This document shows positions 1-64,000 of a stretch of 64,000 nucleotides of DNA, piece by piece. Each line of letters starts with the position of its first letter. The stretch's first letter is position 1. Source of the stretch: Microthyrium microscopicum (taxonomy: Eukaryota); contig MU004234.1 of assembly GCA_010405405.1 (NCBI GenBank), positions 1,019,275 to 1,083,274 on the forward strand. The letters are read 5' to 3'. Made by a program: the position numbers and the translations under genes. Below the pieces are notes generated by a model, which was given only the letters and a program-made list of their open reading frames with translations, was not told the origin of the DNA and searched no databases.

Positions 1-482
1 CGAAGCCAGCGTCTAAAAAAGGCAGAAGCGAGATTATCTCCCAACTTGACAAGCTCGCCATCGTGTATAAGTCGCAATGGCTTGTGAGACAAAACGTAGC
101 CTGATATGACAAAGAAGACTGCCACAGCAAAGTGACCGCCAGAGAAAAAGGTTCTGATTCCAGGGAGAGTTGCGAAGTAAAATTGACGGTCATATCCAAA
201 GCCGTTTTCGAAAATTTTATCCGATTTCAGAGAGTCGTGAGCCCATACCTGGTTATGTAGTATATACACTAGTAAGGCTGCAAATCCTCTCAAGCCGTCG
301 AGATATGCTGTTGGTCGAAGGGTGCCACTTCGTCTCCATGACTTTGTTGAGAGTAATGACCGAAAGTGTCGAACTGGATTGTAAGCCCATTGCGCTGCCC
401 GACCGTATATCGTAGATTTCCAGTTTGGACCCAGTTCGAACCAGGAAACCTTCTCAAGTAAAGCTTCTTGATCAAAGGTCAT
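1..482 (-). CDS. Acyltransferase-3 (OafA-like O-acyltransferase) membrane protein, 5' part; runs off the window
   Basis: Not in the ORF track because there is no stop in the window. Manual translation from the ATG at 482: MTFDQEALLEK...LRPTAYLDGLRGFAALLVYILH...FFSGGHFAVAVFFVISGYVLS...FFRRWLR. This carries the hallmark AT3 motifs DGLRG, VxxFFVISG and RRxxR. Confidence 0.9.
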   Translation of the reverse strand, partial: MTFDQEALLEKVSWFELGPNWKSTIYGRAAQWAYNPVRHFRSLLSTKSWRRSGTLRPTAYLDGLRGFAALLVYILHNQVWAHDSLKSDKIFENGFGYDRQFYFATLPGIRTFFSGGHFAVAVFFVISGYVLSHKPLRLIHDGELVKLGDNLASAFFRRWL

Positions 483-1915
483 TTTGAAAACGAGAGGCCT
501 TTTGATCATGCCAACACAAGACCGTCAAAACAGAACCGGGAGAGGCGAACTTGTAGTTAAGATTCGATATCTTCGGTTGAAAAGAACCGCTGGAGAAATT
601 ACCGACGCACATGTTAACCAGGTGGCGATGACGGCTGAGGAACAATCGCTGGAATGGTAAAGATATGAGAGTATTGTGAAAAGGGATAGACAGCATGGTA
701 ACCAAACAGGCAGGACAGGCTACCTTGAATCGTGTACACCGCGAAATGATGCCCGCAGCTACGATAGCAGCACGTGTATCGTACCAGTGGATTGCCACAA
801 CTATACAAGGTTTAACTGAGCTGAGCAAGGCTGAGATAGCAAATGAAGTGCTTGAAGAGCCGCAAAGTCTAACAGGTCCACATCATCACTCGTCCCCACA
901 AAGTTTATCAGCAATTGAATTCTGATAGCCTCTGACAGGCAAGTGAAAAGAGGGGTTCATTACGGGGGAGCTACATGCATTAGGTTTGAATATGCATGGT
1001 GATTGCCAGGTAGAAACATGGCAATGAGATATCCAGTATTCAGGGGTAAGCGCTGGATCTACATTTAGTATGCCAACATTAGAAGCACGCGGCTGCCAGA
1101 AGTCTCAAATCGGATACATTCATGGGTCATAATGGTACTTTTGAGTACCCTTGGTGAGGTTAAGTTGAACAAGGGAGGTACTTGAACTTCAGTACAAACA
1201 GGGTAGATGATAAAGATAGTACCCGCCTTCTATTAGTATAACTTGACTACATGTCATCATAAATCGTCCACGTTTCTCCTTACCCTCCTTATACCCTTGA
1301 TCCATGGTTGGGAAGGCTGGGACCTGCAGGGCTACTTGTGGTGAGGTATAGGTACCTAGTTGGTAGGTACAACAAAGAAGGCTGCTGGAAAGACGCAAAT
1401 GCTCATTTACTTCTCAAACAAAACGATTCGCAATACGATATAGCTCAGGAGCAGTTTCAACCTGCAGAAGTACTTCATTCAAAGCCGTGAGCCCACATTG
1501 TTGTTCAGTGATCTCATTTGATGTTGGAAATTGGACACGATGTACCAGAGTCAACATCCCCGTCCTCGGATTCTAGCCCTGTCGTTATGATGTGAACTGA
1601 CTCTTTGATCCATACATTCATCCAGACAATCCGGGCATACCAGGCTCAGTTGAGAAATTCTAACTCTTCTGGGGAACTCATACCTGCCATTTCCTCCCCG
1701 ATAAACCGTTTCGCTTGTGATAACCTTTCAGAGATCTACCCCGAGCTATTCTCTTTCAACCTTCAGTATCTCTGCTATCTTCTAGTATCTAGCTTGCATG
1801 TGGTATTCTCGTCAAGCTTGAATATTCAACATCCCCACTGCATAACTGGTACTTTGAATATGCGCAGTCGTTTTCCTTTCATCAAAGTTCCTTCTTGAGC
1901 CTTCATTCTACGGTC

Positions 1916-3073
1916 ATGATTGATACCAAAGGGCTACCTGCCTCATCTCCCTTTGAGGGCCTCATGACCAAACAAATTAGAAGAATATTACCAACTTGTA
2001 TACTTTGCATCTTGCTCCTCATCTTTGCATCAACTACTTCTATCTCCGACACTTTCACCGATCCAGACCGCCGTACTGTATCGAAAGTCAATGAGGTACC
2101 CAACAAGATATGGCAAATGTGGAAAGTCGACGTTCTGAGCCTGGAAGAACGGGATCTCAACAGAGCAAGGACCTGGATAAACAAAAACCCAGAATACCGA
2201 TACGAAATGCTCACAGATGGCAACGACATGCAATATGTCGCAAAGCGCTACGGACCCGAAGAGCTGAACCGTCCTGATATCGTGTACATGTACCGGACGA
2301 TTGGCTCCAAAATCATCAAAGCCGACATTCTGCGTTACCTCATAATGTATGCGGAAGGTGGAGTCTACGCTGATATCGATGTTGAGGCTATCAGACCGGT
2401 GTCAAGATTCATACCTGATCATTATTCGGGACGAGACGTCGACATGGTGGTCGGCATTGAAATTGATCAGCCCGAGTACGGTGCCCATCCGGTGCTGGGC
2501 AGCAAGTGCAAGTCCTTCTGCCAATGGACCTTCATGTGTAAACCGGGTCTTCCAGTCATGTTAAAGCTAGTCGAAAACATCATGGCGTGGTTGACCGATC
2601 TTGCACAACGCCAAAATGTTCCCATTTCGGACATCAAGTTCAACTTCGACGACATCATTGCCGGAACTGGACCTTCAGCTTTCACGGAAGCGATACTGGA
2701 CGATATTTCTTCAAGAGTCGGACACAAAGTAACTTGGGACACGTTCCACAATCTCGGAGAATCAAAACTTCTCGCTGGTGTCTTGGTTCTTACAGTTGAG
2801 GCGTTTGCCGCTGGACAAGGCCATTCGGATTCCGGAAACCATGATGCTCGTACTGCTCTTGTCAAGCACCATTATCATGCTTCGGGCTGGCCAACAACGC
2901 ATCCACGGTTCAGTCATCCCATCTACGGCGAGGTAGAGAGATGTAACTGGGATGCCGAATGTGTCATGAAATGGGATGCGGAAACTGCTGCTTTTGACAA
3001 ACTCTCACCCGAAGAGCAGTCTGCGAAGATTGCAATAAAAAAGTCGGAAGAAGAAAAATCCAAACCGCAATGA
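1916..3073 (+). CDS. GT32 (OCH1-like) glycosyltransferase, type II membrane protein
   Basis: N-terminal hydrophobic anchor (ILPTCILCILLLIF), then VPNKIWQMW, KADILRYL, EGGVYADID (DxD motif), FCQWTF and GTGPSAFT. First in-frame ATG is at 1916 (alternative 1964); the track start is a TTG. Confidence 0.9.
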   Translation: MIDTKGLPASSPFEGLMTKQIRRILPTCILCILLLIFASTTSISDTFTDPDRRTVSKVNEVPNKIWQMWKVDVLSLEERDLNRARTWINKNPEYRYEMLTDGNDMQYVAKRYGPEELNRPDIVYMYRTIGSKIIKADILRYLIMYAEGGVYADIDVEAIRPVSRFIPDHYSGRDVDMVVGIEIDQPEYGAHPVLGSKCKSFCQWTFMCKPGLPVMLKLVENIMAWLTDLAQRQNVPISDIKFNFDDIIAGTGPSAFTEAILDDISSRVGHKVTWDTFHNLGESKLLAGVLVLTVEAFAAGQGHSDSGNHDARTALVKHHYHASGWPTTHPRFSHPIYGEVERCNWDAECVMKWDAETAAFDKLSPEEQSAKIAIKKSEEEKSKPQ

Positions 3074-3989
3074 TGGAGAGGCTACCCGGCGTTGGTTCTT
3101 GTATCATAATGCTCTACGAATTCTGAAGACCAGATATACAAACGATGGCAGTACACCTTGATTAGGCGCTGGTTATAAGAGATGATTTATAGTAGACTAA
3201 TAACTAATTCCAACTACTAACAAATTTACTCCGCGGTCATGTTACTGACTTACTTGGTTCAATTGATTTGTGTGTGAGCTCGTCGAATTAGCGAAATCGT
3301 TTTGATATGACATCCTCTCTGAGTTCACATTATCAACCTTCAACAAACCTACCGGTATTCGCTGAAAAATGAAGCGTTCCAGAGTTTCAAAACTATACCT
3401 GAATTATCTACACCGCGCATCTCTGTTTGATTCTCCAATCTGACTTGGCAATCATAGTCCAGACCCAGCCACTGACGAGCGCACGTCGAGCACAAGGAAC
3501 CGAGGCTTCAATATTACTTGTTTGGTCATTGGAGTAGCAGGTCAGACCCGACTAGGAAGGAAACCACCTAAAGTGGATTACAGACGCAAGAAACCCATGG
3601 GTTTCAGCAGGCATACCCGGGTTTCTCCACAAGATCCTGGAGTTGATCGCTTTTATCCAGAGGCAAGATCATTGCTCTATTATGTAGACTAACCAAAAGA
3701 AGCTGCTTTTATAGATTGTGAAGGGGAAAGCTCTGAAAGATGTCAATCTTGATCAGGAGGTCACCGAGTAATAGAGAATAAAAGGCTGATGGAGAGATAC
3801 AGTGGTAGAGGATCCTCGTGCTCGAAAACTGCTACAATGACTACCTCGTACAAACTATACGCATCAATTTTTTCTCGAGTACCATGATTCAAATGCAACA
3901 GGTGGTATTAAGCGCTAACGGACTAATGTGCTAGATATCAAAGACGGCTCTGAAATAATACTCTGAATCATTCATTTCCGAACCGATCC

Positions 3990-5129
3990 TCAACCATCGA
4001 TCCGATAAACAAGCTTCTCAGCACTAACGGGCTTCATCCACTCCTCCGTCCTACTCTGGTCTCTCAAGCTCATCGAGCCAGGACCCAAAAGCACATATCC
4101 ATCCTCAACAATCCTCTCCAGCCCACCAGGCATAAGTCTCACCGGATTAGCCTTCAACTTTCCCTCCTCAAGCCACCTATAAAACGCCACTGCGAATTCT
4201 CTCGCCTTTGGAGACTCTGGGATGCTAAAGGCAAAGTACTCAACTTCAACACCAAGACCTTCCCACACAGCACCATAAATCGGCTCCGGGCTGAGGTCAC
4301 CAGCCGTCCAGGCTTTAGCCGCGCGGGAGCGCACGATAGCCATTTTGCCTACTTTGCTGTTGAGTGTACTGTGGATATTTGATACCGAGTTGCCTTCAGA
4401 GATACAGTCATACGCGTAATGGATGCCCTCATCGCCGGTAAGTTTCTTGATCTCTGCTGGCCACGAAACATCTCTGTAGTCGACTAAGTGATCGTAGCTG
4501 TATGGTGCGGCCTGAAGAAGAGGGAAGCGTGCTTTACTTGCCGTTCCAAATAGTCGGATCTTCTTGCCGGCACCTAGATTGACGTGATTGACAAGCTGGG
4601 CAGCCCAGAGACCAACAGATGAAGAAGCGCCATAGATGAGTACATTGATCGTCTCAGTCTCAGGAACCGACTGCTCGACCGGCGAATCAAATGGCGTTGG
4701 GAGACCGAGGCGGTAGTATATCGCTTGTGCGGCAGTGAGACCAGCAAGATTGAAACTAGCCGCTTCTTCGAGACTAATGTTATCGGGTATCCGCCAGACT
4801 AGATCATATGGGATGATGAGATACTCTGCAAAGGCGCCAGGGCGATCATTTACAGAGCAAGCACCTTGGAGGAAGCCAGCGACTTTATCGCCAAGTTTGA
4901 GTTGGCTCATGGATGAAACGTCATCACCGAAAGCCTCGACGGTTCCAGAGAAGTCGCTGCCGACCGTTCGGCCAGTTTTGCCGAGTGGGTTTTGGGAGTA
5001 GATGGGGTCGATTGGATTTAAAGCTATGGCGGAAACTTTGACTAGTATTTCGCCCTTCGCTGGTTTTGGTTGAGGAATGTCTTGAATTCGCGCTGTCTTC
5101 TCCTCTGCGTTTAGAATAAGGCCTTTCAT
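3990..5129 (-). CDS. Medium-chain dehydrogenase/reductase, ToxD/enoyl-reductase-like
   Basis: ILVKVSAIALNPID, GSDFSGTV, GAFAEY and the Rossmann-like VLIYGASSSVG. The likely start is MKGLIL at 5129; the upstream 70 codons of the track ORF look non-coding. Confidence 0.9.
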   Translation of the reverse strand: MKGLILNAEEKTARIQDIPQPKPAKGEILVKVSAIALNPIDPIYSQNPLGKTGRTVGSDFSGTVEAFGDDVSSMSQLKLGDKVAGFLQGACSVNDRPGAFAEYLIIPYDLVWRIPDNISLEEAASFNLAGLTAAQAIYYRLGLPTPFDSPVEQSVPETETINVLIYGASSSVGLWAAQLVNHVNLGAGKKIRLFGTASKARFPLLQAAPYSYDHLVDYRDVSWPAEIKKLTGDEGIHYAYDCISEGNSVSNIHSTLNSKVGKMAIVRSRAAKAWTAGDLSPEPIYGAVWEGLGVEVEYFAFSIPESPKAREFAVAFYRWLEEGKLKANPVRLMPGGLERIVEDGYVLLGPGSMSLRDQSRTEEWMKPVSAEKLVYRIDG

Positions 5130-5795
5130 GTTTGACTTTTGCAGGATCTGATATATGGTGGTTCGTGATACTTGAAAGTACAGAGAACTTGATTCAATGG
5201 TGTTTTTGTCGTTCGAGGATGAAAGTAAGTTGATTTCTGAATATATGTATGGATCGAAGGTGATGAGAAGTTTGAGTCTTGACGTCGGATTTTTTCGTAA
5301 TATCTGAAAGGACAATAAATCTGAATTGTTGTTGTTCATGATATATTCGAGTCGTTCATCGCGGTATTTAAGGCTGAACTTGATGCTAAAAACGGCGTTT
5401 GAACTCGCATAGAACTCGGGCTTTGAAGCGATGCATACATGTACTACGCCATAATTTAGAAATTATGATTGGGGCAGCGCAACTCAATGGGCTTGCTTCT
5501 GGAGGCTGCATGCTGCTTTGTCATGCTTTGAAGTTGCAAGTTACCTTCAACTTAGCTTGCGAGCTTTTGCGCTCACCGGCTTCTCTAACCACCATCGCCT
5601 GTTCGGAAGATAAAAGAACAACTTCTTTGGCTTCATTTCAGTTGTTCAAAACAGAAAGTGTTTGAGACATACTAGAGCTGAAAATAGTGAGAATAAAACA
5701 TGTCGATTGAAACGCTATTCGATCTCCAAGGAAATAAAATGGCTGCGTTGCTATTAATACATTGGGGGGCGCAGCATGATGAAATACCAGAAAGG

Positions 5796-6905
5796 TCACC
5801 AACTTGTCCTTCGCCTGGAAGTAACACTTTTGCCTGGTCTCCGATCGCGTCCTCTAGCTATTTTCCGTGACGGTGAAGACTGGAAGTCAGTGGGAGAAGT
5901 ATATCCATCGTCATCATAAGCCTCATCAATAAAGATGAACCGTCGTTTCCGCGAGCATGATGAGCCAGACGTACTGGAAGTAGATGTCGTGGAAGGTGTG
6001 GACAACGAGGATAGTCGAAGTTCTAAAGCTGAAAGTCGTTGATGAATGAGTCGCTTGCCTCTCGTTATTGTATGTTCAATGGTATTGCGAACGTCGCGCA
6101 CAATGCTGCCAAGATGCATTGATTCGTTTAAGCTGAGTGACCATGACTTGTAGAGTCGGCCGCGAACTGAAATGTTGCCGTCTTCTCTTTCCATCCAGTA
6201 GTGACATATGGCGCATGTTTGGGTGGTGATAGATATTGTACAAACCATAGCCTGGCCAAAGAATTCGTCTTCTGCATCTGTATCCTGCCAGAGGCGAAGA
6301 AGTTGATGTAGCATAACCGCAGCATTGTGAAGATTTTGTAGCCGACATACGTTGTGTCCCGTGTCTCCTTTGGCTTCAACCGTCAGAAGTGGGAAAGTGA
6401 GGTTGGAAAGTGATCGCGCAGGTCTCGCTGAATGTGAAAGATGAGCCAGTGCGTTCTCGTATGCATGAAAATTTGATGCTGCCAGTCCGATAGTCTGATC
6501 TGGCTTTGGCAGTGGTATTCGATATTGCGCAGACGCTGGACGAGGCAATGCGCATTCTTTATCCCATTGTTGGTTTGGAACGGTGATGACATCTTCGCGA
6601 TCCAAGAGCTGGTCAATGGGCACCAATTTTGGCATGACAGCCTGGACTACAGCCGCTTCATTGCAACTGTTGCGCAATCTCCGCTGAAAAGAGACAAGAT
6701 AATGCTCATCAGGTTCCGGACTTGATCGCGACGCGTTTAAAGCAGCTTCCAAGTCATCGAGGTCATTTGGAGCTTTACTACCAGTGATTTTGGGGTCATG
6801 CACCAGGAAAGCGCGGCGACGATGAAGTTCGAGCTCAAAAGATGGATCAGCGCTATTAATCAAGGGGAGAGTAGTGAGCTGTAAGCTACGAGATCTTGAG
6901 AGCAT
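5796..6905 (-). CDS. Fungal PD-(D/E)XK nuclease-like protein (DUF7924-like)
   Basis: Intact 369-aa ORF with PKPDQTIG ... FPLLTVEAKG ... RLQNLHNAA. This matches the PD...ExK...Q pattern of fungal restriction-endonuclease-fold proteins. Ser-rich/basic tail (RKRR). Family assigned from motif recall only. Confidence 0.6.
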   Translation of the reverse strand: MLSRSRSLQLTTLPLINSADPSFELELHRRRAFLVHDPKITGSKAPNDLDDLEAALNASRSSPEPDEHYLVSFQRRLRNSCNEAAVVQAVMPKLVPIDQLLDREDVITVPNQQWDKECALPRPASAQYRIPLPKPDQTIGLAASNFHAYENALAHLSHSARPARSLSNLTFPLLTVEAKGDTGHNVCRLQNLHNAAVMLHQLLRLWQDTDAEDEFFGQAMVCTISITTQTCAICHYWMEREDGNISVRGRLYKSWSLSLNESMHLGSIVRDVRNTIEHTITRGKRLIHQRLSALELRLSSLSTPSTTSTSSTSGSSCSRKRRFIFIDEAYDDDGYTSPTDFQSSPSRKIARGRDRRPGKSVTSRRRTSW

Positions 6906-7223
6906 TTTGGAGGATTAATTGAGTTGAAGAAAACGCGAGAAATGAGAAGAGCACGAAGAGGGGGAGTCAGGGACGGCATGGCTGCGACGCGTGAAGGCTG
7001 GGAATTAGAGAGATCTGTTTTAGGAATTTGATGCCTGAGCAGAAATAGATGGGAGAGACTTTTGTGGTGTTGAGAAAATGGGATGGATACAATGACTACA
7101 ACTGCAAGACAGAGAACATAGGGGCAGCGCAATTCCAAGGGGCAGGAATACAATTGCCAAGACAGGTTGTGCAGGGTCACTCGGAGATAAGTCTGACGGG
7201 ACCATGTTAAAATGCACGTAATA

Positions 7224-7311
7224 TTAGCCGCTGGCAGTACAGCCGCCGGTGCGAGCTTTCGGCTCCGAGCGTCCGGAGAGAAGCGCGCGGAATTGACTCC
7301 GATTTGGCTAA
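7224..7311. promoter_or_regulatory. Possible XlnR-type GGCTAA sites upstream of the xylanase
   Basis: TTAGCC at 7224-7229 (GGCTAA on -) and GGCTAA at 7306-7311, ~800-880 bp upstream of the GH10 ATG. These are hexamers and can occur by chance. Confidence 0.2.
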
Positions 7312-8105
7312 GCGCTGTATGAACGCCCCCAGGGGCTACGCTGTACTTATCTCGCGATGATTTCAGAGGGGAGTGACAACCACTTCAGTCAACAAAACAG
7401 AAGGCGCGCTCCAGGACCGAGTCATTCCTATTGCCTTCAGTGCTTATAACTGTCGTTTTTTCATTCTTGTAGCAAAATCAGATTAAGGAGACATAGCCGC
7501 CGTCAATTGTGATGGTAGCGCACCACTAATTGTTTTCTTTGTCCACTGACCTTTCTCGAGATGCGATTAATACTACGCCAAATCATAGTGGCGAACGCAA
7601 CACCGGAAATTTGCAGTCTACTCTATCTTACTCGTAGTTAGACCACACATTACTCTACAGCAATGCACTTCACAGATCTTGATGAATGTAAGAATTTGCT
7701 TATAGTCCTCAGCCAGTCGTTGGAAATACTATTTTCCATCTAGAATGGTCAGATCCATTTTCAAGCTAATGATCAGACCGAGTTCAAGACCTTAGAGACC
7801 GACTTCACGACCTAAGAGTAGAATCTTAAACAGATTGGTCAACTTGACTCAAACCTGATTGATGCGTACAGGGCTTTTAAATTATGAACTGTTGCCCAAA
7901 TATAGCAGTACCAAGACATATCATTACACATATATTAACTTCCAAATTTGGTTCCTATAATTTTCTCATAATTTACCGTGGCGTTTACACAGGCATATAC
8001 GCTCTATAGTCCAGTTCACGACGCTTGAATCTTATTTTCGAGCAGAAAAGTCGAGCGTTTGATTTCGTGTTCTAGACTGGTATCAATGTGCTGGTTTCCA
8101 TGATC

Positions 8106-9409
8106 ATGAAATTTCTGATTACAGCTTTCGCCATCTATGGCTCATCACAGGCCGCTGTCCTGTAAGTTAGGTTTTTGAGTCTCAAATTGGCCTGTACTAA
8201 AGCTATTGATAGACAAAACATCGACGATGGAAAGGTAGGACTTAATACAGCAGCTAAAGCTGCCGGAAAGCTCTACTTTGGAACTGCCGTCGACAACAGA
8301 TATCTAAACACTGGAAACTATACAGCTATCAACAGCAACACTGCGGATTTTGGCCAGATAACTCCAGCCAATTCGATGAAGGTAATGCCACAATCAGATC
8401 ATAACTGTTTTACTTACTGAAACATGGTCCGCAGTGGGAGTCGACAGAACCGCAGCAAAACAAATTCACATATACCGGAGGAGATATCATCGCAGACATG
8501 GCAAAGAAGAACGGCCAACTACTTCGATGCCATACCTTAGTCTGGCACTCACAGCTCCCAAACTGGGTCAAGACAGGATCTCACAACAATGCAACGTTGA
8601 TTGCCATCATGAAGAACCACATCACCAATGTAATGAAACACTACAAAGGCAAATGTTACGCATGGGATGTAGTCAACGAGGCTTTTGATGATAAGCCTGG
8701 CAACAATTACAGAAGCGAAAGCATTTTCTACAAGACCATTGGAGAGGCATATATACCAATAGCATTCGCGGCTGCCGCGGCCGCAGATCCAGATGTCAAG
8801 CTATATTACAACGACTATAATATCGAAGACATGAACAAGAAATTCGAGCGTACCAAGACCGTCGTCGAACAAATAAAGGTAAGCCATCCATCAACCCCTG
8901 ATTCGGCAGATTCCAGCTTTTTCGCTATTGCAACCACACAAGCAGATCTAATGATAAATCTAGGCTTATCCCGGCGCAAGAATCGATGGCGTCGGAATGC
9001 AGACCCATCTCCAAGAATCGAAACCACTCTCAGAAGCTGCCATCACGGCCGTAATGAACAAATTCGCCTCAATGGATCTGGACGTTGCTATCACAGAGCT
9101 GGATGTCAGATTACAAACCAAGGGCGCAAATGCCCAAGCACGACAACAGCGGAATTCTATATATGGTAATGTGGTGCGAGCGTGCAAAAATGTCAAGCGC
9201 TGTGTTGGTATTACGATCTGGGATTTCACGGACAAGTATTCATGGGGTATGCTACCACTGCGGGTTAAGAAGGGACATCGGGCTAATGATGTGTAGTACC
9301 AGAGACGTTCAAAGGTGAAGGTGAGGCGTTGCCGTGGGATGCGAATCTAAAGAAGAAGGATGATTTATATGATGCCATTTTGAAAGCTTGGGGACCGGCT
9401 TCTAGCTGA
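8106..9409 (+). CDS. Secreted GH10 endo-1,4-beta-xylanase, 5 exons
   Basis: Exons 8106-8161, 8213-8381, 8435-8878, 8964-9246 and 9297-9409 are joined by GT..AG introns, keeping one frame. Signal peptide [16 protein letters not shown]. Motifs [27 protein letters not shown] (acid/base), YNDYN, GMQTH, ITELD (nucleophile) and GITIWDFTD. Confidence 0.96.
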
Positions 9410-9839
9410 GATGACATGTTGACTTGGCGGAGGATGAGGGTGCTTCTAATGAAGTGTCATGGTATGCGATGTGTGAAGTAAGGCTGTAGATTTGAACATT
9501 TTGTTTTCTATCCCAGACGGGAGGCATTCTCCCAGCTTGAGACCTATAATCACCCTGTAAGGCAAAACGCCCATGTCTGAGGCGCTTATGAAGAATCTAT
9601 CACAACATGCTTATCTAAATCGACGGAGCAACTCTGAGCAGGCCTACCTCATCAAGCAGTGTACTGACAGGTCAATACATTGATTGCCTTGGTGTAGACA
9701 ACACAATACTACTGTTAAGCGCAGCAACAATCCCAAAGGACCAATCCGAATTCCAGTCCACTAGTGACACAACACCAACTGGCGACAAGAGCTATTCGTG
9801 GACAACGCCCACCGCCGTAGGCATATAGCATGTAACGCT

Positions 9840-12800
9840 TCAAGAATCGTCCCCTTCAGAAAGCCGAGACAGATTATCAATCGGATCGGATGTTTTGTTA
9901 GCCGGATGCAAACGTCGCGCGCGGCGAGTCTTGGCCCTCTCTGATCTATAACGCTCAGCAAGAGCAAGGACGTTCGCTGGGGCCCAGTCTTTTTTCAATG
10001 ATAGCAGCAAAAGATCCAGTTTTGCATGCTTTGCGTCGATGGCAGACTGCCGCTGTGCGGGTTCTGAACCGTGTAGCTGATTGTAAATTGAGGAAACCAC
10101 CCAGGGGTGGTTGCGAATATCTGTTCGAAATGCTTTCGGATCAGTTCTACTACGGGATATAAGTTGGATTGCCATAGCTCTAAGCTTAATGCGGGGGTTG
10201 CGGATTCTCCCGCTTGTGGTGCCAATTGGGACCGGCGTTGTGGATTTTCTCCGTCGGACCTTGGCTGGTTGAGTAAATCTTATGGCGAGTTTCCTCGCGT
10301 CCACATAGGATTGTCGTCGGACAATGCCTTCAAGACCCTTATTTAAGAATGATTCGCTGAGGCTAAAGTTATGTCTCTTGATGCGCATCAGATGGCGGTC
10401 GGGGATCCTCTCCCACCTAATCATCAATTTGTCCGCACCCACAGGGACCGGATCGATCATGCCTGAGTGATCCTTCGATGAGATCGACATGTCGGATCTA
10501 GAGCTAGGTCTCGAGGCACGAGAGCCGATCCTCTTCCTTGTACTTAGTTTCGCCGCGTCCACGAGGGCCGTTCGGTCATGTCTGCGAGAGCGGATCCGCG
10601 AAACTAATTTTTCCGCGTTCACGGCATGGCTGTCGACAGCTGGGGAATGAACGGTCCTAAGATCTTTTGGTTCCATGGTATGGTCGGCGAACTTTGGGCG
10701 TAAATGCAATTCGTACGCGACACCTGACCGGCTGAGCCTTTGTCTCTTCCTACTATGTGTTTGGGGATCTCGTGGGACCACAGTGGCTGATCTAGACAAA
10801 TCTTTTTGGATGAGATCAAGCGGGGTTACATAGTGTGAATCCACGAGTTGCTTGCGAATTTCTTTAGAACTTTGGCGCATTTGAAGATCTTGTGGGACTG
10901 CCAGTGCCGGCCCAGGTTGAGACTGCTCAAGGATAAGTTGCTCCTCCCAAGGCTGTGAATCAGTTGTGAGCTCAGGTGAGACCACCAAGGCTGAGCTGAA
11001 ATCTTTCGATCGGAGCGGAATGCGCTCCCTTCCACGACCTTCAAGAGCTCTGGGCTCTTTTGGGACCACTGGGACCGCTTCCACGAGGTCGAAAGGCTGC
11101 GCCCCTATAAGCTGGCGATCTTCCGGATTTAGCAGCACCGGGCTCAAAACCTGCGACTGAGTATCAAAATGATGTTCACTTCGCGTCGCTGGATGAGATT
11201 TGTAATTTAGGGGATCCCCTACGATCGATGGCCCTGATATGAAATGGGAAGATGTAGGATCCGAAGACACGGTGCTAGCCTGTATAATTTTTTTTAATTG
11301 AGTTCCCTCGTCAATGCTACGAAGTTGCTGTTCTGAAGGATCAATTTCCTCCCCCAAGACCACCTTGCTAACGCCAATGGGATTTAGAGTCGTTTCCGAC
11401 ACTTGTCCAAGACCAGGACTTTCGGGCCTTTCTGGACGACGGACCCGACGGATAAGACGGAAAGGCGGCGGAGCGTTGCTTTCGGTAGCAAGGCTGTCAG
11501 TGACTGTAGGGCGAGCATGAATAGAGCGAGGATCAAATAAGTGAGAATGTGATAAGTCAGAACGAGTTTTGGAATCTCGTATATGGTTGTCTTCCAGGGG
11601 TTGATTTTTATGCTGGAGGGTGGGAGGTCTATTGGATCCAACTCCAGGACTAGATTCTGCCCTAGTAAAGCGCGGCAGGTCTAAATATTTATTGTGATTG
11701 AACTTTAGTGGTGACATCGATGAATCCAAGGGTTTCGCCTGGTTGGTATGAAGCATTCTACGCTGGGTTTGATGCGTGGATCTACCACCCATTGACCTCC
11801 GAGAAAAGTTTGAGCCAAGCGTTGCTTGAAATCTAGAGCCTGGACTGTCGACATAAGTTAAGAATGAAGCTTGTGGTACCTCCATCCCATGATTTTCAAG
11901 AGTTGAGCGGGCTTCCAAAGCAAAACCTGCGGTGGAAAGACCCCCGAAAATATTCGGATAAATGGTTTTGCTGGATTGACCGGATGCGGGAATCGATGCT
12001 TCTGTCTGCTGGCCAAAGCAGATCGAACAATCATCAGTAGACAATGTAGTAGTGCAGACAGAGGTGTCCACGATGCTAGGTTGAGAAACGTAGAATTGGA
12101 TGTAGTGTCCTATGGGTGCAATCGACTTTTCCTGTAAACTAGCAATGAGATCTTCCACATTATCGAGACTAGGCTTCGTTTGAAATGGATCCGATGGGTC
12201 TAGAGTCAAGAGAGATGCGCGATGGCCCCATTCGCCGCCTCCGCCGACAACACGATGAATGGTCATACCGTTCTGTAGATATGGTGCTAAATCCACATCG
12301 GCGGCTAGAGCATAATCGTGGAGATCTAAGCTGTCCGAAGAGCCCTTTTTTGGGCTGTTATCATGCAGAGATATGATAGACTCGTATAATTCTGGTGGTA
12401 TCACCATGGCATAAATGTGAGATCCAGATCCTAGGCGATTAGAAGACTCGGATATCATTTGAGTGATCTCAAGAGACGCAGGAATAGTGGTATTTCCTCC
12501 TGGAACCGAAAGCGTACGGATGACATTTCCAAGACTTTCCTCTATGCGACGAAGACTCGACAAATTTGACCTGGGTATTCTGATTGAAGGCCGGACTGTA
12601 GATGCTCCAGGTAGAACGCTCAAATCAAGGGACAAATTATCCACATGCCGATTTGAGACACACCGGGATCCATCAGGTCCGATGGTCCAGTCGGAAACAA
12701 TCTGAGTTGAAATATGCCCATTTTCAAATAAGGTATTTGTTACAGGTAGCTTGATGCTAGAAAGTAAAGAGTCAGACCGAAGTCTCACGGAAACATGTGA

Positions 12801-13402
12801 TATGAGTTGTGAGTTCTTGGTGGCAGCACTGGAGGCTGAGAGAACTGATTTGCTGTGGTAGCCAACTAAGTACGATATTCCATTGGCAGCATGAGGTACA
12901 AAGTCCACTACAGCAACTCCGAGGCTCAACGAACTCGGGCTGACATTGTTCCCGAAAAGCTTGGTGACAAGACTAGGGAGGAATTTTGAAGAAGAATTCA
13001 ATTGGCTTGCGTAGCTCTTGGACAGAAGTATCAAGGCGGTAGTATTGGTACTCGAAGTGGCTGAAGTCGCGATAGGTATTGGCGGGATGTGCTTGAGAGC
13101 ATGGTCGGGATCCTATATATCAATAATTAGAACCACAACCCAACTTAGTATAATGCGATTTTCTAAATACAATACTATGGCCGCCATACATTATGCTTTT
13201 GTATCGAATGCGGAGCTAACAACAGTACTCGATAATATAGCGTATTGAATGGCGGCCAGCAGATATAGAGCACATCATGTGGGCGCGAAAATCTTACAAA
13301 GGGGAGAGGAGCATTATATGTGGCGCAAGCCAGCGAGGAGTAGCATCGCCTTGTAGCAGAAGAAGCGGTATGAAGGAATCGAATGGCTCTGATATTGAGC
13401 AT
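9840..13402 (-). CDS. Conserved fungal hypothetical protein (~1125 aa) with a mitochondrial-presequence-like N-terminus
   Basis: Exon 1 at 13298-13402 (MLNIRAIRFLHTASSATRRCYSS...PLPF) splices in phase 0 via a GTAAG..CTAAT..TAG intron (13113-13297) into the 1064-aa track ORF. The globular-looking N-half contains LPVTNTLFENG, SLGNVIR and RVVGGGGEWG. The C-half is low-complexity and Arg/Ser/Pro-rich. Confidence 0.75.
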
Positions 13403-15178
13403 GGCCCAGTTGAGGAGGTGTGTGTGTAGGATGGAAGCTCGGAGGATGTAATCCAGGGCGCTGAAGCATGATGCCAGAGCAAAGTCGTTGATGGCTTATA
13501 TGGAAGTAGCGATTGTATCAAAGGCAGCGAATAATCATTTGGAGCATCTTGATGTTGGCAGATGCTCTGTTATCGAGTAGTGCATGGTACATGTTGGATG
13601 CTTGGGATGCATCAACTGATAAACACTGAACCGGCACCAGCCGAATGAGCAGTCGGTTCGGCATGCCGCAGACAATCTGATGCACGCGCTGGTGCTCACA
13701 TGCAGCATTACCTTCGGCTCGTGTCCCTAGCGCCGGCTCGGCCCGTCACACTTGTTTTCTTCTCATTGCAATTGTTTGAAAAACACAACTTCATCCTCTC
13801 AGATCCATTACTAGACTTTGATATAACTGCGGCAATTGGAGTCGAGACAGATGCTCCCATCCACCCAGTGTCAGCCACGACACTTTGTAAAGTTTCAAAG
13901 CTTTAGTTCCCATCAAGCACAATACGCTTACAAGTTACGAGTTACGACTTAGCGACCACAATGGCACAATGGGAATCAAGGCAGTCGCATTCGGAGATTC
14001 TTGTAGGCGCGTCAGGAAAAGTGTCTTGCTCAAGGAACAGCCATGCTTCACGATCTCTTTGCATGTACAATGGCTTAAAGGCGCGAAGATTATGAGCCTG
14101 CTGTTGATTCAGGCAGCGAGTCGAGAATTGGTGACACGCTCCCACCGAGTATCATATGACTTACGGCACTTTTTATAGAGCAAAGTGTCGAGTCACCAAA
14201 TCTACAGTAATCGCCACTCCACAGCCTTTTCTACGTACCCAAGGCAAGCCAAAGCACCAGAAACCGAGAGTATGCCATATCATAGTCAGCCGTGTCAATT
14301 GATCTAAGCTACTCTAGCTTTACAAGATTGGGAAGCTATCGCTCGCTACCGCTCAGGTGTACCCGCCATGGAGGTACCCACCTAATGTGGCCCATTAATC
14401 AACCCTCTTTGCTCATATGTTTCATGGCCTCCGCCTCAAGTTTACTGTCTGACCGTCGCTATGGCATCCAACCACGTCTACTACCAGTTCCACACGAAGT
14501 AGTGCCTGTGTTTTGATGCAGGTGCAATGGCACCTGTTCGCGGGAACAAGGCAACTTACACCTCCACCGGCGTATAACTGCAATCCCAACGATAAAGAGA
14601 CTCAGTATAGTTGCGACCGCTGCTGTCCGTGTAACATTGAAAGTCGGACGCACTTACTGCCACCTTACACAATTCCTGATTGTAAGATTTACTTCCCATC
14701 TCCACACCCGCATGCCCTAATTCAACACGCAGCAGCAAGCACAAGAGAAGAGCGATTCAACATCACACACTCGCCTTGTGCAACATGCCCACAGCCACAC
14801 CAGTACCTAGAGGATTCGAAGCCGCTCACGTTTATCGAGATTCACTACCGTACCAGGGAGTCCCTAAGCTCAAAAGCTCACGAGAGCTCATTATTCTGAA
14901 GGGCAGGTGGAGATTCGCGGAGTGGAAAACACAATCAACTTCGCTGTTGGCCGACTCCTCCGCCGTGGGACTTCGATACCTTTCCGACTTATGTGCAAAG
15001 TTAGGCTCTTCCAATCATTGGACGACGTTGTCAACTGAGCATAGAAGACCTTGCAGAACTCATCAAATAGAAGTCGCTAAGAGAGGCAAGTAAAATTTTC
15101 TCAGCACAAAAATGGGTCTGAGCCGGTTTCAAGACCAGTTCTGGCTCAGAATTACCATGGAGCTATCTCAATCAATTC

Positions 15179-15787
15179 ATGCACACAGCGTGTGGTGCAC
15201 TAAGGGACGAATATCGAACTCGCCTTTTTGTCTCCCTATCGCGGCCAAATCGTAATAGAGAACCTCAATTCCACAGTCACATATCTCTGCTTGCCACAGA
15301 TGACAGACTCATATTCAGAGAAACGTCGCGACTTTACATTGCTGGTCATCACAACGACATTGACACACACAATCTACAAGTATGTCCGCATTACGCTGAT
15401 CGATTCATACCTCAACACGCAACAGCAAGATTAGGTTATTGGTCCTACGAACGCTCATCATTACGATGGGCCGTTGAAAAGGCCTGGAAATGCGAACTGT
15501 GCGGTACCGAAGGCTCATTGCTGCTTGTAGAGTATGAATTGCGGCAAGCCAATGTGCTCTTCTCGAGATATGTCGACTTGGGTGGCATGGGAAGTGCTGA
15601 ATGTAAGCAATGGAACCAAGTCACTACCAGAAGGATGAGCATTGTAAGGGTCCGCAACGATCCGTGCCCAGTCTTCCCGCCCAAGATGAACGCGGCATAC
15701 GGTCCGTTAATAAAGATACCTCTGCTGCGCGTTCTGAGATACAGTAGACACCTCTGCAAAACGCTCTCAAAAATTACGGCACCTTGA
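15179..15787 (+). CDS. Hypothetical protein (probably the last exon of a larger, possibly degenerate gene starting ~14.5 kb)
   Basis: 202-codon ORF with VCPH...WKCELCGTE...RYVDLG...W, reminiscent of C-termini of fungal F-box-associated hypothetical proteins. Upstream exons could not be resolved. Confidence 0.4.
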   Translation: MHTACGALRDEYRTRLFVSLSRPNRNREPQFHSHISLLATDDRLIFRETSRLYIAGHHNDIDTHNLQVCPHYADRFIPQHATARLGYWSYERSSLRWAVEKAWKCELCGTEGSLLLVEYELRQANVLFSRYVDLGGMGSAECKQWNQVTTRRMSIVRVRNDPCPVFPPKMNAAYGPLIKIPLLRVLRYSRHLCKTLSKITAP

Positions 15788-15840
15788 TTGGTTCAAATTT
15801 TGATGTTCCTTGCCAAGCTTTTTAACGACCAATAATAATC

Positions 15841-15849
15841 AACTTGTCC
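15841..15849 (+). repeat. Left target-site duplication AACTTGTCC
   Basis: Identical to 60565-60573. It sits exactly at the GC-to-AT-rich transition and abuts the TIR. Confidence 0.8.
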
Positions 15850-15872
15850 TTACCTCAGCGTGCTCAGGCTCT
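15850..15872 (+). repeat. Left terminal inverted repeat (~23 bp)
   Basis: TTACCTCAGCGTGCTCAGGCTCT; pairs with 60543-60565. Confidence 0.75.
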
Positions 15873-16521
15873 AATTCAGGTTTAGCGTCTAATTATTAAC
15901 GGTCGCTACGCTCCCTAACCCTAAATTAGAGCCTAAGAGACACTTTCGCCATTTATACTACAACTGCCTTAATGGATTTTTAGATTTCTATTTATTCTTT
16001 AATAGCACTACTACTACGTACAAATTATTAAATATTCCTATAAAAGGCTACTAAGTAAGTAATTATATATATAAAAATTAGGTTTATTTTAAGATTTAAT
16101 CCTAACTACGTTCTCTAGAAATTCCTCTATTTTGTTATACTCTAAGGAGCCTAGCTTAGCAAAAGTTAATAATTATATAATCTTTTATATATATATATAT
16201 AACTACTATCTATTATTACTACTTATAATATATTTTTATTCCTTCTCTTATACCTAGTATATTTATAAAATATATTTATAATGCCTTATTTTATATTATT
16301 AGCTAGTAATACTATTAGCTTTTCTATTATTACTTTTAGTAGTAATACTACTAGTAAGTTTATATTAGCTATAGCTTTATACTTTTACTATTCTCTTTAC
16401 GTATTTATCTTAATTTTAAGGTTTATATTATATAAATACGTGTTAATTATATTATATAATACGTTAAACTATTCTAACTATATGTAAGCCCTTCTAAATA
16501 ACGCGCTAGATTTTACTAAAA

Positions 16522-16770
16522 ACGTATTAAACGTGTCTAAAGACGTGTTAAACGTGTCTAAAGACGTATTAAACGTATCTAAAGACGTATTAAACGTTTA
16601 CTATAATATATTAAACGTTTATTATATCTTACTAAATGTTAGTTATATCTTATTAAATGTTTATTATAACGTATTAAACGTTTCTATAACGTGTTAAATA
16701 TTTCTAAAGTATTAAAACTTTTGCTAGTTATTTATTAAATGTTTTATATATTCTAAACGTTTTATAACGT
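16522..16770. repeat. 21-bp tandem repeat (ACGTRTTAAACGTRTCTAAAG) decaying into ~10-bp AAACGTT-type repeats
   Basis: Units start at 16522, 16543, 16564 and 16585, followed by degenerate copies. Confidence 0.8.
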
Positions 16771-16885
16771 CTATACTAGATAAAAGTATTAGATATTAAT
16801 CCTTATCTACTACTCTATATATAAATACTATACGTTAGTATTACTAATATAGATGTAGTTAATTAGAGACTTACGTATTATTATT

Positions 16886-19800
16886 ATGCCTAGTACTAAG
16901 CATAAATATAAAGTAGGGCGCAAGAAGAGTATAGGCTAGTCTAAGAGCTAGACTAAGGATTAACGTTATTACGATATAAAGGCAACTTAGATAGATCTAT
17001 CTAATAGTCCTAAGTAGGATATATCTTTCCTTAGCTTTATTAATAGACGTACTTATTCTACTCCCTATAGCCCTATACTATCTATAGCTACTAAATCTAA
17101 TAAATTTACTACTAGTAGTTAGGGCAATAATATAGCTAGTAATTATAATAGTACTACCTATAGTAATAGTAATAGTAATAGGGATAGTAATACTAGTAGT
17201 TATATTAGTAAGGATGTAGCTAGTAATACGACTAGTAGTGCTAGTACTAGTGCTCGTAATAATAAAACTAATAATAATCTTATTAGTAGTAGTAACGCTA
17301 TTAGTATTAATCCTATTATATATCTACTTAGTCTATAGTACGCTACTATACTAAATAAGTAGGTAGAGTACTTATAAGATTTTAATACTATAATTAAAGT
17401 TTTTATACTTCTAGCTATCTTTACTAATATACTTACCTAGGAGGATAATAAAGCTAGTATTTATATTACCTCTCTAGGCTAATAGTATTATAAAAATCTT
17501 ATAAAAGCTTTACTTAAAAGATTACTATATATATAGAAAGATAAGAGGTTAGAAGCTAAGCTAGGTTAGGTAGAATCTCTATATTATATAATTTTTAAGC
17601 AATAAGATATTATACTTATTACTAAAACTAGATATAGTAAAAGCATTATCTTCTAGGCTTTTAGTATTCTTACTAGTAAGATTACTCTTTAGGTTATTTC
17701 TTTTACTTTACTAGGTTTAGAGTAGTATAAAGATATTACGTAGCTTCTTAGTATAAACTTAGCTATTATTTATTTAGAGTTAATACTTAATAAATATACT
17801 TAAGTCTATTATAGGTTACTTAATAGTACTATTATATATTATCTACTTTTTCCTAAATAATTAATTAGTAAGCGTATATAAAAACTACTTTAAGATCCTT
17901 AATTCTAAAATAGACTTAGTCTAGTTACTATTAATAAGAAATATCTTATTAAGGACTAGGGGAAATTCTTTTAGAAGGAATATTCTTAGCTTTATATACT
18001 TTAAGATATTATTCTCTATTTTGTTATCTAGTTTAGTTACTTAGAGACTTTAATAGTAGAAGCTAAGAAGTTTTTACTTAATAAAAAAGGATTTTGGCTA
18101 TATAAAGAATACTAGGATATTGCTTATACTACTAGGTTTGTTTATACTACTATTAATAGGCTAAATTTAGGTCTTTAACTCTTATATATCCTAAAAGGGA
18201 AGCTTAGTAATTAGTTAAGATTAAACGTAGCTCTTAGTTAAGCTATTTAGAATTCTACTAATAAAGATTTATTTATAATACCTAAGTTTATATTATTAAT
18301 TATAATTTTCTTAGATAAGCTATTAGATATAATATCTATTCTTAATTACTTATAATAAGCCTTAGCGAAGTTATATTCTAACTTTACCTAGAGTAATTAG
18401 CTTTCCTTAGCTAGTATTTATACTATTATCTAATAGTATACTAGACTAATTTAGGATTTTAATTAGAATTTATAGTATATTTAGCTTAAGTAGTTTAATT
18501 TATTTTACTATATTATAGTTACTATAACTACCCTTAGTATAGGTATTAATATCCTAAATATATATTATATTATAATATAGGGTCTTCTATAAAGTAAAGC
18601 ATTAGCTAATCTAGTCTAGAAGATTAGTTAGATTAGTTATCCTAAAGCTAATTATATTCTTCCTTTTCTATTAGAAATAGGTTTAGACTTACTACTACCT
18701 ATCTTACCTAATCTAGATAACTAAACTTTCTTTAGAGTTAGGCTATTTAATTATATTCCTCCTTATCTACTAGTTATTATTTTCCTACTATACTAGTTAT
18801 TTAATACTTAAGGGTAGTATTTAGCGCTAAAGTCTCTTTATAAGAAAGTAAATAATATATATATAGTAGTAACTACTCTCTAGGCTAGTATTAGTAAGGT
18901 TAATACTAGGGGCTATTTATTATTAGCTCTTAAGTTACTCTACGTAATATAAAATACTAATTTTACTACCTAACTAAGTATTTTAGTTACTACTTAAGAA
19001 GCTTAGGCGTTTATTAATCTACTTAGTAGTCTAACTACTATAGCCTCTACTAGTTATAACCTAAAAAGTAATAAACTACTAGACTAGATATATATAGAAA
19101 TTAGGTATAGAGCTATAGTTAATTCTATCTAGTTAAAGTTAATTAATAGTATACTATTATTAAATTCTAACTTTAGTTAGCCTTACTATTATTATTAAGT
19201 TATCCTAGACTACCTTAGAGATATTAAATATTATTAAGGTACTTATATTAATTATAATTAATATTATAATATATATTAGCTAAATAAATTTATTATACTA
19301 CTACCTTAGCTTATTATAAAGAAGAAGCTAATAGTTCCTTATATAAAAACATAAAGGTAATATATCTTTAATAGCCTAAAATAGTAGGCTACTATATAGT
19401 TAGATAAGAAGTATTTAATTACTTATTAATAGCTCTTATTTAGAGAGTTTTAGTATATAGACTAAACTAAGTTAGTTGCTTTAAGTACCTTTTAGGATTC
19501 TACTAACTTTCTACCTCTTATAGATAATTCTATAAACCTAAATACTATATAGAATTAAATATATCTTATATATTCTTTTTTATAAAAGTAAAGAGTTATA
19601 GATATAGCTACTTATAGCTAATTATTAACCTTTTTTATTAGTTCTAACTATTAAGCTTACTATATAGTAGCATTTAAGTATAATAAACCTTCTAGGCGAG
19701 CTAGTTCTATAGTGCTATTATATTTATCTTTTATAGTTCTAAGTTCTAGTACTTATTATTATCCTTTTAGAGAAGTTAAGCCTATTAGTTCCTTACTAGT

Positions 19801-20314
19801 AGACTATTTACTAAGTTAGGTTACTTTAAGGTTTAAATAGTTATTACTTATTATATATCTAGCTACCTCTATTTTAGCTTCTTAACTAGTATTTCCTTTA
19901 TTATTATTATCTTAGCCCTTAATAGTATTATCTATACTTAGATTATTATCTTAAACTAAAACTAGGGTATTTCTTAATTTAAAAAAGAAATAAGGAAGAG
20001 GTTATCCTTATAAACCTAGATTAGCCTTTAAACTTTTAGTTAATAGTAGTCTCTTTTAACCTTTATTTATAACGCTAACTACTTCTTAGTATAATAGTAA
20101 TACTCTATATTCTTTCTTACTTAATATAGTTCTAAACTTATCTCTATTACGTATATTATTACTAAATAAGCCTATAAAGTATTAGCTACTAAACTATTTA
20201 AGTAGCCTCTTACCCTATAATATTAAAAGTAGTTAATTAAGCTTACTATCTCACCTTTTAGTAACTAGTAATTATAGCAAAAAGTAATAATAAGGATTAG
20301 AAACTAAACGTTAG
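16886..20314 (+). pseudogene. RIP-destroyed RecQ-like SF2 helicase (AcademH-type)
   Basis: In frame from ATG 16886. Raw ILITKTRYSKSIIF*A (~17610) de-RIPs to motif I AKTGYGKS. VTINKKYLIKD*G (~17925) is motif II, DExH..WG. *FSYLETL reads WFGCSxTL. IVTITTLSIGINILNI (~18515) is motif V, ATTALGMGINIPDV. *KIS*ISY is motif VI, QxxGRxGR. An RQC-like Cys cluster lies at ~19185-19280. Many TAA/TAG stops; the end is approximate. Confidence 0.88.
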
Positions 20315-23300
20315 CCTCTATATAATAATCTTAATTACTACCTTTTCTTATTTCTACCTTTTATAAATAGTCTAAATACTATACTATATAAAAGGATATA
20401 ACGTAGCTTAGCTATCTTATAATAAACCTAAGTAACTAATCTATTCTTAATGCCTCCTTATAGTTTAGAAAAGACTACTATACTAAGAGATAGGTTACCT
20501 TCTATATACTTATCCTATTCCTTTAATTTAGATATCTTTATTAATAAGCTAGTATATTAAGAGATAACTAAAAGTAGCTAAAAGGTATACTAGTCTAGGT
20601 ATATATTAGAGAATTTATCTCCTTATTAATATATTTAATAATATTTCTATATTTTATATGTTTTTAGATAGCCTTAATTATTATTAGGTTATTTATCTTA
20701 TAGTATTAAATATGCGCTAAGTTTTATAGAGAATAGTTAAGATTTTAGGAACTTTTTACGTATTTATACTTAGAATAATGTAGCTATTACTAATTATTAT
20801 ATTATTATTTATAAAGTTACGTAGATCCTATTTGTTAGTATTAAAGGTTATTAATATTAACTATATTTCCTTATATATGCTTTTAACGCTATTTATATAG
20901 CACTAATAGTATATTTATCTTAATAGATTTTAAACTATAATTCTATAATGTCCTCTATATCCTTCCTCTGCCTTAGCTATCTTAGATAGTACTACTCTTT
21001 ATTACTTTATCTTATTCTTAATCATTTGTATATTGTTATCTCTCACTATATATTAAATTCTATCTTTAAACGTTTAGTTACGTGTTTCCTCTTTTGAAAT
21101 AATTTAATAGTTAAATATTATTAAACGTTTTAATTAATAGATCTTAGAAGGTACGTTATAGGGTATTCTATTAATAAGATTAAAACTCTCGTTAGATTAT
21201 ATTTCTTATTGCCTTCTCTTTTAAAACCTAACTTCTTATTAGTCTAAATTTACTATTAAATTATTTCTAAAGTTTACTAACCTTTTAAATAGTAGGAACG
21301 TTTAAGGATTACTATTATAAGTAGTTAGTAGTAACTATTATTAACTAAATAGATAGTATTATTTATATAGGTATTTCTAGTTTATATAATTTGCTATCTA
21401 TAAAATCTCTTATCCTCTATATCTTTTTTCTCTCTCCTAAGTATTACTCTTTTAGCTTTAACCTATCTTTATAAGTTATTTAGTGCCTATTATACCTTTA
21501 AGTCTTATTATTTAGCCTCTAAGTAGCCTCTATTATGTTCTTAGTTTATCTACTTATTAATAGATACTTTAAAGAGAGTACTATCTATATATTCCTCTAT
21601 CTAGACGTTTATTATTACTATAGGCTACAATCTAGTTGCTTTTACCTCTAAAATCTCTTATAAGTTATTTTTTAAGGTTTTTTATTAAGTATCTAAGTAA
21701 TAATTTATAGTCCTAATATTATTATATCTTAGTTAATCTTATTAGGTTATAGGCCTAATTTTAGCCTTTATAGTAGCTATATTTCTTGCGCTACTCTTTA
21801 TTAGTATTATAATTAACCTTTCGTTTTAGACTTATCTAATCTATATCTATATAGTTAGGTTCTAGATATACTATCTACTCTTTAACTTCTTTTATTGCCT
21901 TTCCTATAACCTACTCTTTTATTACCTCTAAGCTTTGCTATTTCTATTAAGATATCTTTATTAATTTCTAAACCTATACTACTTAGTCTAGATTCTTTAT
22001 TTTCTTTAGATAAAGAGCTAGAAAATATTAATATTCTAGCTTCCTTTATTACTTTACTATTAAGATTGCTAAGTTTATATTATAATTACCCTTTACCTTC
22101 TACTTAAGAGCTATTAAATATAGCTATATCTATAGGATTAAGTAAAGATAATAATATAGTATCTAAGTAGGAAAGTTAACTAAATAATAATAAGGTCGTT
22201 TAATATATAGTTAAGAATAGGCTAATTTTAAATATAGCTCTTACTTTATATTAGGACCTTCTTAAGTATAATAGTAATAAGTAGCTATATCTAGATAGTT
22301 AGCTATAGCTTTAGGTATCTTAAGAAACTAAGTCTTCTATTTTAGATTTAGATAAAAATAAAATACTCTTTCGTTATATTCCTTATTCCCCTATACCTTA
22401 ATATTCTTCTTCTTTATAGCTTATAATAACTATAACGTTTATTTTTATTCTTTAACCTCTATTACTTAGGGAGGATTAGACTTAGTAGTATCTTACTTAT
22501 AATCTAGTAACTAATTAGCTCTTTCTACTAGTATAACTACGTATAGTTTATATTCTTTCTACTCTAATAGATTATAGTATCTTTAGTTTTACTTAGTATA
22601 GACTTATTACTCCCCTGCCTAAGTTTCTAAGTATTATATATTTACTATAAATATTTACTCTAAGATTTAGAGGACCTCTAGTTTATAATCTAGAGTTTAT
22701 AGCGTTAAATATTATATCTATACTATATCTAGCTTCTATAGTTTATAAAGCTATTTATATTACTCTTAAAGTTAATTAGTATAATTATATTAACTTTAAT
22801 TATTATAAGTTATATCTTATTAAAGAAGCTTACTAGTATCTTAATATACTAGAGTATTATTATTATCTTTATCTTTTATTAAGTCTAATAAGTGTTAGCA
22901 TACTTTTAGATTATTTAAGCATTACTAGTTAATAAGTATTAGGTCGTTTAGAGGCTATTCTTATTTCTATACTTTATACTTATTAAGATATAGCTGTTAA
23001 TGCTTATTATTACTATTAAGCTTAATAGCGTTAATTAAAGATAAAAAAAGCATAAAAAAAGTAACGTAAATTTACTAATACTTAGTATATATATTAGTTA
23101 TTAGATGCTTAGGCTAGGTATATATAATTTGCTACTACTATATAGTAAGCTATTAATACTAATATTACTATAAATACGCCTTAGCTATAGTAGCAAAGAC
23201 TAGTAGTTTATATTACTATTACTTCTATAGCTCTAACCTACTCTTTTTCCTTACCTTCTTAGCCTATAGGTTCTTTTTTATATTATTAACTTTTAGCTTC

Positions 23301-23949
23301 TTTATAGGCTACGTCTATACTTACGTTAGTTTCCTTATCTCTTACTATTATCTTATTAGTAGAAAGTTTTTTATCTATTCTAGCTATTAATACTATACTA
23401 AAAGTGTCTTTACCTCTACTAATAAGATCTTCTTTACCTAGGTCCTTAGATAAGGATAGTAATAATAAGGATTTTAACCTATTTAGTAACGATTAAGAAA
23501 TAAATAGTCTATCTATTAATAATAGGCGTAATAAACAAGATAATAGTATTAAGACTTAGGCTATTACTCCTTTATAGCTAATTATATATCTATAAACTAA
23601 AGCTAAAAACTATATTATAGCTAAACTTAAGGAAGAATTATAAGTTAGAGCTATACCTACTTCTTAACTACTAGCTTAGCTATATTATATACTTATACTA
23701 ATTCTTTTTTAGCTATCTCTAAATTTATAGTTTAGTTCTCCTATATTAGTTTAATATATATTAAGTCTAGTTAAGCTAATTAGTCTATATATAAGTAATA
23801 ATAATTATTATTCTCCTTCTATAGCTTATTACCTACCTTCTTTCTAAGCTTTAGTTGCCTCTATTACGCTTAGTAATTAACTAGTAATAAATACTTTATC
23901 TTTAATTTCCTTAACGTCTACTAACCCTTTTCGTCTAATTACCTCTATC

Positions 23950-24117
23950 TTAACTTCTACTCCTCCTATTAGTAATACCTAAGTTACTAGTAATTATAGT
24001 CTTATGCTTCTACCTCTCTATCTATCTTATATTTTAACTTCTACTTCTTCTATTAGTAATACCTATGTTGCTAGTAATTATAGTTTTATATATCTACCTC
24101 CTTCTCTATCTTGTCTT
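23950..24117. repeat. 84-bp tandem duplication (likely coding repeat of a relic gene)
   Basis: TTAACTTCTACT...ATTAGTAATACCTA...AGTAATTATAGT units start at 23950 and 24034. The period is divisible by 3. Confidence 0.7.
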
Positions 24118-24360
24118 ATAGATAGTATTTCTTTTACCTTAACTACTATATTATTTAAAGAGTCTAAACAAGGCTCTTAAAGTAGGATTCCTTAGATAAG
24201 GACTCTAAATAATTTACCTTAGTATAACCCTACTTAATTTAGCTAGTAGTATTATAAAGATCTAGCTATATATAAGAATAATACTAAGTAACGTAAATTT
24301 TAAGGTATTATAACTATTATAAAGACTAATTTTAGCTATTAAGTTTATAGTAATAATTAA

Positions 24361-24486
24361 TATACGCATTATAAAGAAAGTAATTATAAATATTAGGTTT
24401 ATACTAAATAGGATTATAAAGTTATTAAGAGCGTAACTAATAACTATACTTAGTATTACTTTAAATTCTAAAAGAATAGCTACTTA
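24361..24486 (+). pseudogene. Possible Zn2Cys6-like cysteine cluster relic
   Basis: Raw YTHYKESNYKY*VYT...NYT*YYFKF*KNSYL. Reverting TAT/TAC>TGT/TGC gives CTHCKESDYECWVYT-x13-NCAxCRFEFRKNGCS (C-x2-C-x6-C...C-x2-C-x8-C). The de-RIP reading is ambiguous. Confidence 0.35.
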
Positions 24487-26107
24487 TTAGTAAATTACGT
24501 TTTTAATAAAGAACGCTATATTAAGGCTTAAAGTAAGAAAACTAAGAAGTATTTAGCAAGTAAAGAGGCTTAGAAGCAAGCTAATAAGAAGAAAGCTTAG
24601 TAGTCTTACTAATAATAATCTAGTAATAAAGATTAGAATAAGAATAATAATAGTTAGTAAGTTACGCCTCCTAAAATCTCTATCTCTAATTACTATAGGC
24701 CTAAGTATTAAGGGCCTTCTTTACTACCTCTACTAGGACTAGTAATAGAAGTTTAGTTTCTCTCCTTATATTAATAGTTAAGTTTAAATTATAATTATTA
24801 TAGATCCTATTATATAGTTATAATTATATTTCTATTAGATCCTATTTAAATCTAAATTATATAGTACCTAAATTATATAATTTAATTGCTACTATAAAGA
24901 ATATAGTCTATATACTTTATTATTATAAATTTTATATTACTTCCTTCTAGTTCTTAGTCTAAGATCCTCTATATTTATATTTCTATAGCTTCCTTTACTT
25001 TTACTAATATATTACTTATATATTCTATATATTTATTATATTTAATAGTAAGCTCCTCTAGTCCTCTAATAACGTTTTCTACTATTATAGTTTTAGTAGG
25101 CTAGTACTATTAGACCTAGAACTCTTAGGAAATAATAATATAAAGGATCTTTATAGCTAAGAGTAGAGTCATTTATAATACCTTAGTTTATACTTTCGCT
25201 ATCTTAAGTTCTAATAGTAGTATAAAAAGATCTAGAGAAAAGACAAATAATATATTATAGCTAAGAGTAGATTTATCTATAATACCCTAGTTTATAATTT
25301 TACTATCTTAAGTTATAATAGTAATATAAAAGGTCTAGCAAAAAGGTAAATAATACTAATAAGAGAGTTTAATAATATTAAGGTATAAAATTTAGTTTAT
25401 TAAATATAGGTAACTAAGTATTTATAGTAAGTAGCTATATTATTATTTCTTAGGAAGGTTAAGCTAGAGGTAATTAAATACTTAGATCTCTTATTTATAA
25501 GGCTACATTATAATTATTAATAAAGCTAAGTCCTATTATAGCTAGTATACTAGTAAATATACTATAAAGAATATTAAATATTTTAAACGTTTTGCTATAG
25601 ATACCTATATAGCCCTAAATTAGTTTACTTACTCCTTCTAAATCCTAACTACATTATATACTTTTATATCTTAATCTTATATTTCTTATAGTAGCTTTAA
25701 GAGACTTTTCTTTATATAGGTGTCTAGTAGTATTCATTACTATTTACTTTATTTAAGAGTCTATATCTTAACGTCTAGAAATATATAATAACATTTAATA
25801 ACTTTTAATAACTTTTAATAACTTTTAATAATATTTAATAACTTTTAATAATTTTTAATAATATCTAATAACGTTTAATACCTTTTAATAGTTTTTAAAG
25901 CTTTTTATAGATTTTCGCCTTACGTTACTATATATAACCTTATAATTATCCTTATTCGTATTCTTAGTTAAAGGCTTTTATTATTTTCTCTTATACTACT
26001 TCTTAACTAACTTTAAATATAGTTATATAGGTTTCTTTCCTTAGGGGAGTAGTTATATTTAATAACTATATATATATTTTAGCTAATATATTTCGTAATA
26101 AGAAAAG

Positions 26108-26117
26108 NNNNNNNNNN
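26108..26117. other. Assembly gap (10 N)
   Basis: Run of N. Confidence 1.
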
Positions 26118-29100
26118 TATATAGTTTATTATAAGGTATATTTTTAATAGTAGCGCTAGTAAGTTATAATTAAGAGAGAGGGCAACTTAAGTAGAATAAT
26201 ATTAAGGAATATCGTATTTATATATTAGTAGTAGAATTAAGCTACTATGTAGGTTTAAGTCTTATTTAATTATTAGTAAATCATGTCCAAAATTATACTA
26301 ATAATAGCTATATAGATTAAATAGTCTCTATTATTTAACTTTACTAGGTTTAATCTTTTAACTTAAAATAATAAGCATTACTCTTATTTATAGTATTCTA
26401 TCTAAGAGTTATCTTACTATATATAGTAGCTTTATCTAATTTATTTACTTCGTAATTACTTACTAACCTAATATAAGCTATATTATCCGTTAATAATAGT
26501 TATTATTAAAAGTATAAGAGTCCTATATTTACTTTTTTATAGAAGATTAAAATAGCTTTAGTTTCTAAAAGAGGAGAATACTCTTAATAATATTATTACT
26601 AGAGTGCTTAGTATTATTTATAGATAACCATAAGCTATTAGTAATGCCTTAATACCTTAGAGGAGCATAAAATAGTACTTCTTTTCTTTAGCTTTCCTCT
26701 CTTCTTTACTTTATAATAATACTTATTTAGAATACTTATTAATATCTTAAACTCTTCTCTTACTTAATAATACCTTCTTCTAGTCTCTATAGTAACTTAA
26801 TATATATTTAATAATAAAGGCTATATAGTTCACCCTATACTATTCCTTTATGCTTAGTATAGTTACGTCTTATAATTCTATCTACTAGCTTTTCTTTACT
26901 ATTGTCTATCTAGCTCTCATCCCTACTATAGTTTACATATTAAAAGAAATTAACTATTAATAGCTACTTAGTCCTTACTATTATATAGATTATAGGTTTA
27001 TATTATCTTATAAAATACTTAGCGCTATTAGCGTTAGCCTTAGCCTACTATAGAATAACGATTTGCCCTAGTATCTATAGCATATTATACTATATTTAGG
27101 TAGTTATATTAAATAGCGTAGTTAAGAGAAGTAAGTTATTATTAACTTCTATAATCTTCTTACTTATTAGATTTTTAAATATATTTTAGTCTTAATTAAT
27201 ATTAGTTATCTAGCCTTTATACTTATTAATTTTACTAACTATCTAGTAGGATGCTAATCTATGAAAGATATAGGGTTATAAGCTATATCTAAATAGTCTT
27301 AACGACAGTTCTACTAATTACTTCTCTAAAGTTGCTATCTAATATAGTTAAATACCTCCTAAACTACTAGTTAAGTAAGAATAGTTAATATCTATTATAA
27401 AAGGCGATCCTATTACTAGTATTCTTATTAATAGTTATAGATAACTTTATATAGGTTCTAATTAATATAAGTAGTATTAGCATTACTATTTTGTTAACAA
27501 ATAAGTATTTAGATATTAGTAAGTTATAGAAGGTTATATTAGTCTATCTAGATAGTATTATAACAAATATAGATATTACGTCTTATTTAGTACGTCGTAT
27601 AGTCTTATAAGCTTCTATTCCTTACTACTGCATAATCTTAAATAGCGCTAGCCTTAATTAAGTTAAATAGAGATTTCTCTAGCTCTTTAATTAGGAGGAC
27701 TAACTTAGAACTAAAGTATTATAATATATATATACCTAATAGATTAGCGAAGAAGGATCTAATGCTTAGTTATTTAGCTTAGGAATAGCTCTTATTAGCG
27801 TAAGTTAGTTATAAGGTAGGTCTTTAGTTAATAGAAGGTTGCTAGTATAGTTACTATAATATAAAACTACTTAGAGCAGACTCTATTTCTTTATATATAA
27901 GTACTATTAGTCTATTAGTTTAATATAAAGAAGTAGTAGCTATATTACTTTATTTATTCTAAAGTACGTAAAGCTTTTTAGCTTATAGGTAATAGCTATT
28001 ATTAATATCTATTTCTATATATACTATAATATAATATATAGTTATAAAAGTAAAGTATATTAAATACCTAAGGCTAGGGTTAAATTAATCCTTTATAAAT
28101 TTAATTAACTATTATATATTTTTGTTATATTAAAGATGCTAGTATCCTAAATTAAATTAACTTAAACTTAGAATAAAAAGAGAACTAATAAAGCATATAA
28201 AATAAACCTTCTACCTTACTTTTATACCTAACTTTATTCCTTTATTATAAATACTAATATTATTATCTCTAGCCTTAGAGTAGAGTAACTAACTCTATAT
28301 ATATTAAACTATTAAGATAGTATCTAAATTAAAAAGTAAGGTCTATTATCGTAAATAGATAGTATATAACCTATCTAATCTTTATTTATTTAGAAGTAGT
28401 TCTTTTACGAAATATAGTTAAGCGTTATAATAAAGGTAAAATCTATATGTTTAATAGTAGTCGTAGACTTTATTAATACTATTAGGCGTCTATATATAAT
28501 ATATAGGCTAATAATAGTTAGCGTAGGTATATATCTTCTTTTAACTATTAGGAACTAGGCAATCTAATATATAATAATTAGGGAATAGTTAATTTTTATT
28601 TATATTATTAGCGTAAATCTATCTATACTTTTCGTCTTTCTATAAGTTAGTATAATAAACCTATATTAAATAAAGTAATTTAACTTACTAAGTTCTTATT
28701 ATTAGCTTTTATAGTATAGTTAACACTAAAGAGTATAATAAATATTACGTTAAATATAGCATTTATTTAACTATATTTACTATAGTCCTTAGTGTCCTTA
28801 AATAGCTTAGTTACGTTAACTTCTAGGCTACTAAGCTTAAATACTTAAAGATTATTAGAGTTAATATTATCGCTATTAAGTTTATAGAGCTTAAATATTA
28901 GTAGCACTTTAAGGTTATTATAGCTACGCTCTTTATTTACGTAATAAGTATACTTAAGGAGTATAAGGCAGAAGTTTTATTAAAGAGTTAGTCTACTATT
29001 ATTAACGTGCTAGATAACATAGTTTATAACCTTAGTAAATTCTTATACTTCTAGGATTACATTATAGTTCTAATCCTTATTCTAGTAAGAATTAACTATA

Positions 29101-30249
29101 GTATATACTCTAAAGACTATAGTATATTTATTAAAGTAGCCTATAACCTATTATAAGTAGTTAGTTATATTAAATATTTACTTTTTTACTTATTATATAT
29201 ATATAGAGAGTTTAGTACTATTTATCTACTATAGTTACTAATATAATTTAATAATAGGACGAAGAGTTAAAGATAAAATATTATAAGTATAAAAGTATAA
29301 TAGTATAAAAGTTATAAGGCTAGGAAGTTAAAAGTAGTTAGATAGAGAAGAAAGTAAGATAATAGAATAGGAATATTTATAGAAAATGCTAAATATCTAA
29401 TTCCTAATCTAGACGTAGAAGTATCTAAATAGTAGCTTAAAGTTACTAATTATATATATTACTAACTTATATATAGTTAATCCTTATACGAATTAGTATT
29501 ATTAATTAGGAAAATATAAGAATATTCCTTAATAAGAAAGAGGAGAATATAAGTATTATTAAATATAATACTAAGTAGAACTTATAATAAGTATGCTATT
29601 AATTGTGCTTACTATTAATAATATCTATCTAATAGACTAGCCTTTTTAAGTAACTAGCCATTTATATAGACGTCTATATAGAGGCTACTAAAGACTTCTT
29701 CCTTAGTAGTAAAGTACTTAGATAGAGTATTAATACTAATAAAGCTATAAGAACTCTCCTTCTTAAACTAAAAGTAGTAATATTAGTATTATAAAGTAAA
29801 TACTAGGTATCTAGAGACTACTTATCTAAATATACTAGACTTGCTTATAGAATTATATAATATCTACTTAATTAGTAAAATATTCTAGCTATAATAAGTA
29901 TATTACTAATTAAAATCCTCCTTATAGGCTCTAGTTAGGTATAATTTACTAAAGCCTACCTTAAAGTAGCCTCTTAATATACGCTTCTACTTATAAAGTT
30001 AACTTTTTAGTAAATACTACTTTCTTATATTTCTATAGAAATTCTATAGTATACCTATTAACTTTTATTATAGATTCTTATAGTAATATTTATATTATAA
30101 TACTAAGTAAGTATTTAGTATTCTTTATAATTATATAAATAACTAAAGTAAAGTTAATAAGCTCTTTAATTACTTAAATTAATTAGACTATTATTATTAA
30201 CCTAACTAAGCTAGACTTCCCTAATTAATCTTCTCTCTTCCTAGCTAGT

Positions 30250-30530
30250 ATAGAGGCTATTCTAGTCGTTAATAGGAATAAGTAACTAATAATGCCTAAA
30301 TTAATTAACTTAATAAAGATAAACTTACTAGATTACTCTTCTTTTCTCCTAATTAGTATTAATACTAGTCTAGTTATTAATTAAGAAGATTTAATAATAA
30401 TATCTAGATTAATAGACTTAATAAAGATTAAATTAGCTAAAGCTCTACTAGTCCTCCTAGTTAATACTAATTATAGTCTAGTTATTAATTAGTTTAGTTT
30501 AATAACACTTCCTAAGGTAATAAGCAAGTT
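30250..30530. repeat. 108-bp degenerate tandem repeat (~3 units)
   Basis: AGTCTAGTTATTAATTA at 30367 and 30475, with a related ATTCTAGTCGTTAAT at 30259. Confidence 0.55.
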
Positions 30531-31409
30531 ATATTTACTAATAGACTCCTAGCTAGATTTAACTATAAATTACTACTTTAATAAATAGTAGGCGCATCTA
30601 ATTAATCTTATAAATATCCTAACTATAGCAATAAGATTTATAGCTAATTCTTATAATTTATTAGCCTCTAGATATAGTCTTATTACTAAAAGTATATAAT
30701 AGCTATATATATATTAATTGCGCTATAAGAGTAGGTATAGGTATAGTTACTAATATAATAAGGCTTAATACTCTCTACTTCTATCTTAAGATTTATATAC
30801 CTCTTAGGGGTATAACTAAGATATATAGTAACTATCTCTACCTATAGTATAATAGTAGTTTACTCTATAGGCTCTATAAATATTATTATCTCTATAACGC
30901 GCTAAGAAACATTAGTACTCTAAATTGTATAAGTATAGGTTTAGAGACTAGTACCTTTAAAATAATCTTACTACTATAATATCTATATGCTATGTATATT
31001 CCTCCTCTAAGTTATATTTATTAGATTTTAATACTATTGTAGTAAAGATTAAATGTAAGAATTAAGAGAGTATTAATTTATTTTACATAGTTTATAATTT
31101 AAGAAGTTTTAGTATTATATAGCATTCTAGCTATACGTTAATTAAGTATTAAAAGAATTATAGGATTAGGTTCTAGGTATGCCTAGCGATGCGTAGGATC
31201 TAAATATTAGGTTTAATATAAAAAAGAAGGAAGGATATATAAACTAGAGATATTAGTAGAATTTTAGTAATCTTTAATTATTCTCTAAGTCTCTCTCTTT
31301 AGTAGCTTAGGAAGGAAAGTATTAAGAATTTTATTAATTAATATATTATATACTATAATAGTTATAAAATTGCTACCTACTACTACCTACAAACTATCTA
31401 TAGCCTAGC

Positions 31410-31636
31410 TATAATAATTCCTCTTTACAGGCTTCATAGTAGTATTATAAGAGAGATCTTATTACAAGATTACGTACTAGACCTAAGGAGGTTAGCGCGC
31501 CTAAGGATCTGCTAAGTAAACTTATATCCCTTATAGATCTATAGCTCTTCTAGATCTTCTTCTCTCTCTCTCCTATTTATAGATTCTAGAATATAATCTA
31601 ATTATCTACTTACTCTAAGTTCTATAGCTCGTTATA
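31410..31636 (+). repeat. 5' LTR
   Basis: 227 bp, collinear with 38838-39064. Differences are C/T and G/A transitions; the TG..CA ends are mutated to TA..TA. Confidence 0.95.
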
Positions 31637-34399
31637 TAATCTATGAACTATTTAACTACTTGCGCGCTTATACTACGTACTCTAGAATTTACTTCCAAAG
31701 AAGCGCCTATATAGATTAATATCCTATACGCATAGTCTTAGACCCTATTAAAGATCCTTTATAGATTTACTAAATCTATTAGCCCTACTAACCCCTTATC
31801 TAATTAAAACGTTAGGATTCCCTAATACTCTTTAACCTATTAATAGTCTAAGTATTAATTACCTCTTATCCTTAATTCTATAGAATACTAAAGTTTGTCT
31901 TCTATACTACTACTAAAATATCTATAATTATACTTAATATACTTACTATTAAAACGCGCTAAATAAATAAGCGTTTCCTCCTAGTACCCTTCTTTATTAT
32001 TTATAACTATAGCTAATAAGGCTCTTAATTAATAAACCTAAGTTAATAGCTACATAGCTTACTTACTATCCCTAATTACTTATACTTAGCCTAATAATTA
32101 GTACCTATCCTTATCTCTTATATACTTATATTACCTATCTCTATTATATTGCCTCTCTACTATATATGCTAAGTATTAAAGTAGACCTAATACTTAAGAT
32201 ATAGTATAACTAGATACTACCTAGAAAGTAGTAGATTTAGTAGAGAGCGTCTTAAGACTATTAAAACTACTAAAACTAAACTTAAGAGCGTTATTAAAAG
32301 ATAAAAACAAGTTAGAAGATAATTATCTATTAGAATAAGGCTATAAAGGTAAAGAGACTAAAGTAATAAAAGACGCCCCTTAAAATACTAGTTAAATAAC
32401 TTTACTAAACTAAATAAATATAAGAGATAACTAGTTACTAGCTCCTTTCTAACCTAATAATAATACTAGACTTTCTCCTAGAATATATAAATAGCTAATA
32501 GAACTACGCTAGCAAGCTAAAGGCTCTAGAGTACTATCTATATTAATATCTTACTACCCTATAGTAGTAAACCTTAATTAACTAGTTACTCTAACTATTA
32601 ATAAGAACCCTCTAATCTTCTAAGCTACTTAAGTACAAAAGATGCCTAATAAAGAAGGTAATAAGCTAAAAGATATAGGAGTATACCTCTATTATAAAGA
32701 AAAGCAATTAGACCTTTGCTACTACTCTTACTACCTAATTAAATTAAGTACGAACCTAAAACGTCTATTAAAAGAAGAGATTACGTTAGACAACTTAGTT
32801 ATATAGCTCTACGTCTTATTATTAACCTCTTAAACTATAGCCTACCTCTTTAAAATTAAGTAAAATATAAATACTTATAATATAGACTTAATCTACACTC
32901 TCTAGGAAGAAGCTCTAAAAGCTTAAAGAGAGATATAAAACTTAGCTAAAACTAATAATAAACGCGTAAAGTAGATTACTTACCTTAAAGCATAAATCTA
33001 AGATAATACTATTACTCTTAAGGAAGTAGCAACTACCTACTAGAAGGTATAAAAACTATAATATAATAATAATCTACTTAAGGAAGTACTTACTACCTAC
33101 GTTAATAAGATTAGTAAATACTATAAAGCTCTATAAGAGAAGGTAGATAAAGCTATTATCCTTTAAGCCTAGGTTAACGCTCTCTAAAAGAAACTCTTAG
33201 CTACTAAGGTAACTAATCCTTATCTTAATTATAATAAGTTAGTAAATAATAATCTATTTTGCTAAACCTCCTTAGCTTAAGATATAGACTAACCTAACTT
33301 AAATATACCTCTAAGGGCACTAGACTTATATTAAACTACTCTCTTCTCTAACCTTAACTTAATTAGTAACGCCTCTCTTCTTAAAGTATAGAGCAACAAG
33401 CCTTTACTCTTCTTAGAAAAGAATAAACAAAAGTACTACGCTTAGAAAGGTAAAGTATTAAATTACCTTAATAATAATGCATAAGTCTATCTTATAAAAG
33501 CCTCTAAAATCTAAGTTATCTAAGGAGTAATAAAGGATTAGGTATTTAGTACTATTAATAAGTAGAGTAACTATAAGTTAACTAATCTATATTTATTTAT
33601 AGCAAAGATATAGTCTAATCTAGACTATAAGTATAGTATTAAAAATAGCTATATTACTACCAAAACCTAGCTCAAAAGTTAAGAGGCTATAATAAAGCCT
33701 ACTAAGAAGCTTAAATAATTTCTAGCTTACTTCTTAAAGAACTCACGAGAAGCTAAGCTTAGTAATCAAGATAAGATTATTAAAATATATCCCCTTCTAC
33801 TCCTAAAGTTTATAAAGAAAGTACTCTTTATAGAATTAAAAATATTTACTAACTTCCTTAAGAGCTTATATACTATTACTTATTATATTAAATACGTCCC
33901 CTTTACTAATCTACAAAGCTATAATAATAATAATTATCTAGCAACTAAGGATAGTAAATAAAAACTAAAGTTTAACTACCCTTTAGATATTTATAATGCC
34001 TTAAAGGCTAATAACTATTATATAAAATATAAAGAGAAGGGCTATAGCTATTAGCATAACTTAGTACTATATAAAGATAGAGACGCCTTTTTAGACGCTA
34101 AAATCTAACTAAAGGTTACTACTATTATTATAGAGTTTACTACTATCTATAATTAAATCGCTACTTAATCTCCTTAGTTCCTAACTGTAGAGAATAATTA
34201 TAATAAGTACAATTATAGCAATAATATAGAAAACTAAAAGCTTCTCTATAAAGACACGCGAAGGAGCTAAATAAGTAAGAAGTATATAATTAGTAACGAA
34301 AAAAGGAGGAACCTAATCCTAAGCTAGTTCTCTCTAAAGAATAAATTTAATATAAGGTTAATAAAACCATTTAGTGCCTAGAAAGTAATCTCTAATAAG

Positions 34400-37300
34400 C
34401 ATTATCTCTAGAGCCTATTATATTTAATAATACTAAACTAGCTATTATTAAGATATCCTTTACCTCTATAGTATACAATTTCCGTCTCTAAGAAGTAGCT
34501 ACTATACCTATAGTAAGCAACTAATAAACTACCTCTAGTACTACATTCTCTTTAAAATAAGGCTACTACTTAAAAATTAACATCCTTATAGACACTAGTA
34601 GTAGAGCAATAGAAATCATTCACCCTAACTTTATTAAATAATATAGGATCTCTACTATTAATCTCTCTACCTCCTAAATTATACAATTAGCTAATAGTAA
34701 AGTTATTATAAAAGTTAATAAAGCTACTATAGTTAACATCTATTTAGGAGGGCATATTAAATAAATCTACTACTTCATTATAAACATTACTAGCTATAAC
34801 CTTATTCTTAGTAACCCTTAGATTAACCTCTATAAAGTTACTCTTAAAGAAGGTAAGAAGTAAATTTACTTTAACTTAGACTACTACCTTATATACTACT
34901 TACTAGCAGACTACCTAATCTTAGTAAATTATAAGGGCTACTTAATTAATCTAATAAACCCTTACTTTAAAAATATTACTATAATTAGTACTACTACCTT
35001 TATTAAGTTACTAAAATAAGGCTAGTAATTTAGCAAAATCTAACCTAATAACTTTAAAGATAAAAAGGAAAAGAAACCTCTAAATCTAGATCCTATACTA
35101 AAGAAAGATGTTACTATTAACTTAGATAAAATCTTACCTAAGGATTTTAAAAAATAGTAAAAAAAGTATAATAAGCCTTTCCTCTTATAAGAAGAGATTC
35201 TTAAATGCCTACTAAAGAAATATTACTATTATATAGACGTCTTTAACCTAAAATTAGGTAATAAACTTATACTATACTATAGTAAATAGGATTACTCTAT
35301 TAATATTATTCTAGACGCTATGATCCCTAAATACTACTATAATAACCTAGGTTACTAGGAATCTCTTATTATTAAATAATATATTAATTAAATACTTAGT
35401 TAAAATTAAGTTTAAGCTAGTAAGTTACATTACGCTATACTAATGCTATATATATATAAGCTAGAAGAAGAAATTTAAGTTTATATTAATTATTATAGAC
35501 TTAATAAGATTATATAAAAGAATTATAACGTCCCTCTATAGCTACTAGAAATACTTATTTATATCTATTATGCAAAATACTTCTCTAAATTTAACGTTAT
35601 TACTACCTTTATATATATCTGCATTAAACCTAGCAATAAATATAAAACTATATTCCTAACTTATTATAAGTTATATAAATTTAAAGTTATGCCCTTTAGC
35701 CTTACTAAAGCCTTAAGGACCTTCTAAGCTTATCTTAACTATATCCTAATTAATTACCTAGATAACTTTATTATAGGCTATATAAATAATCTATTAGTCT
35801 TTAGTAATACTAAAGCTAGCTATACTACCTATACCTACTTAGTCCTAAAAGTAATAAGCAAAGCAAGATTATACTTAGATATCTAGAAGTATAAATTTAA
35901 CACTTAACAAATTAAATACCTTAGCCTAATTATTACTACTAAAGGCATTAAGATAAACCTAGAAAAGGTTTAAAGCATAATTAACTAGTAATATTCCTCT
36001 TTAGTAAAAGATATTTAAGCTTTCCTTAGCTTTACTAACTTCTACTACTAATTTATTCTTAAATATTTAAAGACTATAGTACTACTAATAGTACTTATAA
36101 AGAAGGACGCTATAATAATCTTCCCTTAAGACCTTAATAGGCTAAAGGAACGTACGTTTAAGAAGCTAAAGCAAGACTTTACGTCTACTAAGATATTACG
36201 TTACTTTAATTATATAAAAGAAACATAGCTAGAGATAGACGCCTTAGATTAGATTTATACTATAATCCTCTCTTAAAAAGATAATAATAGGAAGCTTTAC
36301 CTAGTTATGTACCTCTTAAAGAAGATAACCCTAGTAGAATATAATTATAATATTTATAATAAAGAGCTTCTAGCTATTATCTATGCATTTAAAAAGTAGA
36401 AACTAGAGCTATTTAGCTTTATTAATCCTATTTAAGTATTCTCTAATTACTATAACCTTTAGACGTTCATAATAATAAAACGTCTCTCTTAATAATAAGC
36501 TAAATAAGCTAAGTTCCTTTCCTAGTTTTACTTTAAAATAAAGTACTACCTAAGTATAACTAATAAAAAGGCAAATACCCTTACCTATTAGTTATAAGAT
36601 ATTCTATAAAGTAATAATAACCCTTACGTCTCTTAATAAGTCTAACCTTTACTATTCTTATACTAATTTAATACAAAACATATAATAAAGCTAGCTATAT
36701 TACTTATTAAACCTACCTACCTCTTAATACTATACTTAGCTACTATTACTTAGAATAAGTTAAATATTTCTAATCCTATAGGTAAGCTACTTAATCCTAT
36801 AGAAGAGTCTCTTAGTAATAATAAGACGCCTAAAAATAAGCTACTTAATTCCTTAAGAGATAATCTATCCCTAGATTTTAATAGTAACTAGTTCCTATAG
36901 GATATTATAAACGTAGCAAAGTACAATAAAATAATAATTACTATTCGCTACGCTAAGACTAATTACTAGCTCTTCTTACCCTTTAGTACTTTAGAATAAG
37001 AGTAAATTAAGCTTAAAGACTATATAGTAGCTACTAATAAAATAATCCTTTACTATAACTAGATTTTTATTCTTTAAAATAAGCTTTAGCGTTGCGCTAT
37101 ATAGAGCACGCATAGCTATAAAGCTATAGGCTATAATAAAGTAGTAATAACTTACTACTACTTATAAAAAGATTACTAGTAGCCTAAGATATTATAAAAC
37201 GTTAAGAGCTTTATTAAAGGCTATAAATACGTATTTACTAAACTTATTCACTAAAAGAAGTAAGGCTTCCTACGTTAATTCTCTCTCCTAGAGCGCGCAT

Positions 37301-38420
37301 AGTCTAATATCTCTATTAACTTTACTATCTTACTACCTTACTATTTATACTAAGGTATAATCTATTAATATGTTATAATAGTTATTAACTAATATATATA
37401 AACCTAACGTTTTATCCTACTACTAGATCTATTTATAGACTTAATAGTACTAGCCTTTATTAACTACGTATAGAAGCTTATTAGTTAACTATTAATAATT
37501 CTCTTAAACTATAATAGCTAATTTACTTCTACGTTTTAGAAGTACTTATACAAATATGTAGGCATAATACTCTATCTTAGTATAGCATTTTACCTTAAAA
37601 CTAATAGTATAATAAAAATCTTAATCGCTATACTTAAGTAGTTCTTACGCGCGTTTATTAACTAGGATTAAGATAACTAGGTAGCCCTTCTACCCTTTAC
37701 TAAATTTATAGTTAATTCTACTATAAATGCTACTATAGGAGTTACATCCTTTAAAGCTCAAAATAGATTTAACCCTTATTTAGGCCTTAAGTCCTTATAT
37801 TATCTCCCAAAACCTATAAATGCCTCTATAGCTACTAATAAAGAAGCTATTAATATAGATATAATGTAGAGAGAACGCGCTAAGATATATAATTACCTAA
37901 TAGAGCAATTAATCTAGGCATAAGCTTAGTAAGCAGAATATGCTAACTACTATTACTATATAGCTCTAAACTTATTACTAAGTAACTAGGTTTACTTAGA
38001 TATATAGAATTACCCTACTTTATATTCCTTAAAGACTCTAGACAATAAGAACATAAGTTTCTTCTATATAATTAAGAAAATTAATACTATTACCTATAAA
38101 CTTAATCTCTCCTCTTTAATAAAGATATATAATATCTTCTATACCTAGGTCCTCTACTATATTATAGATAACGCTAAGCTACTTAAGTATACTAATCTAC
38201 TACTAGTAGTTATTAAAGAAACTATAAATAATAATAAATAGTCTATTAACGCTATTATTAATAGCTACTTTACTAGTTAATATAAGAAGCTATAATACAA
38301 GATTAAGTATACTAATTATAACAAAGCTAAATAGTATAATTAGATAGTTACTAAGAACGTACTAAAGCTTATTACTAAGTTTTATACTTAGCACTCTAGC
38401 AAGCTAGGCCTATATTCTAC
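34400..38420 (+). pseudogene. Gypsy pol relic (protease, RT, RNase H, integrase, chromodomain)
   Basis: Raw FSKFNVITTF..I.IKPSNKYKTIF...KFKVMPFSL (RT), GYINNLLVFS (YxDD, 35779-35790), LEIDALD and NYNIYNKELLAII (RNase H), A*SNISINF and FYLKTNS (integrase), *SINAIINS...LxYKIK (chromodomain ~38240). Boundaries approximate; gag-like sequence lies upstream (~32.4-34.4 kb). Confidence 0.9.
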
Positions 38421-38837
38421 CTAAATACTACTAATACTAGAGCCTACTAGTAATAGTATTAATTATAACTCTAATAGCGTTCTTACTAATTAGGAGAAGT
38501 AAATAATTATACTACTAATTCCTCTATACTAATAGGATTACTAACTACTAAACTACTAAGACTTAAGAACCAAAGTATTCTAAGGACATCTTAAGGTTTA
38601 TTAATACTTCTTAATAGTTGCCTTAGCAGGCTAAAGGTTAAGATGCTCTAAATAACTAATAAGGTTAGTATTATACTATAAAAGGATTAAAATATTATTT
38701 ATTATTAAAAGTTTATTAAACTAGACTAGACTAGACTAGACTAAACTAAACTAAATAGAATTAGAATAGAATAAATTAAGAAAGTAGTTATAATTAGTAA
38801 TCTATAGCTTAAAGAGCTATACTAAAGAAGAGAGTTA

Positions 38838-39064
38838 TATAATAATTCCTCTTTATAGGCTTTATAGCGATATTATAAGAGAAATCTTATTATAAAATTA
38901 TATACTAGACTTAAGGAGGTTAGCACGCCTAAGGATCTACTAAGCAGACTTATATCCCTTATAGATCTATAGCTCTTCTAGATCTTCTTCTCTCTCTCTC
39001 TTATTTATAGATTCTAGAATACAATCTAATTATCTACTCGCTCTAAGTTCCGCAGCTCGTCACA
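38838..39064 (+). repeat. 3' LTR
   Basis: 227 bp, ends ...CGTCACA followed by the TSD CTAGC. Confidence 0.95.
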
Positions 39065-42000
39065 CTAGCTAAGTAAATCTAGACCTTATTTAACTATCTA
39101 TTTAAGTAGTTCTATATATTCTATTTTCTTCTTAGATAACTTAGCTTTAGACGTAGATAGTTTATTAATTAGGCCTAATGTAAAAGACATATCCTAAGAT
39201 TTGCTTCTTAATAGTATATTACTAAGTAAAATTTAACTACGCTTTAAAAGACTAGTATTAAGAGATAACTAGGATTTGCCTTTAATAAGCTTAACGATAT
39301 TTAGATTATTATTTATAAAGAAGTTGTCTTCTAGTTTATATATACTAGGATTATTCTAAATATAAGGATCTTATATTTCTAAGCTTTACTATACCTTACC
39401 TCTATTAATAAAGTAGTAATTAATAAGTAATTTATAATGCTTTCTATTTTCTAGGTAAATATATAGAATATTAGGCTTATAGAGATATAAAAGACCTTTC
39501 TATCTACTATCTTTATAGAATTATAGAACTATTTCTAGATACTTATTAACGTAAGTAGAGACTAGGCTAAGATACTTAATATTATAAGATTCTTATATAA
39601 TAAAGCTATTATATTTAATCTTATTCTTATTAAGAGTATTAGCTTCATCTTAAGTCTCTTTATTATAAAGAGTTAGGCTTTAAACGTCTAGCTAGTTAGT
39701 ATATAGTAAGTAAGCATTATAAGTAAAAGACTAGTTTATATTTATTACTTAACTTAATAGTCTATTATCTACTATTGCTATAGTTATAGTTTACTCTTCT
39801 AGTTAAAGTATTAAAGAAGTACGCTTAGTATTAGGATTAAGTAGAGTATTAGCTATATCTAGTTTTTATCTATAATTCTTATTTAGTACTAATGTTTTAG
39901 GTTAAATATTAGGATATTATTTATAGGTTATTAAATTCATAGTTTCTTATTAGGCTTAGAATTATATAATAGTAGATAGAAGTCTTTCTTAGATATAGAA
40001 AGGGTCTTAAGGAATACTACTAGTATAGGTTATAGAGTTAAGTTATAATATAGTCTATAGAAAGTCTAGATATATATAAGTATTTTTAAGGTTAGCTAGT
40101 TATAGTTTAGGCAAAGTATTATTAGCTACCTCCTAGGCCTATTATATAAGATTCTATAGGTATTATAAAATAGGTATTAGGTATATTAAGATAATAGATA
40201 AGTAGTTAAAATATATAGGTAGGATATAGTTAGTTAAAGAGTAGAGGAAGTATTTAGAATTAAATTATTAGTAGTTATAGACTTATAGTATAAATATAAT
40301 AGAATTTTATAAAGTTTATTAACATTAGATAATTTATTATAATATTAGAGTATTATTATAAAGACATTAGCTTAATAGTAGTAAGTTATATTAATATTAA
40401 TCTATTATATTAGTTTATTAGGCTACTTAATAACCCTAAGGCCTCTATCTAGTTTAGTTAGTAAACGTTTAAAAAGATTTAAAAGATTTAATAAACGTTT
40501 TAATTAGTTTTAGAAGATTTAGTAAACCTTTTAATTAGATTTTATACCTTTTAAGCTTAAATAAAAGTATTAAGGATATTTAACATTAATTACTAGAGTA
40601 ATAAGTATAGCATATTAATCTAAACTAATTATACCTATAACTTACTAAATACTATATTCTATCTAAGTTCTATAGCTAAGGTTAAGAATATTATAAAAAA
40701 CTAATATACTAGCTTCTTTTATATCTAATATTAGGTTATATATATTATAGTAAGTATTACTAGAAAGATAGCTCTTATTAGTTACGCTTATTATAACCTT
40801 AACTACATTAACGTACCTTAATATATAGACCTATGTAATCTTTTCTAGCCTAAGGTTATAGCAGAAGAGGGAGTAGTATAAATAGTATAGTAGCTATACC
40901 TTATATTAAAGGCTATAGATAATAGGGTAAATAGAATAAATTAAATAAAGTAATGAAAAGTAGAAGGAATAGTTAAATAGACTTATAACAAATCTAGTAA
41001 AGAAATAATAGACTTATACCCTACTTTCTAAATAAAGAATATTAATTAATTAATAAGATAGATATTATAAGGTTAAGATAAGGCATATCTTAGTAAGTAA
41101 AGAGAATCTATAATACTAATAGATAGATATACTTATAATATTTAAAGAGTATATTCCTTATTTACCTAAATAAAAGATTGTTAATATCTTAGCTAAACTT
41201 AAGAGGAATCCTAGCGTGCATTATAGCTTATAATAGTTAGAGAGAGTAAAGAACTAGAGGTCCTTATCCTTAATATTAGCTCTTATTATTTTAGATTAAT
41301 TAAGAGTTAAAATAGTATAGATTAACGTTAAATACGCTACTAGCGTATTTACTATATAATAATTATATGTAATTAAAACAACCTAATTTTAGTTAGGACT
41401 TAAGAATAAATAAGGTAGTAGGCTATAAATATTTTCTAAGTTTCTAAGATAGAAAGTTAGTTATTAAGTTATCTAGTAGATATTACTTAATAAAGAGAAC
41501 TATTTATATAAATAATATATAATTTAGATTATATATAAGAAATAGAGCAGTAGGCTAGTATTTTATCTAATATACTAGTATAAAAGGATATCTTAAGTAA
41601 TACTTATTATTTTAAGAAGTATTTTTAGGCGTTAACTAAGTACTCTAATCTTTAAGCGTAAGAATACTTAGAATATTAAGTTCATTAGTAATATAAAGAT
41701 TAAGGAATTAATATTAGTTAGTTAATATAACTAACTAGAGTCTATATATCTTAAGCATAGCTAATTAGTAAGAAATAGGTAAAATACTTAGTATTTAACC
41801 TATTTCTATTAGGTTAAAAGGAACTAATAAGATAATTATAATTATAGAGTAGCGATTAGGCGTTTAAATAGCTATTACTTACTATAAGCTTTTAAGATAA
41901 AAGAAACTTAAAAACATTTTTAAAACTTACTATTTCTTAGTTTTACTTTAGTTAATCTTAGGAAGACAATTTATATTTAGATATTACTTAATTAGTTAAG

Positions 42001-44882
42001 GGTTAGTATATAGATAAAGCGTTAGTAGTACTTAATATTTACTAACTAAGCAAATAATAAACTAAATAATATAATATAATAATTTTTTCTTAAGGTAAAA
42101 GAATTATGCCTTTTTATTTAGCGTAGCTACTATCTTTTAATAAATTCTATACTTGTTAATCTATCGTCCTAAGCTAGGAGTTTATCTTATAATTAAGCAA
42201 AGTAGACTTAATTAATAAGGTTCTAATAAACTCTCTTTAAGAACGCTATAGACTATTAACTAAGCCTATCTATAATACCTTAGTATAGTAATACGCCTTC
42301 TAAAGATAAAGTAAAAGAATAATAGGTAGAATATTATTAATTTAGAAGCATATATAAAGTAGCGTATTTTTTAGTAAATAAAAACATTTAGGTAAGTAGT
42401 AAGCCTATTAATATTAGGACGCGTTAAAGGTTTTAATAATATAGACTAAATAAATATTTAGCTAGTATTAACTACGTCATAGTACTTCCCTTAACAATAC
42501 TAAATTAGATTAAACCTTTATCTACCCTTTATTATTTACCTCTTATTATACTATATCTTCTTATATATTAAACTACTATATTAGAAATTTAGAATAACTA
42601 AATATTGTATCTCCTTAAAGCTTTAGAAAGTAATAAAGCTAAACGTATATAGTACTAAGTAAAGATTAATATTATTATTAAAAAGATTTAAAGATTTATT
42701 AATAATACTCTATTACTATTCTTTTATATTATAACTAATCCTATAGTATAATAAGTTTCTACCTAATACTAATATTTATATTAAGATAGAGGTTAAGCAA
42801 TTTAGTAAGCCTATACATAATTTCCTTATAATAATTAAAGGAGAGATTAAATAAGAAGAGTTTAATAACTAGCCCTATAAAGGATGTTTAATATATAACA
42901 AGACGCGTAGTTATAATATAACTATATAAGTAATTAAAAGGCTTAAGAAATAGGTATAATATTAAATTATACTAATATATATATCTATATTCTAACGTTT
43001 ATAGCATTAAGGTTATCTTAAATACTACTAAGGCCCTCTAAATTAAACGCTTATATATATATTCTAATACCTTAATATTATCTTAATAGATATGCCTAAC
43101 TACCTAGACTAAAGTAGTATAAAGTTATATAGTACTATAATAATAGAATTATCTAGAGCATGTATAAATATAGCTAGCCTTATTAAGGAGCTCTACGTAA
43201 CTAGATAGAAGGTAATAATAATACGATTAGAAGTTCTATATAACGCAATACTTAGTATATAACTAATAACGAGATTAATAGGACTAGCTTCATAATACTA
43301 GAATAGGGTCATATCCTTATATATTTAAATAGATATTTAATATAAATCTATAATTAGACTATTTATATATTAATAACTACTATCTTTATATTATAGTTAG
43401 TATATCTTATTATAAGATCTAGTATAAAGAGTTAGACTATGAGATAGTAAGTACTAACTTTATACTAATTAATATTATTATACTAAAATATAGTAGTAAT
43501 CTAATAAAAGTTTCTAAGAATATCTAATATTTATAGTAACTTAGCTAGAGGATTAGAACAATACTAGCTATTCTACTAGTATACTAAGTATTTAATGCAG
43601 TTCTTTTTACTTCTCTTCTTTATTATCTTTTTAGTATCTAAATTTAGTTTATTTAATTTATAGGAATACTACTCTAAGAAAATAAAGATACTATCTCTAA
43701 TTATATTATAATTAGCACTATTAAACGCGTTAACAATATAACGTAATAGTACTTATATATCCTAATTACTATAATAAACCTACTAAAAATACTATTAGTA
43801 TATAACTATAATAGTAGATAATCTAATAGTTAGAGGTATACTATTCTCTAACTCTAGAATAGAAATATAAGAAAGTTCTATTTATTAACTTATATACTAC
43901 GAGCATATAGAATGCTTACCTACGAAATTAATAGAAGTTAGAACTCTTACTTATAAAATTATATTTATCTATTATAGCTAGGTACTATAATCTTAATATT
44001 ATATAGAGCTAACTTCTAGTAATTACCTATTTAGTACGCCTACTACAAAAATATAAAAGTTTTAAAACTCTTGCTAGCTAAAAGTTTAATACGTAGCTTA
44101 GCTAAAAGTTTATAGATATATAACGCTATTCCTAGTAGCTAGTTATAGATTATTTATCCTTTCTACTTAAATTAACTATAATTCATTAGTTATACTTAAC
44201 TATACTTATTATAGATATATAGTACTAATTATCTAAATTATTATCTAGTAGGAGCACTATAATGTTTATAGGTAGGAAGGATATAATAGGTATAGAGTAG
44301 GTAAAGAGAAGAGTAAGAATTCATATAGTAGTAGTTTATACGTTAAGAAGAAGTAAAGTATTAAAGATAGTAAATAAACGTAATATAGGTCTACTAATAA
44401 AGGTCTTAGATTAAATAGTAAAAAGGTAAGTAATAACTATTAAAATAGTACTAGCTAATATTTAATATAGTATTAAACTTACTATTAATTAACGACACGC
44501 TAAATAATAAGTAAATATAAATAAAATAATAATAAGTTAGCTAATTAGTAATTCTATAATAAGAATAGAGGCGGGAATACTATACTAAGTCTAACTCCCG
44601 TAAGTTATAGAGAAAAGAATAGAGTAGTAGAAATATAATAAGTCTATAGGAGGATATAAAAAGATAAACTAGACGAATAAAGCTAATAATATATATCTTA
44701 TAAAAGATATTAATATAGTAGTAGTTAAGATAACGTAGAGCAAGTAGTTCTTACTTAATAAAGTACGATTTATCTAGATAGACGTTTCTATTAGTATTTA
44801 AACCTTTACTAATTATTAAACGTTATAAGACTTTACCTTATTTGTCCTAGATTTTTAATATTTTAATAAGGAGAAGTTTTTA

Positions 44883-45599
44883 CACTTCCTACTTAGTAAT
44901 ACCCTAAGATTTTACATACCCCTTAGGGGTAGCCTAGACTCTAAAATAGTCTTTTTCACTTTTGTAGGGCGTCTCCTTAGCGTAAAGAAATCAACTCTTT
45001 TTAGGTCTAGCTCCTACTAGCTAATAGCTAACGCTTATAGGTCTCTTTAAATTCCTATTAAAAATATATTTTTGATTTGGCTTTGGTCGTGCTTAATAGT
45101 CTTCCTAGACAGAGCCTAATCTTATCTTATCTCTTATTAATAACGATAGACTAATAGAAAGTACATAGATTTATTAAGGCTTAGCATGTTGTTCTTAACT
45201 CGCAATGCTTCAATCTATTCTTCTTCCTCTTTATTACTTCACCTTTTTAATTCTTTCTTAATTCACGTCTAGAACGAGCGCGCGTCTTCATTAATATCGT
45301 CAAAAACGCTTCCCCTTTAGCCTTATCTTTGTCTTACTTTATTACTTTAAGGCACGTCTTTAAACTAACATTTTAGCCCTTTTTGACATTTTTAACTAAT
45401 TTTCAACATAGGTTTGACGCGTTTAGAACGCGCTTCAACAAGGTAACAACTCCTAGAATTAACGCTTTTCAAATTATTAGTTTGGGTGCAGCTACTACTA
45501 AGGACTTTAATCTTAACGACGGTTGGGGCGTCCTTAGTAATAGGGTCTAAGTAACCCTTAGGGGGTGTGTGGAAACTTAGGGTGTTGCGACGTAGAGTG
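44883..45599. mobile_element. ~720-bp non-autonomous inverted-repeat (MITE-like) element, TA-flanked
   Basis: TA|CACT..TAATACCCTAAGATTTTACATACCCCTTAGGGGTAGCCTAGACTCTA vs reverse-complement right end TA|CACT..CAACACCCTAAGTTTCCACACACCCCCTAAGGGTTACTTAGACCCTA (~60-bp imperfect IR). The interior is visibly less RIP-mutated than its surroundings. The IR may extend ~15 bp further out. Confidence 0.5.
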
Positions 45600-46039
45600 T
45601 ATAGAAACTTGTCCTCTGTTTTAATAATATTTAATTAGTCCTAACCTATAACAACGACAAAATTCCTATTGTAGGATACGAATACTAACTTCGTACTCCT
45701 TATTATCTATATAATTATTTCGCTTCTACTTTACACTATAAAGTTACTATAATATCTAAGGTTATTATACTAGAAACATAGTAAAATTAGGCGGTTAAAT
45801 AATAAGTATTTAGTTATATCTTCCAAATTAGGTAAAAATAGCAAATAGTAATGCTTTATATATTTATAAAGGATATGATTAACGAGCGTATATATTAGAT
45901 ATAGAAGTAGAAGAGTACTAAAATTAATATAGTTATAAAGAACTAAGGGAAGAATATAGTATTAAGCAAGCTATTAAAACTATTTAGTAATACCTAGTAT
46001 AGTAATAATAGAGAAGACTTTATTATACTAACTTAATAG

Positions 46040-46520
46040 ATAACAAAGATAGTATCTCTAAGTTAAATCTATCTTAGTATACTTTTAAGAGCTACTACTT
46101 AGCTAATAAAGACACTATCTCTAGATTAAAACTAGCGCGGCTATTTTAGAGAACTACTATATAACTAACGTAAATACTATCTCTAGATTAAAACTAATGC
46201 AACTATTTTTAATTAATACGAATTAGCTAATAAAGAAACTATCCCTAGATTAAAACTAATATAACTATTTTTAAGCGATACGAATTAGCTAACAAAGAAA
46301 CTATCCCTATATTAAAACTAATGCGACTATTTTTAAGCGATACAAATTAGCTAATAAAGAAACTATTTCCAAATTAAAATCGCTACGGCTATTTTTAAGC
46401 GATACAATACAGCTAATAAAGAAACTATTTCTAAATTAAAACCACTATAGCTATTTTTAAACGATACGATACGACTAATAAAGAAACTATACCTAAATCT
46501 AAACCACTATAGCCTTTTTA
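46040..46520. repeat. 62-bp minisatellite, ~8 diverged units
   Basis: GCTAAYAAAGAAACTAT...ATTAAAAC...CTATTTTTAAGCGATAC units at 46102, ~46163, 46226, 46288, 46350, 46412 and 46474. Confidence 0.88.
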
Positions 46521-49500
46521 AATATATATTATATAGGTGGCACGGCTAATACTAGTACGTTAGATTCTAAGGAGCGATTTTTAAAAGGTACTTATCTAAC
46601 TATATAATTAATATAAATACTTGCTAACTATATAAGATTTTAGCCTTTAAGAGAATATACTATATATATTTTATATACTATATAAAAAGGCGTCTCTTTT
46701 ACTTATATTTAGGACGTATACTCTATTTAATGCAAATATATTTAGATATTTATAATACCTTAGTAAATAAATAGGAAGTAATTAGTAGATATAGAATATA
46801 GTAAAAGTCTATATAATATATAAGTATATTTCTTAAAGTATAGCTATTTATATAAGGTACGTTATAAGATCCTATATATTAAAAAGGCTAAGATATACTA
46901 ATATATTAGAAGTAATACTATAAGTTATATATTTCTAAATTATTTGCTATATCTATAGTATGTATAAAAATAAGGATAAGCCTACTTGCTAAAGCATTTA
47001 AATCGCAAAAGGATAATTAAAGTTAGAAATAAAGAATAACGTAGGTTATATATAAAAACTAAACTATAGGTAGGTATATTATTTAACGTTAGCCTAAATA
47101 AGTCTAACGTTAAATAACATACCTAGTTAACGCTTTAATATTAAGCTATAAATAGAGCAAATATTAAGCTAATATTATAGTTTCCTAAGTTAAATCTTTA
47201 AATATTAAGATTAACTAAACTAGTAAGCTAATTAATACTAAATCTTTAACTCCTTAGCTATAGACTTTACTAATTTATCTATAATACTAATTATTAACTC
47301 TAGTTTCTAGAAAATAGTAAGAAGTAAATATAAATAACTATTATTTCTAATATAATATAAGCATAATATAGGCTAATTATTACGTATAAGTAAGTATAAT
47401 TAGTTTATTAACTAGTTTTACTAACTACTATACTAGGATAGATGAAAGCAAGATAGTATATTTAAGATAACTAAGTAGAATTAAATAGGTAACTAGATAA
47501 ACGGCTATTTATATTATATTTATATAAGTAAGTATTTCTTAAATTTTAGACTTTCTATATACTAATTATACATCAATAATATATAATATAATTACTATTA
47601 CTAAACTATTACTTAGAGGTATGTCTTAATAAGTACGTTAAGTTTCTAGTAACCTATAATACTAATAAAATAGATATAGAACGCTATAATACTTATAGTA
47701 TACTATATTCTTATTACTTATTATATATATAGATGTATTAAATTAGCCTTAAGATGCTTAGTCTATAATAAAATATATTATTACGTTTATTACTATCTAT
47801 AAAATATACTAAAAGTAAGACCTAACTAAATGCCTATTATAGTCTTTTAATAACCTATAACTATTACCCTAAACAAGATAATTAAAAGAGTTCTAGGGAT
47901 AGCTTATTATAATACTATAGGCTCCTATAATTATTAGCTAAGAAGGACTAGTTAAATTAAGTAATAGTAAAATACTAATTATAGCAATATTACCTCTTAT
48001 AACTATTACCTATTAAGATATACCTAATTTAAGTATTAGAGAAAGTCTTTATTCTAATACTATAAGCTAACCTATAAGCCTAAATACCCTAAAGAATATT
48101 ACTACTAAAGCTAAAAACCTACCCATCTACTACTAGCTTAATAGAAACTATTTATTAATTTATATAGAAGATATAATATAACTACTACTCTTTAGTAGTT
48201 ACTAAATTATATAGTTACTTATACTAAGTAGAATTCTACTTACTAATAATATAGCCTTTATAATTAATTAAGATAGTAGTATTTAGACATAAGGCTAAAC
48301 TTAATACCTACTAAACTAGTACTATATATACTATATAAATATATAAGACTACTTACCCTATCCTTTATATAACTAGCAATATAGTACTTATAAATAAGTA
48401 AAATAGTATCTAGAGCCCTAATAACTCTTACTAAATAGGTATCTAAGCTACTATAGAAGAATATAACTTAGTTATGCTAACTAAAGTCTTAGCGTTAGTA
48501 TTCTTAAATATAACTTATAAATTATATCTTAACCTAACCTTATTATTCTTACCTACTAGGCCTTCCTCTACCTCTCTAACGAAGCTAAGTAAACTACTTA
48601 AATCTGTACTACTCTTAATACTTACGCTAGCCTTATTAACCTTAATTTACTTACTATTTAGACTCTTCTCTCTATATTCTTTACTAGCTTATCTATCCTA
48701 CGCTTATAGCTTTATATTACCCTTACTAACTATACTACTACTATCTTATATAATTTTACTCTATAGGCTTACTAGCTTATTAAAGGAAGCAAACTATTTA
48801 ATACTTATAATATATTTTGCTATACTATTAAACCTAACGCTATTATTTTGCTTAATTATTTTAGTTAACTAGGCGAAATTATTAGTAGTCTCTAAGTAAC
48901 TAATATTATTTACTAAGTTAACTAAGATAAAGGCATAAGCCTATATAACGATTTTAAGGCTACTTATTATAGTAGTATAAGTATCTATATCTGCCGCCTA
49001 GAAAGATATAGCTAGAGTAAGGATAAAAAGTACTATAACTATACTAGAGTACTACTTAGAGCTATTACCTATTTTATATTTAGATAAGCTCTCTATTAGT
49101 ATAATAGAATATAAAGGACTTTACTCTATAGTAGGTAACTATAGATTAGTTAGACTATCTATAACTAGTATTATAACTACTTTAAAGACAATCTAGGACA
49201 AAAAGAATAAGAAATAAGAATTAGAGTACTATAAAGTCTAGGAAGTATTTATTTAGGTAATTTAGCTTAGTAATAATATTACGAGTAACGAATTCTATAA
49301 TATAATAATGGCTACCTTTATTAATTACTATAAAGAGTTTACTTTATAGTACTACTATAGAGTAGCTAGACTACCTCTAGCTAATAGTTACTACAACTAC
49401 TTTAAGGTAGTTTCTATATAAAGATTACGTATAAGGAAGTTAAATATAGTTTATTATTAGAATATACTAGTTATACTTCTATAATAGGTATTTACCTAAG

Positions 49501-51478
49501 TTCTAGTTATATAAGGGAGCGCAAGTATTAATTTTAAGTAGAATAAAGATAGAGTTATTAAGGGCTAGATGCCTAGAACTATAAGCGTAGTAATATCTTT
49601 ATTAATAATATAGTATACCTTTAATAAAAGCTACTAAATAGATCTAAACGTATATTAATTTATAGTAATATTATACTACTACTTTTAAATTATATCTTTA
49701 CTATAGTAAGACTAATAAGGTATCTAGTAATAACGCCTAAGAATTATAAGCATAGTAGCTAGATACTTAAAATTATAGGTATAAAATAAGTAGAGCTTCT
49801 ACCTTCTTACTAATATCTTACTATAGATTAACTATACTTCTAAGACTTTATAGTCTTCTAATAGACATTAGAAGAAGAAGCATAGCTTATAATATTAATA
49901 TTAAACTAGATAGAGCAACTAAAGGCTATATTCTAAGTAATAAAAGACCTAGTATAAGTAGCATCCTTACCTTATTATACTTATCTTATATTATAGCAAT
50001 ACTAATAATATTAATACTTATTAGCTTACTAAGGATATACTTTTTCCTATCTAGTCTCCTTAGTTCTCTTAGGCTATCTACCCTTAGTAAGTAATTTTAT
50101 AGCCTTAACTATAACTTCTATATAAAACTTTACGTATCTTAATAAAAAATTTATTATCTAATTCCTAGTACGTATAAGGAATTTAGAAACTAGAATATAA
50201 AAGATAATTTATAGAATTATTACTAAATAAAAATAGAATAGCTAAGTAAGCTAGTTAATCTTTAACTTCTTTCTTAGTATATTATATATCTATTTATAGT
50301 ATAATTTTAAGTTACTTACTACTAGAGTTAGTAGTACTACTAGGTAAAGTAATAAATAAAGATAAAATATTAAAGAATAAAATATTATATAGTAGTAGAA
50401 GTTTATAGTAAGTTATAGTTTATATAAATATACTATATTATATATTATTATATAGTAGTAAATAGCTTTATATAATATTATATAATATTAAACGTATTAA
50501 CTACTATTAAACTATATTAAATTATATTAAACTATATTAAACTATATTAAATAATATTAAACGTTATTAAACGTTATTAAATACTCCTATATAAATACCT
50601 AAATAAATACTTAAATATTTTAAATGTTTTAGCTTAGATTAGGGATTACTAAAGTATAAGAACCTAGGTAACAAGTTAATACTTAGGATGCTTTTACTAA
50701 TAGTCCTTATATAATAAGATATATATTTTTAATAAGTTTATTTCACCTAATTATTTTTACTTAATTAACTATAAATTAATACTTATAATAGTAATTATTC
50801 TTCTACTAGACTATCTATATAGACAATATAATCTATATACTATAAGTAATAGCATTCTATTCTAATATACTATATAAAAAAGAATTATTAATAAACTAAC
50901 CTTCCTTATAATAATCTAGTCTAGCTATTTCTATTAGTAAGGTTCTATATATTTACTAATAAAAAATAAGAACTCTATAAATACTTTTACTAATAGTACT
51001 AGGAAGTAGTCTAACGTAGTATTTTATAATTAAATTAGGCTATACTAAAAGTAAATTAATATAGTAGTTTTTTTTTTAATAGCTAATAGTAAATATCTTT
51101 AAGCCTACCTATTAGCGCCTATAATTAGTACTAGCCTTAATAACAAAGAAATAATATATATAACTAGCTACAATACTTCTAATTAATATACTCCTATATA
51201 CTGCCTACACTTAGGCGACATATACAAGTTAGTTTCTTATAATAAGGGTATAGCGTATATAATAAAGTAAGTATAACTTATTAATATTTTAATAATACGT
51301 ACGTACTAATAGTAATAAAAACGTAAATAACGATACTTAAGTATAACTATACTATTATACTTAGATAGAGACTAGTTATACGTACTACTATCTATTAATT
51401 ATACTATATTAGATATTAGTTATACTATATACTAATACTAAACTATTCTAAGTAAGAGGTTATATATACTAAGACTAT

Positions 51479-52038
51479 NNNNNNNNNNNNNNNNNNNNNN
51501 NNNNNNNNNNNNNNNNNNNNNNNNNNNNNNNNNNNNNNNNNNNNNNNNNNNNNNNNNNNNNNNNNNNNNNNNNNNNNNNNNNNNNNNNNNNNNNNNNNNN
51601 NNNNNNNNNNNNNNNNNNNNNNNNNNNNNNNNNNNNNNNNNNNNNNNNNNNNNNNNNNNNNNNNNNNNNNNNNNNNNNNNNNNNNNNNNNNNNNNNNNNN
51701 NNNNNNNNNNNNNNNNNNNNNNNNNNNNNNNNNNNNNNNNNNNNNNNNNNNNNNNNNNNNNNNNNNNNNNNNNNNNNNNNNNNNNNNNNNNNNNNNNNNN
51801 NNNNNNNNNNNNNNNNNNNNNNNNNNNNNNNNNNNNNNNNNNNNNNNNNNNNNNNNNNNNNNNNNNNNNNNNNNNNNNNNNNNNNNNNNNNNNNNNNNNN
51901 NNNNNNNNNNNNNNNNNNNNNNNNNNNNNNNNNNNNNNNNNNNNNNNNNNNNNNNNNNNNNNNNNNNNNNNNNNNNNNNNNNNNNNNNNNNNNNNNNNNN
52001 NNNNNNNNNNNNNNNNNNNNNNNNNNNNNNNNNNNNNN
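51479..52038. other. Assembly gap (560 N)
   Basis: Run of N. Confidence 1.
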
Positions 52039-53564
52039 ATTAGCTTAATTAGATAAAATATATAATACTACTAATTATATTAAACCCTACCTAACTAAAT
52101 AACCTAAATACCTTAAAAGCAATGCTATTAAAATTAGATTATTATTAAATATACTATATAAGTAACCTAGCATACTACTAATATAATCTCCTTTCTTCTT
52201 TATTATAACTCCTATCTATCTAATATTATTATTTAAGTATATAAAATACTATATAGGACTAGAGACTAGATAGTAATTTAGGAGGCTACTACTATATAAT
52301 AGCTTATTATTAAAGATCTAACTATAGAAAGGTTCTAATATAAAATACTAACTAGTTTTATAGTAATACTCTAAAAGCTAGAAAGTTCTAATTAAAACTA
52401 CTTTCTAACTCTCTAGTAACGATCTAAAAGCTAAGATATTTAAATTAAAACTACCTATTAGTTATCTAGTAACAATCTAAAAGCTAGCGTATTTAAGTTA
52501 AGACTACTTACTAATAAACTAATATTATATTTACTAGCTACTCCCTTTAAACTTTACTATATAATAGAATAAATAAGTAGTAAGTATAGTATATTTCTTA
52601 AATTATATATTTTAAGAGATTTCTAATATTATAGTAGTCCTTAAACTAGTAATTACGCTATAATTTTAGCTATACTATCCTAAGCTTCTCTCTAGAAGAT
52701 TCTTATTAAAGTTAAAACTATAATTATATAAGACTTAGAGCTATTTAAGGAGCCTAGTACTCTAAAGAAGTTATCTAAGACTATTTATTAGTTCTTTAGC
52801 CTTATTTTAATAGCTAGAATATTTAAGTTAGAACTACTTAAAGATTAATTATTTAAACTTAAGACGTATCTATTATCTATTTAGGTTACTACTATTATTA
52901 GCCCTTAGGAAGATATTTATCTAAACCCTAATATAAATAAGATTAGCTTATTATAGTAATTATTCTTTATACAATATTAGACTTAAAAGATTTAGGTCTC
53001 TATTATTATTTATACTTAGGAATATTTTAATCTAAAGCTTAATATAACTAGAAGTAGCTTACTATAGTATAGACTATATTTAAATATAATATTAATAATA
53101 ATAAGTATACGCTAAATCTAGCCTTTAATATATTTAAACTACATAATAGATATAACTAAGAGTAGTTAAGCCTATTCTAGGCAGACTCTAATATTATTTA
53201 ATACTCCTTATAACTACTAAGCCTTTAGAAGCTTTAGGAATTTACTTACTTACTATAGCACTAGTTATATTTAAATATAAGGTTTTAGTTTAGAAGAGCA
53301 TATTAGTATATAATATACTAAGTAATAATAATAGAGACCTCTAGCCTAAATTAAAGTTAATAACTATAGGTAATAAGTACTTACTAAATTACTCTTCTAT
53401 ATATACTAATAAGAGTACTAGTTACTATAAATAAATAATTAAATATAATAGTATACTAGCACTACTTAAAGTTAGTAACTATAGTATACGTAAAAGGTAA
53501 GTCTCTCTTTATATTATTTAACTAAGACTAATATCTATAGTATTATACTCTCTTAATTCTATAT

Positions 53565-55114
53565 TCTTAATAATACTACTAATATAACTATTAACTACTC
53601 TTCTCTAGATTATAGATATCCTTATAGACTACTTAAGACATACTTAGCTTTATATCTTTAGAACTAATAATACTAACATCCTTATATTAATAAGAAGTCT
53701 AAATTCACTTATAGCATATTAGCTATATTAGAAATAAACTTAAACATTAGTAAAAACATCTCTATATATCTTACTTAAGACTATACTAATTAACGCTAAG
53801 AACTATAAATATACTAATTATTAGCTATTCTATTTAATTAATAAAATAAGTTACCTAAATAGTAAAAGCTAAATATAAAAGCAAAAATACGCCTAAAAAG
53901 CCTAACTTAAGAAGCTTATAAATAGGATACATTACTAGAACTCGTACTATTAATATAGCTAAAATTAAGGCTAGGTAGTTAAAATCTCTAAGTTTAATAA
54001 TAGGAACCTCCTTTATATTAATAAGGCTTATATATAAGATACGCTACTAGAACTTATACTATTAATATAGCTAAAATTAAGGCTAGGTTATAAAATCTCT
54101 AAAATTAATAATGCTAACCTTCTCTATATTAGTAAGAAATCTAAATTTACTTATAGTATATTACCTTCCTTAATTATAGATATAATTATATATAAAAATA
54201 GTTATAAATATATTCCTTAAGATAATCTTAACTAACTTTAAAAACTATAAATATACTAAAAGCTAGCTAATACTAACTNNNNNNNNNNTCTTAATAATAT
54301 TACTAATATAACTATTAACTACTTTTCTCTAGATTATAAATATCCTTATAGACTACCTAAGATATACTTAGCCTTATATCTCTAGAACTAATAATACTAA
54401 TATTCCTATATTAATAAGAAATCTAAATTTACTTATAGTATATTAGCTATATTAGAAATAGACTTAGATATTAGTAGAAATACCTTTATATATTCTCCTT
54501 AAGACTATACTAATTAACGCTAAGAACTATAAATGTACTAGTTATTAGCTATCTTATTTAATTAATAGAATAAGCTACCTAAATAGTAAAAGCTAAATAT
54601 AAAGGCAAAAATATGCCTAAAAAGCCTAACTTAAGAAGCTTATAGATAGAATACGTTACTAAAACTTATACTACTAATATAGTAAAAGTTAAGGCTAGGT
54701 AGTTAAAATCTCTAAGTTTAATAATAGAAACCTCCTCTATATTAATAAGGCTTATATATAAGATATACTACTAGAACTTATACTATTAATATAGCTAAAA
54801 TTAAGGCTAAGTAGTTAAAATCTCTAAGTTTAATAATAGGAACCTTCTTTATATTAATAAGGCTTACGTATAAGATATACTATTAGAACTTATACTATTA
54901 ATATAGCCAAAATTAAGGCTAGGTTATAAAATCTCTAAAACTAATAATACTAACCTCTTTTATATTAATAAGAAATCTAAATTTACTTATAGTATATTAC
55001 CTTTCTTAATTATAGACGCAATTATATATAAAAATAGTTATAAATATATTCCTTAAGATAATCTTAACTAACTTTAAAAACTATAAATATACTAAAAGCT
55101 AGCTAATACTAACT
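53565..55114. repeat. Tandem block duplication (714 bp and 826 bp) around a 10-N gap, with internal ~112-bp sub-repeats
   Basis: Copy 1 spans 53565-54278 and copy 2 spans 54289-55114. Both start TCTTAATAAT and end AGCTAGCTAATACTAACT; copy 2 has one extra 112-bp unit. Confidence 0.88.
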
Positions 55115-56783
55115 AACTAATATCTTTTAAATTAATAATAAGAACCTTATACTTCTAAAGATAATATATAGTTTGCTATAGACTTATTATTAAGTACCTT
55201 AAATATAGGCTCCTAGTAGAATAAGCCTATTATTAGCTACCTTAAGTATAGATTTATAAATAAGCTAAAATAGTCCTAGTTAAATTAATTAAGGCTAGTT
55301 ATCTAATATTAAGAATTTTAAATATACTAAACTTAAACTCTTACCTACTATATACTTAATAAAACTAGGATCTTCTAGTTATATAATAGATTATAAAGAG
55401 ATACTTAAGTAACTAAAAGCACTATACTAATTAAAGATAATAACTTTATTATAGTATTAAAATATAACTAAATAAACTAGTAAGACTTAACTATTACCTA
55501 GTAAAAATATAATTATTTAGAACTTAAAGCTATTTAATAAGCTAGCTTTACATAGTAGCTATAAAAAGTACTAGTTTCTTCCTAAGCTAATAAATTCTAA
55601 CTTTATTCCTAAGATCCTAGTTAATAAATTTTAAGTCTTATATTATAAATAGTATAAAGGTTTTTACTTATATTATAAGTTTAATATCATACAAAAGTAT
55701 AATAAAGACTAGTTCTTAAAGACGCTTTATTATTTAAGTACTAATACTAGTTTATTTACTTAGTAGAAATAATAGATTAGTAATAGTAAATAGGAAAATA
55801 AAAAGTACCTTTCTACGTACTCTATTTACCTTAATAGTATTAATACTTAGCTAATTAATTCTATAGAACTAGCTTTTATAAATAGAGTAGCTTACTATAT
55901 ACTACGCTATTAGGAACTACTTTAACAACTAGGTAGTTTAGATAGTTAGACTTAATATATATCATTAAGTTGCTATAGTATTATATAGCTACCTTTAAGT
56001 TATATCTTTAATATCTTAAAACTAAGAAAATTTCTAGTAATAACATTTAGAATAAAAATAATAAGAAATAAGAAGTAAATTATTATAAAGTCTAGAAAGT
56101 ACCTTTCTATACTATTTAGTTTATAGATAAAATACTTAAGAGTATCCTCTATATATAGATAAAATAGGATAAACTATATATTAGCTAAAATAAAGTACTT
56201 ACGTCTTAATACGTATAGTTTAACTAAATAAGATATCTTAATATTATTAAATTAGCTTTAATTATTTAATATATTTAGTAGAAGTACTTATACGCTATTT
56301 CTCATTTATAGCTACTTTATATATATATAGATAAGGAATAGTAGCTAGCATATAACTAATAGGTTAATCTAACTATTAGTAAGTAGGAGAATTATAACTA
56401 AGGTAATATTTATACTAGTTTATATTACTTAAAAGAAATACTACGCTATAGTATAAAAAGATATAGATAGTATATAGTATAAAGTAATTAACTTTTAAGC
56501 TATAACTAACTTATATTAATAAAGGCTAATAGATAGTTATATATAAATAACTACGTAAGTACTTTTACTATAGTAGTAATTAGAATCTATAAGAGTTCTA
56601 TAAAGTATTATAATATAAGAAGCTAACGTATAAGGTATTATATTAATTTTAATCCTCTCTAATATCTTATTATAGGTTCTACCTAACTATATTCTAAAAC
56701 GTATCTTACTATAAGTACTAATATAATTTAGACTATAAATATAATACTACTATAAAAAGGTCTAGACATTAGATTATTCTATA

Positions 56784-59700
56784 TTATACCTCTATTAAAT
56801 TAAGAGTAGAAAACTTAAAAATTTCTAGTACTTTATAATTAAGGTTATTTTTAATAAGTTTAAAACTATTATTATTATACTTATTAAAATGGGCGTTAAT
56901 AAGTAACCTATTATTATTATTTATATTAATATTATCTTTTATATAAGGGTTAAATAGAATCTAGCTATTTAATCTACTAATATTAGGTCTAATTATAGTA
57001 TTAAGGTTATTATTATTTAGATTTTATTACTCTATACATAATATTAGAAAATTTAAACTAAGAATATTATTATTAACTATATTATTCTTACTAGGTAGTT
57101 TAAACTTGCTTCCTTTAGCCTATAAAGGAAGCATAAAAGTATTATTAAACTTATTAATAAATACCTAAAGCTTCTCTCTAAATTAGGTAAAGATATTAAG
57201 AGATATATATAGCTCTCTAGCGCTAATAGTAGGCTCTTAAGGCTTAGTATATCTATTCTTATTTAGATTAATTACCTAAAGATATATATTATTAATAGTA
57301 GTTATTATTTTATAAACTCTATTAATACATTACTTAAACTTAAACTTAAATAGATTCTAAAGCTTATAAGAATACGTATTACTTAAATAGATATAATTAA
57401 ACATAACCTAAGGATTATAAGTAGAATTCTTATAACTCTTTATATTAATCTTATAAGTACTATTTAGATATTTAAGTCTAAGATTCTATACCTTAAACAA
57501 CTTCTTATTACCTTTCTAATTAATAAAGGCAAAATATAGAATAGCCTTATAAAGTTATAGCGTATATACTCTAAGTAATAATAACTATTACTAGTATAAT
57601 AAAAGATATATATATTTATATTAGCCTACCTTAGTAAAGAAGATAGTTATACGTAAAAGTAATAACTAGAATAGACTAATATTACTTATTTTAATTACTT
57701 ATTTATAATAAAGAAAGAGCAAAACTTCTTAAAAATACTAATACTACGTTTAAAAGTTAAAGTCTTTATAATTACTAATAAAAGACGTACCTTTATTCTA
57801 GGCTTCTTTAGATAAAGTCTTATCTTATATCTACTTAAGAATATTAATATACTTATTAAGTATTAAAAGATTAATAATATTATTAATCTTAGTTTAGTTA
57901 GCGTAAAAGTCTAGATTATTATTAATACTCTTATAAAACTTCTTTTTAGAAAAAATATATAGAAAGATAGACTCTATGCATAACCTAAACCTATAAAGTA
58001 ATAGTAGCCCTACTTTATTAAACTTTAAGTTAACTTATAAAGGGATTAAACGCTCCTAAAAACTAGTATTTATACTTAATATATAAACTTTATTAAGATA
58101 AGAAGTATTACTTATAGTACTTAAATATATATATATTAATACTTATTAATAGTTAAACCCTATATATTAATTTCTAGAATATAGTAGAATAAAATCTTTA
58201 TAATTAAATAGTAGATAGGCTTTAACTTACTTAGTCTTTATAGAATAACTATTTAATAGTAATAACTAATCTTTATAAACTAGAAATAAATAAGTTTAGA
58301 AATTATCTTTTTCTTTATAACTTATATCCTAAGGTACTATTAAGTATAAAGGTAATCTATTCTTATTAGTTTCTATATATATAGTATTAATATAATAGTT
58401 AAATATCTTACTAGTACTAAGTATAGAAGAGGTATATAATTTTAACCTTAGTTAGTTATAAAATATCTAATAGAATACTTAATACGTACTAGCCTTAGTA
58501 CTAGAATTATTATATATAGTACTAAGTTAAAAATATTTAGTAGTAGTTAAAAGGATAATATCTATAAAGAGCTAAGTAGAGACTCTATTCTTATTATCCT
58601 TAAATATATTCTTTTAAAGGTTTAGATACTATTCTAAAAGCTACTTATATAAAAGTACTAATTATAAAACTAGACTATACTATTTAAGTTTATAAGTATT
58701 TATATTAATTCCTAAAATAAAAGGTAAGTTAAATATAGTTTTAATATCTAATAAAATAATAGAGTTAAAATTAGTTTTAAAGAAGCCTTCTTAAGAAATA
58801 GAAGAATACTTAGTAAGAACTACTACTATAAAATTTAGCTATTTAGTTATATTACTATTAACCTTATTGCGCTTAGTATTTTATATATTATAGTTATTAA
58901 AAGTTATAGCTTAACTATTATCCCTTTAGGCTATACTTTTTAAGAAAGCTTAAAAAAAGATTAGTATATATAACTAGATATAAAACGTAATTAGCTAATA
59001 CTAAATAAATACTAAGAAGAAAAGTATACAATATACCTTAAAAGTAAAGAATAAAGTTTATATAATATTTCCTAACGACTTATTTAAAACGTTTAAGACT
59101 ATTTAAAACGTTTAAGTTTCTTAAAACATTTATACTATTTAAAGAGTTAGTATTATATTAAACGTTTTAAACGTTTTAAACGTTTTAAAGAGTAGTACTA
59201 AATAATTATATATCTTTAAAGTAAATAATAATTAAATGCTAACGTTTATAATAGCTATATATAAATATAAGATAAAGGGAACGTTTTAATAATATACCTT
59301 AGCTTCTTCTAAGATAGTATTTAATATATTTAGAGATATAGTATAACTATATATAATACTTATCTTATTTAATAATTCTATTAATTACCTCTTTATACTA
59401 GTTATATAAAGATATATACCTAGAATCTTAAAGAGAAAATTTAACTATTATTACTATTAAAAGTAGCAAACTATAGCTATTATATAATAGATAGCTTATT
59501 TAGTAGTTATCTTACTCTAAAAAGTATTTTCTCTAGCTAGCTAATTATATTACTAATTACGTATTAATCTTAGAAGGAATACTATCTACTAGGAAGTATA
59601 TATTTCTATATTAGTTATAGTAGAAGAGAAGGTAAGATCTATAATAGAAATATTTATAGAGAATTTACTAAACTAGATAAACCTTTACAAAAGAAGAAAG

Positions 59701-60300
59701 AGCTCTTACTTAAGAAAAGATTTAAATATAAGAAGAGAAATAAGCTAATCTTTCTTAAGGCGCTTTACTAATAAAGTAAATAGTATCTTTATAGTATATA
59801 TAAGTATAGTATGCTAAAGCTATACTATATAGAGATATAAATTCTCTATATAGATAATTTTACTAGTATAGGTAGTATTCCTAATAAATATATAAATTAA
59901 CTATAGAAAAGAAACATTTTTAGCTAATATAAACTAAATAAACTTATATAGTATCCTATTAATTATAAATATATTATAAGTACTATAAGTAGATAGATTT
60001 AGAGTTATAGCTAATAATATAGTAGAGGTAGGTACTAAAGTAGATAATATAGTACTACTAAGTAGTATACTAATAGATACTATATAAGAAAGAGTACGTA
60101 AAGTAACTAAAAAAGAGAGTATAGTTAAAAGAATAAGATAACTATTTCATTATTATAAGAATAGTTATAATAAAACGCGTAAGTAAGTAGATAGAGCGCG
60201 TAGTTAAGTTAATCTTTATAGTAATATATTATATTGCTAATAGCTAGAGAGATTACTAAAAAATAACTAGTAAGTAGCATAAATAATTAAGAAGTAATAA
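56784..60300 (-). pseudogene. RIP-destroyed Academ-type (DUF6589) transposase, multi-exon
   Basis: Minus-strand raw reading and de-RIP, in the correct order: ILGIYLYITSIKR*LIELL = LGMYLHxTGVKRR (~59400); AITFNNYN = FDNxN (~58895); LVYKD*L = VYGDQL (~58270); ILLYSRN*Y = LPxxGxWH; VIKISNIS = AIKxGDIG (~57690); FIN*KG..NLRLKYLNSTYK = VNxxG..DLxLEHLNxxxK (~57470-57530); then an acidic tail. Introns at ~58950-59297 and ~57754-57790. The start is approximate. Confidence 0.82.
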
Positions 60301-60542
60301 ATATTAATTAAATAATAAAATTAAATATAATAAGAAAGATCTTACGTATAAAAAATATAGATAAAACTAAGAATAAGCTAAGGTAGATATAGTATATAGT
60401 ACATAAGTCCCTCTTAGACTCTTAGAGAAGAATTAGGTTAGTAGAGTATAATTAGTAGGTTTAAGGGGTTAAACGTTTTCAAAAGTCGACTAACCTAATA
60501 GGGTTAGTCAACGTTTGACAAACGTTTAACTTCTTCCCGTAG

Positions 60543-60565
60543 AGAGTCTAAGTCCACTAAGATAA
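60543..60565 (-). repeat. Right terminal inverted repeat (~23 bp)
   Basis: Reverse complement is TTATCTTAGTGGACTTAGACTCT. The last base overlaps the first base of the 9-bp direct repeat. Confidence 0.75.
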
Positions 60566-60573
60566 ACTTGTCC
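60565..60573 (+). repeat. Right target-site duplication AACTTGTCC
   Basis: Identical to 15841-15849, at the AT-to-GC transition. Confidence 0.8.
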
Positions 60574-62727
60574 AGAGACTAGCCTAAACTACCCTCCGTA
60601 CAGCCAATAGACGTCTCTGCAGCCACTGCTGCAAAAAAGTTCATTTTCGCTGGTGTCTATCTCAGAATGCGCAGCAGAGGTATGATGTAAAGAGCTAGAA
60701 ATTGGGTATCATTACGACAATTCGGTTCTACCCTAGGTAAACCAAGACTGGTCTATAGAGGAACGCACGCCCAAGAGTACCTCTGTTGAAGAAATCAGAA
60801 AGGATAAAAAAGATTACTCTGACTTCGACTGCATTCCAGACAGCTTGTACCGGTGCTAACAGGTAGCAGCAAGCGAGACAGATCACGTCCATTGTACCTA
60901 CAACTCGGATATTACTGTTACACTACCAACAGCACGACCATGCAAAAATAAACAGTACTAGATGGCTGTCATGTTTCTATGTTTTGGTCTCTTGGGGAGT
61001 GAGAACACGACTACACGCTACCTCTAGTCCAACCAAAAGATCAATAGAAGACAAGTGTCCAAAAAAAATTTATTCTTGCACTTCCTATAAAGAGATGGTT
61101 AACTTTACTTCTGAACGGTCATTACTACGTTTACAACGCTGAAAATAATGTCATCTCAGTTGAAGGATCATTTCATAGGCTGTTGCTTCAATGGAGCTAA
61201 TAGCCCCTGTTAACAACTGAAAGAGAGTCCTTACGTCTCCACAGCCTCTAGTATGTAGACTTTTTTCATCAGGACAATGGTCGAGGAGACCAAATATTGT
61301 TTAAACATTGGGGGTTTTGTACCTGTGACCTATGATGAACTTGTCGTTCGCAAGAACAGATGACAACTGAGGTCGGTTTGAGCCTGCTTTCTTATCGGAA
61401 ATTGAGGGAAACTGGCAGGCAGTCCCATCAGGCAGTTTCAATAGGCAGTCCACATATTGAAGCAGCGCAAGTACGCGGGACACAAGTGCAGGCACGATCG
61501 CCGGGTTGTGGGAGAGCAACTACCGTCTCCAAAGCTTGTGTACAGGGAAGACCGCAACTCAGAGTAGGCACATCAAAGAAGCACTAAGAGGACGGCCAAC
61601 TCCAGCTGGACCAGGGCAAGGAGAGAAAAGCTGCTCTGAGTACTATGTACCAGAGCGAAGTTTGAGAAAGGCTGTACACGAAATTAGTTTTAGCCTGTCA
61701 ACATTCAATATATACAGCCCTTTGAAGATCCCCCTACTATAGCCTCTGATTTTGGAACCAGTTCCATCAGCGCCTTTCAGCGGCCAGGATTTACGACAAG
61801 ATGGCGTCAAATCCGAGGCGTGATTGTTTAATCGCAGAAACGTGCAGTGTTTACAACGAAAGGTTTACTCAAGCGTTCCCGCCGCCCGTAACAGAAGTCT
61901 CAACTTTCACTTCATCAAGGCATCGGGGCCTAGACATTGATGTGACTCGTCCGAGGAAGTGTTTGGCGTGAGCGAAGCTATCTTGCAATCCTTCAGCTGA
62001 TGGGCTCAGCAATGAGCATCAACAACACAGCCTGGAAATTGAAGCTCGCCTCAAACAACCGCGGCACCAACAAAGGTGCCTAGTCCTAGAATCATGGCGA
62101 AAAGAGCTCTGGCAAATGCACTCGATCAAGAACCTTGGGCAGAAAATAGCTTGGAACCCCATCGTAATCGCTGGCAGTGGCACTCATCGACTGAAGTTCA
62201 AAGAAGATGCGATTTTGCGGCTTGCCCACTCTACTCGATGGGCGTCGTCTTGCTCTATACGATTAGCGTAGGTACTTATTAGTCAAAATGTCAATGAATA
62301 GGCCATTCAGGCAATGATTAGACAAGAAACAAATTCCCATCGCACGCGCTGGGGCCCATCGACTGATCTGTAGAGAAGATACGTTGTCGCCCATTGCACT
62401 TGATGGGCGCCGCGTTGATCTTCGAGTTGACTCAATATGCAATCCGGATGGGAACTTTTAGTCCTCAGGGCTCAACGAGGTCACACTGGCAACTTCCCAT
62501 CGCATTCACTGGCAGATATCGACAATTCTATTGCACAATCTGTTGGCATGCGAACGCTGGTAGTTATTTTGGAGTGGGTTGCCTTAGGGCCCTAGTCGCC
62601 TGGGGAATGAGTTAGGAAACAAGGCAGCAACTCTCCCTCCTCGACCACCACTGACCAGCATGCACATGCACCTCTCTTCTCTGCTCTCACATTTCCAAAC
62701 CGCGATTTGTCGTCAAACTACACTCCC

Positions 62728-63900
62728 ATGGCTCTATTTCGGAGGGCCAATCCGGCCACATTCATTCTCGCCATCCTTCTTATAGCCGGATTTGGCTATT
62801 TCCTCTTTTCAAATCCCGACGCACCCTCCCAATCCAGCCTACGAGGGCTTCACAAGGCGGCGGCCAACGCACTCTCACCACCCTCTCTCCCTTTCCGAAA
62901 AGCTTCACCACCAAATGGAGCCAATGTGGCGGCTGCTGCTCCCCCAGTCGTCCATTACTATCTCAACAACCTAACTACGACCACCGATCCAGTCACAAAT
63001 CGGGAAACCGTACTTATCCTCACACCTCTTGCCCGATTCTATCAAGGATATTGGGATAATCTTGCCGCATTAAGTTATCCACACGACCTCATTAGTCTAG
63101 GCTTCGTTATTCCAAAGGGAAGGGACGGTAATGCCGCAAATAGCGCATTACAAGAGCAAATACAGAAGGTGCAACAGGGGCCTCATAAGAAGCGGTTTGC
63201 CAGCATAACAGTACTGCGACAAGATATCGAAAACCCTCTTCAATCACAGTCCGAACACGAACGTCACAAACTCGAGAACCAAAAGGAGCGTCGTGCAGCG
63301 ATGGCCAAAGCGCGTAACAGCCTCCTTTTCACTACAATGGGGCCTACAACGAGCTGGGTTCTATGGCTGGACAGCGATATTGTCGAATCTCCACACTCTT
63401 TGATCCAAGATCTGGCTGCTCACGATAAGCCGATTATCACCGCAAACTGCTACCAGCGCTATTTCGACAAGGACAAGAATGCTATGAGCACTCGCGCTTA
63501 CGACTACAATAACTGGGTCGACAGTCCTACCGCCCAAGAGTTGGCAAAGAAGATGGGCCCCGACGACGTGCTATTCGAAGGTTACGGCAGTATGGCAACC
63601 TATCGAAGCTTGATGGCGTACATGGTCGGCAAAGACGGCAACATGGATCCCAATCGGGAAGTAGAGCTTGACGGAGTAGGTGGAACTGCTTTGCTGGTCA
63701 AAGCTGAAGGTAAGAAAGATCCCAAAGTCCAGGCAAACCTAATACTAATTGTATTTCTAGTACACCGCGATGGGGCCATGTTTCCACCTTTCTCGTTCTA
63801 TCACCTTATTGAAACAGAAGGCTTTGCGAAAATGGCTAGGCGGCTGGGTTGGAAGAGCTACGGATTACCGAATTACTTCGTTTATCACTTCAACGAGTAA
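62728..63900 (+). CDS. mnn9: Anp1-family (GT62) mannan polymerase complex subunit, MNN9-like
   Basis: ATG 62728, N-terminal TM anchor, VLILTPL, MAKARNSLLFTT, WVLWLDSDIVE (DxD), YDYNNW and LDGVGGTALLVKA. Removing the 51-nt intron 63710-63760 (GTAAG..CTAAT..TAG) restores KAEVHRDGAMFP...IETEGFAKMA. Confidence 0.93.
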   Translation: MALFRRANPATFILAILLIAGFGYFLFSNPDAPSQSSLRGLHKAAANALSPPSLPFRKASPPNGANVAAAAPPVVHYYLNNLTTTTDPVTNRETVLILTPLARFYQGYWDNLAALSYPHDLISLGFVIPKGRDGNAANSALQEQIQKVQQGPHKKRFASITVLRQDIENPLQSQSEHERHKLENQKERRAAMAKARNSLLFTTMGPTTSWVLWLDSDIVESPHSLIQDLAAHDKPIITANCYQRYFDKDKNAMSTRAYDYNNWVDSPTAQELAKKMGPDDVLFEGYGSMATYRSLMAYMVGKDGNMDPNREVELDGVGGTALLVKAEGKKDPKVQANLILIVFLVHRDGAMFPPFSFYHLIETEGFAKMARRLGWKSYGLPNYFVYHFNE

Positions 63901-64000
63901 CTGACACTGGCTTAAAGGATCAATATTGGCATTTTGTATTATATATATTTACAGCGGAAGCATTATATGGGCGTACTGAAAGCGTAACTATGTCAAATTA

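Follow-up and report, generated by a model that had tools for sequence, protein, structure and literature searches.

A 44.7-kb RIP-mutated block in Microthyrium microscopicum is a dead cut-and-paste transposon with RecQ-like helicase and DUF6589 genes that may have moved as a large unit

Large cargo-moving fungal elements are at present almost synonymous with the Starships, giant elements of Pezizomycotina that carry cargo and are defined by having a tyrosine recombinase 'captain' (PMC9156397, PMC12134995). Across the literature searched, the only inverted-repeat-bounded, DDE-type cargo carrier that we met is ToxhAT, a 14-kb hAT-like transposon carrying ToxA in wheat pathogens (PMC12506042). 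Two further lineages pair a transposase with a helicase. First, AcademH (Kojima 2020, Mobile DNA 11:15) is credited with target-site duplications 9 or 10 bp long (PMC10045372) and is said to occur at low copy number in Ascomycota, Basidiomycota and Mucoromycota (PMC10799480); Academ elements are described as most abundant in rust fungi and as having lacked a Pfam match in 2017 (PMC5751038). Second, KolobokH is a lineage of fungal DNA transposons in which a RecQ helicase follows downstream of the transposase domain (PMC9587614). The domain DUF6589 has been noted in stripe rust and called enriched in pathogenic fungi (2025 preprint); in the literature searched it is mentioned, though not as a transposase, and we found no link to a RecQ-like helicase partner or a transposase role.

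We analysed a window of 64,000 nucleotides from M. microscopicum (contig MU004234.1 of assembly GCA_010405405.1). The assembly gives its AT-rich block, at 15850-60565, a length of 44,716 bp. This block is the dead remnant of a single cut-and-paste transposon with genes for a RecQ-like helicase and a DUF6589 transposase. A first-pass annotation had proposed that one transposon spans the whole block, and this is what we found: the block is flanked by a duplication, its inverted ends are typical of the family described below, and the two mobility genes converge as is usual in that family. The block is heavily RIP-mutated, with a GC content of 0.18-0.31 across 16-60 kb against 0.43-0.52 in the flanks, a TpA/ApT index of 1.55-2.01 against 0.57-0.85 and a (CpA+TpG)/(ApC+GpT) index of 0.05-0.30 against 1.21-1.44. 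Three N runs, corresponding to the gaps that had been named before, lie at 26108-26117, 51479-52038 and 54279-54288, and the lowest GC bin (0.109 at 51-52 kb) coincides with the second of them. Along the interior, GC and AT skew shift block by block, as they would in a patchwork of unrelated segments.

The identical 9-mer reported on both sides of the block, AACTTGTCC, is present at 15841 and 60565 and, as also reported, at 5801 and 45606 (four matches against 0.16 expected). With the ends taken to start with TTA, as in the relatives described below, the ninth shared flanking base would be a chance match, and the target duplication is best read by analogy with 11 of the 12 relatives' insertions checked as the 8-bp ACTTGTCC, with its left copy at 15842-15849, one base inside the start of the 9-mer, and its right copy at 60566-60573. 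The left terminal inverted repeat, TTACCTCAGCGTGCTCAGGCTCT (15850-15872, + strand), is free of RIP mutation and fits the family consensus TTAYCTCAG..CTCAGRCTC; the right one, TTATCTTAGTGGACTTAGACTCT on the - strand (60543-60565), is RIP-mutated. Positions 15851-15872 and the reverse complement of 60543-60564 are identical at 14 of 22 sites, with seven transitions and one transversion, and alike at 21 of 22 in a purine/pyrimidine alphabet. With the T at 15850/60565 added, the 23-bp ends show 15 identities, seven transitions and one transversion, in keeping with the annotated ends of about 23 bp differing mostly by RIP-type transitions. A degenerate end pattern matches only the two block ends within the window (0.02 expected) and reveals there neither a further copy of the motif nor an inner second pair. 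Outside the element, a 26-bp inverted repeat has its left arm at 15716-15741 (+; about 100 bp away) and its right arm at 60658-60683 (-; about 85 bp away; 25/26 against the left arm), and the insertion seems to sit inside an inverted-repeat unit of about 245 bp. As the flanks share both the duplication and this matching outer repeat, the two block ends belong to one insertion.

The RecQ-like helicase relic that had been placed near the left end on the + strand is there, recovered by sensitive methods only. A family HMM finds the DEAD and Helicase_C part of this SF2 helicase at 17495-18613 (+; E 1.4e-34), covering HMM positions 76-426 of 907 only, and the C-terminal half is undetectable in the window. 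A phmmer search of the frame 17300-20599 (+), with stops written as X, against 1.84 billion proteins gave 160 matches at E<=0.001 (best 8.9e-28); all 12 of the matches scanned contain DEAD and Helicase_C, and the closest solved structures to the best match are RecQ, WRN and RECQ5.

The second mobility gene, annotated as a DUF6589-like relic just inside the right end and converging with the helicase, was likewise retrieved with family HMMs, built from the gene that neighbours the helicase in relatives, where Pfam recognises DUF6589 at E 7e-64 to 5e-70. The DUF6589 part lies at 57132-58943 (-; E 7.5e-43), colinear and uninterrupted with HMM positions 5-557 of 607, and an N-terminal part at 59295-59741 (-; E 2.7e-11; HMM positions 153-300 of 312); the two belong to one gene in one frame. 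A default Pfam scan of 56000-60565 (-) missed the DUF6589 relic that the unfiltered close-family HMM finds, so such a scan is blind to heavily RIP-mutated genes. Among ten partner ORFs from the relatives scanned with Pfam, the six C-terminal ones match DUF6589 alone, the four N-terminal ones match no Pfam family, and a hAT or P family domain is absent from all ten. An AlphaFold model of the DUF6589 ORF (pLDDT 87.8) gave no PDB match with Foldseek; an independent fold search placed the P-element transposase first (Z 6.5, rmsd 5.6, 245 residues aligned) and Hermes second (Z 5.9, rmsd 7.2, 235 aligned), scores that fall under the level held safe (8), followed by retroviral integrase cores. Clusters of DUF6589 proteins are mostly from Basidiomycota, with one from Mucoromycota, and the named homologues are from ascomycetes.

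The same pair of genes is found in 24 metagenome loci, convergent in 23 of them. Helicase and transposase are 0.07-6.2 kb apart in 22 convergent loci versus about 37 kb in the window, where about 36 kb had been estimated. Wherever the ends of an intact relative could be measured, it proved small, at about 5.3-8.8 kb, which makes the window copy of 37-45 kb an outlier; the block is 5-8 times as long as the relatives, and the excess lies in the roughly 37 kb that separate its two genes. Family ends are 20-23-bp inverted repeats beginning TTAYCTCAG and common to independent loci (among others, TTATCTCAGTGAACTCAGACC in L014, TTATCTCAGCAAGCTCAGACT in L039, TTACCTCAGCAAGCTCAGACT in L045 and TTATCTCAGCAAGCGACTCAG in L018). 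Ten copies of one 8.54-8.76-kb family are flanked by 8-bp duplications of varied sequence, six perfect and four with one mismatch, and a 664-bp mini-element in L014 also has an 8-bp duplication; L018 is the one insertion of the 12 checked without a duplication, and none shows 9 or 10 bp. With about 900-1000 aa and a DUF6589 core, the family transposase is encoded towards the right end and the helicase towards the left; in the window, each gene stands at the family-usual distance from its own end.

This arrangement bears on whether the block could be a degraded Starship, with the helicase and DUF6589 genes belonging to no more than a transposon carried as a passenger. Its size in the lower Starship range and its RIP-competent ascomycete host would suit such an origin, but the block terminates on both sides in the inverted repeats that characterise the helicase/DUF6589 family, next to that family's 8-bp duplication, each gene keeps its usual distance from its own end, and there is no inner second pair of family ends. 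A Pfam scan of 17000-19999 (+) and the three frames of 56000-60565 (-) gave no match, to DUF3435 or any other family, in the same scan that missed the DUF6589 relic. We consider a Starship origin highly improbable, and the earlier statement that the element is not one agrees with its ends, its duplication and both mobility genes.

The interior begins with 12.8 kb of RIP-mutated DNA without a protein match (18614-31404), which would take in the C-terminal part of the helicase and contains the first N gap. It is followed by a nested 7.66-kb element at 31410-39064 (+), a Ty3/Gypsy retrotransposon by its LTR pair (31410-31637 and 38838-39065; 228/228 identical in a purine/pyrimidine alphabet), its own 5-bp duplication CTAGC (31405-31409 and 39065-39069) and a reverse transcriptase/RNase H relic within 34345-36459 (Pfam RT_RNaseH_2 E 2.6e-17; RT_RNaseH E 1.9e-09). 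A further 18.1 kb of RIP-mutated DNA (39070-57131) has no protein match and is mostly without assignment. It holds a 0.75-kb mini-element (44868-45616), whose inverted arms of 76 bp agree at 92% in the purine/pyrimidine alphabet and which is less RIP-mutated (GC 0.30-0.48) and contains the third AACTTGTCC, a short-period tandem array (46036-46542), and a near-duplicate array across the third N gap (53565-55122). Later insertions, namely the Gypsy and the 0.75-kb inverted-repeat element, account for 8.4 kb or more of the interior, and about 29 kb defies assignment. The cargo that had been claimed did not emerge, as no host gene was recognised in the interior protein searches and 7.66 kb and 0.75 kb proved to be these two later arrivals.

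Such contents raise the possibility that an ordinary family member of about 8-10 kb served as a landing pad for unrelated transposons and that the resulting nest was later flattened by RIP, in which case the size of the block tells nothing of its load at movement, the extra DNA having arrived after insertion. We regard this as a serious possibility, short of probable. The two inserted elements, the compact relatives with 0.07-6.2 kb between their genes, the block-wise changes of skew and the lack of a recognised cargo gene all speak for it, as does the uniform RIP, from which it follows that all of the block was present more than once, something that a nest of transposons would account for. 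Yet a RIP-tolerant self-comparison disclosed neither another LTR pair nor another long inverted-repeat pair, and a second retroelement protein relic did not turn up either.

Additional evidence comes from four public read runs (X1-X4), all of one sample, probably that behind the assembly, whose analysis covers the element as far as its right 21 kb. Two contigs in each of X1, X2 and X4 join the element at 15850 with foreign sequence in front, and in all four runs the contigs of the unique left flank stop at 15870-15882, 21-33 bp into the element. The element is thus multicopy, as had been supposed, other copies starting at the same base with different flanks. Paralogous contigs align at 19246-19685 (41/440 positions differ), where the undetected 3' part of the helicase would lie, and, beyond the helicase region, at 21758-22189 (59/432), 23734-24163 (47/430) and 28319-28766 (47/448). 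These four show 86-91% identity, with nearly all differences being transitions; being only 430-450 bp long, they do not allow the colinearity of the interior in other copies to be read. The Gypsy contigs are less alike (82-84%). One joint of 28522 to 31341, with 30 letters on its shorter side, suggests another copy without the 2.8 kb in between. Summed contig depth, which is no copy number and would look alike for several nested low-copy transposon families, is even over 16.3-31.0 kb (X2 144-300, X3 379-908) and jumps at the Gypsy start at 31.0 kb (X2 3394-5216), reaching about 12-75 times that of the flank, with five to six foreign flanks at 31410.

Three of these observations weigh against the nest: the depth over 16.3-31 kb is even and low, unlike that of the Gypsy element; paralogue identity is 86-91% both just past the helicase relic and in the three deeper pieces; and the left terminus of other copies falls at exactly the same base. 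The read data therefore favour, without proving, movement as a large unit. For the earlier idea that the element moved as a whole, the even depth, the paralogues and the common terminus are evidence within the left 15.5 kb only.

The reads also bear on the assembly itself. Since the element exists in several copies of about 90% identity, scaffolding over the N gaps could conceivably have joined pieces of different copies or other repeats, making the length or content of the block partly an artefact. Besides the three N runs, the contigs put 36 letters in place of 26080-26324, the array across the third gap is a near-duplicate, and at several places no contig carries the window's own base. Against this, both unique flanks bear the same duplication and the matching outer inverted repeat, contigs with zero differences lie inside the block at 18471-19028 and 20993-21765, and the first gap is bridged in all four runs. 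We consider such an artefact improbable; the assembled length is nevertheless only approximate, given the replacement at 26080-26324 and the two unbridged gaps (560 and 10 N).

The explanation to which we lean, at just under an even chance, is that the block is a single cut-and-paste insertion that was large already at transposition, became multicopy and was then killed by RIP, with the Gypsy and mini-element nested later. The element would have been large when transposing in this genome, carrying passenger DNA of at least about 11-12 kb following the helicase; its copies would have reached three or more before RIP destroyed them all, while the high-copy Gypsy element and the mini-element inserted into the block. 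The DUF6589 protein would likely act as a DDE-type (RNase H-fold) transposase that excises and integrates at the TTA-ended repeats, staggered cuts 8 bp apart would leave the 8-bp duplications, and we propose an accessory role for the helicase. After RIP, the former coding content of the passenger DNA is unreadable. Rather more doubtful is the wider claim that, in a RIP-competent ascomycete, an AcademH-like DDE lineage moved itself together with 25-30 kb of passenger DNA lying between its two genes and multiplied to several copies.

Were this wider claim true, Pezizomycotina would harbour a second kind of giant cargo carrier, unrelated to Starships, surveys for tyrosine-recombinase captains alone would miss a class of gene-moving elements, and DUF6589 would be assigned the role of transposase in a family that duplicates 8 bp. 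Whatever the size, the conserved pairing of RecQ-like helicase and DUF6589 with shared ends and 8-bp duplications gives DUF6589 a testable function, and loci L031-L060 are a source of intact 8.6-kb copies for experiments. As a point of method, an unfiltered close-family HMM finds heavily RIP-mutated genes (E 1e-43) that are invisible to default Pfam scans.

Among the known systems, AcademH shares with the window element, by its description, a gene for a putative DDE-type transposase and a separate RecQ-related helicase gene, terminal inverted repeats, 23 bp long in the window, and a low copy number with a spread over Ascomycota, Basidiomycota and Mucoromycota. It differs in the duplication, 8 bp in the window, in ten copies of one family and in one mini-element as against the 9-10 bp cited, and in the 44.7-kb size of the window copy. 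Hence, of the AcademH label first given to the block, the separate helicase gene and the inverted ends stand and the duplication does not, and we name the family only "AcademH-like" because 8 bp does not fit the reported 9-10 bp. hAT elements make 8-bp target duplications, and 8 bp is also taken for the P superfamily; the duplication of the helicase/DUF6589 family agrees with this size, while the fold likeness to the P element and Hermes is weak (Z 6.5 and 5.9). Kolobok elements target TTAA. KolobokH is ruled out by separate convergent genes and by 8-bp duplications of varied sequence with no TTAA. ToxhAT is likewise a DDE-type, inverted-repeat-bounded fungal transposon moving passenger DNA, but it has another transposase family, no helicase and a known cargo gene, and the window element is three times larger. 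With the Starships, the element has in common its large size, its ascomycete host and possible passenger DNA, whereas its ends and both mobility genes place it in the helicase/DUF6589 family, which has inverted repeats and duplicates 8 bp.

Binned composition of the window sets off a single AT-rich block, the element (15850-60565; 44,716 bp as assembled), with a GC content of 0.18-0.31 at 16-60 kb vs 0.43-0.52 outside of it; the aberrant bin of 0.109 at 51-52 kb corresponds to N gap 2, one of three N runs within the block (10, 560 and 10 N). The indices of repeat-induced point mutation (RIP) are extreme within the block (TpA/ApT 1.55-2.01; (CpA+TpG)/(ApC+GpT) 0.05-0.30) and normal outside. The repeat AACTTGTCC lies at 15841 and 60565, exactly at the block boundaries, and has four occurrences in the window, where 0.16 would be expected. 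Its other sites, at 5801 and 45606, were put down to chance, with their likeness to the junctions stopping at 10-12 bases. Immediately inside the repeat, the block ends are inverted repeats with 14 of 22 positions identical, seven transitions and one transversion (21/22 alike in the RIP-tolerant purine/pyrimidine alphabet), and a degenerate end pattern matches these two ends alone in the window (0.02 expected). The right end is RIP-mutated and the left end is without mutation. Composition, RIP indices, flanking repeat and end comparison thus uphold the block boundaries and the RIP-type differences between the ends that the first-pass annotation had noted. Its 9-mer target-site duplication was retained only as a repeat at both boundaries; its length is read here as 8 bp, like that of the relatives. 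If the ends are taken to start with TTA, as in every relative locus showing the window's end motif, they span 23 bp each (15850-15872 and 60543-60565) and the duplication is ACTTGTCC (8 bp). With this 8-bp reading the surplus T left over at the left end by the 9-bp reading disappears, and the ninth shared base at the junctions, an A, would be a chance match.

As the window contains the end motif at these two places only, the block is not a region bracketed by two elements. A 26-bp inverted repeat (25/26) is found outside the block at 15716-15741 and 60658-60683, about 100 and 85 bp from its ends, suggesting that the two flanks were once adjacent within an inverted-repeat unit of ~245 bp. This outer repeat supports the assignment of both block ends to one event, whatever the gaps hide. 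The outer 26-mer comes close to being a palindrome, and whichever way it is read it starts like the family end (TACCTC / TATCTCAG). No clear duplication was found around it (TTAATAAAG vs GATGTAAAG, 5/9). A related mini-element or a hairpin-prone sequence may have served as the landing site of the element.

The genes of the element are too decayed for routine searches: a Pfam scan of the helicase frame and three right-end frames, with X at stops, returned no family, and the helicase relic gave no match to PDB sequences with phmmer (E<=10) and none in a word-indexed homologue search (E<=1). An exhaustive phmmer search of 1.84 billion proteins with the frame 17300-20599 (+), X at stops, recovered 160 matches at E<=0.001, the best at 8.9e-28 (26% identity across residues 61-437 of the query). 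All 12 of the matches scanned are proteins of ~870-1150 aa with DEAD and Helicase_C domains, and the solved structures nearest to the best match are E. coli RecQ (4.8e-21), WRN, RECQ5, RECQ4, RECQ1 and BLM. An alignment of 15 helicase matches was used to retrieve 80 metagenome loci, where a gene split over two ORFs lies beyond the helicase gene (+) and converges on it. The C-terminal ORF matches Pfam DUF6589 in 6/6 tested (E 7e-64 to 5e-70), and the N-terminal one has no Pfam family in 4/4 tested. HMMs made from the relatives' ORFs and run unfiltered against the six-frame translation of the window matched three places: a helicase relic at 17495-18613 (+; E 1.4e-34), a DUF6589 relic at 57132-58943 (-; E 7.5e-43, colinear over HMM positions 5-557 of 607) and a transposase N-terminal relic at 59295-59741 (-; E 2.7e-11). 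The RecQ-like helicase relic inside the left end, the DUF6589-like relic inside the right end and their converging order, all noted from the sequence alone, are therefore real. The C-terminal half of the helicase was not found in three frames of 18500-24000. The stretch 57132-58943, detected so clearly by the unfiltered close-family HMM, gives nothing by default Pfam hmmscan; filtered profile searches systematically miss RIP-mutated genes.

Among the relatives, the gene pair is convergent in 23 of the 24 loci holding both genes; 14 of the 24 share a metagenome and probably represent a single genome's family, hence are not independent. The sole exception is a tandem pair (L051:1430-5369), in which the transposase gene follows the helicase in the same orientation. 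From the helicase end to the transposase 3' end, 22 convergent loci (leaving out L026, with overlapping genes) span 0.07-6.2 kb, with ~2.0 kb in most. The window's end motif recurs in the independent loci L014, L018, L019, L027, L039, L040 and L045. It is found twice in L014, bounding a 664-bp mini-element with a perfect 8-bp duplication, and at both ends of the L018 element, 7,662 bp apart, where no duplication was found. Ten copies of the single-metagenome family measure 8,538-8,757 bp, with ends TTATCTCATAAATCAGAC and 8-bp duplications, six of them perfect and four with one mismatch. The element of a further locus, L063, measures 5.28 kb or more and has inverted ends of 99 bp.

Element ends also stand back to back in relatives (L014:930-1635; L040:17241-17455; L045:700-780). 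In L014, the mini-element directly abuts the left end of a helicase-bearing element and the identical 8 bases CCCATGCA precede both; in L040 and L045, 4 and ~11 bp, respectively, separate a right end from a left end. These arrangements suggest either insertion beside existing ends or tandem arrays. In L001 (5787-11972), the 6.2 kb between the two genes hold ORFs of 256-315 aa without a Pfam family, one of which, also present in L003 (4450-5166), could represent a third gene of the family or a small piece of passenger DNA. A TIR-like site at 758 of L045, followed by an S-adenosylmethionine synthetase gene, was considered as cargo and ruled out, as the element copy in L045 spans only 9066-17603.

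We then examined the content of the 37 kb separating the two genes in the window. A Ty3/Gypsy-type retrotransposon (31410-39064) is a later insertion, with CTAGC on both sides, an RT_RNaseH_2 domain (Pfam, E 2.6e-17) and two 228-bp LTRs that are identical in the purine/pyrimidine alphabet and hence differ by transitions only. Another later insertion is a 0.75-kb element with 76-bp inverted arms (44868-45616), which is less mutated than its surroundings (GC up to 0.48) and may have been too short or too rare for RIP, or a late arrival; an open frame of 80 aa is seen here at 45392-45634 (-). Tandem arrays occupy 46036-46542 and 53565-55122, the latter a 90-93% duplicate straddling N gap 3. RIP-tolerant self-comparison of the block found no further LTR pair or long inverted pair. 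When 333 ORFs (>=120 aa) from the 80 loci were compared with the window by phmmer, the 65 matches inspected (domain E<1e-5, out of 80 at E<=1e-3) were to the helicase and transposase only. Five low-stop interior frames (48084-49511 +, 29800-30828 +, 23905-24891 -, 45266-46084 - and 40570-41388 -) gave no Pfam family at E<=1, which does not speak for their being non-coding, and stop-codon density is too noisy as a coding guide, being confounded by strand skew. The frames of the Gypsy element gave, among the matches listed, only negative phmmer scores against the rest of the block. These interior negatives carry little weight, as most signals are hidden by RIP at 22% GC. The element contains at least 8.4 kb of later insertions and ~29 kb of inter-gene DNA without a protein or repeat signal, in line with the earlier remark that much of the interior lacks a recognizable nested transposon. 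The GC and AT skews change in blocks along the interior, which fits a mosaic. That the element holds recognizable host-gene cargo appears unlikely.

The element could be a large unit that moved whole, or an ordinary one bloated in place by later insertions. Four public read runs (X1-X4) hold sequence bearing on this, all from one sample that is probably the assembly's own; their contigs were compared with 15000-34999 at >=80% likeness, covering the left part of the block. In each of X1, X2 and X4, two contigs match from 15850 on and carry other sequence before it, so the left terminus is also present at other sites; consensus agreement of 0.65 before 15850 indicates flanks differing among contigs. 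The long unique-flank contig stops at 15870-15882 in all four runs, as expected at the start of a repeat. The first ~100 bp of the element (15850-15950) are GC-rich and spared by RIP, and, given contig breaks 21-33 bp into the element in all four runs, this stretch is probably near-identical among copies. Paralogous contigs differ from the window at 41/440 positions of 19246-19685, 59/432 of 21758-22189, 47/430 of 23734-24163 and 47/448 of 28319-28766. Their identity of 86-91%, with differences nearly all transitions, extends from just past the helicase relic to 10 kb beyond; Gypsy pieces show 82-84%.

Summed depth, with the proviso that contig depth is not copy number and that the paralogous pieces are short, is even over 16.3-31.0 kb (X2 144-300 vs 115 in the flank; X3 379-908 vs 104) and climbs steeply at 31.0 kb, the Gypsy start (X2 3394-5216). 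Before the first Gypsy base at 31410, five to six contigs have other flanks. A contig joint from 28522 to 31341 is a hint of another copy without these 2.8 kb; short joints, with 21-31 letters on the shorter side, were treated as unreliable. In all four runs N gap 1 is bridged, with 36 letters replacing 26080-26324 (245 bp); given this and the duplicate array at 53565-55122, the fine structure of the scaffold should not be relied on. Most simply, the left 15.5 kb, with 11-12 kb past the helicase among them, would form a single low-copy unit delimited by the element end, although several nested low-copy families would look alike. As to the proposal that the whole block moved as one, the left part of the signal-free DNA appears to travel with the element in the M. 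microscopicum genome, the evidence covering those 15.5 kb. We regard transposition as a unit of at least 30 kb as slightly short of an even chance, and bloating in place as a serious possibility toward which we are mildly skeptical.

Overall, the first-pass observation stands. Its interpretation as a giant cargo transposon is supported in part, as a single oversized helicase/DUF6589 element in which host-gene cargo is unlikely and the duplication is read as 8 bp. We are nearly certain of the element and family as described, namely a single RIP-killed, oversized helicase-plus-DUF6589 transposon.

As for known systems, the AlphaFold model of the DUF6589 ORF (49 sequences; pLDDT 87.8, pTM 0.90) has no PDB match at E<=0.001 with Foldseek. 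A Foldseek-independent aligner places the P-element transposase on top (Z 6.5, rmsd 5.6, 245 aligned) and Hermes second (Z 5.9, rmsd 7.2, 235 aligned), followed by several retroviral integrase cores (Z 4.1-4.8), ISCth4 and Transib, all of these Z values lying under the aligner's safe level. That RNase H-fold transposases gather at the head of this ranking suggests that the modeled protein may be a DDE enzyme into which a helical domain is inserted. Most DUF6589 clusters are from basidiomycetes and one is from Mucoromycota; the named homologues are ascomycete. According to the literature, AcademH occurs at low copy number in Basidiomycota, Ascomycota and Mucoromycota (PMC10799480), Academ, which matched no Pfam family as of 2017, is commonest in rust fungi (PMC5751038), and DUF6589 is present in stripe rust and called enriched in pathogenic fungi (bioRxiv 10.1101/2025.10.24.684071). 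Distribution and literature fit, circumstantially, a reading of DUF6589 as the Academ transposase core. KolobokH was excluded by gene arrangement (PMC9587614) and by the varied 8-bp duplications. According to a later paper by the author who described AcademH (PMC10045372), AcademH makes duplications of 9 or 10 bp and AcademX of 3 or 4 bp, whereas the AcademH-type length proposed for the window gives way to 8 bp in the window reading, the ten copies and the L014 mini-element. As this length, the one defining feature measured here, differs from that of AcademH, we name the family AcademH-like: membership in AcademH itself is somewhat favored, and the helicase-plus-DUF6589 family works in an AcademH-like manner with an 8-bp duplication.
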